DNA of 64,000 nucleotides from Podarcis filfolensis (taxonomy: Eukaryota): assembly GCA_964270895.1 (NCBI GenBank), contig OZ185442.1; one strand, 5' to 3'. Each line of letters begins with the position of its first letter. Positions within the stretch are counted from its first letter, which is position 1. Under the pieces are notes generated by a model. That model ran no database searches, was not told where the DNA came from, and saw nothing but the letters and a program-made list of their open reading frames with translations. Shown here one piece after another: positions 1-64,000 of the stretch. Position numbers and translations under genes: made by a program.

Positions 1-1044
1 CTGCGGATCCCTTTAACAGGATACCCTTAATGAGGAGAGGCAGGCAGAGGCTACAACCTCTCCTCCATCCAAACAAAGGCTTACCCAATGCCTAACCTCA
101 CAAAGTTGTGATGATTGCCACAAGGTAGGCGAAAACCAACTTGCCAAGTTGAAAAAAATCCTATACAGCCCCAACAATATGGCGGCCGACATTTGTCCAT
201 AACAAGGTCGTGTCAGAGCAAAGCATGAAAAGAGGGCGGGTGGGTCGGGAGATCTGGTAAAAAGGTGAGGGGGGCGGCCGTGCCACGTTTTAATTTCCCA
301 CGACCACGTCCCTCTATCGGCACTGATTGGCCAGCGGGGCCACAATGGGCCAGTGACACGGCCGGATCGGCACAAGGGGGCATCGACTCCCCGTCCTCAT
401 GCCGGATCACTGCAGGGGCCCCGATGCCTGGCCACAATACTGCCCACTGAAAAAGGTGAGTGGACTTAGTAAACAGTGGACAGTTTTCCAGAAAAACTGC
501 AAGCCATTTGCATGAGCATTAAGCCTTGCAGCCTTATGGGGGGTGATTTCTTGACAGCTCAATTCTGTATGCTTGAAAAGTCACCACACACCAAAAACCA
601 CAGATAAAAATAAAACAGAGCGAGGCTCGTGTAATACCGGACATTTCAAAGACAGACGTTCTGTGTTCTGTTACTGTAACCACAAATGCACAGCTCTGCT
701 TTACTCCGGCAAAGGGCAAATGCGGAGAGTTGTTGCTCTGTATCCTTGACATCTGGGGCTTTGCAAACCGAGCACTGGGGTGTGGGTGCTGAGGCTGAGC
801 TGACAATAAAAGGTGCTGTAAAAGCTTTCTCACAGCACCTTTGACACTGGGATTTGATACGAATGGAGACTTCGCGGAATGCAAGACACATAGTAATGTG
901 GTGTGGTTTTCAAAGAAAGCTGCATCAGTCAAGGGAGTGGGGGACGCCATCAGAGGAAAAAAGCACCTTGATGAATTTCTTTTACTTGTGTGTAAATCAA
1001 ATCCTGATGTGCAGCAAGCTCCATCTCCCATTCTCTCAAAGAGA

Positions 1045-1230
1045 AGCTCCCTTGTACTTTGGGGGTACAGAACCTGCTTTGCATACAGAAGGTCACAGGT
1101 TCAATCTCTGACATCTCCAAGTAGGACTGGAAATGTAATTTCTGAAACCCTGGAGAGCCTCTGCCAATCAGTGTAGACAACACTGAGCTAGATGGACTCA
1201 GCATAAGGCAGTTTCTCCTATGTTCCTATG
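1045..1230 (+). mobile_element. tRNA-derived squamate SINE (Squam3-like); other copies about 4880-5050(-), 6890-7010(-), 10583-10772(+), 24712-24870(+), 34900-35345(+), 50865-51305(+ x2), 59945-60095(-)
   Basis: Shared body ...gcatgcagaaggtcccaggttcaatccc...ctgaaaccctggagagccgctgccagtcagtgtagacaa...tataaggcagcttcctatg recurs across the window. Confidence 0.8.
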
Positions 1231-2614
1231 CATGGTTCTTGGATATTACCTAGACAGAATGACTGGTGAATGACCAGCTGTCATGGCAACTGCAGGACAT
1301 TACACATAAGGACTGGTGGTTAATGTGTGTTCAAGGGGGAGCAAGATCATGCACGCTAGCTGCACCACATGCATGCATTCATAACTTCCAAGAGAGCCTA
1401 CATGTGAACAGACTCTGCATGCAACTGGGAACCAGTAAATAGACACAGTCTGCATCCTTGCATGCAAACAGTTCATGCACATGCAGATTCTACTGCAGGT
1501 TATGGCGTACATGCAAAGGGGGCCGCAGCGGACACAATCCTGCGGTGCATTCAACTCACAATCAGTCTTTTACTTCAGTTTCAAAGTGGTTTGCAACTTT
1601 TGAATTCAGGTAGATAATATTTCTGTCTGCAAATCTCTACGATGAAGATGATTAAGTAACTATAGAATCAGGAGAAGAAATTGGTTTATTAGGAAATTTA
1701 CATCTCCGTTTTCTTTATAAAATAAATATAATGTAGTTTTAAAACACAAAAAATGTTTTCACACTGTATTTCCTCCCAAAATTCATTTTCTCCTCAAGAA
1801 CAGCCCCTCAGTTTGTTCAAAACATATAGATATTTGGGGCTTGCTGTACAATAGATATGAAGAAACTTTGTATGTGTCTTTAAACAAATCATCTCTTGCC
1901 TGTGGTCTGAAGCAGAATCTACTGTGAGCTACACCATGAGATCCTGCTTGGTTCCGTTACACTTACATTTCTGTTCTTCCTCTGGAACAATGCGGTAGAC
2001 CTTATATGGCTCTGAGATGTCCAGTTGTGACCTGTCCGTCACTTCCTCAAAGTCGGGGCTCTTATTCAAGGCACAGCGTAACCTTGTCTTCCATGTGGCT
2101 GGTTCAGCTTTATCACCTTCCTTGAATTTCCCTTTGAAGACTGCCCAAGCCTAGAGGATAAGCAGGAAAGTTTCTCACAAAGAGGTACCACTGCTTTCTG
2201 AGGTTCCAAATGGAGGGGGGAAAAATCAGTGGACTTTCACTGAGAACAATCTCTAAGCAAGACCATCCCTGCCATTCAAGAGCTTCAATGGGCATTCCAG
2301 TCTTATTAAATGTGATTCCCGTTCCAGTTCATGTCTTCTCTATGCTTCCCCTCATCAGTCAAAATCTACATCACAGTCTCACTATTTTAAAAGTTCAAAT
2401 GGGTATCCTATATGAATTGTATGGGTATTTTTCCTTCTATTGTATGCAAAGCTGTACTGTATTGTATTGCTTTTTTCTCTCACTAGGTGTCGCTACAGGA
2501 TGATTTGCACAGCTAACAGATTGAGTACCATGCAGCACATAAATACACAAAAAATACGTTCCTTTTTCAAACTTATTCTTTCACACATTCTCTATGTAAA
2601 AGCTACTCCAGCTG

Positions 2615-2935
2615 CATGAGATGAGCTTTGGAGGCCTTACTCATGTTTCTGCATTTTAAGATCAGTTAGGCTGGCAGGCACTACAGATAGGGCCTTCTCA
2701 GTGGAGTTCCCTTCTGAGATGTATATGACTGGCTCCTTTGGTTCAAGAAAGTTTGTTCTTACTGAATTTTATTATTTTGAGCATTTTTTAAACTGGCTAT
2801 TTCATTGTGATTCAAACTGTACATTTTAATATTTGTTTTAAATAAAACAGAGTATATTCATAGTAATGTAAACTGCCTTGGGAAAGCTATAGTTTGAAGG
2901 GAAGCGTAAAAATAATTATCTGAAATAAACGAAGC
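2615..2935 (+). mobile_element. L2 LINE 3' fragment, degenerate
   Basis: 'agggccttctcagtgg' end-of-ORF motif, T-rich 3' UTR and 'gtaaactgccttggga...gaagcgta-aaaataa' L2-type tail. Confidence 0.55.
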
Positions 2936-3019
2936 TTCAGTAAAGTGTAGTAAGAAGCCGTTTTTATCAGGTGGTTTTTAAGAGAGACTACAGAAACTAC
3001 TGGGAATAAGCCACGGAAG

Positions 3020-3835
3020 GGCAACCAAAGTGACCAAGAGGCTTGGACAACTTCAAAATGTTAGTTTTTAGTTCATAATAAGGGTGGGACATGATATAAG
3101 TACATAGAATTATGCATGCTTTGGAGAAAGTGTTTCCCTCTCTCATAACATTAGAACCCAGAGTCATCCATGAAGCTGAATACAGGAAGACAACAGGAAG
3201 GACTTCTTCACATATGACACAATTTGCTCCCACTAAAGGTAGTGATGACCACCACCTTGGATGGCTTTAAAGGAGGATTTGACCAACTGACGAAGGATAA
3301 AGTTATCCATGGCTACTGGCCATGATGGCTATCTAGTCCAAACCCTGCAATGCAGGAATCTCAACTAATGCATCTATGACAGGTGGCCATCTAACCTCTG
3401 CTTAAAAGCCTCCAATGAAGTAGAGCCCACCACCACCTTCTGAGAAAGTCCTTTCCACTGTCAAATATATCTTACCATCAGAAAGTTCTCCCTGCAGTTT
3501 AGTGGGAATCTCCTGTCTTATAACTCGAGGCCATTGGTTTGAGTCCTACCCTCTGGAGCAGGAGAAAACTAGATTGCTCCATCTTCCATGTGAAAGCCCT
3601 TTAGATATTTGAAAATGGCTATCATACCCTCAGGATTCCTTCCAACTCTACAATCCTATGAGTTCCTGTCAGAAGCACCACGTTTCTGAGTAACAGTTGC
3701 TGGGAATCACAAGTGGGGAAAGCGCTGTTGTACTTGCGGGCTTCCCAGAGGCAAACGGTTTGCCCTGTGAGAACAGGATGCTAGACTGAATGGGCCTATG
3801 GTCTGATCCAACTGAGATCTTCTTATGTTCTTCAT
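3020..3835. mobile_element. Cluster of CR1 LINE 3' fragments in both orientations just downstream of IRF8 coding exon 1
   Basis: CR1 3' motifs 'ttggatggctttaaaggaggatt', 'tctagtccaaaccctgcaatgcagga', 'ggtctgatccaa...cttatgttctt'. Confidence 0.7.
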
Positions 3836-4008
3836 ATAGAGGACAAGCCCATGCGGACTCCAGAAGACTTACAGAAACCTCAAGAGTTGTGACTTGAAAA
3901 GTTGTTGTTCGCTTTTATAAAGGTATAGAAAGTATCAACTACTAAGGAACTCAGGAAAATAAACAGATTTGACATTTGCAACATTGATGTAAGGCATATT
4001 CTTCAGAC

Positions 4009-4182
4009 CTTGAATATGGATGCATCCACCTCCTGGTTGTAATCCTGCTTCCCTGCGTGTTTCCATGGGATACGGAACATGGTTTTCTCATCATTCTCCC
4101 AGATCAGGCCAGAATACATCCCACTATCAATTTGTTCAATCAGCCATTGCCTGAGCCGTCTTCCACCGTTTCGATCGCACAT
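4009..4182 (-). CDS. IRF8: Interferon regulatory factor 8, first coding exon (N-terminal IRF DNA-binding domain); gene continues left of the window
   Basis: Translates MCDRNGGRRLRQWLIEQIDSGMYSGLIWENDEKTMFRIPWKHAGKQDYNQEVDASIFK, the IRF8 N-terminus with tryptophan repeats. Acceptor CAG|G-ATG (AG 4185-4184), donor AAG|GT (4008-4007), 174 nt. Confidence 0.97.
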
Positions 4183-5689
4183 CCTGAATGGAAGCATTTG
4201 AATAGCTTTTATTAGGAACCTCTCCAGTCAATTAGTCAATCTAACCATCGGCTGCATCTGCCACCTATGGAAATCCAACATGGCCAGGCACCAACATGGT
4301 TCAGCACACACACCCCATCCCATCCTATGAACGTTTACTCAGAAGTAAGCCTGAATGATTTCAGTAGAGCTTTTCTTCAGATAAGAGTGCATAGGATCAT
4401 GTCCTAAAACAGTGGTGCAGTCGCAAGTCTGAGAACAAAGAAGGTAAGAGACTGAGGAAGTAATCAGGTTGCAAACCGGAGAATGAAAGGGAGAGTCTGG
4501 GGGCTGTAACACAATGCTAGCTTAATGTAAAGCACAAGTAATTAAAATAATGCTGGATTTGCTCATTTAAATGTTGATTCTGCCCTTCCTAGAGACTCTG
4601 AGCAGAGTGACAATATTTTAAACAGGAAAACAGTGTGAAGCAAACAATTGTAAAATTTAAGACAAAGACATTACACTCCCCCCCCCAAAAAAAAAATCTT
4701 GTTCAGCCCAAGTTGAGTTTGGCCATACTTAGTAAACATGAGATCTAAATCCCCACTAGTTTATCAGAAGGCACCAAATTCAAGCTCTGAATAGGTCTTC
4801 ATTAGAACAATGTTCATCTACAGATATCAAACAACTGATATCTACACCCATCCTTACTTGTGGTACGTGGATAGGAGCAAGGGAAGCTGCCTTATGCTGT
4901 GTAGCTCAGTATTGCTTGTTCAACACTGACTGGCAGCAGCAACAGGAGTCTTCCCCATTCCCAATCCTACCTGGAGATGCTGGGGACTGAACCTGAGACC
5001 TTCTGCATGCAAAGAAGATGCTCTGCCACTAAGCTATTTCCCCACCCCTTGGCACACAGATTCCCAAGGAGGAAACAGTGTTAATTTGCAGCAAAATGGA
5101 CTAAGGCAAGGCTAGTCAACATGGCACTCTCCTGATATTGTTAGACTCCAACTCCCATCAGCTCCAGCCATTACAGCCAATGGTCAGAAATGATGGGAGT
5201 TGGAGTCCAACAACATCTGGAGGCACCACATCGGCTATTCTTCAACTAACATTTGATGGGCCAACCTGGATCAGAAGAATGTCCCCTTTAATCCGGCAAT
5301 ATGTTTCCAACACTAGTCAGTCCGTAAACTCAACATGCAGGACATTAAAGGAGACAGAATAATAAATGTAATAAACTGCTTTGGGCCAAAAGTCAGAGAC
5401 ATGATGTTGCCCTTTAAGGACCAAAGGAGCTAAACCTTCAGAAGATCTCCTATGCTTTCAAAAATAGCTTAAAAGTGGGAGGGGTGCAAAATCGAGGCCA
5501 CTATGCTGCATGAAGACATTCAATTCTTTCCTCATGTCAAGTTCCTGACCTAAATTGCTCGTCCACCCAAAGAAGCCACCTGATGCCCCATGGTGGGAAA
5601 CATACAGTACAGTACACACAAACAGAGAGAACCAGGAACAAAAAAAGACAGCTGGAATTTGATAAGACTCTTCATCCAAGGAAATCATA

Positions 5690-6050
5690 AAATCAGGGGA
5701 TTTTAGAGGTAGAAGGCCCCTGAAGGTCATCAAGTCCAATCCACAGCTCAGTGTAATAATCTACAGCATTCCTGAAAGATGCCCATCCAGCCTCTGCTTA
5801 AATACCTGCAGCAAAAGAGGCAGCATTTTCCACTATTGAAAAGATCTTACTGTTAGAAAATTTCTTCTAGCTGAACCTGCTTGCCTACCATTTCCACCCA
5901 TGGGATCTAGAACAGGTTTGTTCCATCTTCTGTAGTCAACTGTCAGCTCTCCCCTTAGCTTACCTCCTCCAGGTAACATGGCCAACTCTTTCAACCATCC
6001 CTCACAGGGTTTGCGGTCCAAACCCCATCACCATCCTAGTGGACGTGCTC
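5690..6050 (-). mobile_element. CR1 LINE 3' fragment
   Basis: 'gaaggcccctgaaggtcatcaagtccaa...ccagcctctgcttaaatacc...cttactgttagaaaatttctt', reverse CR1 end. Confidence 0.7.
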
Positions 6051-8599
6051 TAGCCCAGGGGGCAAACTATATTGTGGACTCCAACTCCCATAATCCCTAA
6101 CCACTGCCCATGCTGTTTGGGGCTGATGGGAGTTGTAGTCCTCAGTAACTGGAAGGCAGCTCATTGGCTGTCCCTGCTCTAGCATTTGGGATGGCTAGAC
6201 CTTAGGAACTGTTCCAAGTAGTGTGCAGTTGTTTTGTAATCTAGAAGAAATTAAACCTTTCCCTTGATAAATAATTTACACAAAAATGATTTGAGACCAA
6301 ATCTCCAGCTAATTTATTATAATTGGAAACAGGCCGCATACAGAGCTAGATACATAGAAGGGCAGACCAGTAGAATCTGAGCACTAAAAAGAGAGGTGAA
6401 AAAGTCAAGCAATGCAAGTTCCAATTAGCAAAGCTGTGTCACGGAGACGCCCCCAGATGACTGTCTTGTCAGAAGGGAACTCACTTAATTGTGCAATGTA
6501 ATCCTATGCTTACCTACTCAGTTTAATGAGATTTACTCCCAAGTAAGTATGCATAGCATTGCAGAGTTAGAAGGGACCGCAAGGATCATCTAGTCCACCC
6601 CTCTGCAATGCAGGATCTTTTGCCAATGGCCCTGATATTACGTAAGTCTTACACTCCACCAGTTGAGCTACTCTTCCTGTAAATACACAGGTTTGCAGCT
6701 GTAATCTTGAGTTATTTGCAACAGATGAGAAACACGAAGGCCGAAGGCTAGTGTCTGTAAACAAGGATTCCATTTCAAGTCATTCTTTGCATTTTTTTAA
6801 TGCAAGCCACTCGGAAACCTTTTAGGTAACAAGCGACTAATAAATCATGAATGTATTATTCTAATTATTATTAATTTTCTAGCCTTCTAGCTCACTACTG
6901 TCTACACTAACCGGCCACAGCTCTACAGACTCTAGGGTTTCAAGCAGGGAATCTTTCCTAGCCCTACCTGGAGATGGAAGGGGTTGAAGATGGAACCTTC
7001 TGCATGCATACTAGTACCTACACCACTTGTCTGAACTTGAAGGGCTTATCTTCTGCAATTACTGCCTGCTTCACATAGCCACACTTAAATGTAAACCAAG
7101 ATACCATACTGAAAATTCATTTTAGAATCTGAAATTTTGAATGTTTCTTCCAGAAAAGAAGTAGTAGATATACTAAGTCAAATGAAGAGGAATTACTCTG
7201 TATGATCATTTTGCTTTTAAACCAGCTAAGAAGAACTACTATAATCATTGTATTACTCATTGTACATGTTACTGGACAATCTTTTATATAGGCATGTTTT
7301 AGTAGATGAAGCATGTTACACTTTTTAGAATTCTTATTTGTCTATTTTCCCCCATTTTATACAGTCCAAGGCTACTTGTGCACTCCTTTGCACACTTGCA
7401 TGGGAATCAGAAGCCCATACAGTGGGTTCAAGAATCGGCTTAATACAGAAAAGGGGTGTCCCAAGTTTATTTACTTGTTTTATTTAACAAGATTTATATA
7501 CTGCTTCATCTGGGAAACCTCTAAGTACTTTACATAAAATAATATAAAATATTCATAAGAATATACTGATAAAATCAATGGACCTTAAAAAAATAAATAG
7601 ACATAATAATCAAAATGTTGATAAAACCAACAGTTTTAAAAACATACATGATAAAATTACATGTCTGAGTAGGCTTACATACAAGGTTTTTTAGCAGGCA
7701 TCAGAAAAAGTACAGCAAAGGCGACTTCCTAATATTGATAGGAATCAAGTTATTTGTGATGTGTTTTGCATAGGGTTAGCAAGGTGTGAATCTGTTCTGA
7801 ATTTCCAGTACAGAACATGGTGGTTTTTTAAAACCCATGACACAATTTCTATTAAATTCCACTCACTCAAAACACAATGGTACAATATAAACACACAACA
7901 CAGAGAGGTGAGAGACTTACAATCCTATGCATCCTTTCTCAGAAGCAACAACACAATGCTAAGTAAGTTTACTCAGGAGTAAGTCCAATGACATTTACTG
8001 CCCGGAGAGTGGCTTCAGCCAACTGACTTTATTCTGTCCTGAGACTTTTCTCTCAATCTAGATAGCAGTCAACAAAACTCCACAAAGTTCTCATACATAG
8101 ATTTATTGAAGATCAAAAGGCACATGTAGAAATATGTACTCACATTCCAATAGGCTGTTCTTTGACTTGCTACCAAATAAACGTGCGTTGAATTAAAGAA
8201 TACATATTATTCAGAGCTAGATTATTAATGTTATTAATAGCAATAAGGATAATAAGGATAATTCAATTCTAAGTTGGTAAGAATAAGAAATATGAAAAAA
8301 TTAGGGAAGCATGCAAAAATAAACCCGTTTCACAAGGAGGCAAATATTTATTATGATTATTTCATTTATATCCCGCCCTTCCTCCCGAAAAAGCTCAGGG
8401 CGGCAAACGGATCCACAGTTTAAGAACAAAAATCTTCAGGTCTGGCAAGGTCTAATAGCTAAGCAAAATTTTGTGCCCCTTATTAGTAGTCTGGAAGCCC
8501 CCAGGCTAAATTGCTATTTTCGCTTTGCAAGAAAAAAAAGTTAGCCGGCAACTCCAGCAAAAGGAAAGTACTGTACGCCTGGACACACAGAGCACTAAC

Positions 8600-8665
8600 C
8601 TCCACATCTGTGCCGGTTGCTGATCTTAATCTACGCTAGATACCAGGTCATGGAAGATGAAACAG
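8600..8665 (-). other. IRF8: Putative IRF8 exon 1 (5' UTR); TSS approximate
   Basis: Donor GAG|GTTAGT (GT 8599-8598) downstream of a TATA-like AT tract (8681-8700), CCAAT boxes and a GAS element at the expected spacing. Confidence 0.6.
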
Positions 8666-8679
8666 AAGCTCGCCCTGCC

Positions 8680-9414
8680 AATATATATGTATATCTATTT
8701 CTATTAGAGCCTGGAGGATATGCAGTTTCCTCCCTCCGGAGGGGGGTGTCTCTGAACCAATGGGAAGAAAGAAGGAGGCGGGCTGGCCAATCAGGAGAGG
8801 CCAGTACAGCGTTCCTTCTTCTCACTACATTCTTTTCCGAGAAATCGGCAGTCTCGCTCGCTCTCTCTCTCGGGAGTCCGTTCGAGAGTACCAGTCCAAA
8901 GTTCCATCCCCGCGTCAACATTCGACTCCCAAGTCAACGTTCCATTGTCCCCCTGTCCTTTCACTTTCTTTGCTCCGCCCGCGCGCCTCTTAATTCTGAC
9001 TCCTCTAAAAATCCCCCTGCGCCCACGTGTCGAAAGTTTGGGGGCAGGCTGGATTTCCTGACCGCCTGTGCGCACTCTTTAGTTTTCCTAGTCCCGTGTT
9101 TGTTTGTTTGTTTGATTGTTCGTTTGCTGTTTGCTTTTAAAGATTTTGATAGTGGCATCCCTAGCCCCCGCCTCCGCGCTCACCTTTGTTTCTGCAGCCT
9201 TCTCATTAATTTAAAATGATAGTATTTTTTAGAAAGCGGTTGGAATGATTCGATGCATAATCTAGTTAGATTCTAGCAGCTGCTGAGCCTTGATGAAGGA
9301 CTAACTTGCCAAGAGAGGCAAGGGGAGGTTTTGGCTGAGCCTTTAGGAGGTGGAGAGGGGGAATTTCCATAGGAAGGCCAAGTTTTCTTTGGAAGCTGGA
9401 GTCTGGGAAATCCC
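8680..9414 (-). promoter_or_regulatory. IRF8: IRF8 CpG-rich promoter with GAS, CCAAT, ISRE-like and NF-kB sites
   Basis: GAS TTTCTCGGAAA (minus, 8834-8844); CCAAT 8757-8761 and 8787-8791; GC box about 8777-8783; GAAAGTGAAAG (minus, 8958-8968); E-box CACGTG 9024-9029; kB sites GGGAATTTCC 9359-9368 and GGGAAATCCC 9405-9414. Confidence 0.85.
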
Positions 9415-9427
9415 GAGCATCTGATGG

Positions 9428-9673
9428 AAGAAGAAGAAGAGTTTGGACTTGATATCCCGCTTTATCACTACCCTAAGGAGTCTCAAAGTGGCTAACATTC
9501 TCCTTTTCCTTTCTCCCCCACAACAAACACTCTGTGAGGTGAGTGGGGCTGAGAGACTTCAAAGAAGTGTGACTGGCCCAAGGTCACCCAGCAGCTGCAT
9601 GTGGAGGAGCGGAGATGCGAACCCGGTTCCCCAGATTACGAGACTACCGCTCTTAACCACTACACCACACTGG
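9428..9673 (-). mobile_element. Young tRNA/CORE-type SINE (Squam2-like), full length; near-identical copy at 27062-27314(-); older relatives at about 38255-38480, 40612-40840, 46715-46935
   Basis: Minus strand reads ccagtgtggtgtagtggttaagagcggtag...ggtgaccttggg...gagactcc...aaactcttcttc; the two copies align along their length. Confidence 0.85.
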
Positions 9674-11588
9674 CACCCAGGGATGGGTAGGCAAACCTGC
9701 CTGATAAGACACAGTTTTTATCAAACTGTGTGAGGCACACAGACACCCCCAAAAGACCCAGGGCCTGAGGTGCTACTTAAAACACCTGTGCCTGCAGCCC
9801 TTCAAGGTCTGAAGCAAAGAGCTTTTCCATCACCAACTACTTGATCCCTGGAGATGCCATAACCTGTATCAGGAGTCTGCTGCATGGCCTCCCCAACCAC
9901 CCACATAACACACTGTGTTACACAGATGTGAGATTCATTACTTTTTGGGTTCCTGGGCCAAAGCTCGAGTCTGTTAGAATCAGAGCTGGCCCAACCACTA
10001 GGCACTATATATCCTATGGGCCCCTTCCAGCATGTCAGGATCCCAGGTATTGCTCTGCAACCCGTAGTTGGAATGAGAAAGTCCCTGCCAAAGGAAAAGT
10101 CTGGCTTCTGGATCAGGCCAAAGAACCATCTAGACCAGCATCCTGTTCTCACAGTGGCCAACCAAATGCCTATGGAAAGCAGCCCAATAGCAGAACTTTA
10201 CAAGCTGGGCTCAGCCTGCTGCAAGCTGCAGTAGTGGTGAGACATCAGCCATCTTAAATTTTCCAATAAGATCTCTTTACATTTATGCAAATTTGTGGCC
10301 TGGGCCCATGCTCCGGGTCCTCTACATACCTATTAATGCCCTTACATGGCTGGATCTGATCAAAGTCCACCCAGCATCCCACTTCCAACAGTTGCCAACC
10401 CATCCATAACCAGGTGGCATGAAGGTTGTTGCTCTCCAGCAACTGGTGCTCTGGAGCCTCTGACTCTGGAGTTTTTGTATGACCATCTTGACTAATAGTC
10501 ACTGATGGATCTCTTACTATGTGAATTTATATAATATGCCTTCTGAAGGCATATAGGAGAAAATAAACTTGACAATGCCAAGGGAAGGACAGTAGTTCAG
10601 TGGTAGAACACAGGCTTTCCATGCAGAAGGTTCCAGGTTCAATCCCCAGCATCTCTAGGCTGGACTGGGAATGTCTCCTGCCTGAAGCTCTAGACATCCA
10701 CTGCCAGTCAGTGTAGACAAAACTGAGCTCAACAAACCAATGGTCTGCCTCAGTATAAGGCTGCTTTCTATGTGCTTAGTGCAGGAGTTGACATCTGTAA
10801 CACTAATGAAATGCCTCACCATCTGTTGAGTAACAGGATATCTAATAATAGGGCCACCTTTATATTCAGAGGCACAGGAGTATCTTCATAAGGATCTGAG
10901 AAAGCTCGTCCATGTGCAGTCTTGACTCTTTAATCATCATTACTTAATCCATTGTCAGGCTCGGTTCTTTTCATGTGTATGGTGACACCTACTGTCTGCA
11001 ACCAGATAAGAGGGTTATTCCAAAGTATGTTGCTGGGGAAAGCAAATCTTCACAAAGAAGTGAAGTTAGTCCAAGTCATCGTGGCTTCAGCAAAACTCTC
11101 TCCTTATTTCCTGGAAGTTGATTCATCACAACATGTTTTCCTCCCACTTCCTGGAAACCAAAAGGCTCGGTTACTGTGATCACTGACACGACAATGATTA
11201 TAAAGTCCTAATGGCAGGGGTAAGTAATGTGGTCCCCTGTAGCTGTTATTGGACTGTATCTCCCATCAGACCAAGCCAACATGGTCAGTGGCCAGAGATC
11301 ATGAGAGCTGGTGTCTAACAACATCTGGAGATCCACCAGTTCCACATTCTTGTCTTGCTGATTTCCATAGAGACTGTCCAAATAAATGTTTTTAGGATCA
11401 TGACCTTAGAAAGATTGTTATTACAACCTTGGAGCAGACAGCATTTTGCATTGTTTTGTAACAGGAAAGCTGTTGTTAAACCATGCCCATGTTCTTTGAT
11501 TTTCCATGGAAAAGAGGAACACACTCAGATTTTATTTTTTATTTATTTTGATTTTTGATTTATTCAAATGTTATAGGAATTCTAAGGT

Positions 11589-11590
<2 letters not shown>

Positions 11591-11635
<45 letters not shown>
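11591..11635. repeat. (TG)n microsatellite
   Basis: About 22 perfect TG units. Confidence 0.98.
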
Positions 11636-11638
<3 letters not shown>

Positions 11639-11652
11639 GTACAAGGCAAACA

Positions 11653-11885
11653 CAGTGGTACTTTGGCTTAAGAACTTAATTCATTCTGGAGGTCTGTTCT
11701 TAACCTGAAACTGTTCTTAACCTGAGGTACCACTTTACCTAATGGGGCCTCCCGCACTGCCGTCATGCGATTTCTGTTCTCATCCTGAAGCAAAGTTCTT
11801 AACCCAAGGTACTTTTTCTGGGTTAGCGGAGTCTGTAACCTGAAGCGTTTGCAACCTGAAGCATCTGTAACCCGAGGTACCACTG
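11653..11885. mobile_element. Tc1/mariner-pogo-type MITE
   Basis: TIR CAGTGGTAC...GTACCACTG; right flank TA, left flank CA (decayed TA). Confidence 0.85.
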
Positions 11886-12301
11886 TATTTACTGCCTCAA
11901 AATTCCTTTTTGAGGAATTTTCCGGCCAGGCTACCCATTCTGGCCAGGCTACCCAGAAAAGGCAATCAGACAAGGCATTATCAGGTATCCTGGCAGACAG
12001 GAGAGAAGCAACACACTCAAATTTCTGCTGGGGACCACCTCTTTCTGCGATGTATGTATGATGTTTTGGGCAGTGGTCTTGAGCTACAGGGTAGGCAATT
12101 TCAAAAATCTTTATAAGAGCTTGCACAGCAATGTTCTGGGTTCCTTTCTTCCCTCCCTGCATGGGGGGAGTGGGAGACCCTGTTGCAACCGTTTAATAAA
12201 GATCATGCTTACTAGCTGCTTTGCTTCTCAGTATTCTCTGGTTGGCCCGTTATTTTTTCCTACCGATAGAGAACCTACATAAGGATTCTATATGGGCTCT
12301 T

Positions 12302-12434
12302 GTTGTTGTTGTTGTTTAGTCGTTTAGTCGTGTCCAACTCTTCGTGACCCCTTGGACCAGAGCACGCCAGGCACTCCTGTCTTCCACTGCCTCCCGCAAT
12401 TTGGTCAAACTCATGTTGGTAGCTTTGAGAACAC
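12302..12434 (-). mobile_element. BovB (RTE) LINE 3' terminal fragment, 5'-truncated
   Basis: gtttagtcgtttagtcgtgtccaactcttcgtgacccc...agcacgccagg...aaactcatgt is the reverse complement of the BovB 3' end; (caa)n tail; 8-bp TSD GGGCTCTT at 12294-12301 and 12435-12442. Confidence 0.85.
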
Positions 12435-14474
12435 GGGCTCTTAGATACGCCATAAGGGAAAGGGAGCAGTATTTTTTCTTATAACAAAAGAAACATATTG
12501 CATCTGTTTAATTTTCACCTCTGACTTTCCAGTTTGGGGATTTACCATCAAAAGACCAAATATGTACTGTGTGAAAAGTACACCTAATGCAGATCGAGCA
12601 ACCTTGCAGATGTTTTGTACTACAACTCCCATCAGCCCTAGCCAGCATATCATCAGGTTGTAGGTTGATGGGAGCAGTAGTTCAGACCATCTAGTGGGCA
12701 TCATGTTGGCAAAAGCTGAGGTGGATTTTAAATCTTAATTTAAAATGCTCCTGTTTGGCCAGGGCATCCTTATACAGCCTCTATCACTTGGTGACACCTA
12801 TTGTAAATGTAATCTCTGCTTATCACATATCTATTGAAACTTCCTATTCCTACCAAAATCAGCCTCTCTTCTCTTTCTAATGCACATGTTTCACTGTTGG
12901 CTTCCTGCACCATTTACAGAGCAACCAGACACACTGTCTGGGCTTTTGCCTAACTTCCTCCCCAAGCCACTTTGATTAACAGCAGAATTTGCAATTGCTT
13001 CGCAAATTGGCTCCGGCCGGTCACTCTCTCAGGGAGTGAAGGTTACTGGCAGTGTCTTCCAGCAGCTGTTGTTTATTTATTTATTTATTTATTTAGCTTT
13101 ATTTTGCTGCCATTTTTAAAGGCCATGGAGATGCAGGCCAAGGAATAATGCAAAGAGCACGTAGTTCTACTCCTCCACCACCACATAGGTGAATGTAAAG
13201 CTGGATTTAACAGCATTCCTCCCAGCATGCATGCATTATGCTATAACCTTGGAAAGAGGGAGCTTTCACAGGAGCTGAGACTGAATAACCTTAATGCTAA
13301 TTTGGGGGGAAACCCTGGATTAATCTTAACCTCTTCAGACTTTGCCATTTTATTAATTGGTGCTCCCAAGTGAAACTGGTAAGGATCTTCTCCTGTCTTA
13401 TCATTAAAAGTTAGTCAGTACAGTACTGAACCAAAGGTCAGTTGTAACATTACACCAGGTTAGAATAAAAGTAAAAAGTAAAAAGTTTGAAACATTTGTT
13501 CAACTGATAATTTGTAGCTTTCAGCTACACACAAAGCATAAGATAGAAGATGGGATTTCCTATGTGATTTGACGTCTGCTGGTAGAAACATTTAGCAGGA
13601 ATATATGTGCAAAGTTGGAAAGACCTTTAATTATCTGCTGAAACAGAATCAAGCTTTGTGCCTGGCACAAATGCACAGAAAGTAAGGTTGACCTGGGTAA
13701 TATTTTAAATGATTCGATCACTGTTATATTTCATTGCATGCCACTTAAAAACTACAGTGTTAAGCAGTATGGAAATTGTTGGAATAAATAACAAATAAAC
13801 TGAGGTTTTCATTTAAGTGATATAGAAACCATTTTAGGGACAGGGGGAAAACGCCAATATTCTTTCCACAACCTTTGAATCTGAAATAAACTTGAATCAT
13901 AAATAATATGATTTCCCCATTCTTGGGGCTACCTGGGAAACTCAACAAACCTACTGTACATGGAATTGCATGTGAAGAGTGTAGCTGGCTATTTAATGGG
14001 ACACAGCAGTGGCCAGCCTGAGGAATCTCCATCCACATTGGGCCTGCCCATTAAAAAGCAAGCCTAGGGTGATGTCATCGGCAACCCTTTTCTGCATGAG
14101 ACTTCTCTAGGAGAGCTGAGATTTTGCCTGGGCACTGGGTGAGAGTCAAGGTGAGTGGGTGGCATTCCAGGTGACAGCCAGGAGGCTGAGAGGTAGGGTA
14201 TGTCCAAATGTGAAAGAACTGATATCAGTTTATATTTATTAGTAATTTTGTATTAATATAACTTTTCATATGATAACTGTATATTTTTGTAATATGGAAC
14301 CCTTAATCTCAGTGTCATGGGTTTGAGCCCCACATTTGATGAAAGATTCCTACATTGCAAGGGGTTGGACTAGATGATCCTTGGGACCCCTTCCAACTCT
14401 ACAATTCTGATTCTATAACTTGCTGTACACCACTTAGAGATATTTTAAAATATATTAAGCAGTATGGAAATCGC

Positions 14475-14475
14475 A

Positions 14476-14523
<48 letters not shown>
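14475..14523. repeat. (AAAG)n microsatellite
   Basis: About 12 units. Confidence 0.97.
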
Positions 14524-14863
14524 ATTGTTTCTAGTGCATTTTATATTTATTGGTATTTTGGAATATGGCTTTCAGCAACATAATACACAATAGCTAACAC
14601 CAAGCTGCTGGTGTTTTGCTGGCTCTGAATGAAAAGCACTGCAAGATTCAAGCATGTCCTGGAAATTTAGTTCTGTGCAATTAAAGCCCTGTTGGATTAA
14701 AGCCCTCTTGCCACCCTAGTGCAACAAATCCACTTAAAAAAAGAAAACGAAACTGATTTTTTTGCTGCTAGGAAAGTGATGGGAAATGCTTTGAAAAGTG
14801 TGTGGTTAATGAACGATTAACAAGGAGATTTGTAAACGCCCTGCAAGCTAATAAGGAAGATTG

Positions 14864-14869
14864 TTTATT
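14864..14869 (-). terminator. Candidate polyadenylation signal of the DUSP22-like gene
   Basis: AATAAA on the minus strand about 590 nt past the stop; an ATTAAA at 15444-15449 is an alternative. Confidence 0.35.
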
Positions 14870-15458
14870 GTGGTATAAGCTCCCTGCAAAGAACTCAGAA
14901 TGTATACTCAATAAAGATTGGATATAACCTAAGCTCTGTGTAATCAGATTGAATGCTCAATAAACAGATTGTCTGGAGGACCTCAGAAATGAAAATGCCT
15001 GGACTCAAGCCAAAAGCCCTCCACGTCACTTGGGAAAGCACCCCCTGTACCAATGAGCCAGTCAACTTCCATCTGCTCATCATGCTAGATTCAATGTTGT
15101 TGTGTCTCAAATTTCTCTTCCTGGAAACCTCATCTTTGGCTCTAAACCATCATCTCACTTTCTCTCACTGACTTCAGAAAGCCCCCAATGGCTGTGCTAA
15201 TCCCAACTACCAGGGGCGCAACCCAAAGAGAGAGAACAGATGCTACCTAGCAAGGCCATACAACAAGCCTGTGGCAGAGGCGGGGGTGGGAAATAGAGTG
15301 AGTTTGACTCTGAACCACTGAGCAATGCCGATTGCACCCACAACATGTCCAAGATGCAGCTGATCTATTCACTCCTCACCGTGGGTCAGAATAACTAAGC
15401 TGTGTTCTCCTTAAAGAGATAACAGGCAGAGTTCTTCCAAGTCTTTAATGAGCTCTTG

Positions 15459-15671
15459 CTATCTATTCATCCACCGGCTGTGGCTGCAGCTGCTGTCATA
15501 GGTAGTATGTGGCTGAGAGCTAGTTTGGCTCGGGGCATTGATCCAGTTAGTTTCTCTGAGTCCACCTTGCTGCTGGTTTACTTTCTCTTCTTGCTGGGAA
15601 AGTAAGCACTGCAAGTCCTCTTGGTCACTGAGTGGGTTCTTGCCATACTCCTGCTGAATCCAGGCCCTGTA
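15459..15671 (-). CDS. dusp22a: DUSP22-like phosphatase, last coding exon (7/7)
   Basis: Acceptor TTGACAG| (AG 15673-15672); YRAWIQQEYGKNPLSDQEDLQCLLSQQEEK...SCSHSRWMNR*; 213 nt; stop TAG 15461-15459. Confidence 0.85.
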   Translation of the reverse strand, partial: YRAWIQQEYGKNPLSDQEDLQCLLSQQEEKVNQQQGGLRETNWINAPSQTSSQPHTTYDSSCSHSRWMNR

Positions 15672-17970
15672 CTGTCAAGACAAAATCCCGGAGAAGCTGC
15701 ATAAGAGATGAAGGATGAGCAAAGACAATGCAGGCAATGCAGGTAAAACCAGTGGGCACAGTGAAGCCTTTCCCAAGTTGGTGCTCTCCAGATGATTTGG
15801 ACTACAACTCCCATCAGCTTCTACTGGCTGGGGGCCAGTGGGAGTTGTAGTCTTAAGTGTCCAGTGGGCACCAGGATGAGGAAGACTGGCCTAACAGGTG
15901 TATGTCAGAAGCACCTGGCCTTATACAATTATGATGAAATGACAAGTGAATGCAGTAGTCTATTTTGCAAATGGATTCTCACTACATTGTTCAAATAGCC
16001 ACCTAAGTGGAGAGGATGTCATTGCCCACAGCAGTTTCTCTGGTTTGTATCCCCTGCCTTGTGTTATTATTAGTATCCTACTCAATATCTCCTCTTTCTC
16101 CCCTCCTCTCTTGTCTACTTGCTGTGCAAAAATATGACAATTAAAAAAAATTTTTTTTGAAAAAGCAGCAGCTGTGTTTTAAATGCAGAGTCATTGCTGT
16201 TTGGTTTTGAGCAAGACATTTGAGCTAGTTAAACAGGGGGGCAGGGAAATCACACCATGTGTGTTCAATTCAACTCAGAATAAAAGTTGCAGGAACTTAC
16301 CTAAAGCCATGTGAGTAAAGAATTAGGAAATAATGAATACATAACCCTTACAGCTGATTCCCCACGCTGGGAGGATCCCTTGTGAGCGCCACCTCCCACG
16401 CACAGCCATGCTAATGGTCCCCTGATCATTCATGTCCTTAAGTGGGCTACCCCCAGCCTATTGGGGGACTTCCAGTGGGATTTTTTTTAAAAGATTGCAT
16501 GTAATAATATATCTGCCCTCTGGGCCATGGAAATCTAATGCACAACTTTTATTCTTTTAATCAGGAAAGCATGCAATGTTTTGTTTCAAGGCGGAGGTGC
16601 AATGCTGTAGCTAGTCACACAGTAAAAAGGAAACTTGGTTTATTTCCTATCAAGGACTTGCAAGTAAACAATGTGATCCATAACCCCAAACTGCCACAAA
16701 GTAACCGATCCTGCATTCATGGCAAAAGTCAAGCGTCATTCTGCTTGGGTGGGTGGAGGACTCTGTTTTGCTTGCACCCTGCGTGAGACTTGGTTTTTTG
16801 TTTTACTAAGTCTTTGGCTTTCAGGGAAGTTGCCTGTTTTCTAGAGATACTTTTAATGTGTATTATTTGTTTGTTTGTTTCTTGAATAGGTGATGCTTTG
16901 CCTGCTTCTTGGTAGGTTCTGAGCTTTGCTAGTTTTTCTTCTGTGAAATGGGTATTTTGTGGTGCAACCACAACAATTCCTTAGATTTCCAAATGTGCCC
17001 CTGAACCCAAAAATGTTCAAGGACCTCTGCATGTTAAACTCTCTGCTTTCTCTGCAAAATAGGTTGTGGGCAGCATACCCATACTCAGTTACCCACTGAA
17101 AGCCATGGCCATTAATTTCAATGGCGACAACCCTAAGAAAGCCATATAGACAAGAGGGCTCTGCAAGTAGCTTGGGCTTCTGGCTCTCTTCCTGGATATC
17201 TGATAAGGGAGTGGTGGAAACAGTGGCTGTCTGCTGGAATGGTTAAGCTGTGTCTCCACCTACATGCAATCTGTGTACCTGTAAATATAATTCAAACATT
17301 GCAAAGCAGGGGGGAAAAAGTCACCAGGACCGGTAGCCTCCTTCCCAAGAAAACCAAACAAAGGGAAGCACCTGTCCCTAGAAATCTTCACAGTGAGGGT
17401 AAGCACAATGATATTGCTGTTTTTATTTCTCTTATCAGCTGCTGTGAACATGCTTGTCAGTTGGAAGCCAGCCTCAAAAAATATTTTAAATACATAAACT
17501 GCCAAATTGGTCATTGGAGGAAGAAGTCATGGCTGTATGTGCAGGTGCAGTGCTTTGGCAGGGTGTCAGAGTTGAGCTAGGAAAGAAATGGGCTTAGAAA
17601 AGCGAAGACTTGGGTGTGGCACACAATACTGCCATCAAGCACTTGATTGGCAAAGGTCTCAGTGCCAGTATGTCCTGCAGAGATAAGCTGGTTGGCTTTG
17701 CCCTGTGGAGCAGAACATCAGTCCTCCACACCCAAGTCTTGCAGTCTCTGCCCACAGATATAGCTGCAGCACAGAGTGACTTTCATTTAGAACTGAAAGT
17801 GAAAGTGGTTCTTGCCACTTTCTAGAGACAAGAGGAGCCCTGTTCAATCATATCAAAGGTCAGGGTTGCCACCTTTGGTCAGGTAAAATAAGGGACAGGT
17901 CGGGGGGGAATTGGGGGGCTAAAAATTACTTTACCTGGTGCAGAAGTGACTTCAAATCAATCCATTACAA

Positions 17971-18117
17971 CAGTGGCATAGCGTGGGGGGTGCAGGGGGG
18001 GCCGGCCGCACCGGGCGCAACATCTGGGGGTTAGGGTTAGGGGGCGCAAATCCACGGGTTAGGGGGCACAAATTACTTGCCTTGCCCCGGGTGCTGACAA
18101 CCCATGCTACGCCACTG
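17971..18117. mobile_element. hAT MITE containing TTAGGG motifs
   Basis: TIR CAGTGGCATAGC/GCTACGCCACTG; perfect 8-bp TSD CATTACAA (17963-17970, 18118-18125). Confidence 0.9.
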
Positions 18118-19666
18118 CATTACAATAGAATATGGGCTTTCCTCTCTCTCCTCCACTGGACCAGGCCCCTGCAAACTGCTTCTCTTGCTCTCCAACCCAC
18201 CACTGCTCCCCTGCCCACACAAAACCCGAGACTGCACTGTAGCAGACCTGTGCACTGCAGACCCCCTCTCTTGCTCTCTGCAACCCACCCTCTGCCTCCT
18301 GGTAGCCTACAAGCTGACTACAAAGGCAACCAGGGATGGACCCGTTACTATTTCTGCAGCAGGCAGGGTCCCTGTCTCCAGCATCCTATGGCTACCAAAT
18401 CAGCATAAAAGGGGAGCTTTTTAGCTACTGAGAAGTATTCTCATCCTTTGTGCTGATTGGTGCCACAGTGAAAGGAGGGGAGTCGGCCACTGAGGATTGG
18501 CTCCTAGGGTCACTCTGGAGATGGCGCTCAGGAAGAACAATGAGTTCTTCTGTATGTTCCAAAGCTTAAGTATTTAGGAGCACAGAAACCACGAGGTCCA
18601 AATCATTTGCCCGCACACGTGCACAGAAAATAGTAGATCTAGCTGAAATACAACACAGGGATCTGCATTGATTGTTTCAATGCATCCCTTATTAGTATTA
18701 TTGTATAATTATAAGATTGTTGCATAAACTTAGAAGGTTGTATAATGTGTATGACTATCATGAAGGGACCCTGCACAATTTACCACTACACCCCTTAGTG
18801 TGACAGGGATATGGTCTGGGGAGAGTTCCGAGGTCCAGATAGAGAGGCCACATTAGGCCCTCTGGCCTGAGGTTTCCCAGCCCTGCCCTTTCACATAGAA
18901 CAGATCTGCATTATGCCGCAAAACAAACAGTCGTAGAGTGAAAAGGGCCAGTTCATATCTTCAGCAACCAAACATCCTTCCTTGGGGAAATGTTCTGTTC
19001 TGCGAGGCGTCATGCCTGATGCCCAAGTCAGCTGAATTCATGGGGGATGCCCAAATCAGCTGAATTTGTGCCCTTTGGGGGAATGCCTGGCTCAAATAGT
19101 TTTTGCAAACTGTGGTACATTTTTCTCCGAAAGCCTTCTTGTGCAGCACCACCTCATCTTTCCACCCTCCTTCAGCCCACTCCTCAGCATGGGATATTCT
19201 CAGAATATCCTGGAGGTTCTTTATTTTAAAAGAAAGCAACAACTTTCTGAGAAGGGAAGTTAAAGCACAGGGCACTAGACCCATAAATGTTGGGAGTCAG
19301 GAGGAACCTGCGGACAGTCTCAGCTGTGAGACATGCTCACACTGGGTTTCCTTGGGGCACTGGGGGGAAAAACATTTGTTGCAAAGAAAAAGTACTTTCA
19401 CTTGCTGTCTCACTGTTCTTCAACAATCAGCTTAGGTCCAGGACACCTTCGAAGGATGGCTGTATTTTGGTACAAGTATTGTTCAGAAAATGTGAATTAG
19501 GGAGATTTGCCTATCAGTGCAAAGTGAATCTGATTCCTCTCTCATCACTGTGTGTGAGAGAGGAACAAGGAAAAAGCTAACTTTCAGCTATCTCTGAAGA
19601 CATGAGCCTGTAAATGTTGCTCTGAAGTGCCAACTGGGTTAGTAGACCAGAAGCATGAAGTCTTAC

Positions 19667-19838
19667 CTCCTTGAGCAGAGTGACTTCATACTCCTGAAGC
19701 TGTTCCTGGAAGCCAAAGTTGGGGCTCACATAAGAACGGACAGCTTTGGTGGCTGTCAGGCACTCTTCCCAGCCAAAGTTAGTGACCGTCATGAGATAGG
19801 CCACCAGGATGGTGGTGCTGCGAGACACTCCAGCTAAG
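19667..19838 (-). CDS. dusp22a: DUSP22-like phosphatase, coding exon 6 (second half of CX5R loop, AYLM motif)
   Basis: (C)LAGVSRSTTILVAYLMTVTNFGWEECLTATKAVRSYVSPNFGFQEQLQEYEVTLLKE; AG 19840-19839, GT 19666-19665; 172 nt. Confidence 0.95.
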
Positions 19839-20009
19839 CTGTTGAGCAGAAATAAAGGAGCAATGTTTTCAGTTAGGAACAGGAGTGAAGAAAACCCATG
19901 TTAGGATTGTGCAAGACCCCCAAGTCTTGCTCCCTCCACTCTTGGACATATTCCCAAGTTTGTACATGTACTACAGCATTCATGTATCATAGAATTCAAG
20001 ATGGACGCC

Positions 20010-20870
20010 CTCTTATCAAGTACCATTTTGCCACCTAAATGTTATGGAGGATAAGGCTATCAATGGCTGCTAAATACCACAGCTCTATTCTACCTCCTTT
20101 TTCAGAGACAGTATGCTGCTGAATACCAGTTACTGAGGATCACAAGTGGAGAGATTCTGCATGTATTCAGGTCCTGCATGTGGCCTTCCCATAGGCATCT
20201 GATAGACCACTATGGCAACAAGATGCTGGACTCAATGGACTTCTGGCCTAATCCAGCAGGGCTTTTCATATTTTCTTGACTTTATTATTAGCTTTCAAAA
20301 TCCTTGAGTCTTCATTTACGGTATTTATTTAGAGATTTCTAGCCCATGCGTCCAGTGCCTCCCTGTGTAATATGCAGAGTCACTTACAACAGTTTAAAGT
20401 TACTGTGTTTTGTTGTTGCTGTTTATTGCATTTACCAGTAACTTTATACCATTAAAAGTTTCAAAGTGACTTGACAAGCTAAAATATAACAGCAATGTAA
20501 AACTAGGAAAAATTAAAACCACCAACAATATAAAATATATAAAATGCTCATCCGGCAATGTATTAATAAGGACAAGTCCTATCCACCCCACTAAAAGATG
20601 AGCACCCCTGTAACAGGCAAAATTAATTAATCTAAGGGCTGGGTAAACAGTTAGGGCTTAGCCTGGTGCCTAAAGACTGACAAAAATGGTGCCAGGTACA
20701 TCTCCCTCAAGAGACGATTGCCCAGACAAGGGGCCATCACTTAAAAAGCCTGTTCTCATTACTTCTAATGGCAGTTTATTGTGGACTCTGTGCTACTCAG
20801 GCCTGCAAGCTTTTTTGCAGTGTCCATATGACATCATCCTCATCAAAATACCAAGCAATATTATTTCTTC
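20010..20870. mobile_element. CR1 3' fragment (+, about 20010-20270) followed by L2 3' fragment (-, about 20320-20870)
   Basis: CR1 'ttatggaggataaggctatcaatggct...atccagcagggct' end; L2 reverse tail 'atttatttagagatttctagccc...acttacaacag'. Confidence 0.55.
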
Positions 20871-23531
20871 ATTTACCTTTTCTGCCAGAAATTTGGTAAG
20901 TTAGAAAAAGAATACTCCAGAAAGGGTAAATCCAGATGAAATGGAAGGGGAGGATATGGGATGGCCTTATGATGGGTGCACTGTTGTGTGGATGTTGCAA
21001 AAAATGGACTCCACCATGAACTGCCATGTGACAGAACCCACAGCATCAACAACATAGATTTACAATGCCATAAAGGCAGAGGTCACAGATTAAACATTTT
21101 TTTTATTTGATTAATTTTATGACTCACTTCCCATGGAGCATATCAAAGCAATTTCAGAATTATTAGTAGTAGTGGTATTAATTTCCCGACTCGCCCTTCA
21201 CTTTCAGGTGCCAGGGCAGGTTGCAACAATTTAAAAATCAGCATTGAAAACAGTTAAAACAAATGGCAGTCACAGGGTGGGTCCTAACATATTGTTAAAA
21301 CAAGGGCATTAAATATATATATATATTAAATATATATATATATGGAAAAACCATTACATGTATAAAAACTTGACATGATCTTAGTGTGACTCTTGGCTAT
21401 CAAAATGAGAGACAAGCAGGGAGAAAAGGCTTTGAAATGATGGACATGGTTGATGACAGATGCTGGGAGTGGATTTGACAGTGAGAGTGGAGTGGCTCAT
21501 CGCCCTTTTGAAGCCTCTGCTTGGCTAATGAAGCCATTGGCTAGGATCCAAAGAATGGGGCAAAATGAAGGAGGCAGAATAGAAGAGTGTGTCTAGTAGG
21601 CAGCGGGTATCTTCACGCTCCAGCCCCACCTTCTGCAGATGGTTTCTGCACAATCCACATGATACATTGACTGACTTGTAAAATCTAAATAAATTTGCTG
21701 CAGCTTGCATAAGGAATCCTTTGGGGGGGGGGTAGCTAAAAGCTGCAACAGCATGCCAAACTAATCCTTCAGTGCTAGCTGAACGGAACAAAAGCAAGAC
21801 CTGCTTCTTTAGCTCAAGCCATTGGTGCTTTCAGAATTCCAACGATAACATCCAGCTTTGGGGGAAAGCAAAAGGTTGTTGACAGTGCAATCCTATCCAT
21901 GTCCACTTAAAGTAAAAGTATGCTCACTTTACCATCTTAGAGCTCAACAAAGTTGTTCCCTGTCCCCCAGGCATTTCACACCTCTTCCCTCCCCCCTTAC
22001 AAGGGTTCACATCAGCACCAGCTTCAATTCATCTGTTTGTGTGCACACCAGGGAGCATTGACAGAGCAAAGATGTCTTTACCTCATGGCAAGAAATGAAC
22101 TAGGAACAGCTTAAGGACTGCAGTCAGCGAGTCGCTTGTTTGAGAAACTACAGTGCCAAACAGTAGTACCATAGAACAAGAGATACATATGCATTTTGGA
22201 TAATGTTGTGTGAGCATGGATTAAAAACCCAGCACTGGAATCACGTAAGTGCACAGCAAACAGGAGTATAAACACAGCCCAGGGATGCTTCCAGGCTGTT
22301 GCTATTTTCTGGTGGGACTGAATCACATATCAGCAAATTCAGGTTGTGCAAGGGAAGTTTATTTGGAGCTTCCGCACAACAAATCAGCCCCCCTAAAAAA
22401 AATAAGACTCTTTGCAATAAGGAATAGGAAGATGCACAGAAAAGTGTGGGATAATGTTTCCTTGATGCAACAACATCTGACCTCCCCACAAACTAATCCG
22501 AATGGACTCTCAGTGACTACCGGGTGTCACCTAACCTCCCTGCAAACTTTGTACAAACAAATCAAGCTGAATGCTCAATAAATTTGTCACCTGGAAGTGG
22601 TTGAAGTCCCGCTACATTCAATACTGCTTCCTTCCGAGTATACATAGATAGGATTGCAGCCTTTATTTTTCTCCTATCTCAGCCTATATTAAACTCTAGC
22701 AAATTTGCGTGACCTAAATGTATGTATATCAATCAATCTCTTTATAATGATCAATGACCAGTATTCAAAAAATACAAATTTATAAAATAAAACAAAACCA
22801 TACAAAATAGAGAACCATAACAATAAAATTACTAGTAAATGTACTGTACTGTAGAACACCAGGAACAGAATTGTGAGTTTGCTAAAATTCATCCCTGGTA
22901 GGTATTTAGCCATCCTGGAAGAGGTGGATGCCTTGTGATCTGGAAGCATAAAATGCATCCAAATGTCCTTGGAATTTCTAGTAAAAATGTTAGGTATATC
23001 ATGAGGAGAAGAGCAATACATAAGAGCATGAGTTGTTGAATCTTCCTCTCCTGATTCACAGGGACATTTACGTTGACATTAGGGAATTATTTGAAACCTC
23101 CCCTCCAAAACAGCTAGTATAACAGCATTTAAATGCACCAGAGTGAAGGCTCTGTGGTGTTTTGGAACAGAGAGCAGATAAAGATGGCTGAAGTGCTCTG
23201 TCAATTAAAATGTTATTTGAGGTTAAACCTAGATCATTTTGGCATTCAGCATCTGCAATGTGTTGCCTGAGTATTGTTCAGGCCATTTCATTTCCCATGA
23301 AGATAAGATAACTCATGGAAAAACCCATAACGCTGCCACTTTTCAGACAACGATTGTTTCAAGCCTGAATGAAAATCATCCTGCAAGGTTAAGGGAGCCA
23401 GATCAGTCGAGTATGTATGTATAGCCTAGGAATGACTGCCAGCAGGTTTCCAGAGATATATAAATGTCTGTATACATATATTATAGTGTGCTCCCCATCC
23501 TGAAAAGGAAAGACAGAGAAAAGCAGCTCAC

Positions 23532-23606
23532 CAATGAATGAGACATCCTCCTCCGTGTAGCCGACATTCATGAATAAACTTGATGCACTCCTTGAAGTGT
23601 TGTATC
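23532..23606 (-). CDS. dusp22a: DUSP22-like phosphatase, coding exon 5
   Basis: (L)IQHFKECIKFIHECRLHGGGCLIH(C); 75 nt; CAG acceptor, GTGAGC donor. Confidence 0.95.
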
Positions 23607-24874
23607 CTGAGAGCAAAGAAGAAAAATTAGGAATTGTTTGCCCTGAACTAGAGATGAAGGTGAAATTTGATTCAGCATGAGAACCAAATCACAGCTATCC
23701 TTCAAAAAGTGTTACTCATCCAAAATTTTGTGATGCAGTTCTCCAATGGAATAATGTTTACAAAAATGCATATATTAGGGGAAAGGGTGCAAATAAATGA
23801 AGGTATTAATGAAAATACCATACAAAGATGCATTAAATTAGGGGAAATTGCTCACCGAAATGTGGGAATGAGTAAAAACTGCATGTAAAAATGTGTTTAT
23901 TAGCAGAAATTTGCTTTGACGTGCTTTATATTGTGTGTTTTATATTGTAAACTGCCCTGTGATCTTCAGATGAAGGGCAGCATAGAAATTTAATAAATAA
24001 AATATAAATAAATAAACTGTCAGCACCCTAACAAACAACAGTTCCCAGGATACTTTGGAGGAAAATGTAAGTGTTTAAATTGATATGATACTTCTTTAAA
24101 TTTATGGTGTAGATTTGGTCTAGGACTCAGGGTCATCCAACTGAGTAGATCTTAAACAAACTAAATGAAGTCCTTCATCACACAATGCATTATTATTAAT
24201 TCACGAACTCACTACCACTTGATGTGATGGTGGAAATTGACTTCATATTGTCAGTATGTTGCAGGACAGATTGAAAGTGACAAGGAAATGCACTGGAAAG
24301 TATGGAATGAATGAATGACTAATGGGAAGGTGTAACAACACCCCTCAAACAAATCAAGATGAACGTTCATTGCCGTATAACCGCCCTGCAAACATATCAG
24401 AATGTATGCTCATTAAAGACCAGACCAAATCTAAACTCTGCATTAGCTTTGTGCAAGCCACTCAGGAAGAATGCTGAATAAACTGGTCATCTGGAGAACT
24501 TAGATGGCTTTCAAATGGAAATAGACAATTTCATGGAGGAGATGAGCTTATCAGTGGCTCATAGGTGTGCTGGTAGCTAAATAGAACCTAGAGAAGGGCA
24601 GTATAGCTGTGAATGCCAAACGCAATTGCAGGAGAGGCTTGTAGGCTTTCCAGAGGCATCTGGTTGGTGAAAAGGTGGCTGCTGGAATAGATGGATTGAT
24701 GGTCGGATGAAGAAAGGAAGTGCTGTAGCTCAGTAGCAGAGCACATGAGTAGCCTGCAGAAGATCCCAGGTTTAATCCCAGCATCTCCAGGTTTTAGACC
24801 CCTGTCTGAAACCTTGGAGAGCCACCGCCAGTCTGACTCAGTATAAGACAGAATTAGGCAGTATAAGACTCAGT

Positions 24875-25235
24875 CCCCAATGACGTGCTCTATGGGGAAC
24901 TGACTTCAGGCTCCAGGCACATTGACAGACCAACTCTATGTTACAAAGATGTCTGCAAATGTGACATGAAGGCTGGCAACATCAACCCTGCCCTGTGAGA
25001 ATCCCTTGCAGTGCCTGGAGACAGACAGACAGGTCGTGTATCCATAGCAGTGACCAGACGAGGAATGACTGTGAGGAGCTCAGGGAGAAGAAATGCCATG
25101 GTGCATCTGCAGCAGCACAATTAAATGCCTTTGTCTGCCCCAGATGCAACAAAACATGTCTGTCCTGTATCAGTCTCTACAGCCACAGCAGGCAGTACAC
25201 TCCTCCATTGTCTACCGAGACAATGCCAACATGTA
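24875..25235 (+). mobile_element. RTE-clade LINE ORF C-terminal fragment, disrupted
   Basis: Translates PNDVLYGELTSGSRHIDRPTLCYKDVCKCDMK...FVCPRCNKTCLSCISLYSHSR, matching the RTE 'LYGEL..G.R..GRP...YKD..K.D' motif and terminal Cys/His finger; contains a stop and frameshift. Confidence 0.75.
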
Positions 25236-26262
25236 TAAGGCATCTGTGCAAGCCTGCACCCTCCTAAGTCTGCACACAAGGGGCACAAGATCACTGCATC
25301 ACATCACTGAGAGTTATCCACACCTACAGTCAGATCTGTGCACGTTCCTGCCCCTCCCCCTTCCCTTTCACCCTTTAGTGCCACTCCTTTGATGCTGGCA
25401 AAGGAACTGACAGCACCTCCTTTGACCTTCACTTACGAAAAGGAAATGAAAGAAAAATGAAACCAAACAAAGGTGTGGGCAGCGCCAGAAGCAATGCCAG
25501 TAAAGAGGCACTTAACACTGTACGTGGCAGTCAGATTTCCTGCTTGATGATAAGCCTGGTAAACTTGAGGCATGCTGAGAAAAAGGAGACTCATCCCAGG
25601 TCCTTGACACCTCAACAAAAGGTGTTTCCATTCACAGAAATAACATTCAGGTACTGTAAAATCCCCTTCTCGATTTCTTCACTCTGGCCTGATGAGAAGT
25701 GGATGACGAGGTAATGAATCCTCTCAATTTGGTAATCTATTTTTAGATCCTGAGTGCAGAATTGTTTATTTAAAAGTCAAAATAGAATTGTTGTTGCTGC
25801 TGCCAGTGGTGTAGTGTGGGGGAGCCATGGGGCAGTTGTCCCGCACACAACATTGCCAGGGGTGCAAAATTTCAATACCCATTGCTGCCTCAATACAGCT
25901 GCCCACTTTCGTCCCTGGGCTCCATTGAAAACGGCTTCTCCATGAGAATCAGAAAGTGACCTTTCCATACAACAGAGTGACTCTTCTTTTCTTATCTCTG
26001 AGGATGCAATATCCTGGATGATGTTGACACCATTAGGCAGTTGAATGCGCATGCGTACTCTGTCCATTTCCCTCCCTCCTACCCACCCCCTACCCACAGC
26101 CTCGGGAGCTGGCTACTCACACTACACCACTCGTTGCTGCTGTTCTTGTTGTTGTAATAATAATAAATTTTCTTCTCTGCAGGATGCACACACTTTTTAT
26201 TTCAGGAATTTTAAGTGAGTTTTTCTGATGAGATGGACAGTTTTAACTGATCTTAAGATATA

Positions 26263-26585
26263 CTAGCAACCTCATACCCATTGTTGCTCAGGAATTCTAA
26301 AAAAACCAAAAAACCAGTGCAGTTTTGAAATCCTTGGTTAAAATCAGTGCAGTTTTGAAATCCTTGGTTAAAATCAGTTCAGTTTTGAAATCAGTGGTTA
26401 CAATCAGTGCAGTTTTGAAAGGTTCAAGTCCACCATCTTGATTCCAAATGGCACCCAATTGTATCTCAGCATAGACAAAAACCCACTCTTCGATCTCAGG
26501 AACTATCATGTAAAATTAGGTGATGACAACTTAGGAGATGTCCAGATGCATAGCAAACAAGCAACTTTCCACGATATGCAGTTCA
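26263..26585 (-). mobile_element. Probable non-autonomous Helitron with internal tandem repeat
   Basis: Minus strand ends ...CCTGAGCAACAATGGGTATGAGGTTGCTAG|T (CTAG terminus plus decayed subterminal hairpin); no TIR or TSD; 5' end uncertain. Confidence 0.45.
26311..26420. repeat. 30-bp tandem repeat, about 3.7 copies
   Basis: Unit aaatcagtgcagttttgaaatccttggtta at 26311, 26341, 26371 and partially at 26401. Confidence 0.95.
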
Positions 26586-27814
26586 TGCTGCATTCCTATT
26601 TTACCCAAATACATATTAAGTGGTACATGCATTATTAAAATAAATAAATGACCCTACAGCAGTGTGTAGTTTTCTCTGTTTTTCTTCTTCTTACAGGAGT
26701 AGCACCTGCTGTGCCATGAATTATAAAATGTTTGATAACACCTGGTTGGAAGTTGTCTAGTCTCAAACAAGCTATAGCTAAGATTAACCACAGTTTGGAA
26801 GACACAACAAACATGGCGGGGGAGAAGCTTCCAGTCTCCTGGTGGTAGGGCTGAAGGAGAAGAGGAAGAGGAGGAAGTGTGAGAGCCAGAGGCTACTTGT
26901 GGGTCTTTTCCATCACAATCAGACATAGCACCCTTTATCTGCCCTACTCCACTCATGACCAGAATGGTTAAAGCATCTCCACATGGTTTTTCCTCCACTC
27001 TTTCACTGCAAGTTTGTGAATGTACAAAATGGTACGGTCATCATTCTGGACCAATTTGCAAGGAAGAGGAGGGGGAGGAGAGTTTGGATTTGATATCTCG
27101 CCTTTCACTCCCCTTAAGGAGTCTCAAAGCGGCTAACAATCTCCTTTCCCTTCCTCCCCCACAAGAAACACTCTGTGAGGTGAGTGAGGCTGAGAGACTT
27201 CAGAGAAGTGTGACTGGCCCAAGGTCACCCAGCAGCTGCATGTGGAGGAGCGGGGAAGTGAACCCGGTTCACCACATTACGAGTCCACCGCTTTTAACCA
27301 CAACACCACGCTGGCTGTGGTTAAGATCACCAAGGCTGTGTTCTTGCAGGTGTGGCATTAAAACCCTCTTGGAAAGCAAGAGTGGGTGGTGATGGGTCAC
27401 AACCCCCACTTTCAGCCCACTAACTATGGGTCATTCCAAGTCACCCAGTCTCATCTGGACTCTTGCGGGGGGGAACCTTTCTAAGTTCACCAGGATTGTG
27501 AAATTCAGAGTCTAATGCAATGTGCAGAAAATAACCCCTTAAGAGCAAAACTTCCTTCCTGTGGCCCATTGCTTAGAGGCATGTTATGATTGAAAGAAAA
27601 AGAAATAAGAAGGGAAGGGAATAAACAAAACACCCTCTCCTCCCCCCCCAAAAAAAACTTGATGGAGCAGGACTTTCTTGTCAAGCTTCTCAGTTCCCTC
27701 AGAGGGAACCTTTAGCTCAGGGAAGGGGCCCTTTCATCTGAGGGGGTAGCTTTTCAGTTGACATTGAGACACTGAATCCTGTGCCCATAAAAGAAAAGAG
27801 ATCAGGTCATGCTT

Positions 27815-28150
27815 TGTCTTGGGGGTAAAGAACCATTTTCAGCCTGAGGGCCACATTGCCTTCTAAGCAGCCTTCTGGGGGCCACATGCCAGTGATGGGC
27901 AGGGCTGGAGGCAAAAGTGGGTGGAGCAACAAATGTGAATTTTCCTTTTTTACAGACAGCTAGTTTCTACACACTTTCACACTGTCTTCCATTCAGCGAA
28001 ACGAAGGGCAGTGTCAGAGTTCAAGGACAAATTCGAGGTTAAGCACTCAAGCAGAGTCAATGAGTGAATGATGTGGTCTAAGGAAATGAGGCCATGGCCA
28101 GGGAGAGGCTTGGAGGACCACATTCAGGGCCCAGCCTGAGCTTTCCCATC
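27815..28150. mobile_element. Old hAT-like non-autonomous element; related copies about 58905-59015 and 59660-59950
   Basis: 'aaccattttcagcctgagggccacatt...gggggccacatgccagt' is the reverse complement of the 58930-59010 segment. Confidence 0.55.
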
Positions 28151-28300
28151 TCTGCTCCATGCACTAACATAAGATGGATCAGTGTGTTGATTACAAAACC
28201 GGTTTCTCTGATGAACAACAAGTGAGAAAAACAGGATTGCTCTCCAGGAAAGCTAGCATGTTTGCATTGTATACAGGCTGAAAACCCTGAGAGAACTTAC

Positions 28301-28350
28301 AGGTTTTGATTCGAAGAGTCTGAGGCTGATATGCAGAGGTAGGTCATGTC
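28301..28350 (-). CDS. dusp22a: DUSP22-like phosphatase, coding exon 4 (general-acid Asp57)
   Basis: DMTYLCISASDSSNQN(L); 50 nt; TTTTTTCACAG acceptor, GTAAGT donor. Confidence 0.93.
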
Positions 28351-28775
28351 CTGTGAAAAAAGAGACAAACTTTACAAGGGACTTGTGCATTCCACTTCAT
28401 GCAGGAGGCACAGCACAGTAAACAAATGGCGGGACATCTGCTATTGTTCTGTGATAGTCCTCAGCGTAACCTCAGATTTGTTATTTGCACTTAGCACAAC
28501 CTCATCTGATTAAGAGCCAAACAACTCATTATCTTGGAGCTCCATTTTAGAAATGTGTACTGACCACGAGATTCAGTTCAGACCACAGCATTGTAAAATA
28601 AGCTTGAGTTGGCTTAGACTAAATTGGAGACTACCTGGTCCAGCTCTGGGGTCAGATTCTGCTTCATTCCCTCCACCACCAGGCACGACTGGGGAATCAA
28701 AACATGGCCACAACTTTTTCCCCCCTTTTGAAAGCCACCCAGAGTGGCTGGGGTAACCCATTCAGATAAGAGGCA

Positions 28776-28818
<43 letters not shown>
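28776..28818. repeat. (TTA)n microsatellite
   Basis: About 14 units. Confidence 0.97.
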
Positions 28819-28821
<3 letters not shown>

Positions 28822-29536
28822 CACAGAAGTGGGTAAAATTTGCAGACATAGTAACCCATCCAGGTTCAGGGGTACTTCTGTTGGACAACTCTAAAATGTT
28901 GTCATTTGAAAAATAATAATTGTGGCACTATGGAAAACAGCACTATTTGTAAGTCTGGATCATTGAGGTGCTCCAGGGCTCCCTGCTTCAAACTGTGCCC
29001 CTATGATGCTTTCCCTTTTCAGAGCCCCAGCATAACAAGTAATTATGCCCTAAATCTGCATTACGCCCTCTGCACCAGGTTGATGGAAGAGTTCTGATCA
29101 GATGCAGCCAGCCTGATGGAAGAGTTCTAGGAAACATAAAACCTTGCTCACTGTTTTATGATGCTTTAATCAGCCCCAATGAAGATGGTTGCTGTCAGAT
29201 GACCTGTTAGTTGAGCATTGACCCTCCCTGATCTCTTTGCACTAGGTCTGCGAGGGCGCTAAGCAACATCAACTGCTTGCTGAGCATTCATTCCTATTTG
29301 TTTTCAGGGAGGTTAGAATCATAGAATTGTACATTTGGAAGGGATCCCAGGGGTCATCTAGTCCAAACCCCCTGCAATGCAGAAATCACAGTTAAATGTC
29401 GTTGTCAAGCAAATATGCCAGGCATTCCACTGCTTCTTCCCATCACTTTTCTCATCCCCATAAGCCTAATGCTATGGTGGAACAGGTTTGCTGTGCAAGA
29501 GCACCAAATCAGCTTAAATGTGAAACCTGAATAACG

Positions 29537-29784
29537 TCATACCTTGGATCCCGAACGTCTTGCGAGTCAAACATTTTGGCCCCCAAACGCCGCAAACCTG
29601 AAAGTGAGTGTTCCGGTTTTGTGAACGTTCTTTGAAACCCGAACGTCCAATGGGGCTACCGCGGCTTCTGATTGACTGCAGGAGCTTCCTGCAGCCAATT
29701 GGAAGCCGTGCCTTGGTTTCCAAATGTTTTGGAAGTTGAACGGACTTCCGGAACGGATTCCATTCGATTTCCAAGGTACCACTG
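29537..29784. mobile_element. Tc1/mariner-pogo-type MITE (second subfamily; left TIR eroded)
   Basis: Right end ccaaGGTACCACTG|TA; left end 'ataccttgg' remnant. Confidence 0.7.
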
Positions 29785-31588
29785 TATCTCCAGCTGAAAG
29801 GACCTCAGGTGACAGGTGACTGTGGAGAAAGCTCTCTCTCTCTTCCCAAGACCAGTTGCCACCAGCCAAATTGGACAATACAGGGCTGGAGAAGCCCATG
29901 GTTTGAGCTGGCATATCACAGCTTCCTATGTTCAGATGCAGAAAAAGAGAGGGGGGACTGATATAGTCCAAATTAACCATCAAGCTAAGCACACCACAGA
30001 GCAGAGACCTCATCCAACTTGAGTCTACCTGCTGCTGCTGCACAATTTTCAGATTGTTTTCTATTGGACCAAGTCATTCCCAACTTGGTTCATCTATACG
30101 TAGGTTGTTGCTTTTTTTTAAGGGGGGGGGGAGACAACACCGCTAGTATCAAAAATACTTTTTGCGGACAGTGTTGCAACACGTTTGCAACAGTAAAATC
30201 TTCCAGGCAGTTGCTAACCTCTCCCTCTCCTGTCCTCACCCCACCCCATCCTTCCCAGGCAATCACACAACAATACACATCAGGATTAATTACTATTCTC
30301 CACTGAAGCTTCCTCCCACCCCTGCTCACTACCAGAGATGGGACCCCCCCACCCCACCCCCATGCACACTCTCTCAGCATTTGCTGGAGGGCTAGGCATG
30401 GGAAAGGAGCTTGACTCTGCAATTCTTTTTGCCAGAGTGACAAATTGCTCAATGCACCCGTGTGTTTCCAGTTCCCCTTTTCTCCCTGGCCTCATTCACT
30501 CCATCATGTTGTAAGACCTCTGCGCCCATTTGCCATCTGTCTGGCAAGTCTGCAGAGATGCGGTCCAAGCAGCTGCGGCTTTGGTGAGCGGTTTTTGCTC
30601 CCTGCATTTGATTTCCCGCCCCCCCCCCCGATGACATTAGTCTGTATCTCTTACCAAGAAAATGGCTTTCATGGAGTTCATTTTCAAAATAAATACATAC
30701 TGTATTTTCTTGGGAAGCAAAGCAGCATGTATCGCCTGGGCAAATTCACCCACCCAAAACCAACACCATCAGTACACACACACAACTCTCTACAGCTGTA
30801 TTCAGTCATGCGGTTTATTGCATTAGTTTTACTGGTTACAATGCTAGTGCCTCTATCCTGATTTCTAACATGTCTTTTAGGCTACATTTATTCTATAAAT
30901 TTAAAGTGCTATCATGCCACTTTAAACAGTCATGGCTTGCCCTAAGGAATTCACTTAGTTCAAGTGCTGAGAGCTGTTAGGGGAACCCTGATTCCCCTCA
31001 CAGAGCTACAATTCTCAGAGTTCCCTGTGAAGAGGAGTTGATTAGTAAACCACCCCAGATTTCTTTGGTGGAACTATGACTGTTAAAGTGGCATCACAAT
31101 GCTTTAAATTCAAGGTGTTAATGTGGCCCTGGAAACAGCTAACACAGAAATGAGCACTGAACAGCTGTTAGATTTCCAGAAGTGGTTCTTTGGCTATGTG
31201 AAGTATCACATAAAGTGTGAAAATTATCAGGTAAGGAAACATCAGGGAAGCAGAATAAACTGCTATTAGCAGCAGCTGCATCAGAAGGTGCCTTGTATCA
31301 AGTCAGATAATTGGCGCATCTAGCTCAGTATTGCCTACACCAGATACAGGAAACCTCTGGCCCTCCAGATGTTGCTGCACTACAACTCCCATCATCCCCT
31401 GGTCGTTGGCCATGTTTAATTCCATTTTATCTGAACAAAAAAGTCCCCAACGTAACTTTGTAAGATGCTGGAGAGGGAGGGCCTACAGCAAAACCATAAC
31501 CCAAAGTGAGGGCTAAAGAGCTGAGGAGGGGGAGTATAAGAAGCAGTTTGTACTGTGCCACATTTTATTATGTTTTAAGTTGCTTTTA

Positions 31589-31931
31589 TGGGACATGGGT
31601 TAAACCACAGAGCCTAGGACTTGCCAATCAGAAGGTCGGTGGTTCGAATCCCCACAAAGGGCTAAGCTCCCATTGCTCAGTCCCTACTCCTGCCAACCTA
31701 GCAGTTCGAAAGCACGTCAAAGTGCAAGTAGATAAATAGGTACCGCTGCGGCAGGAAGGTAAACGGCATTTCCATGCGCTGCTCTAGTTCACCAGAAGCG
31801 GCTTAGTCATGCTGGCCACATGATCCAGAAGCTGTACGCTGGCTCCCTCGGCCAGTAAAGCAAGATGAGCGCCGCAACCTCAGAGTCATCCACAACTGGA
31901 CCTAATAGTCAGGGGTCCCTTTACCTTTACC
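31589..31931 (+). mobile_element. Sauria SINE, near full length
   Basis: gggttaaaccacagagcctagg...agcagttcgaaagcacgtcaaagtgcaagtagataaataggtacc...ggggtccctttacctttacc; 14-bp TSD TTAAGTTGCTTTTA at 31575-31588 and 31932-31945. Confidence 0.93.
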
Positions 31932-32535
31932 TTAAGTTGCTTTTAGCCCTGGAGGCAACAAAAAAAACCACTATTATTATCATTTAAATTGGAGAAATGC
32001 TAGCCAATCATAGAATCACAGGGTTGGAAGGGACCTGAGGTTCATCTAGTCCAGAGGTTCTCAACCTTTTTGAGTCCACGGCTCCCTTGACCAACTGCAT
32101 TCTTTCTACAGCACCCCAGTATGACCAGTGGTTGAGGATGATGGAAGCTGTAGTCCAGCAACATCTGGAGGGATGCAGATTCCCCATCCCTATACTAGAC
32201 AAATCTGGCATTACAAGACAACTGAAAGCAAGATCTGTTAATGCACAGCATGTGGAGGGAGGGAGGGTTGGGAAACCTGGCATAATCATTTCTGTAATTG
32301 CACTGCCCTCTACTGGCTTGTGACATTTCATAACTTCACCACAGAAATAATTACCTTCATGCATTCACATTTTAGCTGGGGAAGCCAAAGAAATATGAAT
32401 GAATAAGGTGGCAAATGGCCTGCAGCTGGGGTCCCTAAAGCATTTTACATATTTTCCAGCTGTCATGTTTTAAGTAATTGGATTCCTCCTTATTGCTATG
32501 ATCCAAGATGCTCCAGATCTCCTCTCCGTACTCAC

Positions 32536-32618
32536 TTCCAGCACAGGCTTAGCATTATTATGCACCGACAAGATGTGTGTGATCCCATTCTTCACTAAGT
32601 TCTCTTTGTCCTCAGAAT
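32536..32618 (-). CDS. dusp22a: DUSP22-like phosphatase, coding exon 3
   Basis: (D)SEDKENLVKNGITHILSVHNNAKPVLE; 83 nt; TTTCCAG acceptor, GTGAGT donor. Confidence 0.95.
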
Positions 32619-33390
32619 CTGGAAAGAAAGAGAGACTTCTAAGATCCAAGATGAATAAAAAGGTGCATTAGTTCATAACCCTTGCTTTAATCCAGCAAAG
32701 ACCAAAACAGGATGTTACATAGAAAGATGTGTGTAAACTTTCTCCCATTTTTTTAAGGGAAAAGCAGCCTCTGGAAGCTGCAGATTTATCACCAGAAAAG
32801 TGCTATGGAGGACTTGACCCTTTCCCTTCCAGCCAATGCAAAACCTCCCTCAAGTAAAGATATTGGTACTTATGTGTAGCTTCTACTTTGGTCCTTGTGT
32901 TCTTAAGCAAGGATTTGCCCACATGTGGACACTATTTAGCTGTTCATCCACTTCTCCACCTCCTGTTGAATTAAACCACAGCAGTCCACCCACACATATA
33001 TTAGGAGCAACTTCAGTCTTTCCCATTCACAACAGGAGGCATTCTGTCTTGTGATTGTCCCCACCTTCTAATCTGTTGATTCTAATATGTGGGCTAATTT
33101 TATTATTATTTTTTCTAGTGTGTACGTGTTTGCAAGGGGACTGGTTGGCTTTTAATGCTGTTACCATAAATTGTTGTGTGATTTTTATTTTGCATTTTTG
33201 TTCTTGTTTTCTCTCTTTTCGAATACTGTATGTATAAGACCCTTTGGGGAAAGCACTTGATAAGCGGTGTATATATTATGCAAATAAACAACTACAGATT
33301 AAACTAACTATGAAGAAATTATGAACATGCACTCTTGCTTTATAACATTAAATCATGTGGATGGATCCAGCCCCAGATTAAGACCCTTAG

Positions 33391-33660
33391 TGTTAAATAG
33401 TGGGTAGACATATCAGACGACACAGCGATTCTTCAAACAGCTCTTGTTTATTCACAGGCCAGAACAGAACTGAACTGAACTTAACTGAAGGGTTCAGCCA
33501 GCCTGCTTATATAGAGCTCCACTACAACGCAACTGTAACAACTTTCTGTAACTATCCAATCACTGAACGTCACTTTCAATCCCTTATTTGCATATGTGGA
33601 CCTGAGTGAAAACTATCTACAGTATCCCCCTGCTGGCCCAGAGTGAGAACTTCAGTAGCA
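33391..33660 (-). mobile_element. Solo LTR of an LTR retrotransposon
   Basis: TG...CA termini. Minus strand order is octamer ATGCAAAT (33593-33586), inverted CCAAT, TATA CTATATAAG (33514-33506), AATAAA (33452-33447), i.e. U3-R-U5. TSD imperfect (CTTAG/CTGAA). Confidence 0.8.
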
Positions 33661-34039
33661 CTGAAGCACTGAAAATATTGTTGTGCCCTCCCCGCCCCAT
33701 ATGTAACTCAAAATAAAAGCAGTGCTAAACCATAAAATGAAATTTTGTTTTTCAAAATGGCACAGAACTTACCTGTATGTTAAAATGGCACATATGCCTT
33801 GTGAAACACATGGTTCCCTTGCATTATATCAATCTATGTTAGTAGGACACTTCCTGGTCTTGGTGGGGATAAGTAATAATACTCCTAAATCTATAACAAT
33901 ACATACACCATGCAAAGATGAAACCAGCTCATCATTCCACAGTTGTACTAGATTCTAGGAGGAGGAGGAAGCAGAGGCCACATACACTGATCATAATAAA
34001 CATCTGCTAGGAGACAGGCAGAGTTTGAAAAACACTTAC

Positions 34040-34073
34040 CCCTGATGTTTCCAAGGTACAGCCCCCCTACAAC
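34040..34073 (-). CDS. dusp22a: DUSP22-like phosphatase, coding exon 2
   Basis: VVGGLYLGNIR(D); 34 nt; TTTTCAG acceptor, GTAAGT donor. Confidence 0.92.
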
Positions 34074-34978
34074 CTGAAAATAAGCCAAGAAAAATAATTA
34101 GTGCTGCAGGCGCTGTCCCTTGTGAACAAGATCCTCCTGGGCTTATTTTATTTATTTCATAAAATTGATTGTAAAAACAAAAAAACCAAGCAAACCTCAA
34201 AGTGGTTTACAAAAAGATAAAACAAGAAAACAAAAGAAAATATTACAATATTTTAAAACATACAGAAAGTTAAATTACTAAAAATAATTATTAAAATTCA
34301 CACTTTCTATGCATCTGGGTAGGCTTAACAGTAACGTTTTTTAGAGGAAAAGAGATGGAAGTATCTGCCTATTTTTGTTCTCTTCATTTCTCATTTTTCC
34401 AATCTTAAATTCAATTCTCCACATTTCTGCAAGAATGGTCTCATTTAAAAAAAAAATCTCATAGAAATTCTTCCTCATTTGGGGAAGAATTTCTCCTGGC
34501 ACATTTTTGCACCCAGTTTTGAGTCACATACATGTTTTTGCATGCAAGTGTTCATAATGCATTTTGGTATATGTCCATTAATGTATTCATTTTTATATTG
34601 TTCTCATATTGTTTCAGGAAGTGCGAATTTGATAAGTTCAGCTTTAAATGTGAATGGAAATAAATTCCTCCCCAATCCCTTCTCCCAGAGCACAGGTCAA
34701 TCCCCTGGAGCTGACTAAGGGTGGACAGAATGAGGACCAGTATCTACCAATAGATCACTGAATGATTTGCAGTAGACCAACATGGATTTCTTCTCCGTTC
34801 CCCACCCAATTCTTTAACCATTGCAATAACTTCCCAGTCCCCAAACCTGGCTTCTGAAATGAAGAAAGCATGAGAGGAGAGAATTCTGAACAGATTTGAG
34901 GGGCAGGGCTGTAGCTCAGAGGCATAACATCTGCTTTGCATTCAGAAGGTCCCAGATACAACCCTCAGAATCTCCAGG

Positions 34979-35157
34979 CATGGGTGTAGCAGATTTTTTG
35001 GGGGGGAGTGGACTTTTGTGGGAGGGCAGGACTTTCATTAGTGGGGGCAGAACTGATGTGATTGATTGGTTGGTTGGTTGGTTAGTTAGTTAAGTATTTC
35101 TACTATTTTACTTGATCTGGGGGGAGGCAGCTGCCCTCCCCCCGGGATACGCCCATG
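34979..35157. mobile_element. hAT MITE nested in a Squam3-like SINE
   Basis: TIR CATGGGTGTA/TACGCCCATG; perfect 8-bp TSD TCTCCAGG (34971-34978, 35158-35165) taken from the SINE body. Confidence 0.88.
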
Positions 35158-35261
35158 TCTCCAGGTAGGTCAGGGAAAAGCTCCTTGCCTGAAACCATGG
35201 GAACCTGCTGCCAGTCAGTGTAGATCAGCCAGAGCTAGATGCACACATGATCCAACTCTGC

Positions 35262-35284
35262 ATATCTATCTATATCTATCTATC

Positions 35285-35319
<35 letters not shown>

Positions 35320-35332
35320 ATCTATCTATCTA
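35262..35332. repeat. (TATC)n imperfect microsatellite
   Basis: tatc/atct runs with single-base interruptions. Confidence 0.95.
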
Positions 35333-37660
35333 TAATCTCAGCTTCCTATGAGAGGACTGTGAGCTCAGTTCTAGGACTTGGGCATAGATTTGGTGCCTTT
35401 TAAAAAGCAGCATTCTGAATCCTTTGCCCACTGCCAGCCTCACAAGGAACACACAAAGCGCCAGGCAACCTAAACATCAGGCCTTCCCGGCGTGACCTTT
35501 CAAACAGACACGGCTTGGCTTCCCACCAGCAGCAAGGGTCTGCTGTGGCCCAGAGACGCCATGGCTCTGTTTTGCGTTTCTATAGCAGCCAGCGCAGATC
35601 TTCCAAACAACTCCACTACGAGAGACGGCATCCAGGGCAGGCACACACGAAGGTGCTATTTTTAAATGCTTAGCTCGAGACATCTGAACAAAACAGGCCC
35701 CCTCTCTCTCGTTCCTTCCTCCTGCTCTGAAGAGCAAAGAACAGTTACAACGTGCTGTGTTCCCCGCCTGCCTCCTAACAAAACGAACTTGGGCAGTGTG
35801 GTACAGTGGTTAGAGTGTCAGACTAGGACCTGAACAAGTCAGATTTTGTAGAAAGCATTATGACAATGAGCTATCCTCCATGGCGGGTGGTGCCTATAGG
35901 AGCTGGTAGGGTGTAAGACAGGGAGCCCAACAGTAGGTGGAGCCAGAGCCAGTGGCAGATGCAGACAATTACTGTACCAACTGAGCCAACTCAGCCAACT
36001 AGTTTTGCCCCCATCCTCCTCCCTGCTGTGTTCTACAAGGGCAACATTGAGACTAAGGAAGATGAAGCTGACAGGCAGGGCCACCCTCCTTGAACTGGTT
36101 GGAAGTAGGAATGCAGGCAAGTAGGAGCAGGCTGAGTTTGGTGGGACAGTGTCCCGTTTGCCCTAATAGACCTGCCTCTGCTGAATATCCTGCCTACTGT
36201 TGCAGGAAAGTGAGCCAGCCAGCTGAGAAAACCTCTTGTCCGCAATTATTTCAATCCAGAAACAGGGAGGTCGGCAGTCTCCGATTTGAGCAGGCATTTT
36301 TATCTGGGTCAGAGGATCTAATTTTAATTCAGTAAAGCTGTGACTTTTCCTGTACAGGCAGTAAACTGATCCCACTGCCAGGCACCCAGCTGCATGTTAA
36401 ACAAATAGTTCTTCAGTGAGTTGTTGTTGTTGTTGTTGTTAAAAAGAATACCAACCAATATTGCTGAATGTCTTCTGATAAAAACAGGAGGCTGCAGCAA
36501 GTGTAAGTGGGGTGGAAAGCTCACTAAGTGGGAAAGGTAAACTGGAGGGAGTTGAGAGTTCTCTGGAAACACAGACCAATAGTTTAGTAATCCTTCTAAC
36601 ATCCCTGCAAGGTAGGCCATTGTTGTTATCGTTAATATTGCAGACAGGGAAGGCTGAGGGAATATAGCTTGCTTGGGGCCACTGTAAATTCTTCGCAATA
36701 GGCAAGTATTCCTCTGAATTACCAACAATAAGTTGCTGGGAATTTCAAACAGGGAGAGTGCTGTTGTGTTCAGGTCCTGCTTGCTCACTTCCCAACTGGG
36801 GTATCTGGTTGGCCACTGTGAAGACAGAGTGTTGGACTTGGTGGGCCCTTGGCCTGATCTAATGGGGATCTTCTTATGTCATGAAAATTTGAACTAGCAG
36901 CTTCTCAGCTCATCCTTCCATCCAGTGCTCTTCGGTGGAGCAGGTGGATAAATTTACACAATGGACTTAATGGTCTTACAGCGATGATCAGGTGTGCTGC
37001 TTCAGTCGTGGAGCTGACAATCAATGCTTCTATTCCCTCTACCCTGCTGTTCCATGGCTTACAACTACCTCTGCATCCCTGATACGTTAGAGCCATGCTC
37101 ACCAAGGACCATGTCTGTTGTAGCAGTTGTGATACACTGTGCTCGATACTGCATGGTTTTTAATTGTATTTTTATTGCTTGCTTGCTTCATTCATTTATT
37201 CATTTATTCATTTATTTATTATTGCATTTATATCCCACTTTCTTTTTATTCAGAGAGCTCAAAGTGACTAACATGGTCCTCCCCTCTCCATTTTTTATTC
37301 TTACAACAACCCTGTAAGGTAGGTTAGGCCCAAGGTCACCCAGTGAGCTTCAGTTCCTTGAACCCTGGTCTTTCAGGTCCTGGTCGGACATTCTGAGCAC
37401 ACTAGCTCAGTGTTTACTTTTTTACATTGTATACTATTGTATTACAATTTGCAATCAATCAAACTGAATTTCTAATGAAAGAAGCAATAAACATACAATT
37501 GAAAATCAATATGACTACTGAATGCAGACATGCTTTGAAAGACTACCTGAGTGAAGTTTCTGGACCACTGGTGGTCCACAGTTTGAAAACTCCTGTGTTT
37601 AAGCAAAAAGCCACCAAAAAGTCGGTTTTGCCACCCGATTAAAAATACGAAAGTGTGCAT

Positions 37661-37796
37661 CAGACATAGGCAAACTCGGCTCTCCAGATGTTATGGGACT
37701 ACAACTCCCATCATCCCTGACCACTGGTCCTGTTAGCTGGGGTTGTTGGGAGTTGTAGTCCCAAAACATCTGGAGGGCCAAGTTTTCCTATGCCTG
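37661..37796. mobile_element. Palindromic hAT MITE ('ggactacaactcccatc' family); at least a dozen decayed copies, e.g. 5110-5235, 6055-6180, 12590-12720, 15770-15885, 46400-46530, 52050-52225, 58007-58146, 60920-61050, 63530-63640
   Basis: TIR CAGACATAGGCAAACT/AGTTTTCCTATGCCTG; perfect 8-bp TSD GTGTGCAT (37653-37660, 37797-37804). Confidence 0.9.
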
Positions 37797-38484
37797 GTGT
37801 GCATGCTCAGACTCACTTAAATCACAGCCACATTAATGGATAATTAGAATTTGCTGCTGCTGCGGTGTTAACACATGCCCGACAATAATGAGCCAATTTT
37901 TAAGGTAAAAATAATAAAAACGTCAACATGCCTACCTGGCTGCCACAAGATTATAAAGTGTTTTTAAAAAGGAAAGGAAGGGAGGACACTGGGATGGCCA
38001 GCATCAAGCCGGTTCAGCCCCAGCATACAGTGCCTGTTTGCTGCTGCTTCCATCCTCGTCATGGGTGGGGGAGGGCAGGAGACTGGACTTTGGCCCTGGG
38101 GTGCGGCCCTGCTGCTCCACCAGCTGCTCCACAACCACTCAAACTGAGCCTTATTTCTTTGACATAAATTGCTTCACTGCAGACTTCCCTAACCTGGTCC
38201 CTTCTCGATTTTGGGGGACTACCAAGTCCCATCAGCCCCAGTCGTGCTAGTGCAGTCTCGTTGGCCAAGTGTCCAGCCAGGACCCAGGAGACCAGGGTTC
38301 AAATCCCACTCAGCCATGAAACTCATTGGGTGACCTTGAAGACCAGTCCCTCTCAGCTTAACCTACACCACAGGGTTGTGGTGGGGATTTAATGAACGGG
38401 GGAGAACCATGTAAGCCAGCTTAAGCTTCTTGGAGGAAACAATGGGATATAAATGCAACAAATAAAATAAAATAAAATACTACC

Positions 38485-38734
38485 TAGAATCATAGAATCA
38501 TAGAATCATAGAATCATAGAATCATAGAGTTGGAAGAGACCACAAGGGCCATCGAGTCCAACCCCCTGCCAAGCAGGAAACACCATCAGAGCACTCCTGA
38601 CATATGGTTGTCAAGCCTCTGCTTAAAGACCTCCAAAGAAGGAGACTCCACCACACTCCTTGGCAGCAAATTCCACTGTCGAACAGCTCTTACTGTCAGG
38701 AAGTTCTTCCTAATGTTTAGGTGGAATCTTCTTT
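38485..38734 (-). mobile_element. Young CR1 LINE 3' fragment in the DUSP22-like intron, 67 nt from the donor
   Basis: (TAGAATCA)x5 octamer tail followed by gagttggaagagaccacaagggccatcgagtccaacccc... Confidence 0.88.
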
Positions 38735-38801
38735 ACCTTCTTTACCTTACCACCCCCATTCCCACTTTTTGCTAAGTTGCAATGAACCCCAAGGATTGTA
38801 C

Positions 38802-38822
38802 CTTACTCATACCGGTCCCCAT
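38802..38822 (-). CDS. dusp22a: DUSP22-like phosphatase, coding exon 1 (MGTGMSK, N-myristoylation motif)
   Basis: GGTGGC-ATG GGG ACC GGT ATG AGT AAG|GTACAA; 21 nt. The seven exons sum to 648 nt (215 aa plus stop) with all phases compatible. Confidence 0.88.
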
Positions 38823-39078
38823 GCCACCTTTGAGTTCCTCAGCAGGCAGGCTCACACACAAAACCCACAGTTGCTCATTCCAGTTTCCCTGTTTGTCACC
38901 AGGGCACTGCAAAACAAGGAGAGAAAAGGGAGGGAAACACCCTTATAACTGAGACTTGCTTTCCTCCTCTGACTCATTCCGAAAGGTGCGTTTATCTGCT
39001 GAGGAGTGTTATGGGCCAGGAAGAGCATGCGCTGGTTATTATGGGGTGGGGACTTGCAGGAAATCTCCGTACACTTAC

Positions 39079-39140
39079 CAGCTTTGCCGCATCTGAAGTG
39101 GGAGGACAGAATACCAGGCAGGAACTGACACACACAGAGA
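39079..39140 (-). other. Putative upstream non-coding exon of the DUSP22-like gene (5' boundary uncertain)
   Basis: Consensus donor CTG|GTAAGT (GT 39078-39077) pairs with a strong acceptor CCCTTTTCTCTCCTTGTTTTGCAG| (AG 38908-38907), defining a 172-nt 5' UTR intron. TGACGTAA (39224-39231) and E-box CAGCTG (39233-39238) lie upstream. Confidence 0.55.
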
Positions 39141-42100
39141 GAGAAGCAGCGGTGTTAATATTAAGGGTCACAACAGGACACGGAGGAATGGGGACTCGGG
39201 ATTCTCACCAAGATCTGCAGATCTTACGTCACCAGCTGTGACATGGGATCCTTGGTCAGTTGCTGGCGGATTCCTGTGTGGGGCATCGATGCTTGTCACA
39301 CAAACACACACACTCCCCTCCCATCTCTGCTTCATGAGTCACTGTGCTACAGCTGTTGCTGCCAAGTGAAATGTCTAACATACTGTTGCAATGCAGAGGT
39401 TCTGCCTTACTGAAAAAGACAAAAAGAGGGGAAATCAACATCACCCTAAACAAACTTGGGGAAGGGGGGGCGTTAATGGAAACAGCTGTCCCCCCAGCCT
39501 TTGCTTATCACAGAAACCCTTCAAAATCTGCACTGCTCTGGATTTTGCACCGCAGCTGCCCAGCCCAGTAATGTGTGCAGACATTGCATTGTGTGCAGGC
39601 TTGAGTCAATGTATATATTGATATTAGGGGCTTCCCCCCCACCCCACTTGCTCTGCCCGCCAACTCTGCCTACTCATTTGCCAGCCACCCTTCCCCCACC
39701 CCTGACCACCCTTTACCCCTCACCCATCCCCTTGCCTCCCCCACCGGCACCAGTTTGCTCCCAGCCCCCTTCTCTTTTAAAGGAGGGAAGAGGCGCTTCA
39801 CAGTGTGACTTGCTAAACCACTGTGTGAAGCACCTCCCACTTCCATTTAACCTCCCTTACATTTTTATGTATAAAGGAAGAAAAGTAATGTACAAAAAAA
39901 TGCATTGCATTGGGGTTTGGTTTTGTTTTTTGCAAAAATGTGTATACTTTGCATACAAAAATGGGTTAGGGGGGAATAGGCTTGAATTTCATGTTTTTAA
40001 AATATATATATTTTTTAAAAATATAATTGCAAACTGATGCAGCAATGTGGAAAACTGAACTTAGGTTTGGAAAAATGAGAAAGTAAAATTGTCATTTGCC
40101 CATTCCTACCTCTTAGGTAAAGGCTCCAGTTGGGCTGCTCTGGAGTCGTGCTAGGAGCTTCCTCGGAGACGGCAGCAAAGCGTCATCCGCCAGCAGAGGC
40201 ATCAGCTCCTTTCTGCTGCAGTCATGCTTTCTTTGGCCAAAATACCTTCATTCATTCCTTGCTTGCATCTTTCCAAAGCCAGCCTCCAAAGAAAGGAAGT
40301 GGGAAAGGGACCTCTGTTTTGGTACATTATCAGGATTCACCTGAAGAGGGTGCTGTTGCAGAGGCCAGCCGGCCTCTCTCACAGGGATTTAGAAAGCAGG
40401 TCAGCGACTGTAGAGTCAGTGAAGGCAGCTAGTGCTATTTTCAGGCACAAGCCACTGGGCAAAGCACTTCAGCTCAGAGGGTAACCTCCCCCACCCAAGC
40501 GATCCTTATATTGCTAGGCTGCAAGGGACACAGGACGCAGCTGGCTTATTAGCTGACCTGCAAATCCGTAGCACCAGGGAATGAACTGCAAAATGCTATT
40601 CACAACAAGAGAGGTGGTGTGGTGTAGTGGTTAAAAGCATCAGACTTAAGAGCTAAGTGCCTAGGGCTGAAATCCTGTCCCTTCTCAGCCATGCTCACTG
40701 GCTATCCTTGGGCCAGCCATGGTCTCTTAGCCTAACCTACCTCACAGGACTGTTGTGAGGAGAAAGTAGGAGGGGAACCCTGTACACAACCTGGAGCTCC
40801 TTGGACAAAAGGTGGGGTATAGATGTAATAAAATAGTATAAAGGGGGCTGACAAGAGCCGGTAAGGCTGATTCACACATATGTCAATACACCACCTGAAT
40901 GCGACAAAATTTGAAATCCTTCTCATGCAGTAATAGTGATAGGATCATTCATGGTCCCGCAGCTGTATTCTGCAGATGTGAACCTTTACAGCTATGCAAA
41001 CAGCCCGTGCGATCTATAGTAGCTTACGGCTTTTGTTGCTGTGCATGAACAAGCATCAGTCACATTCACTTTCAGCTCAATATGCAGGTCAAGGGAAGAA
41101 CAGCAGGAGTGACCCCTCCCACCCCTTCCTCTTCTCTGTGCATTGATTCTCCATGGAATTTCGGGGGGGGGGGGGCTCCCAACTGACTGCATGTACTACA
41201 CACACAAAATCAGGTATGAGAGTTCCATCAGAAGCACTAGAGATTATCTGTCACTAGGCCTGCTCCTATCTTGGATTGTTTACAAGCTACACTAAAGAGC
41301 ACCAAGGTATTAGGAATTAGCATTCACAGATGGATTTCTCAAAGTAGTGTCACGGCATCTAAAACTGTCTATAGAGGCAGATCGCAACATAGATAAGATC
41401 TAATGCAATGTAGTCATATTTTTTTCTGCCGCCATTGTGACTTATCACTGCCATCAAGCAGCTCCCTTTGCCAGCTCAGCCACACACATACCCTGTGGGA
41501 AGCCAAAGGCAAGGTGGTGCCAACCTTTGGGAAGGCTTCCAGAAGGTCAGCCCTCAGGCAACAGCTTTGCTGCATTGCAGTAGCAGAAGCTGCTGAGCAC
41601 TTGGTGCAGAAATTGAGCTAATTCAGGGCAGCAGCATCCGAACCTATAGGCATCGTTGAAGCCAGATTTATTGCCTACATTGTGTTCTGCACACTCTCAA
41701 GTTTTATGCAGAATGAGAGGTGTGGTTTCCCTGCTGATTACAATCTGTGGCATAGTGCATGTTGACGTGTCATGCAGCGGTCCTGCCTTTCAGCATGCAC
41801 TCAAAAGAACACAGAATCGTTTTTTTGCCAGGCCATTTCTGCTGCCGTGGTTTGACAACTCCAAGCACTAAGTGCTTATTAAAAATGCATCAGCACACTA
41901 GATGCTTCCAGAGTTGCTGGATCACATAAGATGCATTTGGTATTTCAGCAGCCAGAATCTCCCTGAGATATTTTTTAAAAAGATTATCTCCAAGAGATGG
42001 TCACAAAGTCCTTTTCTTTTTTTTAATTTCAACTTTTAATCTTGCTGTGTAGATTTTACATCTAAAAATATAGCAAGAGGGACAATTTATACTTCCTTGG

Positions 42101-42143
42101 ACCCTAGAACAAAGCAGAATAAACTTGTCAAGCAAACCAAACA

Positions 42144-42149
42144 TTTATT
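42144..42149 (-). terminator. COX4I1: COX4I1 polyadenylation signal
   Basis: AATAAA on the minus strand about 130 nt after the stop. Confidence 0.7.
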
Positions 42150-42275
42150 AAAGGTTTCTCTTTCAATAGAGGGGTATTTTCTTCCCCATACACAGAAGCA
42201 GCGAGGTCACATGGAGATGAAGGAATGGTTTCAACATTTCAAGCCAGAACAGGAGTGGCGATCCCTGGAGTGCAT

Positions 42276-42412
42276 TTATTTTTTCCATTCATTCTTTTCG
42301 TAGTCCCACTTGTTTGAGAAGCCGTCAATTGGGTTCACTCTCATATCTAACATTCTTTTGGTCTGCATGGCCTTCCACTCATCTGTGAAAGTGTGAGGGA
42401 TTGGCCCAAAAA
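42276..42412 (-). CDS. COX4I1: Cytochrome c oxidase subunit 4 isoform 1, last coding exon
   Basis: (V)[44 protein letters not shown]; 137 nt; TTTACAG acceptor. Confidence 0.97.
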
Positions 42413-43079
42413 CTGTAAATTGAAAAGCAAATTACAATAAGCTCATGACATCTCCAATTTGTCAACAGTAAGAAGTACATTCCATCCAAGCTTTCCCCAA
42501 GCCTAGAAACAATAGAACTTATTTGCTTCCCAAAAGGATGCAGAGATGAATGCCCACTCCACAGTTAACTCACAGCAGGGGTTTCAAGTGCGTCTGTCAC
42601 TGTTTTGTGGAACAGCATCCTAGGAGAGATCCGACAGGCACCCTCCATTTGTATTTTCTACAAACAACTGAATAATTTTTTTGTTTCAACAAGCTTTTTC
42701 CGGCAGGATGTTTTTAAGTCTCTCTGCGGCTTTTTTTTTTTTTTTTTTTTTTTGGTACTGTTTTGAAAACTACTTTAGTTGTTTTTATTGTACGTTTGTA
42801 AATTGTTTTGTGGCTTATGTGAAAGGAGATTCATAAATAAAAAGTATCTGCACATCTGATGACAGCAAGTCATTTAGAGACTTTATATTTTAGCATCCAA
42901 CTACCACCATCTGGCTTAAGACCTCTGAACAGAGACACAACGCTCTGTGCGAGTCAAAAGCTCAATGCTCTCTCAGCATTATCTGGCCCAGGTACATTTG
43001 AAAGCCACCTCTGCTCTGCCTTCAGAACTAAAACATGAAAACATCTCACAAACATCTTTTGGCCACATAATAAATAATA

Positions 43080-43560
43080 ATATTTTTTTATTTATTCCCC
43101 GCCCTTTCTGGTTTAAAAACCAGGCTCAGGGCGGCTAACAGCAAATATAAAACACTGATTTAAATGTATTAAAACAGCATAAAATACAACATAAATGCAG
43201 CATCAATGTCAATAAAATTCTAAAATTTAGGGGTCATGGCGGGGGGGGGGTGGAAACCCCAGTCAGTAGACATCAAATGATCACCAGGGCTAACTAAGTT
43301 GGTCCTACTAGGGCCAGCAAGGAGACCAAGGAAGAGCTTAAATGTGGGGTCCCAGAAGGGTTTCTTCATAGAAAAGGAAAGGGGAAAGGGAAGAGAGGAT
43401 CAGGCTAATTCAGACTGAAGGCCAGGCGGAATAACTCTGTCTTACAGGCCCTGCAGAAGGAGATCGTCCTGCAGGCCCTAGTCTCATGGGACAGAGCATT
43501 CCACCAGGTCGGAGCCGTCACTGAAAAAGCCCTGGCCCTGGTGGAGGATAGTCAAATCTA
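43080..43560 (-). mobile_element. L2 LINE 3' fragment
   Basis: 'tttattccccgccc...ctcagggcggctaaca' tail and 'agagcattccaccaggtcggagccgtcactgaaaaagccc' ORF end. Confidence 0.75.
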
Positions 43561-44598
43561 GTTTTATGTTAACAGATATTTGTTCCCAGTTCACACTGAA
43601 TTTACTGCATGGCAGCTGAGGTCCACCCAAGGCCTTTTGCTGCCCAAAGCAAAGGGCAAGATGTAGTCGAGGCTGCTGCCTATTGGAACCAACAGTAGGT
43701 GGAGCCAGAGCTAATGACAGGTAGGCCACCCCTCGACTGGTTCTAAGAAAGCAGGCAAACTAAGGTTGGTTGGGCTGTGCCCCATTCACCCTAAGGGTCC
43801 TGCTTCCACTGACCATATGGCACTCGCTCACTCACCCCCATCCCAAGTACCAAAGCTAACTAGACTAGCCACTGAATCTTACTTCCAACACTGGCAATGG
43901 AGCAGTGTCCTCCACACCTCAGGGAAGCAGCCTGGCTTAAAAGGCACAGGACAGGTTGTGTGGCACTCATGACTCTCTCCTCCAAAAGAGGCAGTGGCTG
44001 GTGGATCCAGAAGCAACAGGCAGAGAGATACCATTACTGCCCCCCTCAGTATCTGCTGCCTGAGGAAGTTACCTCTTTGGCCATTGATAGGGCTGGCCCC
44101 AGTAGCAGCTAGTGAGGACTGCACACAATAAACAGAAGGGAATTACTTTCTGTAAATTCAATCACTGACACACCTGTCAAACGACTGTGGACAAATATCC
44201 CATGAAACCAATAATATGATTATGTGGGCGGCAGTTTTAAGTTCTTAAAATCTGATTAGGGCAAACTTTGTCAGAATGGCAGGAGCAAATGCAGCTTGCT
44301 CCTTTGCCCTGCCTTAGCCAGGAACGTACTGATTATTTTGACAACACAGATTGAAGCAAAAAACAGTTGAAGGTAATCCTACTTGGAGAATTAGTCTGAT
44401 GCAGTACCATGCCTGCCTTCTAAAAACCGACTTTTACTTAATCACTAATTTAATGTTATTTTATTTACTGAACTTATATTCCATCCTTCCTCCCAAAGGA
44501 AGGAAACTGTAGGCTAGCCCTGGGTGTAAAAAGGATGAAAACCTACAGAAATGTTAATGAATTGTGCACAGTACTACGTAGTTACTCTAATTCATTTA

Positions 44599-44841
44599 CA
44601 GTGGTACCTTGATTTATGAACTTAATCCATTCCAGAAGTCCGTTCTCAAACCAAAGCATTCTTAAGCCAAGGCGTGCTTTCCCATAGCAGCGCAGGACTC
44701 AATTTACAAATGGAACACACTCAACCAGAAGCGGAACATGTTCTGCTTCCAAGGCAAAGTTCACAAACTACTTCCGGGTTTGTAGCATTCTTAATCCAAG
44801 TTGTTAATAAACTAAGCTGTTCTTAAACCAAGATACCACTG
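44599..44841. mobile_element. Tc1/mariner-pogo-type MITE (third subfamily)
   Basis: TA|CAGTGGTACCTTG...CAAGATACCACTG|TA; TA TSD on both sides. Confidence 0.88.
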
Positions 44842-45745
44842 TATTTGTTTTAGAGTCAGTTTCACTGTTTAAGATACTACCAAAAAAACACCTTGTAATT
44901 ATATTATCATTAGGCTTGATGTTTAAATATTTTGCTGTTCTAAAAATTTGTGCTATGTAATACCTGACTATTATTTGATCAAATCTTTTTTTCTGAGCAG
45001 TCAGGTGCCTAACTCTTAATGGCAAATCAGATTGTCTCCAAGTAATTAAGGCAAGAAAGCTTAACAAATGTTTCAATCTATTGTTGCTTGAGATGGCAAT
45101 AATTTATGTAGCTGAAATGCGAGCAGCTAAGCTAGCAGCTAAGCTAACAACTTTTGTGAAGTTATACACACCCCATCTTTTAAAAGGAAGACTGGAAAAT
45201 AAGCCATCTGGGGCACTCTTGCCCCTATAAGCTTATGGGAGATGGGGATCAGCTACAGATCTACCTGAAGATAGACAAACACCTGAGATTTGCCTGTCCC
45301 TATTATGACAAAGATGAACACAATGTGTTTTTCTGCCCAGGGCCTCCCATATCCTGCTATAGATCCAAAGCCAAGAACCTGTGGCATGAAAAAGAGTGAA
45401 TAGCCCTATACGCTGTTGTGTTGGCTATTAAGCTGCCTTAAGTACAGCCATCATATTATAAAAAAAAGACAGCTCTGAACTGCCAAAGCAGCTTCCCAAG
45501 AGAATACATGGATTTAGGTACTTTAAATTACCAGAGCATAGCAATGATGCTCTTCAATGACTTAAAAGAGCCATATGTTGGCGCAAATACACCTGCAAGT
45601 GTAACTGCTTAGTTCTTCTATATTACTCAGTGCACATGCACACACACCTCTCTCCTTACTCTTGGGATCATAAGACATGCACTTCTCACTTGAGACACCT
45701 TGCTATCTTAATGGTTAAGATGCTCCTTAAATGCCAACTACTTAC

Positions 45746-45877
45746 CATACATCCTTTGCCAAATGACAACAAAAGCAGTGAGGCCTATAAAGAAGAGTGT
45801 CCCACCAAGAATAGTCTTCCATTCAGATGACCCCTTGTTCATTTCAGCAAAGGTCTCATTGAACTTGATGCGGTACA
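45746..45877 (-). CDS. COX4I1: COX4I1 coding exon 3 (transmembrane helix)
   Basis: (L)[43 protein letters not shown](V); 132 nt; AG/GTAAGT. Confidence 0.97.
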
Positions 45878-45989
45878 CTGAAAGGTGGGGAGAAGAGAGG
45901 GTGCAATTGAGATGCTGAAGCTTAAAGTTAGCCAAGCCACCCTGCTTTCCCCTGTTCCAACACAGCCCACCATAACCATAAATACTTAC

Positions 45990-46154
45990 ATGCAACCTTC
46001 TCAGCAGAAGAAAGGGCAGTCCATGATGCCTTCTCTTTCTCCTTCAGGGCCTTCTGCTCCGAAGAGAGACTTTTTGTAAACTGAACTTCAGGCAATGGAA
46101 GATCCCGACGATCAGTGTAAGCTGGCAGGCTGAAATCTTCCGTTTTTGCAATAC
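45990..46154 (-). CDS. COX4I1: COX4I1 coding exon 2
   Basis: (G)[54 protein letters not shown](L); 165 nt; AG/GTAAGT. Confidence 0.97.
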
Positions 46155-46949
46155 CTGTTTGGCAGGGAAAATAAGAGAAATCTCACACAGATACAATCCC
46201 AGGAAGCTTGGAATAGCATAAACCAAACAAAAGTATCAGAGCAGAAGGGCACACACTAAAATTTGAACTGGGCAGTTTCATCTTTTAATTTCTCTTAAGA
46301 AAGGCAGAGACTTTAAAGACATGCTGGTCCTTCACACAAGAGGACCCACAAGTAAAATAAGTTAGTTCTGGAAGCATTATGTCATTATGATGGAATAGAT
46401 GGGGGGCAGGGAACCTGTGGCCCTCCAGGAGTTACTGGACTACAACTCTCATAATCCCTGACCATTGGCCATGCTGCGGTTGTTGGGTTCTATCTCCTAT
46501 CAAGATCACAGGTTCCTCATTCATGGAACAGACGATGGGCTGTAATAAGGTATGTGGCAGATTTAAAGCCATTCAGCTTTTTTCACTTGTATGGGAAAGT
46601 CACTATTTGTCACTCTAATCTATTTTAAAGGAGCTGTTGTGATGAACTATCACGGTATATGCTGAAATGTACTAAACCTATGTGAACAGTTTTAGGATAA
46701 TTAAGTTAAGATGAGATCCAGGGTGAGGTAGTGGTTAAGAGTGTTAGATTAGGATCAGGGAGACCCAGGCTTATATTCCCACACAGCCATGACAGCCCAC
46801 TGGATAGTCTTGGGCCAGTCATGCTCTCTCAGCCTATGTCACAGGATTCTTGTAAAGATAAAACAGGGAAGGGAAAGACCGCTGTATGTCACCTTAAGCT
46901 CTTTCAAAGAGAGGTAGGGTAAAAATGTAATAATAAGCCATCATTTTAC

Positions 46950-47028
46950 CATGCCCATGGGCTCTCACACAGACTGAAGTGGAAATGGCCCGCTTGCCAA
47001 GAAGACTAAATGCCCGAGAAGCCAACAT
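46950..47028 (-). CDS. COX4I1: COX4I1 coding exon 1 (mitochondrial targeting presequence)
   Basis: MLASRAFSLLGKRAISTSVCVRAHGH(G); acceptor TTTCAG|G-ATG, donor GTAAAA; total CDS 513 nt = 170 aa. Confidence 0.97.
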
Positions 47029-47399
47029 CCTGAAAGAGAAAAAAGGTACAATGTTATATATCAGACTGAATCCAGAAAAAGTAATTTTCCTTCTGTGTTA
47101 CAAGTACCATTGGCAGTTTCTTGCAAAACACTGTCCACATGTCATTTCTTGCAGCATTGTCTTTCTTGCAAAATACAGTGCTGGAATCTCAAAACTCTAA
47201 TGACCATCCAGCAAACCAAAATGTAGCCTACTGAGTAACATTTGGAGAAGATGCAGACTTAGGTTTTAAGGGCATAAGATAGAAGGCATCAACAAGCAAC
47301 AGACTCCCAACTCCTCTCCCAAGGACTATCAACAGTTTCTGCATTCAACTAATCAACCTCTCACAAACAAAGAGCTGGAAGGGAAAATCTTCCACCCAC

Positions 47400-48100
47400 A
47401 GGCGACAACAAAAAAATCAGAGGAAGGGTGGTTGCAGCTACAGAGTTAAAACTGAATGTAAGCTTCTGCACAGCATCCTCCTTTTTAAAACAATCTGGGA
47501 CAACAGATACCTGGGATTTTCTATGCTCTGCTTTCAATATATTTGCAGCAATTGCATATACACATTGCAAGAAGGGCAATAAGCATCCCACACATTTAAT
47601 GGATAAACAAGCATAGAACTGCAGCCCAGTGTGTCTTCCCAACAGGTTGTCAAGTAGCCTGGAGGGAAAATGCAACTCTGTTCCAATTCATCTAAGAAAT
47701 AAATCATAATGATCTTGGTATCATCAATATCAAAAGCATGGAGGTGGTGATACAAGAGAGAATTTTCTGTGGTTGCTCCCATATTGTGGAATTCTCCCCC
47801 AACAGAAGATAGATTGGCTCCTTCCTTGGTATCATTCTTCCAGCAGGCTAAGACCTTCCTATTCAGACAGGTCATTGAAAACTAGGTGCAGACAATGTTG
47901 ACCACTTGGTTGCTACAAGGGCAATTATTATTTCTATGCTATTTTAAATTTGTTGTATTTGTTTGTTAACTATTGTTTTTAACTAGTTTGTTTTTGTTCC
48001 TTTGTATTTTAGAAGGATGTTTTCAATATGTAGTGAGCAGCCTTGAGTCCCAATTTGGGAGAAAGGCAGGATATAAATACATTAAATAATAGTAATAAAA
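47400..48100 (+). mobile_element. L2 LINE 3' fragment, degenerate
   Basis: 'gttgctcccatattgtggaattctccccc...aagaccttcctattcagacagg' and 'agcagccttgagtccc...gggagaaaggcaggatataaata' tail. Confidence 0.6.
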
Positions 48101-48819
48101 CTTTTCATGCCATAGAGAAGCATTACCACTTGTTAATTGCTATTATTAACAGGTTATGGGATATCTCCCGAGTTGACAACCCAACTTCCCAAAAGGAAGG
48201 AACCCAAAATATTTGTAACATTTTGTTACTTTCCAGAGTAGGGGTAGGGAACATGCAGCCCTCCAGTTGTTATGGGAGGACAACTCCATCTGCTCCAGCT
48301 TGCATGACCAGTAGTCAGGGATAACAGGAGTTGCAGTTTAGCAGCATCTAGCTGGCCACAAGCACCTCACTCCTCTTCAACCCTGAACATATATACTCAG
48401 ATGTAAGCCCCACTGTACTCAACAGGCTAGTGGACAGAGAGGCTTTCAGCATTGATTATGTACTTCCTCAAAAAAGGCTCCACAATGCAGGATTTAGACA
48501 CATGCATAAGGCTGGGCCTTACAGGTGTAAACAATGGCACTTTTACTTTCCTGCATCCTATGCATGAGGCGGGGCTAAAATGCTTCTGAGTGTTTACCTG
48601 GGAGCAAACCCCAGTCAGATCAGTGGGGCTTATCTCTGAATAAGGGTTGGTCCATTAAACCCCAATGAGTGAAATGGGGCTTACTCCCAGGTAAGCGTGC
48701 AAAGGGAGACATGTACCTGCCTGCCTGCCCCCTCGTCTCTCCCAGGGCAACTACCAGCATCTTTTCCATTCTCCATCACCAACCCCAATCAGGATACCCC
48801 AATCAACCCGGAAACCCCA

Positions 48820-49190
48820 ATTAAGCAGGATGCCTTCCTTCTCCCCCTCCTCCCCGCAACTCCCCACTCCCCCCACAGGCCCTCCCCCTCACTCTTCTCC
48901 GTGGAAGCGGAGCCCCTCCCTCACCTGCCACCACAAACCCGAGGCAGCTCGTGTCCTCTAAACCCCGCAGAATGAGGACGGAAAGAGGGAAGGAGAGAGA
49001 AGCGGAAACGCAAGGCAGCATGGGATAGCGACGGACCAAGCAGCCAAGAGGGCGGAAGTCCCTCCTCCCAGGAGGTGCCTAAAGCCTTCCGCCGCGAAGC
49101 ATGACGGGATACGACGAAAGACATAGATAGATATAGGAAAATGTAAAGTAATCAGGTATCGTTTACCCCATGGGGTGATTTCCGCGTTAA
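48820..49190 (-). promoter_or_regulatory. COX4I1: COX4I1 CpG-rich promoter with ETS-like GGAA cores
   Basis: CpG-dense; GCGGAAAC 49002-49009, GCGGAAGT 49052-49059, CTTCCGC 49086-49092. Confidence 0.65.
48925..49002 (-). other. COX4I1: COX4I1 non-coding exon 1 with pyrimidine-rich (TCT/TOP-like) start
   Basis: Ends GGTGGCAG|GTGAGG (GT 48924-48923); starts in CTTCTCTCTCCTTCCCTCTTTCC; inside a CpG-rich patch. Confidence 0.75.
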
Positions 49191-49722
49191 CATCAAGAAC
49201 ATCCAGCTTCATTGAATTGACCTTCCAGAATGAAAAGAGAGAATCTTCTCTCTATCCACTTACTTCGCACCGTGAATAACCTCTAAAAGTCGCTCCTTGT
49301 CTTTTCTACCCTAAACTACTAGTAGTCCAAAACGTGTAGGGCACAGGGCTGGTGAAGTCTGCTATAGAAAAAGTACAGAGAAATATAGAACTGTTGTTTA
49401 CCTGTGATTGGGTAGCAATGCTCTCTATCAAAAACTCCAAAAGTTTTTTTACTGGAAGAAGGAAAGGCAAAAAAAGAGATTCAAAAGCAACTTAGAAGGT
49501 GGTTTTTCAGACAATTGTGTGTGTCACTCTTCCTTTTTTCTATTTCGGAGGGGCAGGGAGAATAAATTTCCAAAGTGCAGTTCACAATACATAAGACCTC
49601 AATTTAGATGCAATGTTAACTGCTCTCTTTGCTTCTACGGGGAGGGAGAGATATCCCGCCTAATAGTAATGTAGCTACGCTAAAGTCCTTTATTTTCTCC
49701 ACTTTCCAGAGGAGTAACAGAA

Positions 49723-49805
49723 GCAATCCTTAACAATGTCTACTCAGAAGCAAGTCTCCTTGAATTCTGTGGGTCTTACTCCCAGGTAAGTGGCGTTAGG
49801 ATTGC
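49723..49805. mobile_element. Short palindromic MITE between the COX4I1 and EMC8 promoters; relatives at about 4320-4400, 6495-6565, 7918-7985, 48570-48700
   Basis: GCAATCCT...AGGATTGC termini with internal 'actcagaagtaag / cttactcccaggtaagt'. Confidence 0.7.
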
Positions 49806-50139
49806 AACTCAAGTCTATTGCAGCAAAAGAAAAGAGAGAGTGCAAAAAGTGTTGTAGCATCTTAAGATTAGTAGAAATTGTGCCATAAACTTTCGTGGAC
49901 TAGAGCCCACCGTATCAGATGCACGCTTATGCCATAATATAATTTGTTTGTCTTTTTTTGGGTGGCATCTAAAAAGCTAAGACTTTTCCTCCTCTGTTTC
50001 CTCCTCGAAATCTCTTGCCTGTTTTATCCCACTTAAGACGGGGGAAAAACGGGAGAGGGCCGTCAAAAATAACCGAGCAACCCTGTTTGTAGACAATGGA
50101 CCCGTAACTCTATGCGTTCCAAAAAAAAGGAACTTTAGG

Positions 50140-50770
50140 TTGGCTTTTTCGCCGCGGGGTATGACGGGAGGTAAAGAAGGCGGAACTAAGAGAAGACCAT
50201 AGATATGAGTCTAGAAGGGCCCTCGCCACCCTTCCTCTGTACTTCAGCAATGGGACTTGGAGAGGCTCCTTTCGCGACACTTTTGCGCCCCTCCTCCTCT
50301 TCCCCGTTCCCAGCTTTACGGCCGGTGCTTGGCGGCGGGCCCGTGGAGCCGGAAGCGAGCAGCGGCGGTGGTCGTGAGGGAGGCCGGAGCTGCCCCTGCC
50401 GAGCGGGGCCACATGAGGAGAAGGAAACAGCAGCGGCGACGGCTGTGCTGACTGAGGCGGGGCCCCGGCCAAGATGAAGCTGAGCACGCAGGCCTACTGC
50501 AAGATGGTGCTCCACGGCGCCAAGTACCCGCACTGCGCCGTCAACGGGCTCCTGGTGGCCGAGAAGCAGCCGCAGCACCACCAGCAGCAGCGAGGCCGGG
50601 AGAGGGAGCCGACGGGGCCTCACCTGCCGGCGCACGCGCTCTTCGTGGACTGCATCCCGCTCTTCCATGGCAGCCTCGCCCTGGCGCCCATGCTGGAGGT
50701 GGCGCTCACACTGGTGGGTGGGCCGGGGGGGGCTGCCAAGCGGGTGGGGGGCAGAAAGCCGGCGTCGACA
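50140..50770 (+). promoter_or_regulatory. EMC8: EMC8 CpG island / promoter
   Basis: High GC and CpG density over exon 1; ETS/GABPA-type CCGGAAG 50349-50355. Confidence 0.75.
50474..50713 (+). CDS. EMC8: ER membrane protein complex subunit 8, coding exon 1
   Basis: [31 protein letters not shown]...[25 protein letters not shown]; donor CTG|GTGGGT; 240 nt. Confidence 0.97.
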
Positions 50771-53700
50771 GTAAATTGAGCTAGACAGATGAACCAGTGG
50801 GTCTCACGCGGTATAAAGGCCCCATATTGTCATCATTCAGAACCACGAGGACTAGTATCTTGCTTTGATTTTAGGGGAAGGACCCTAACCCCGTGGTCGA
50901 GCACCTGCTCTCCATGGAGAAAGTTCTTGGTTCAGTTTCCCAGGTAGGGGCTGGGAAAGACTCCTCCCCGCCTAAAACCTTAGAGAGCCACTGCCAGTCA
51001 GTAAGCGCTGAGCTAAATGGGGCAGTGGCCTTACTCAATGTAAGGCCACTTCCCATATTCTCCTTTAAACCCTTTATTCACAACCATGAGGACTAGCGTC
51101 TTATATTACTTTTAGGGGAAGCGTCTTAACTCCATGGTAGCGCATCTGCTTTACATGCAGGAGGTTTCTGGTCCAGTCCCCAGCAGCATCTCGAGGTAGG
51201 GGCTGGGAAAGCATACACTCCTGCCAGCCTGAAACCCTGGGGAACCTGCTGCCAATCAGTGTAGACAGTACTAAGACTCAATATAAAGCAGCTTCTTGTG
51301 TTTCTTTCCTCCTCAATGGGAAACTAGTCCTTAACTTGTTTGCTGCTTTTTGGGAAGGCTTCCCTGTGAATAGAGCTTCTGTGCCTTATAGTGAACGTCA
51401 AATCCTCACTTCATCTAGCTCAGTATTATCTTTCAGGCAGGGGACATTCCTAGCCTTATCTGGAGACTCCAGGGATTGAGCCTGGGACTTTCTGTATGTA
51501 AATCATGGGGTCTTCCACAGCCCTTCCCCTAAAAGTAAGGTTCTAGTTCTCATGGGTCTGAATGAAGGATTAACATAGGAAGTTGTCAGTTGGTTTCCCT
51601 ACCTCAGTTGGTTTCTCTACCTCAGTACTGTTGACATTGTCTGGCTGGGAACACCAGGAATTAAGCCTGGGGCCTTGCTTCTACATGTGATGCAGTTGAT
51701 TTACGGCCTTTCTTAACTGCTGAGGTAATATACTTCTAAATATAAGATTGTGGGGAGGGAGCAAACAGCAAAGCAGGGGGTCTGTTGCCTTAATTCATGG
51801 CAGATATGTCCGTTGAAGGCTGTTGACTATAAGAACTAAATGGGGCCTCCCTGTCTGTAGGCAATATAGCTCAATATGCCACATAACGGGACAGATGAGG
51901 AAGGCAACTGCTACCTCTGTGCTTCTCAAAAAACTTATGGCTGGCCAATGTTGGAAACAGGATGCTGGCCTATATATAACCTCCCCATGAAGAGGCAGGA
52001 TCCCTTGGAAAGACAGTTGCTGGGGGGCTTCTTTTGGGCTTTCCTTAAACATCCACCCACTATGAGAAATTGAGGGTGCGGTACTAGATGAACCGTTATA
52101 ATAACATCCCCTAACTGTCCTCCAGATTTTTTTATAACTCCCTCGAACTCTAGTTGGTCAGAATTTGGGGGTTGTGGGAGCTGTATTTCTAAACATCTGG
52201 AGGACACCAGGCTGGGGGAGGCTGCCTTCTACACAAATTCACAGATGATCAGGCAGCATACCTTTGGATATCACATGCATGCGGAGGACAAACAACAGAG
52301 GGGGGCTGATATGTGGCCTTCCCAGGGGCATCTGGCCACATCTCTTCACCATGTTATCTGTTAATAACCCTTCCCATTATCTAGCACAGAGGATATTATG
52401 CTTCCAAAGTGAGCACCTCTATACTTTTTTCATTGGTTTGTAGAAGTTGAACTTTCGCCAGTTACAGGACAGCAGGGGGGTTGAAAAGCTGCACCTGCCC
52501 AACGGTCCTTGGCAACACAACTGCTAAATGTACAAAGGTCCTTGTGTTAAATATTTCACAGCATCACACCACAATACCTTGAAAGACCTATTGTCTCAAC
52601 ATGTGTCTGCCTATACCAAGATCTTCAAAGGAGGCTTTTCTTTTTGAGCTCCCACCATCTAAGGGCAGTGGGTGGCTATAGGAGAAAGGACCTACACAGT
52701 GATGGGAACCCAACTTTGGAATGCTAACATATCATCCACCTTGATGACATTTTGGCACCAAATATCTTTTCATTTCTCCCAGCTTTTTCATCTTTAGTCT
52801 TTATCAACTTGGTGGCCTCCAGATATTTTTTACTGTAGCTTACATCAACCCCTGGCAGCATGGCTGTGCTGACTGTGGCTCATGAAAATTGTAGTCAAAA
52901 CATCTGAAGGGTGCTATGTCCGGGAAGGGCGCTCTTCATATTGTTTTTGCAGTGCTTGCTGTTCATTTTAGTTTTGCTGGCTGATTATTATTTTTTTACT
53001 GCTTTTTAACATAATGTTTTAATGTTCCTGCTCTAATTTTTTGTTGTGGTTTAAAAAAACTTTTTTGTAATTCACCCTGGGAATCTGTTGATGGGTGCAC
53101 TATAAATCAAGCATTGAAAATAATAAACATTTTGGCCGCCTGGACAGTGCATAGCCTGTGATATCTCTTCAGATAATAACCAGCGTGTTCACAGCCCCTC
53201 TGATATCAGAGTACTTAAACCAAAAGCATCTAGAGGAGGCTGGGCAGCAATGGAATAAGTTGTGTTGCTGAGTACAAAGGTGAATGAAGAGCACCATGGA
53301 CATAGAATTTTAAGGGCAGTGAGTCACTTTGGTATACAGAGCATTGTGGCAGCTCTTTGGAAATCTTTGCAAAATCAGCTTGTAGCTTTAATGGGAAATT
53401 GAAATAATTGCAGAATTCATGAAATGCTGCAATTCCTCACACAATCTAATTATGAAGAAATTGTATTTGTGCATTTTAAGCTGAGTTGGGATTTGTCAAA
53501 CTTTAATCAATTAGCAAATCAATGTGGCATGCAAATATTGTTTGTGGCAGCTTTGACAAACGTAATCAAGGATAGTGCGAGATGTCTTAGAAAGCCAAGG
53601 TGCTTATCCATATTTGCGTAACTTTTTATTGTGCTGCCTTGTGGTTTTGTAAGTGGCATTCAGATTTAACAGCCTATTTGCTGATTGATAGTAGAAACGC

Positions 53701-55059
53701 CAGAAGATGAAATGTGTATATCAACTTGGGTCCAGCAGTCCTGGTTATATGTCCAGCCAAAAGCCACAAAGTGCAGTGCTGAGACCATCATTAGAAAGAT
53801 TGAAGTCTAAAGGATAAGAGCAACCAAACAGGTGCATGAAGGAGATACAGTATTGAGAGAAAGTGTAGAAAGCAGAAGTTCCCAGTGAAATATTTATTTT
53901 GTCCAAGGAAGAGTCTTTGCTCACATCCTGTCCTTTTAAGGTTATTGTCAAAGTACAAGAATACTTAAGGAGTTGCAGAGTAGTAATAGAGAACTGAAAA
54001 AATCACACAAGGCCTTATTTTAAGGGAAGGTGATCCACATACCAGTCCTCCCACCACCCCATGCATAATGATAGGCTTACACAGTTAAAGCCACAATGAA
54101 CCAATCAGCAAAGGATGAATTAACCACATGAGCCAAGCAGATATGCCACGGGAATAGGCTAAAATGGATTCCTCTGTCCAACCAAGGGTCACTAGGCCAA
54201 GCTTGTTGATAGTTGGCCATTTGTTGGGAGTAAAAATTGCCTCTGGCTGCCATGCACAGAACCCAGTGAAAGCTGTCTGTGCATTTGTGTTAAGGCCACA
54301 AATGACTAAATGCACTTGTGGCAAATGAGACAGTTAACTCTTGGGAATTGCAAGGAGCAATTTGAGAACTACTTCCCAACGGTGCCTGGCCATCTGCAAA
54401 GCACATCTACTGAGCTGTCATGAGGAAACTTTATCGCCTGGTAGGGCAATGCTTGTTTTAAGGCAGGTACATGTGCTTGGTGATGTGTACATATTGCCAT
54501 TATAAAATGTCTTTCCGTACACTTAAGTAAATTTCATTACATTCAAATATGAAAAAATAGCTGTAGGACAAAACTGAACTTTGAGGTTCAGTTTGGGAAA
54601 CAGCCGTCCTTGCAAGATTATGAAATAAATTACAGTTGGCACATGGACAGATAAAGAAAGATGACTTTACCCTGGTATGGTTTAATTTATGCCAGTATTC
54701 CTGAAAATGACCCCACCTCCCATCAGCATTTGGCTCCATCTGGTTGACCAAAATTAAAATGTAAACATAAATTTTTATTTTCACTTTGAACTGTGCTCCC
54801 ACACTCATTAATATACAACACTTTATATTGTTTCATTGGTAACATAAGAGGAAAAATGACTATTATTCTTACTTAATCTAAGCACAACCAAAAGGGCTCC
54901 TGAATAGGCGTTTAGCTATGCGATGTTGAATGTTATCTGCTAAGTCTGTTCTATCCTATTTCCCCTTTGTTTTTGTTTAAATCAATTCACAAACCCAGGA
55001 ACTTGAAAAATTGACCGCTAATAATGAAGCATATGTTGTAGATATTCCTGCAAATTTAT

Positions 55060-55177
55060 TATGCTATTTTTGTGATGTACAAATGACATGAGAAGACTTG
55101 GTCCATTTATTTGTATAATTTGTTATTCATATGATCCTTGTTTATAAAACCCAATAAAGTGTTACTTTAAAAAAAAA
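55060..55177 (+). mobile_element. Possible retroposed (L1-like) 3' tail in EMC8 intron 1
   Basis: T-rich stretch, AATAAA at 55153-55158 and a genomic A9 run ten bases later. Confidence 0.3.
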
Positions 55178-57413
55178 CCTGTTGCTAACAAGCCAGAGCA
55201 GAGCTGTCTCTCTCTGTTGCTCCCCTAAAATTGAATAGAAACTGAGCTTCCTATAGAATAGCAAAAGGGAAATTTCAGATCAGCTTCTTAATGTTTGCTG
55301 TGAGCAAGAATGTTTTATCCGGGTGTTTAGTTTTAGTTAAAAGATCTCAACTTGCTGGCAATTAAAATGGCATCTATAAACCCTTGAAATGGGGGTTATG
55401 ATTACTTCAGCAGTTGGCTCTTTAAGTATAACAATGCTAGCAAATGACAATTTAATGAAACACATAAATCCATGTCATTCTTTTAGAAGAGATTATTTGT
55501 GTAGCTTCGTTCTGCTTTTAGACAGTTTAATTCAGGGCTGTAATTATTCTGCTAACCATGAGATTGATGTGTTTTGCAGGAAGCTGGAATTCAGCATCCA
55601 AAATGTTCTGCAATCCACTTAATTCCCCCTCCCCCCATTTTTTTAAGATAGTAGTTGACAGCAAAAAGCACAATTGCTAGCTCGTTTTTCCACCTCCCAA
55701 AATCACTGGATTATCTTAATCAGTTACATTTATTGTGAGTAGCAAATATGGGGATATATTCAAAAGCCACTGAAACTGGGCCAAAATCTGATATGGATAA
55801 ATGCAGCACTTTAAATCCTGCCTCGTAACACCCAAGATGAATTTGCCCCTTTAATTCTCACTGGGTATTTTAAAAAAGCTTTGTGGCAGATCAGATGATA
55901 CATTAGGATAAAATGATATTATGCAAATATCTTCACTAATTAAAGTGACTGTTGCAGCAGGGGTGGAGGTGTAGACACAATAGAATCTGCACCTTATCAC
56001 CAGTCGAGGATCATGTTGCTCTTCCTGCTAAAGCCCACAGCCCTGGTTGCTGGGCAGTTTAAATGTGGGTCTTTCAGAGTGGGGCTGGTGACCAGTTTTC
56101 TCGCCCCTTCTCCCATGAGAGTACTAGCAAGTCCAGAGTCCACCAGCCCTTCATTCTTCACAGCCGGTAGGGGACAAAAGAATGAGGAGCTCCCTCCACT
56201 CTGACTTGTGCCGTCTGTCCTCTTCCCACCCCACCTCCATGAAGTTTCTACACACATCCTAAGACCCCTCTCCACTCATTTTGCCACTTCACTTCCATGC
56301 TTAATGAAGTGACCAGAGGAAGGGCAAGATGGTCTCTCCCCTTCCTTATGCATACCTCTGCTGTCATATTTTACTTCTCCACAAAAGTCCTTCTCTGGCT
56401 TGTCTTTTCCATGTGTCTGTCAACCAGGTTGGGCTTCAGAAATCCCAATTTATCTGTAAAGGAAAGGAATTGCTATGGCAGGCATATAGCACTTACAGTT
56501 AGTAAAAGCATTTCATGGTATTTGCTTTGACCACTTTCAGCAGCCCCTAGTAGATCACTGTCTCCATGGCAGGCTGAGACTGTGCGAATGTCTTACAGAA
56601 AAACACACAATTAAATCCAGGACCGAAGTGATAACTTTGAACCCAGATCTCCAGCATCCACTGCACTGATAGTTTGATAAAACCCTTTATATCTTTCTAA
56701 GTTCTACTCAATAGATCCTTTGAAATTAGTGGGCATGACTAAATTAGGATATTTAATTTCAGTGTTTCTCCTCTGAGTAGATCGAGATATCCAGGAGTCC
56801 CAAATTTGTCCCACCTCCCCTGCAGATTGTCCGTAGCCACCCAGTTCACATTTTGTAGAATGGAAATAAAATGTTCCCTGTATTACAGGGGCCTGACTCA
56901 TGTTAACTAGAAGTCAGGCATTTAGCGTTTCTGATTCTGTGCTGTGGAACACTCCAGCAAAGATTCCTCAGGCATCGTCACTTTTGAGTTTTAAGTTGTT
57001 TATTTTATTTTATTAGCCAGTCACCTTAACCCCTTCATTTAAAAAAAAAAGTTTCATGTTTTAATGCCACCATTGTATTCTATGATTTGGCATTATAGAA
57101 ATTCTATCAATATAAATAACATAAATATACATAATAGTGGCCAGTTTCACCGGAGTAGAAGAGCAAGTTATATGTTGTATAGAACATAAATTTAAAGTCT
57201 TTTATGAAATGATTAACAGCAATAATGTTTCATTTGAGAAATAGATTTTTTACCTAGTACCCTGGCAGCCCAAAAGTTTTCATTTTGTTCTTGCAACAGC
57301 TCTCAAAAGAGAGGCATGTTTTCCCATGCTAATAGGTATAAAGTGGCTATTTCAATCCACTAATTCACTAGCTATCACCCCCTGCGTCTGTGTGACGTTA
57401 GCCAGTGCTTTGA

Positions 57414-57581
<168 letters not shown>

Positions 57582-58060
57582 TGAACCACATAAAGGGAGA
57601 GGGGCTTGGAGACAGAAAGAAAGAAAGAACCGAATCAGAGGCTAACCCTAACGAAACACCTAGTAGCAAATTCTTCCTGTAGCGCTGTGCTTGTGGCCTT
57701 GCAAAACAATAATTCCCAGGGCTCCTTAAGGGGAAGCTATTACCATTGGTTTAGTTAAATGTGTAGGTCAGCTATCCCTGACCTGATACTATGGGAATTG
57801 TAGTCCAGATTATCCAGAAGGCACCAGATTGTTTGCAGAAGCCTTATTTTAATTTCTTAGGCTTTGTTTAATGCCTGATGCAATGAGGCCCATATCCCAT
57901 GTCTCTGTTACAAGAACAGGAGGTTGGCCAGCGTGAGTGAACAGAATAGAGGACTGGCAGTGCCCAGCCACCATCAGTTTATTTCAAATCTGGTTTAGCT
58001 TTAGACCAGGGTTAAGGAAACTGTTGCCCTCCAGATGTCATTGGACTCCTAGTCCAATAA

Positions 58061-58462
<402 letters not shown>

Positions 58463-60114
58463 TGAAATGTAAGTGCTTCAGTTATTTGCAAGTCTTGTAA
58501 TACAACCCTCCCTCGCTGCCATGAAGTCACACCATCACCCTAAAGCAGTGCTTCAGAACTGTTTTCCAGAAAATCCTTCAGTTGCTCAAGTTTCTTCCTT
58601 TTATTTAAAGTAAAACAAGAAGACAAGTAATGTTGGACAAAGCCCTATACAGTTTCTGACCTGGGTACCCTGATCACTGCCTTCTCTATAAAAGATTGGG
58701 AACCACTACATAGGGGATATGGTCTTTCTCTCTGGCCTTTGGGACTCTTCCAAGACATGTCCCTCACCAGCCCTGCTCTGCACCCTCCACAAGTGTTTTT
58801 GCCTAGCTGGAAAATGTCCTTGAGCTTTGCTTGCCTGGATGGAGACTAGAGAGAGGTGTCTTGAGAGTAAAGTAAGTAGCCTATTCTGCACAGGTAAAAT
58901 TCATATTAATTTCCCCACTTTGGCCTCTGGCCCCACCTACTAGTGGCAGGTGGCCCTCAGAAGATTGCTTGGAAGAGAATGTGGCCCCTGGACTGAAAAA
59001 GGTTCCCCACCCCTGCTCTACAACTATGTGTCTTTGTATTGAGATCACTGTCAGCGATGCTTTTTGAGGCCCTGGCTATTTGAGAACTAGCAACCAGCTA
59101 TTGTTTTAGTGTGGGTTGTTTTAATACTGTTTTATTGGCTGCCATCCTGATCATATTAATTGAATAATAAACTGAATTAATGATAATGATACTTATTTCC
59201 TTGAAAGTTTGTTTCCCCATCACTACGGGATTTATACCTGCAGTGTACAGCTGCAGGGAAACTGTTGGATGTGTTCTAGATTGCACTCTGTCACCATGGA
59301 GCCAATGGTTAACAGGCCTAAATTATGCCTTGCATTAAACAAGTGTGTGCCCTTAAAACATGCCCAAGTATCCTTTGCAACCTGCTAGGTGTCTTTGGCT
59401 GACCATCATGGATTCCTCAGCAGACAAAACAAGCTGGAAAGAGTTCCCTGAAGGTGGAAAGTTTGAAAACCACTACTTTAACAGGAGTTCATTTCTAGTT
59501 CATTCTCCACATTTCCAACTTAATTGCAAGGGTCCATTTCCAGTGCATAAATTGTAAGGTTGTTCCAGTGTGTGTGTCTAGGTGAGAATGCTTTTCTGAA
59601 TAGGAAGCTCCCTTCTACTGATTCAGAGTATTGGTTAATCTACCTCACTGTTGTCTACACCGAGTGGGGAATCTTTTTCGGCTCAAAGGCTGCATTCCCT
59701 CCTAAGTAACCTTCCAAGAGCCAGAGGAGAAAGTTGGTGGAGCAGCAGCTATGAATTTTACCTTTGTACAGTAGGCCTCTTTATCTTCCATCCAGATAAG
59801 CAAGAAGTATGATCTGCATTCAAGGTAGCATTCCAGTCAGGCAAAAACACTTAAGGAGGGTGCAGAGCAGGATTGGTGGAAGGTGTGGTTCAACAGGGTG
59901 TGTGGACTTGGGAGAGCCCTGACAACCAGGTAGAGAGGACAGGTGTTCCCCATACCTGGCCTACACTGGCTGGCAGTAGTTCTTCAGGGATTCAGGCAGG
60001 GGAACATTTCCCAGTTCTGCTTGGAGCTGCCAGGGATTGAACCTAGGACCTTTTGCATGCAAAGCAGACATTCTGCCACTGAGCTTTCTGTTCCCTCTCT
60101 CTGTTCTGCATCAG

Positions 60115-60209
60115 GTGGATAATAGTAAATTTACAATGGAGTGCATAGAACCGACTGTTCACGTGTACGAACATCACGAAAACAAATGGAGATGCAAAGA
60201 CCCGCACTT
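60115..60209 (+). CDS. EMC8: EMC8 exon 4
   Basis: [31 protein letters not shown](F); 95 nt; CATCAG/GTGAGT. Confidence 0.96.
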
Positions 60210-61577
60210 GTGAGTATTCATAGAACAGACCTTTGCTCCTAAGCAGCATTTACATTTTTATATTTAGCATATTTTACCTTGAAACGAAGCCTAAGTTTGG
60301 AATTCAGCTGCAGCTGGCTATGAGTATGAAACAGTCAATGCAAAAATATACAATGTACAATCAATACAAGGACACAGCAAATCCAAACAATGAATTAATT
60401 CAGCCTTCTTCAGCATGTGCTGGTTGTCTGGGACGGATGGGACTTCTATTCTGAAACATCTGGGGAAGTCAATTTGGGCAACTGAATGAAGTAGTTTTTT
60501 GCTATTATCCCCAAACCAACTTGATAAATAAATAACATTTTAATGACCTAGATCCAGTGTTAGCCTAATAAAATTTCAGATCTGCCTAACTGAATAATAT
60601 TTCAAACTGTAAAGCCAACAAACTCAGAATAGCAACATAGTGTATGAAACATATTGCCAAAGGAAATTGTTAGGTATGGAGGTGGGCTGGGGGAAGAGAG
60701 GAAGGAGGGTTCAGATGTGAAACAACCAGAGTAGCATCCATTGGGAACTAATCACAGTCAGCTTTTGAAAGGTTTTCTGCTCTCGCCAGAGCTTTTCTAA
60801 CATGAACAAATAATGTGCAGGGCCTGTCCATGGTATGTGAAACAGTTTAAGGGTCATGCCTCTACGCCCCTGGCACTGGCCTTGTTAGGATGCAACACTA
60901 AGCTCTTGTTCAGCCTAGCCTTCCCCAGCCTGGTGCTCTCCAGATAGTAGAACTACCAACTCCCATCAGCCAACACAGCCATGCTGGCAGTAGCCTGTTG
61001 GGAGTCATAGTCCAAAATGTCAGGGGAGCATCAGGCTGGAGAAGGTGCCACCAAGAGGAGCAGGAGGAGGCGATCAGAAGCTTTCACTGAAACAAGCCAG
61101 ATTAATAACAACGGTTTGAAGTTGCCCTCTTTTAATAAACCATTACCAAGACTGGCCACCGTTTGTCAAGGTTTGAACATAATGCTGTACTGTGCCTAGT
61201 TAAAAATAGAAGCATTAGCTTTGAATCTCCTTGTGACTGAGATGGAAGAAGAGAAGGGAGAGGGAAGTGAAGTGAAGTGAGTTAGTTCATCGATGCAACA
61301 CTTAAGTCATAGATGTAGCACTGCATCTGAAGAAGGTCTCTGTGTGAATTGTAGCTCTGTGAGGGCTGCCTAGCAGATACTTCAAGCAGGTGCGCCTCTC
61401 TTGTAACTCCCATATTTCCTCAGGGTGAGTCATTTTGACTGAAGTGTTTTTTTGTTTTTGTTTTAGTTCGTAGTGTAGCTGACCCTCTGCTTGTCATTAT
61501 GCATTGCTGATAGATTTTTCCTTTGCTTTCACTCCAATGGACTAGGAGGCTGGTTGGTTCCTCCTGAGGACCATTAA

Positions 61578-61763
<186 letters not shown>

Positions 61764-61848
61764 GGAGTCTCCCATTGACTTGATTTGTTGGCATTTCCAC
61801 TGTGCTGAAGAAGAAACAAAAGGGGGAGATGAATACTTTTTGAATGTA

Positions 61849-61854
61849 AATAAA
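61849..61854 (+). terminator. EMC8: EMC8 proximal polyadenylation signal candidate
   Basis: AATAAA 85 nt after the stop; further AATAAA at 62985-62990 and 63500-63505. Confidence 0.45.
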
Positions 61855-64000
61855 GTACTAAACCGGTTCCTTCAAGTGATGTGGAAAGCCAATGAGTGAG
61901 ACACATCACTTGGGAGAGAGAGAGAAAAAGGATGTGTCGCTATGCAGTCAAATCTTTTTAATGAGAATCCTTGAGGTTCCAACCGTAGTTTGCAGATTCC
62001 TCTGTGGACTCTTCTCCTCCTCGGCATAATACGTTGCTGTAATTCTCCAGCCGGGAACTAGATCCACTTATCCAAGCTATTCATATTAAAAAGTTTTGAC
62101 TAACCTTTTATAACCTTTAGAGAGTAATTTTTAAAAGATTTAAGATTTATGAAATATCTTCCAGAGAGTTAATTGCTAGTTTTATTTTTTAAAGAATCAA
62201 ATCTATAACTATAAGTGGAAATACGTGGCCAGTTTGAGAGCTGTTGTTCTAAGTGCTAACTGCTGGGTGTTGTGTGCCACCGTACTTGTTGCTATGACAT
62301 GCTGCACAGGAAGAAAACAATAGCTTGACAAGCAATATACCCACCAGATGCTGCCAAGTTTCTCTGTCGTTCTGAGAATGCTGCAATTTTTCTGCCTATC
62401 AGACTCAAATGTAATGAGCCTGGTCGTTTTTCACCATGTGGTTTGCCCATTCCAAGGGCTCGTTGTGTCTTGAAGTGGTTAAAAAAAAGCAAAGTGAGTT
62501 GCAGGATTGTTCTTTGTTCTTGCTGTTTGTTTCAGGAGTGCTTCTCTTAACCTTGTGGTTAGAAGAACCTTGTAACTTCTGTACAAATGCACACCCATGT
62601 GGTATAAACAAGATTACAACTATGAATTTCAGTTCCTCTCATTTTACTGACTACATTCAGACATAGTTATGAGCACAACAGCTTTTGGCCTCAGGCTCAT
62701 GAACTCCCTCTTCACCTTCTCCCTTCCTCCTACATGTTTTGCAGAAAATCATAGCTTCTATTTTGTCTGGACCTGTCTGGGGATTCTGATTTGCAGAAAT
62801 CATAGTGTGCCAGGGATCAGACGAAACAGTGAACTGTGGTTTACTGTAGGCTTGCAAGAGAAGTTTTAATCTCCCCTCCCATGGAGGAAGGGAATGTGTG
62901 AGTCCAAAATTTGTCGTTGCATCTGACTGTAGCCATTTTGTGATGGTATAGTTGTATTTAAGAACTGCAGAAGTTTAAAAAAAAAATAAACACACAAATA
63001 TGATGGGACACAGCTCAAATCAAAGCTGCGTTGAAATGATTAGGAATTGCTCATGAACACGCCTGAAAGTCTTTTATGGGAGGCACTCCTGTTTGTTAAC
63101 GTCCTTTATGTCATGCAAACAGTCTTTATAAAGTGAGTTTCAAACAGTTACACTTAGTACTGAGCCACTTTTGCCCATTCGGAAAAGGCTTGTAATATAA
63201 TATTGTAGCATAAAAGAGTCTTAAAATGCTTACATGTGTCAGTTTAGGGTTTTTTCTTTTCTTTTTCTCTCTACATTTACCTCTTGATGGAGAAGGGGTG
63301 TGGCATCTTCCTTGTCATTATTTTACATGTATTTTGTTTGTCTTTTCTATTCCTACGGACCCTGTATTAGCTTAACCTTTATTTATAACACATTCTACAT
63401 TTTAAGCAGAAATGGTTTGAGGTTTTATGTTGGGAGAAAAAAATGTTTAGCTGACCACCTGCATTTCCTTGCTCCTCCCCCCCTCCCCATCACCTTGAAA
63501 ATAAAACCAGTGAAATAAGTATGGCTTTTGTAATGACTTGTGATTCCGAGTATGTAGTCCAGATGTGGCTATTCTGACTGGGGCTGATGGGAGTCTTAAC
63601 AGCAGCCAAAGGGCTACAGGTTCCCCACACCCAATGTGACAACTGTTACTAGAGCTAAATTTAACACCTAGTTGTTGTAGCATGGAGGTATTCTCCTGGT
63701 TCTGAAATCTAGACTATACTGCTTTGGAAGGTAGAAGGCAGAACAGAGCCCGGAATATGAATGCATCGTTATCTGAGGTTCCGCTTTTAAAATTTCTGCT
63801 CTCAGGAAACAGCCTTCATTTCGCCCTAAACCTTGGCCTGGCATGCAGTTGGCTGGGCCCACCCTCCCTTTTTGTGTAATGATCTGAAGTCCTCTGATGA
63901 TGCCAAATGATGAGTGTAGTGCATAGAGGAGATTTTAATGTAGTGGCAACTTGCATTTTATTGTCAATTGGAAAACATTCTACAGATGGAGATATTGCTT

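Follow-up and report, generated by a model that had tools for sequence, protein, structure and literature searches.

An intact, transcribed lizard gene between COX4I1 and IRF8 is very probably the orthologue of zebrafish dusp22a

The gene at positions 15459-38822 of the window (the whole 64,000-nt stretch of DNA that was analysed) is very probably the orthologue of zebrafish dusp22a, here called DUSP22A and a member of the 22-A orthogroup, from Podarcis or a very closely related wall lizard, where it still occupies the ancestral position between COX4I1 and IRF8. It belongs, as one of the ancient paralogues, to the DUSP22/DUSP15 group of small atypical dual-specificity phosphatases. The gene is intact and transcribed, its transcript is polyadenylated and spliced as modelled at exon 6-7, and both the catalytic domain and the C-terminal tail of its product are under purifying selection.

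The seven GT-AG exons of 21, 34, 83, 50, 75, 172 and 213 nt proposed in the first-pass annotation were re-derived at the positions given below. Joined on the minus strand, they form a coding sequence of 648 nt that encodes 215 aa with HCLAGVSRS included and zero internal stops, and the peptides GLYLGNIRD and NNAKPVLEDMTYLCI ascribed to the product were both found in it. The coding part of exon 1 (38802-38822, minus, 21 nt) begins with the ATG and encodes MGTGMSK, a myristoylation-type N-terminus with Gly2; a 21-nt first coding exon is common to eight other loci. It is followed on the same strand by exon 2 (34040-34073, 34 nt, VVGGLYLGNIR), exon 3 (32536-32618, 83 nt, DSEDKENLVKNGITHILSVHNNAKPVLE), exon 4 (28301-28350, 50 nt, DMTYLCISASDSSNQN), which carries the general acid Asp57, and exon 5 (23532-23606, 75 nt, LIQHFKECIKFIHECRLHGGGCLIH(C)), in which the P-loop begins and which was the sole 60-99-nt AG...GT candidate with the correct phase and the H/C motif at its end. 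Exon 6 (19667-19838, minus, 172 nt, (C88)LAGVSRSTT...LLKE) holds Cys88, Ser93 and Arg94 of the P-loop and Asn128 of the N-loop, and the coding part of exon 7 (15459-15671, minus, 213 nt including TAG) encodes the 22-A-specific tail YRAWIQQEYGKNP...SRWMNR. All six introns have GT...AG ends and a polypyrimidine tract.

The exon sizes 21/34/83/50/75/172 are invariant in eight other species and, as first stated for human DUSP22, equal those of true DUSP22 when compared with the Varanus gene; the last coding exon has 213 nt in Podarcis versus 192-210 nt elsewhere. The 5′UTR/promoter region (38823-39459, minus) shows 78.5% identity with its Rhineura counterpart. Five large intronic open reading frames (138-158 aa) had no Pfam match, and the Rfam scan of the window returned just one weak tRNA-like match.

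Splicing of transcripts as predicted was confirmed at exon 6-7, the one junction of six that was compared with RNA contigs. The joint 15671|19667 was found in the contigs of all four runs examined, under three related lizard labels, and skips 3995 nt with CT..AC ends, which are GT..AG on the minus strand. Contigs from four runs cover exon 6 (19667-19839), and contigs span 14534/14540 to 15671, that is, exon 7 and the 3′UTR (14534-15458, minus, about 925 nt), where AATAAA lies at 14551-14546 just before the contig end. The RNA depth was 18-212 in the exons versus about 0-10 across most of the intron. The contigs extend 242-402 nt beyond the 5′ end of exon 6, one of them exceeding the length of the coding sequence upstream of exon 6 by about 139 nt; this extension, together with the same exon sizes in eight species, supports the joining of exons 1-5.

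The P-loop HCxxGxxR(S/T) is present as HCLAGVSRS, with C88 and R94, and this loop as well as D57, S93 and N128 are invariant in 43 orthologues. Exon 6 alone matched Pfam DSPc (PF00782) at 1.9e-13, and its best PDB matches were human DUSP22 (1.3e-16) and DUSP15 (1.2e-13). The AF2 model had a pLDDT of 84.6, with values above 90 across most of residues 11-170, and the best Foldseek matches were human DUSP22 structures (TM 0.95, rmsd 1.1-1.3 Å, 59-60% identity). In DUSP22, Asp57 is the general acid and Asp57, Ser93 and Asn128 form a hydrogen-bond network, the DPN triloop (PMC7589817). Judged by Cys88, Arg94, Asp57 and the Asp57-Ser93-Asn128 network, DUSP22A would be an active cysteine-based phosphatase. 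The N-terminus MGTGMSK (G2, S6) fits myristoylation, with G2 conserved in at least 90%, and DUSP22 has an N-myristoylation site (PMC7589817); by analogy, DUSP22A may be attached to membranes through Gly2. The 65-residue tail is predicted to form a long helix (161-185) and then a disordered stretch ending in SRWMNR, of which the RW.NR end is kept from frog to platypus. This tail is unlike that of DUSP22 and would probably give DUSP22A its own partners or substrates.

In the window, the upstream neighbour is COX4I1 (coding exons at 42279-47097, minus, the last of them ending at about 42297), with exons of 60-81% identity to COX4 genes of pigeon, turtle, frog and piranha. The downstream neighbour is IRF8, the first two coding exons of which (1932-4182, minus, with the ATG at 4182, MCDRNGGRRLRQWLIEQ...) show 89-98% identity to the IRF genes downstream of pigeon and piranha 22-A. 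DUSP22A and IRF8 do lie on one strand, as first described, and COX4I1 is likewise on the minus strand. The distance from the DUSP22A stop codon to the IRF8 ATG is 11.3 kb, and a conserved block was observed where the IRF8 transcription start would fall (8491-9081 with Rhineura, 8781-8846 with turtle).

The order EMC8/COX4/22-A/IRF was observed in zebrafish, piranha and pigeon, the order COX4/22-A/IRF in Rhineura and Eublepharis, and the adjacency COX4/22-A in Xenopus and turtle. Within 10 kb of the 75-kb platypus 22-A gene there was no called gene, and tblastn over the same distance with the COX4I1 and IRF8 peptides of the window found nothing; the true DUSP22 of Varanus also had no neighbour within 10 kb. 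The shark 22-A gene is 167 kb long. In the published paralogon, DUSP22 adjoins IRF4 and DUSP15 adjoins IRF10, and the same work is the source for how the three paralogues branched and for a strict whole-genome-duplication origin (PMC1634998, 2006). DUSP15 is linked to IRF10 and COX4I2; the neighbours in the window are COX4I1 and IRF8, identified by similarity to those genes in other species.

A tree of 72 proteins (IQ-TREE, LG+C20, oyster root, without DUSP15) placed the Podarcis protein in a 22-A clade with support of 99/99, together with sharks, zebrafish dusp22a, frogs, platypus, turtles, crocodilians and birds, and all (100%) of the 200 bootstrap trees that were inspected recovered 22-A as a single clade. 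A separate DUSP22 clade (99/92) contained mammals, teleost 22-B and further genes from squamate genera that are also represented in 22-A. Varanus, Anolis, Pogona, Heteronotia and Pantherophis had one 22-A gene and one DUSP22 gene apiece, as did Columba, Protopterus, Geotrypetes and Acipenser. No DUSP15 sequence for the tree was present among the top 150 representatives. The platypus orthologue had Danio dusp22a among its nearest relatives. For the large searches, exon 6 and a 99.5%-identical public protein were used in place of the spliced 215-aa product. The first-pass claims that the protein is closer to teleost Dusp22a than to DUSP22, and that it is an IRF8-linked paralogue separate from DUSP22, are thus upheld by the 22-A clade and the shared COX4-22A-IRF order.

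Among solved structures, that of DUSP22 matches exon 6 and the fold best, as would be expected if a true DUSP22 orthologue had been translocated beside IRF8 in lizards. That origin is nevertheless scarcely conceivable: the protein falls in the separate 99/99 clade, its identity is 61-67% to fish and shark 22-A versus 50.5% to Varanus DUSP22, five squamate genera in the tree also have a gene that falls with DUSP22, and the COX4-22A-IRF8 order also occurs in teleosts, zebrafish included, and in birds. Membership in DUSP22 proper is ruled out by the tree and by the neighbour, which is IRF8 and not IRF4. Had a single lineage recently duplicated or retrocopied DUSP22, with the copy landing near IRF8 by chance, a family resemblance would be seen, but six introns at ancestral positions, same-locus orthologues from zebrafish to pigeon and a clade that takes in chondrichthyans would not be expected, and this origin is refuted with practically no probability left to it.

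The retained DUSP22A might also be a transcribed but decaying relic heading for loss as in therians, since its loss from one large lineage shows that some contexts do not require it. This is very unlikely, because the open reading frame is intact in each sauropsid sampled and the dN/dS values are low: 0.167 versus Rhineura, 0.104 versus Eublepharis and 0.05-0.09 versus turtle, pigeon and platypus, with 0.16-0.18 for the tail. In addition, eight of the nine coding differences in the transcripts of within-genus relatives are synonymous, and the catalytic residues are invariant as described above. Why the linkage to IRF8 persists is a question separate from protein function. IRF8 regulatory elements in the introns and flanks of DUSP22A could be the main reason, with the gene as a bystander; zebrafish and lizards have both kept the gene order of their last common ancestor, and conservation of a non-coding block between DUSP22A and IRF8 (12790-13054) extends to gecko, turtle and pigeon. 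This was the single deep non-coding block found in the non-intronic sequence compared, however, and it is intergenic, not intronic; the bystander explanation is considered rather unlikely, with a small but real chance. Strong purifying selection acts on the protein, showing that DUSP22A is also retained for what the protein itself does. It is also conceivable, though doubtful, that COX4I1-DUSP22A-IRF8 is held together by IRF8 regulatory elements in and around DUSP22A and that therians lost only the coding exons, the former gene body staying on as the upstream regulatory region of IRF8, a proposal based on the one block 12790-13054 and the conserved order only. If so, the locus as found in lizards, birds and monotremes would show what the upstream enhancers of mammalian IRF8 were like ancestrally. 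A further possibility is shared regulation of DUSP22A and IRF8 in myeloid cells.

Retention in squamates, as first proposed, is correct but not specific to them, since proteins annotated as 22-A(-like) occur in most non-therian vertebrates: birds, crocodilians, turtles, tuatara, amphibians, lungfish, coelacanth, sharks, chimaera and ray-finned fishes. The claim that mammals lack the gene fits the annotated therian proteins: a bird and a platypus query were each compared with their top 120 relatives, and neither set contained an orthologue from a marsupial or eutherian. It fails for monotremes, as platypus and echidna have intact 213-aa 22-A orthologues, a finding of a kind that the first pass had itself listed as refuting. 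Because these two keep an intact copy, the loss is placed on the therian stem, where DUSP22A appears to have been lost according to its absence from annotated therian proteins. The implied novelty of the gene does not hold either. The 215-aa model is already annotated as "dual specificity protein phosphatase 22-A-like" in Podarcis muralis and P. lilfordi (214/215 identity) and as a 22-A-like protein in Lacerta agilis (212/215), and a 2006 paper had described a DUSP in the IRF8 region of Xenopus and teleosts (PMC1634998). The same paper stated that the gene is missing from the bird lineage, which is corrected by the 22-A genes found at the expected place in pigeon, ratites, ducks, quail and ptarmigan (Gallus was outside the sample). 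Already annotated in most vertebrates except marsupials and placentals, in hundreds of them including Podarcis, DUSP22A is therefore an ordinary known gene and has little weight as a discovery. Since humans are without DUSP22A, automatic naming often gives DUSP15, DUSP22 or JKAP, and three UniRef proteins labelled DUSP15 turned out to be 22-A. No functional study of DUSP22A in any amniote was found in the searched literature, and the gene is flagged here as encoding a conserved, constrained and, from its residues, apparently active phosphatase.

The closest known system is zebrafish dusp22a and the 22-A orthogroup, with which the lizard gene shares the 99/99 clade, the EMC8-COX4I1-DUSP22A-IRF8 locus, seven coding exons, identical first six exon sizes and catalytic residues, W188 of the tail and, in tetrapods and sharks, the ...W.NR end; identity to zebrafish dusp22a is 61% overall and 73% in the catalytic domain, with no difference of kind. 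Human and mouse DUSP22 (JSP-1, JKAP) resembles it in the DSPc fold (TM 0.95), about 60% catalytic-domain identity, D57/C88/S93/R94/N128, the MG..M.K N-terminus with Gly2 and the first six exon sizes, but differs in its clade, which was already separate when cartilaginous and bony fishes diverged, in its IRF4 neighbourhood (PMC1634998) and in a C-terminal tail unrelated by alignment. DUSP22 has Lck, UBR2 and FAK as substrates (PMC13147768), and a JNK, Lck or FAK-type or immune-signalling role of DUSP22A would follow by analogy with DUSP22 only. DUSP15 (VHY; IRF10/COX4I2-linked) shares the small atypical-DUSP fold (TM 0.92-0.93) and the same paralogon, and differs in its 49% fold-alignment identity and in its weaker match to exon 6 than DUSP22.

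The DUSP22A gene of the window is real: its reading frame is intact, it is expressed and it evolves under constraint. Its exons were derived by splice-site logic on the minus strand, which placed E1 at 38822-38802 (21 nt), E2 at 34073-34040 (34 nt), E3 at 32618-32536 (83 nt), E4 at 28350-28301 (50 nt), E5 at 23606-23532 (75 nt), E6 at 19838-19667 (172 nt) and E7 at 15671-15459 (213 nt including TAG), and all introns open with GT and close with a pyrimidine-rich tract followed by AG. The resulting coding sequence of 648 nt encodes 215 aa with the HCLAGVSRS motif, and exon 5 was the sole AG...GT candidate of 60-99 nt with the right phase, an open frame and the expected terminal His. The exon list, sizes and motifs of the first-pass annotation were all reproduced by this reconstruction.

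To follow the transcription of DUSP22A, RNA contigs from four runs with three organism labels (90-99% identical to the window), chosen from the runs sharing words with the exon 6-7 stretch, were placed on 14400-20000. In all four runs, one contig carried the joint 15671|19667, skipping 3995 nt with CT..AC ends, which are GT..AG on the minus strand, indicating that this is the predicted E6-E7 junction; the predicted splicing was thus matched at the sole junction examined. Contig depth was 18-212 over the DUSP22A exons versus about 0-10 over most of intron 6. The contigs reached 242-402 nt 5' of exon 6, sufficient for exons 5-1 (263 nt) and 5'UTR, and their 3' limit was at 14534-14540, just beyond AATAAA at 14551, which puts the length of the 3'UTR at about 925 nt. 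The coding parts showed zero indels in the transcripts of these relatives and 9 differences from the window, of which 8 were synonymous and one was T186S. In the 3'UTR at 15393, the transcripts of organism A lacked 22 nt present in the window, and the remaining small indels were also found only in the 3'UTR. Two bins of intron 6 (about 15773-15819 and 17962-18121) had depths from hundreds to more than 10,000, with many contigs continuing into unrelated sequence; they look like short interspersed repeats transcribed genome-wide and not like a part of the DUSP22A gene.

Exon 6 by itself matched Pfam DSPc, and among solved structures human DUSP22 was the best match (1.3e-16), followed by DUSP15 (1.2e-13). 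Full-length relatives were obtained by searching exon 6 against 1.8 billion representative proteins, and named proteins by further searches seeded by a bird relative, a lungfish DUSP22 and the platypus relative. The window protein was identical at 214/215 positions to the "dual specificity protein phosphatase 22-A-like" proteins of Podarcis muralis and P. lilfordi and at 212/215 to that of Lacerta agilis, each of 215 aa; the window thus comes from a wall lizard or a close relative of one, and the exact gene model is already public. In a tree of 72 proteins (IQ-TREE, LG+C20+F+G4; DUSP15 left out), rooted with two oyster DUSP22-like proteins, the vertebrate sequences formed two clades, both well supported. 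Support was 99/99 for the 22-A clade, which contained sharks, sturgeon, teleost dusp22a, lungfish, coelacanth, amphibians, platypus, turtles, alligator, birds, squamates and the window protein, and 99/92 for the DUSP22 clade, which contained lungfish, sturgeon and teleost 22-B along with amphibians, mammals, birds, turtle and squamates. One gene in each clade was found for nine genera (Varanus, Anolis, Pogona, Heteronotia, Pantherophis, Columba, Protopterus, Geotrypetes and Acipenser). This is consistent with the pairwise identities of the window protein, which were 74% to platypus 22-A, 67% to catshark 22-A and 61% to zebrafish dusp22a, and 51% to mouse DUSP22 and 50.5% to Varanus DUSP22. The alternative that the gene is DUSP22 itself, translocated to a position beside IRF8, is excluded by the two clades together with these identities.

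In the window, DUSP22A lies on the same strand as both neighbours: upstream is COX4I1 (minus), whose last coding exon ends near 42297, and downstream is IRF8 (minus), with its ATG at 4182 (MCDRNGGRRLRQWLIEQ...) and the next exon at about 2150-1932, so that 11.3 kb separate the DUSP22A stop codon from the IRF8 ATG. The order EMC8(-)/COX4(+)/dusp22a or 22-A(+)/IRF(+) was found in zebrafish, piranha and pigeon, COX4/22-A/IRF in Rhineura and Eublepharis, and COX4/22-A in Xenopus tropicalis and the turtle Pangshura, and the IRF genes of pigeon and piranha were 89-98% identical to the window IRF8 exons. At the 75-kb platypus locus, nothing was found within the 10-kb flanks. By exact exon mapping, the first six coding exons measured 21/34/83/50/75/172 nt in 8/8 22-A loci, and the last coding exon was the sole variable one (177 to 213 nt). 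The same six sizes were found in the true DUSP22 of Varanus, confirming the earlier claim that they match DUSP22. A set of seven coding exons was shared by 22-A genes spanning 167 kb in catshark, 75 kb in platypus (L001, its 22-A locus), 54 kb in zebrafish, 23 kb in the window and only 13 kb in pigeon.

Several non-coding features were observed around these genes. The block 8491-9081 is conserved with Rhineura (8781-8846 also with turtle), lies where the IRF8 TSS had been placed from the raw sequence, and plausibly represents the promoter or the non-coding exon 1 of IRF8. A second block, 12790-13054, lies between IRF8 and the 3' end of DUSP22A, is conserved with gecko (73%), turtle (74%) and pigeon (79% over 85 nt), and is a candidate for an ancient regulatory element acting on one of these two genes. 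A weak Rfam tRNA match at 4972-5043 (minus; 30.1 bits, cutoff 29) inside the first IRF8 intron, with a similar piece in Rhineura, is probably a tRNA-derived repeat. The GC-rich stretch 50001-52000 (53%), upstream of COX4I1 where EMC8 sits on the opposite strand in other species, is probably the promoter island shared by COX4I1 and EMC8.

The 22-A name was carried by proteins of birds (including pigeon, ratites, ducks, quail and ptarmigan), crocodilians, turtles, tuatara, many squamates, platypus and echidna, and further by those of amphibians, lungfish, coelacanth, sharks, a chimaera, bichir, sturgeon and teleosts. No therian protein was present among the best 120 matches to the platypus query, and the marsupial and eutherian proteins recovered by the protein searches all fell under DUSP22. 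Judged on annotated proteins, the loss of DUSP22A is therian rather than mammalian, since platypus and echidna have the gene. The first-pass interpretation is largely correct, but retention as a squamate peculiarity does not hold for a gene named from sharks to birds, and absence from mammals holds for annotated marsupial and eutherian proteins and not for monotremes. UniRef names on the 22-A orthologues (proteins P0239, P0024, P0386, P0448 and P0191) included "DUSP15" (emu, cod) and "JNK pathway associated phosphatase" (platypus), and the Anolis entry was labelled "Interferon regulatory fa..."; because the human orthologue is absent, these labels probably come from naming after the closest human gene, or from a gene model joined to IRF8 by read-through.

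Wotton and Shimeld (2006) described a four-fold paralogon of DUSP22-IRF4, DUSP15-IRF10-COX4I2, COX4I1-IRF8 and IRF9, and a "dusp family member" at COX4I1-IRF8 in Xenopus and teleosts, "unlike chicken and mammals" (PMC1634998). The gene is present in pigeon and the other birds sampled (Gallus was not among them), which makes its reported absence from birds an artefact of early genome assemblies. In salmon macrophage-like cells, dusp22a is down-regulated by poly(I:C) (PMC5591513); the searchable literature on dusp22a consisted of teleost transcriptomics only, and an amniote study was not found in it. The window gene is a known, widely annotated vertebrate orthologue of dusp22a.

Nei-Gojobori dN/dS of DUSP22A was 0.167 against Rhineura (catalytic part 0.149, tail 0.175), 0.104 against Eublepharis (0.071 and 0.163) and 0.05-0.09 overall against turtle, pigeon and platypus. 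D57, C88, S93, R94 and N128 were present in the window protein and invariant across 43 orthologues; their equivalents in human DUSP22 serve as general acid, as nucleophile, as phosphate-binding arginine and in a hydrogen-bond network required for activity (PMC7589817). The N-terminus MGTGMSK retains Gly2, and an N-terminal myristoylation site is present in DUSP22 (PMC7589817). For the P. lilfordi protein, an AlphaFold2 model (pLDDT 84.6) had the DSP fold up to about residue 155, with residues 161-185 forming a long helix before a disordered end. It superimposed on human DUSP22 at TM 0.95 and rmsd 1.1-1.3 Å with 59-60% identity, and its structural alignment with DUSP15 was at 49% identity. The tail end SRWMNR was conserved from frog to platypus, whereas DUSP22 lacks it. 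We infer that the DUSP22A product is an active phosphatase anchored to membranes, with its partners determined by the tail. DUSP22 has roles involving Lck, UBR2, FAK and JNK (PMC13147768), and comparable roles may be proposed for DUSP22A by analogy only.
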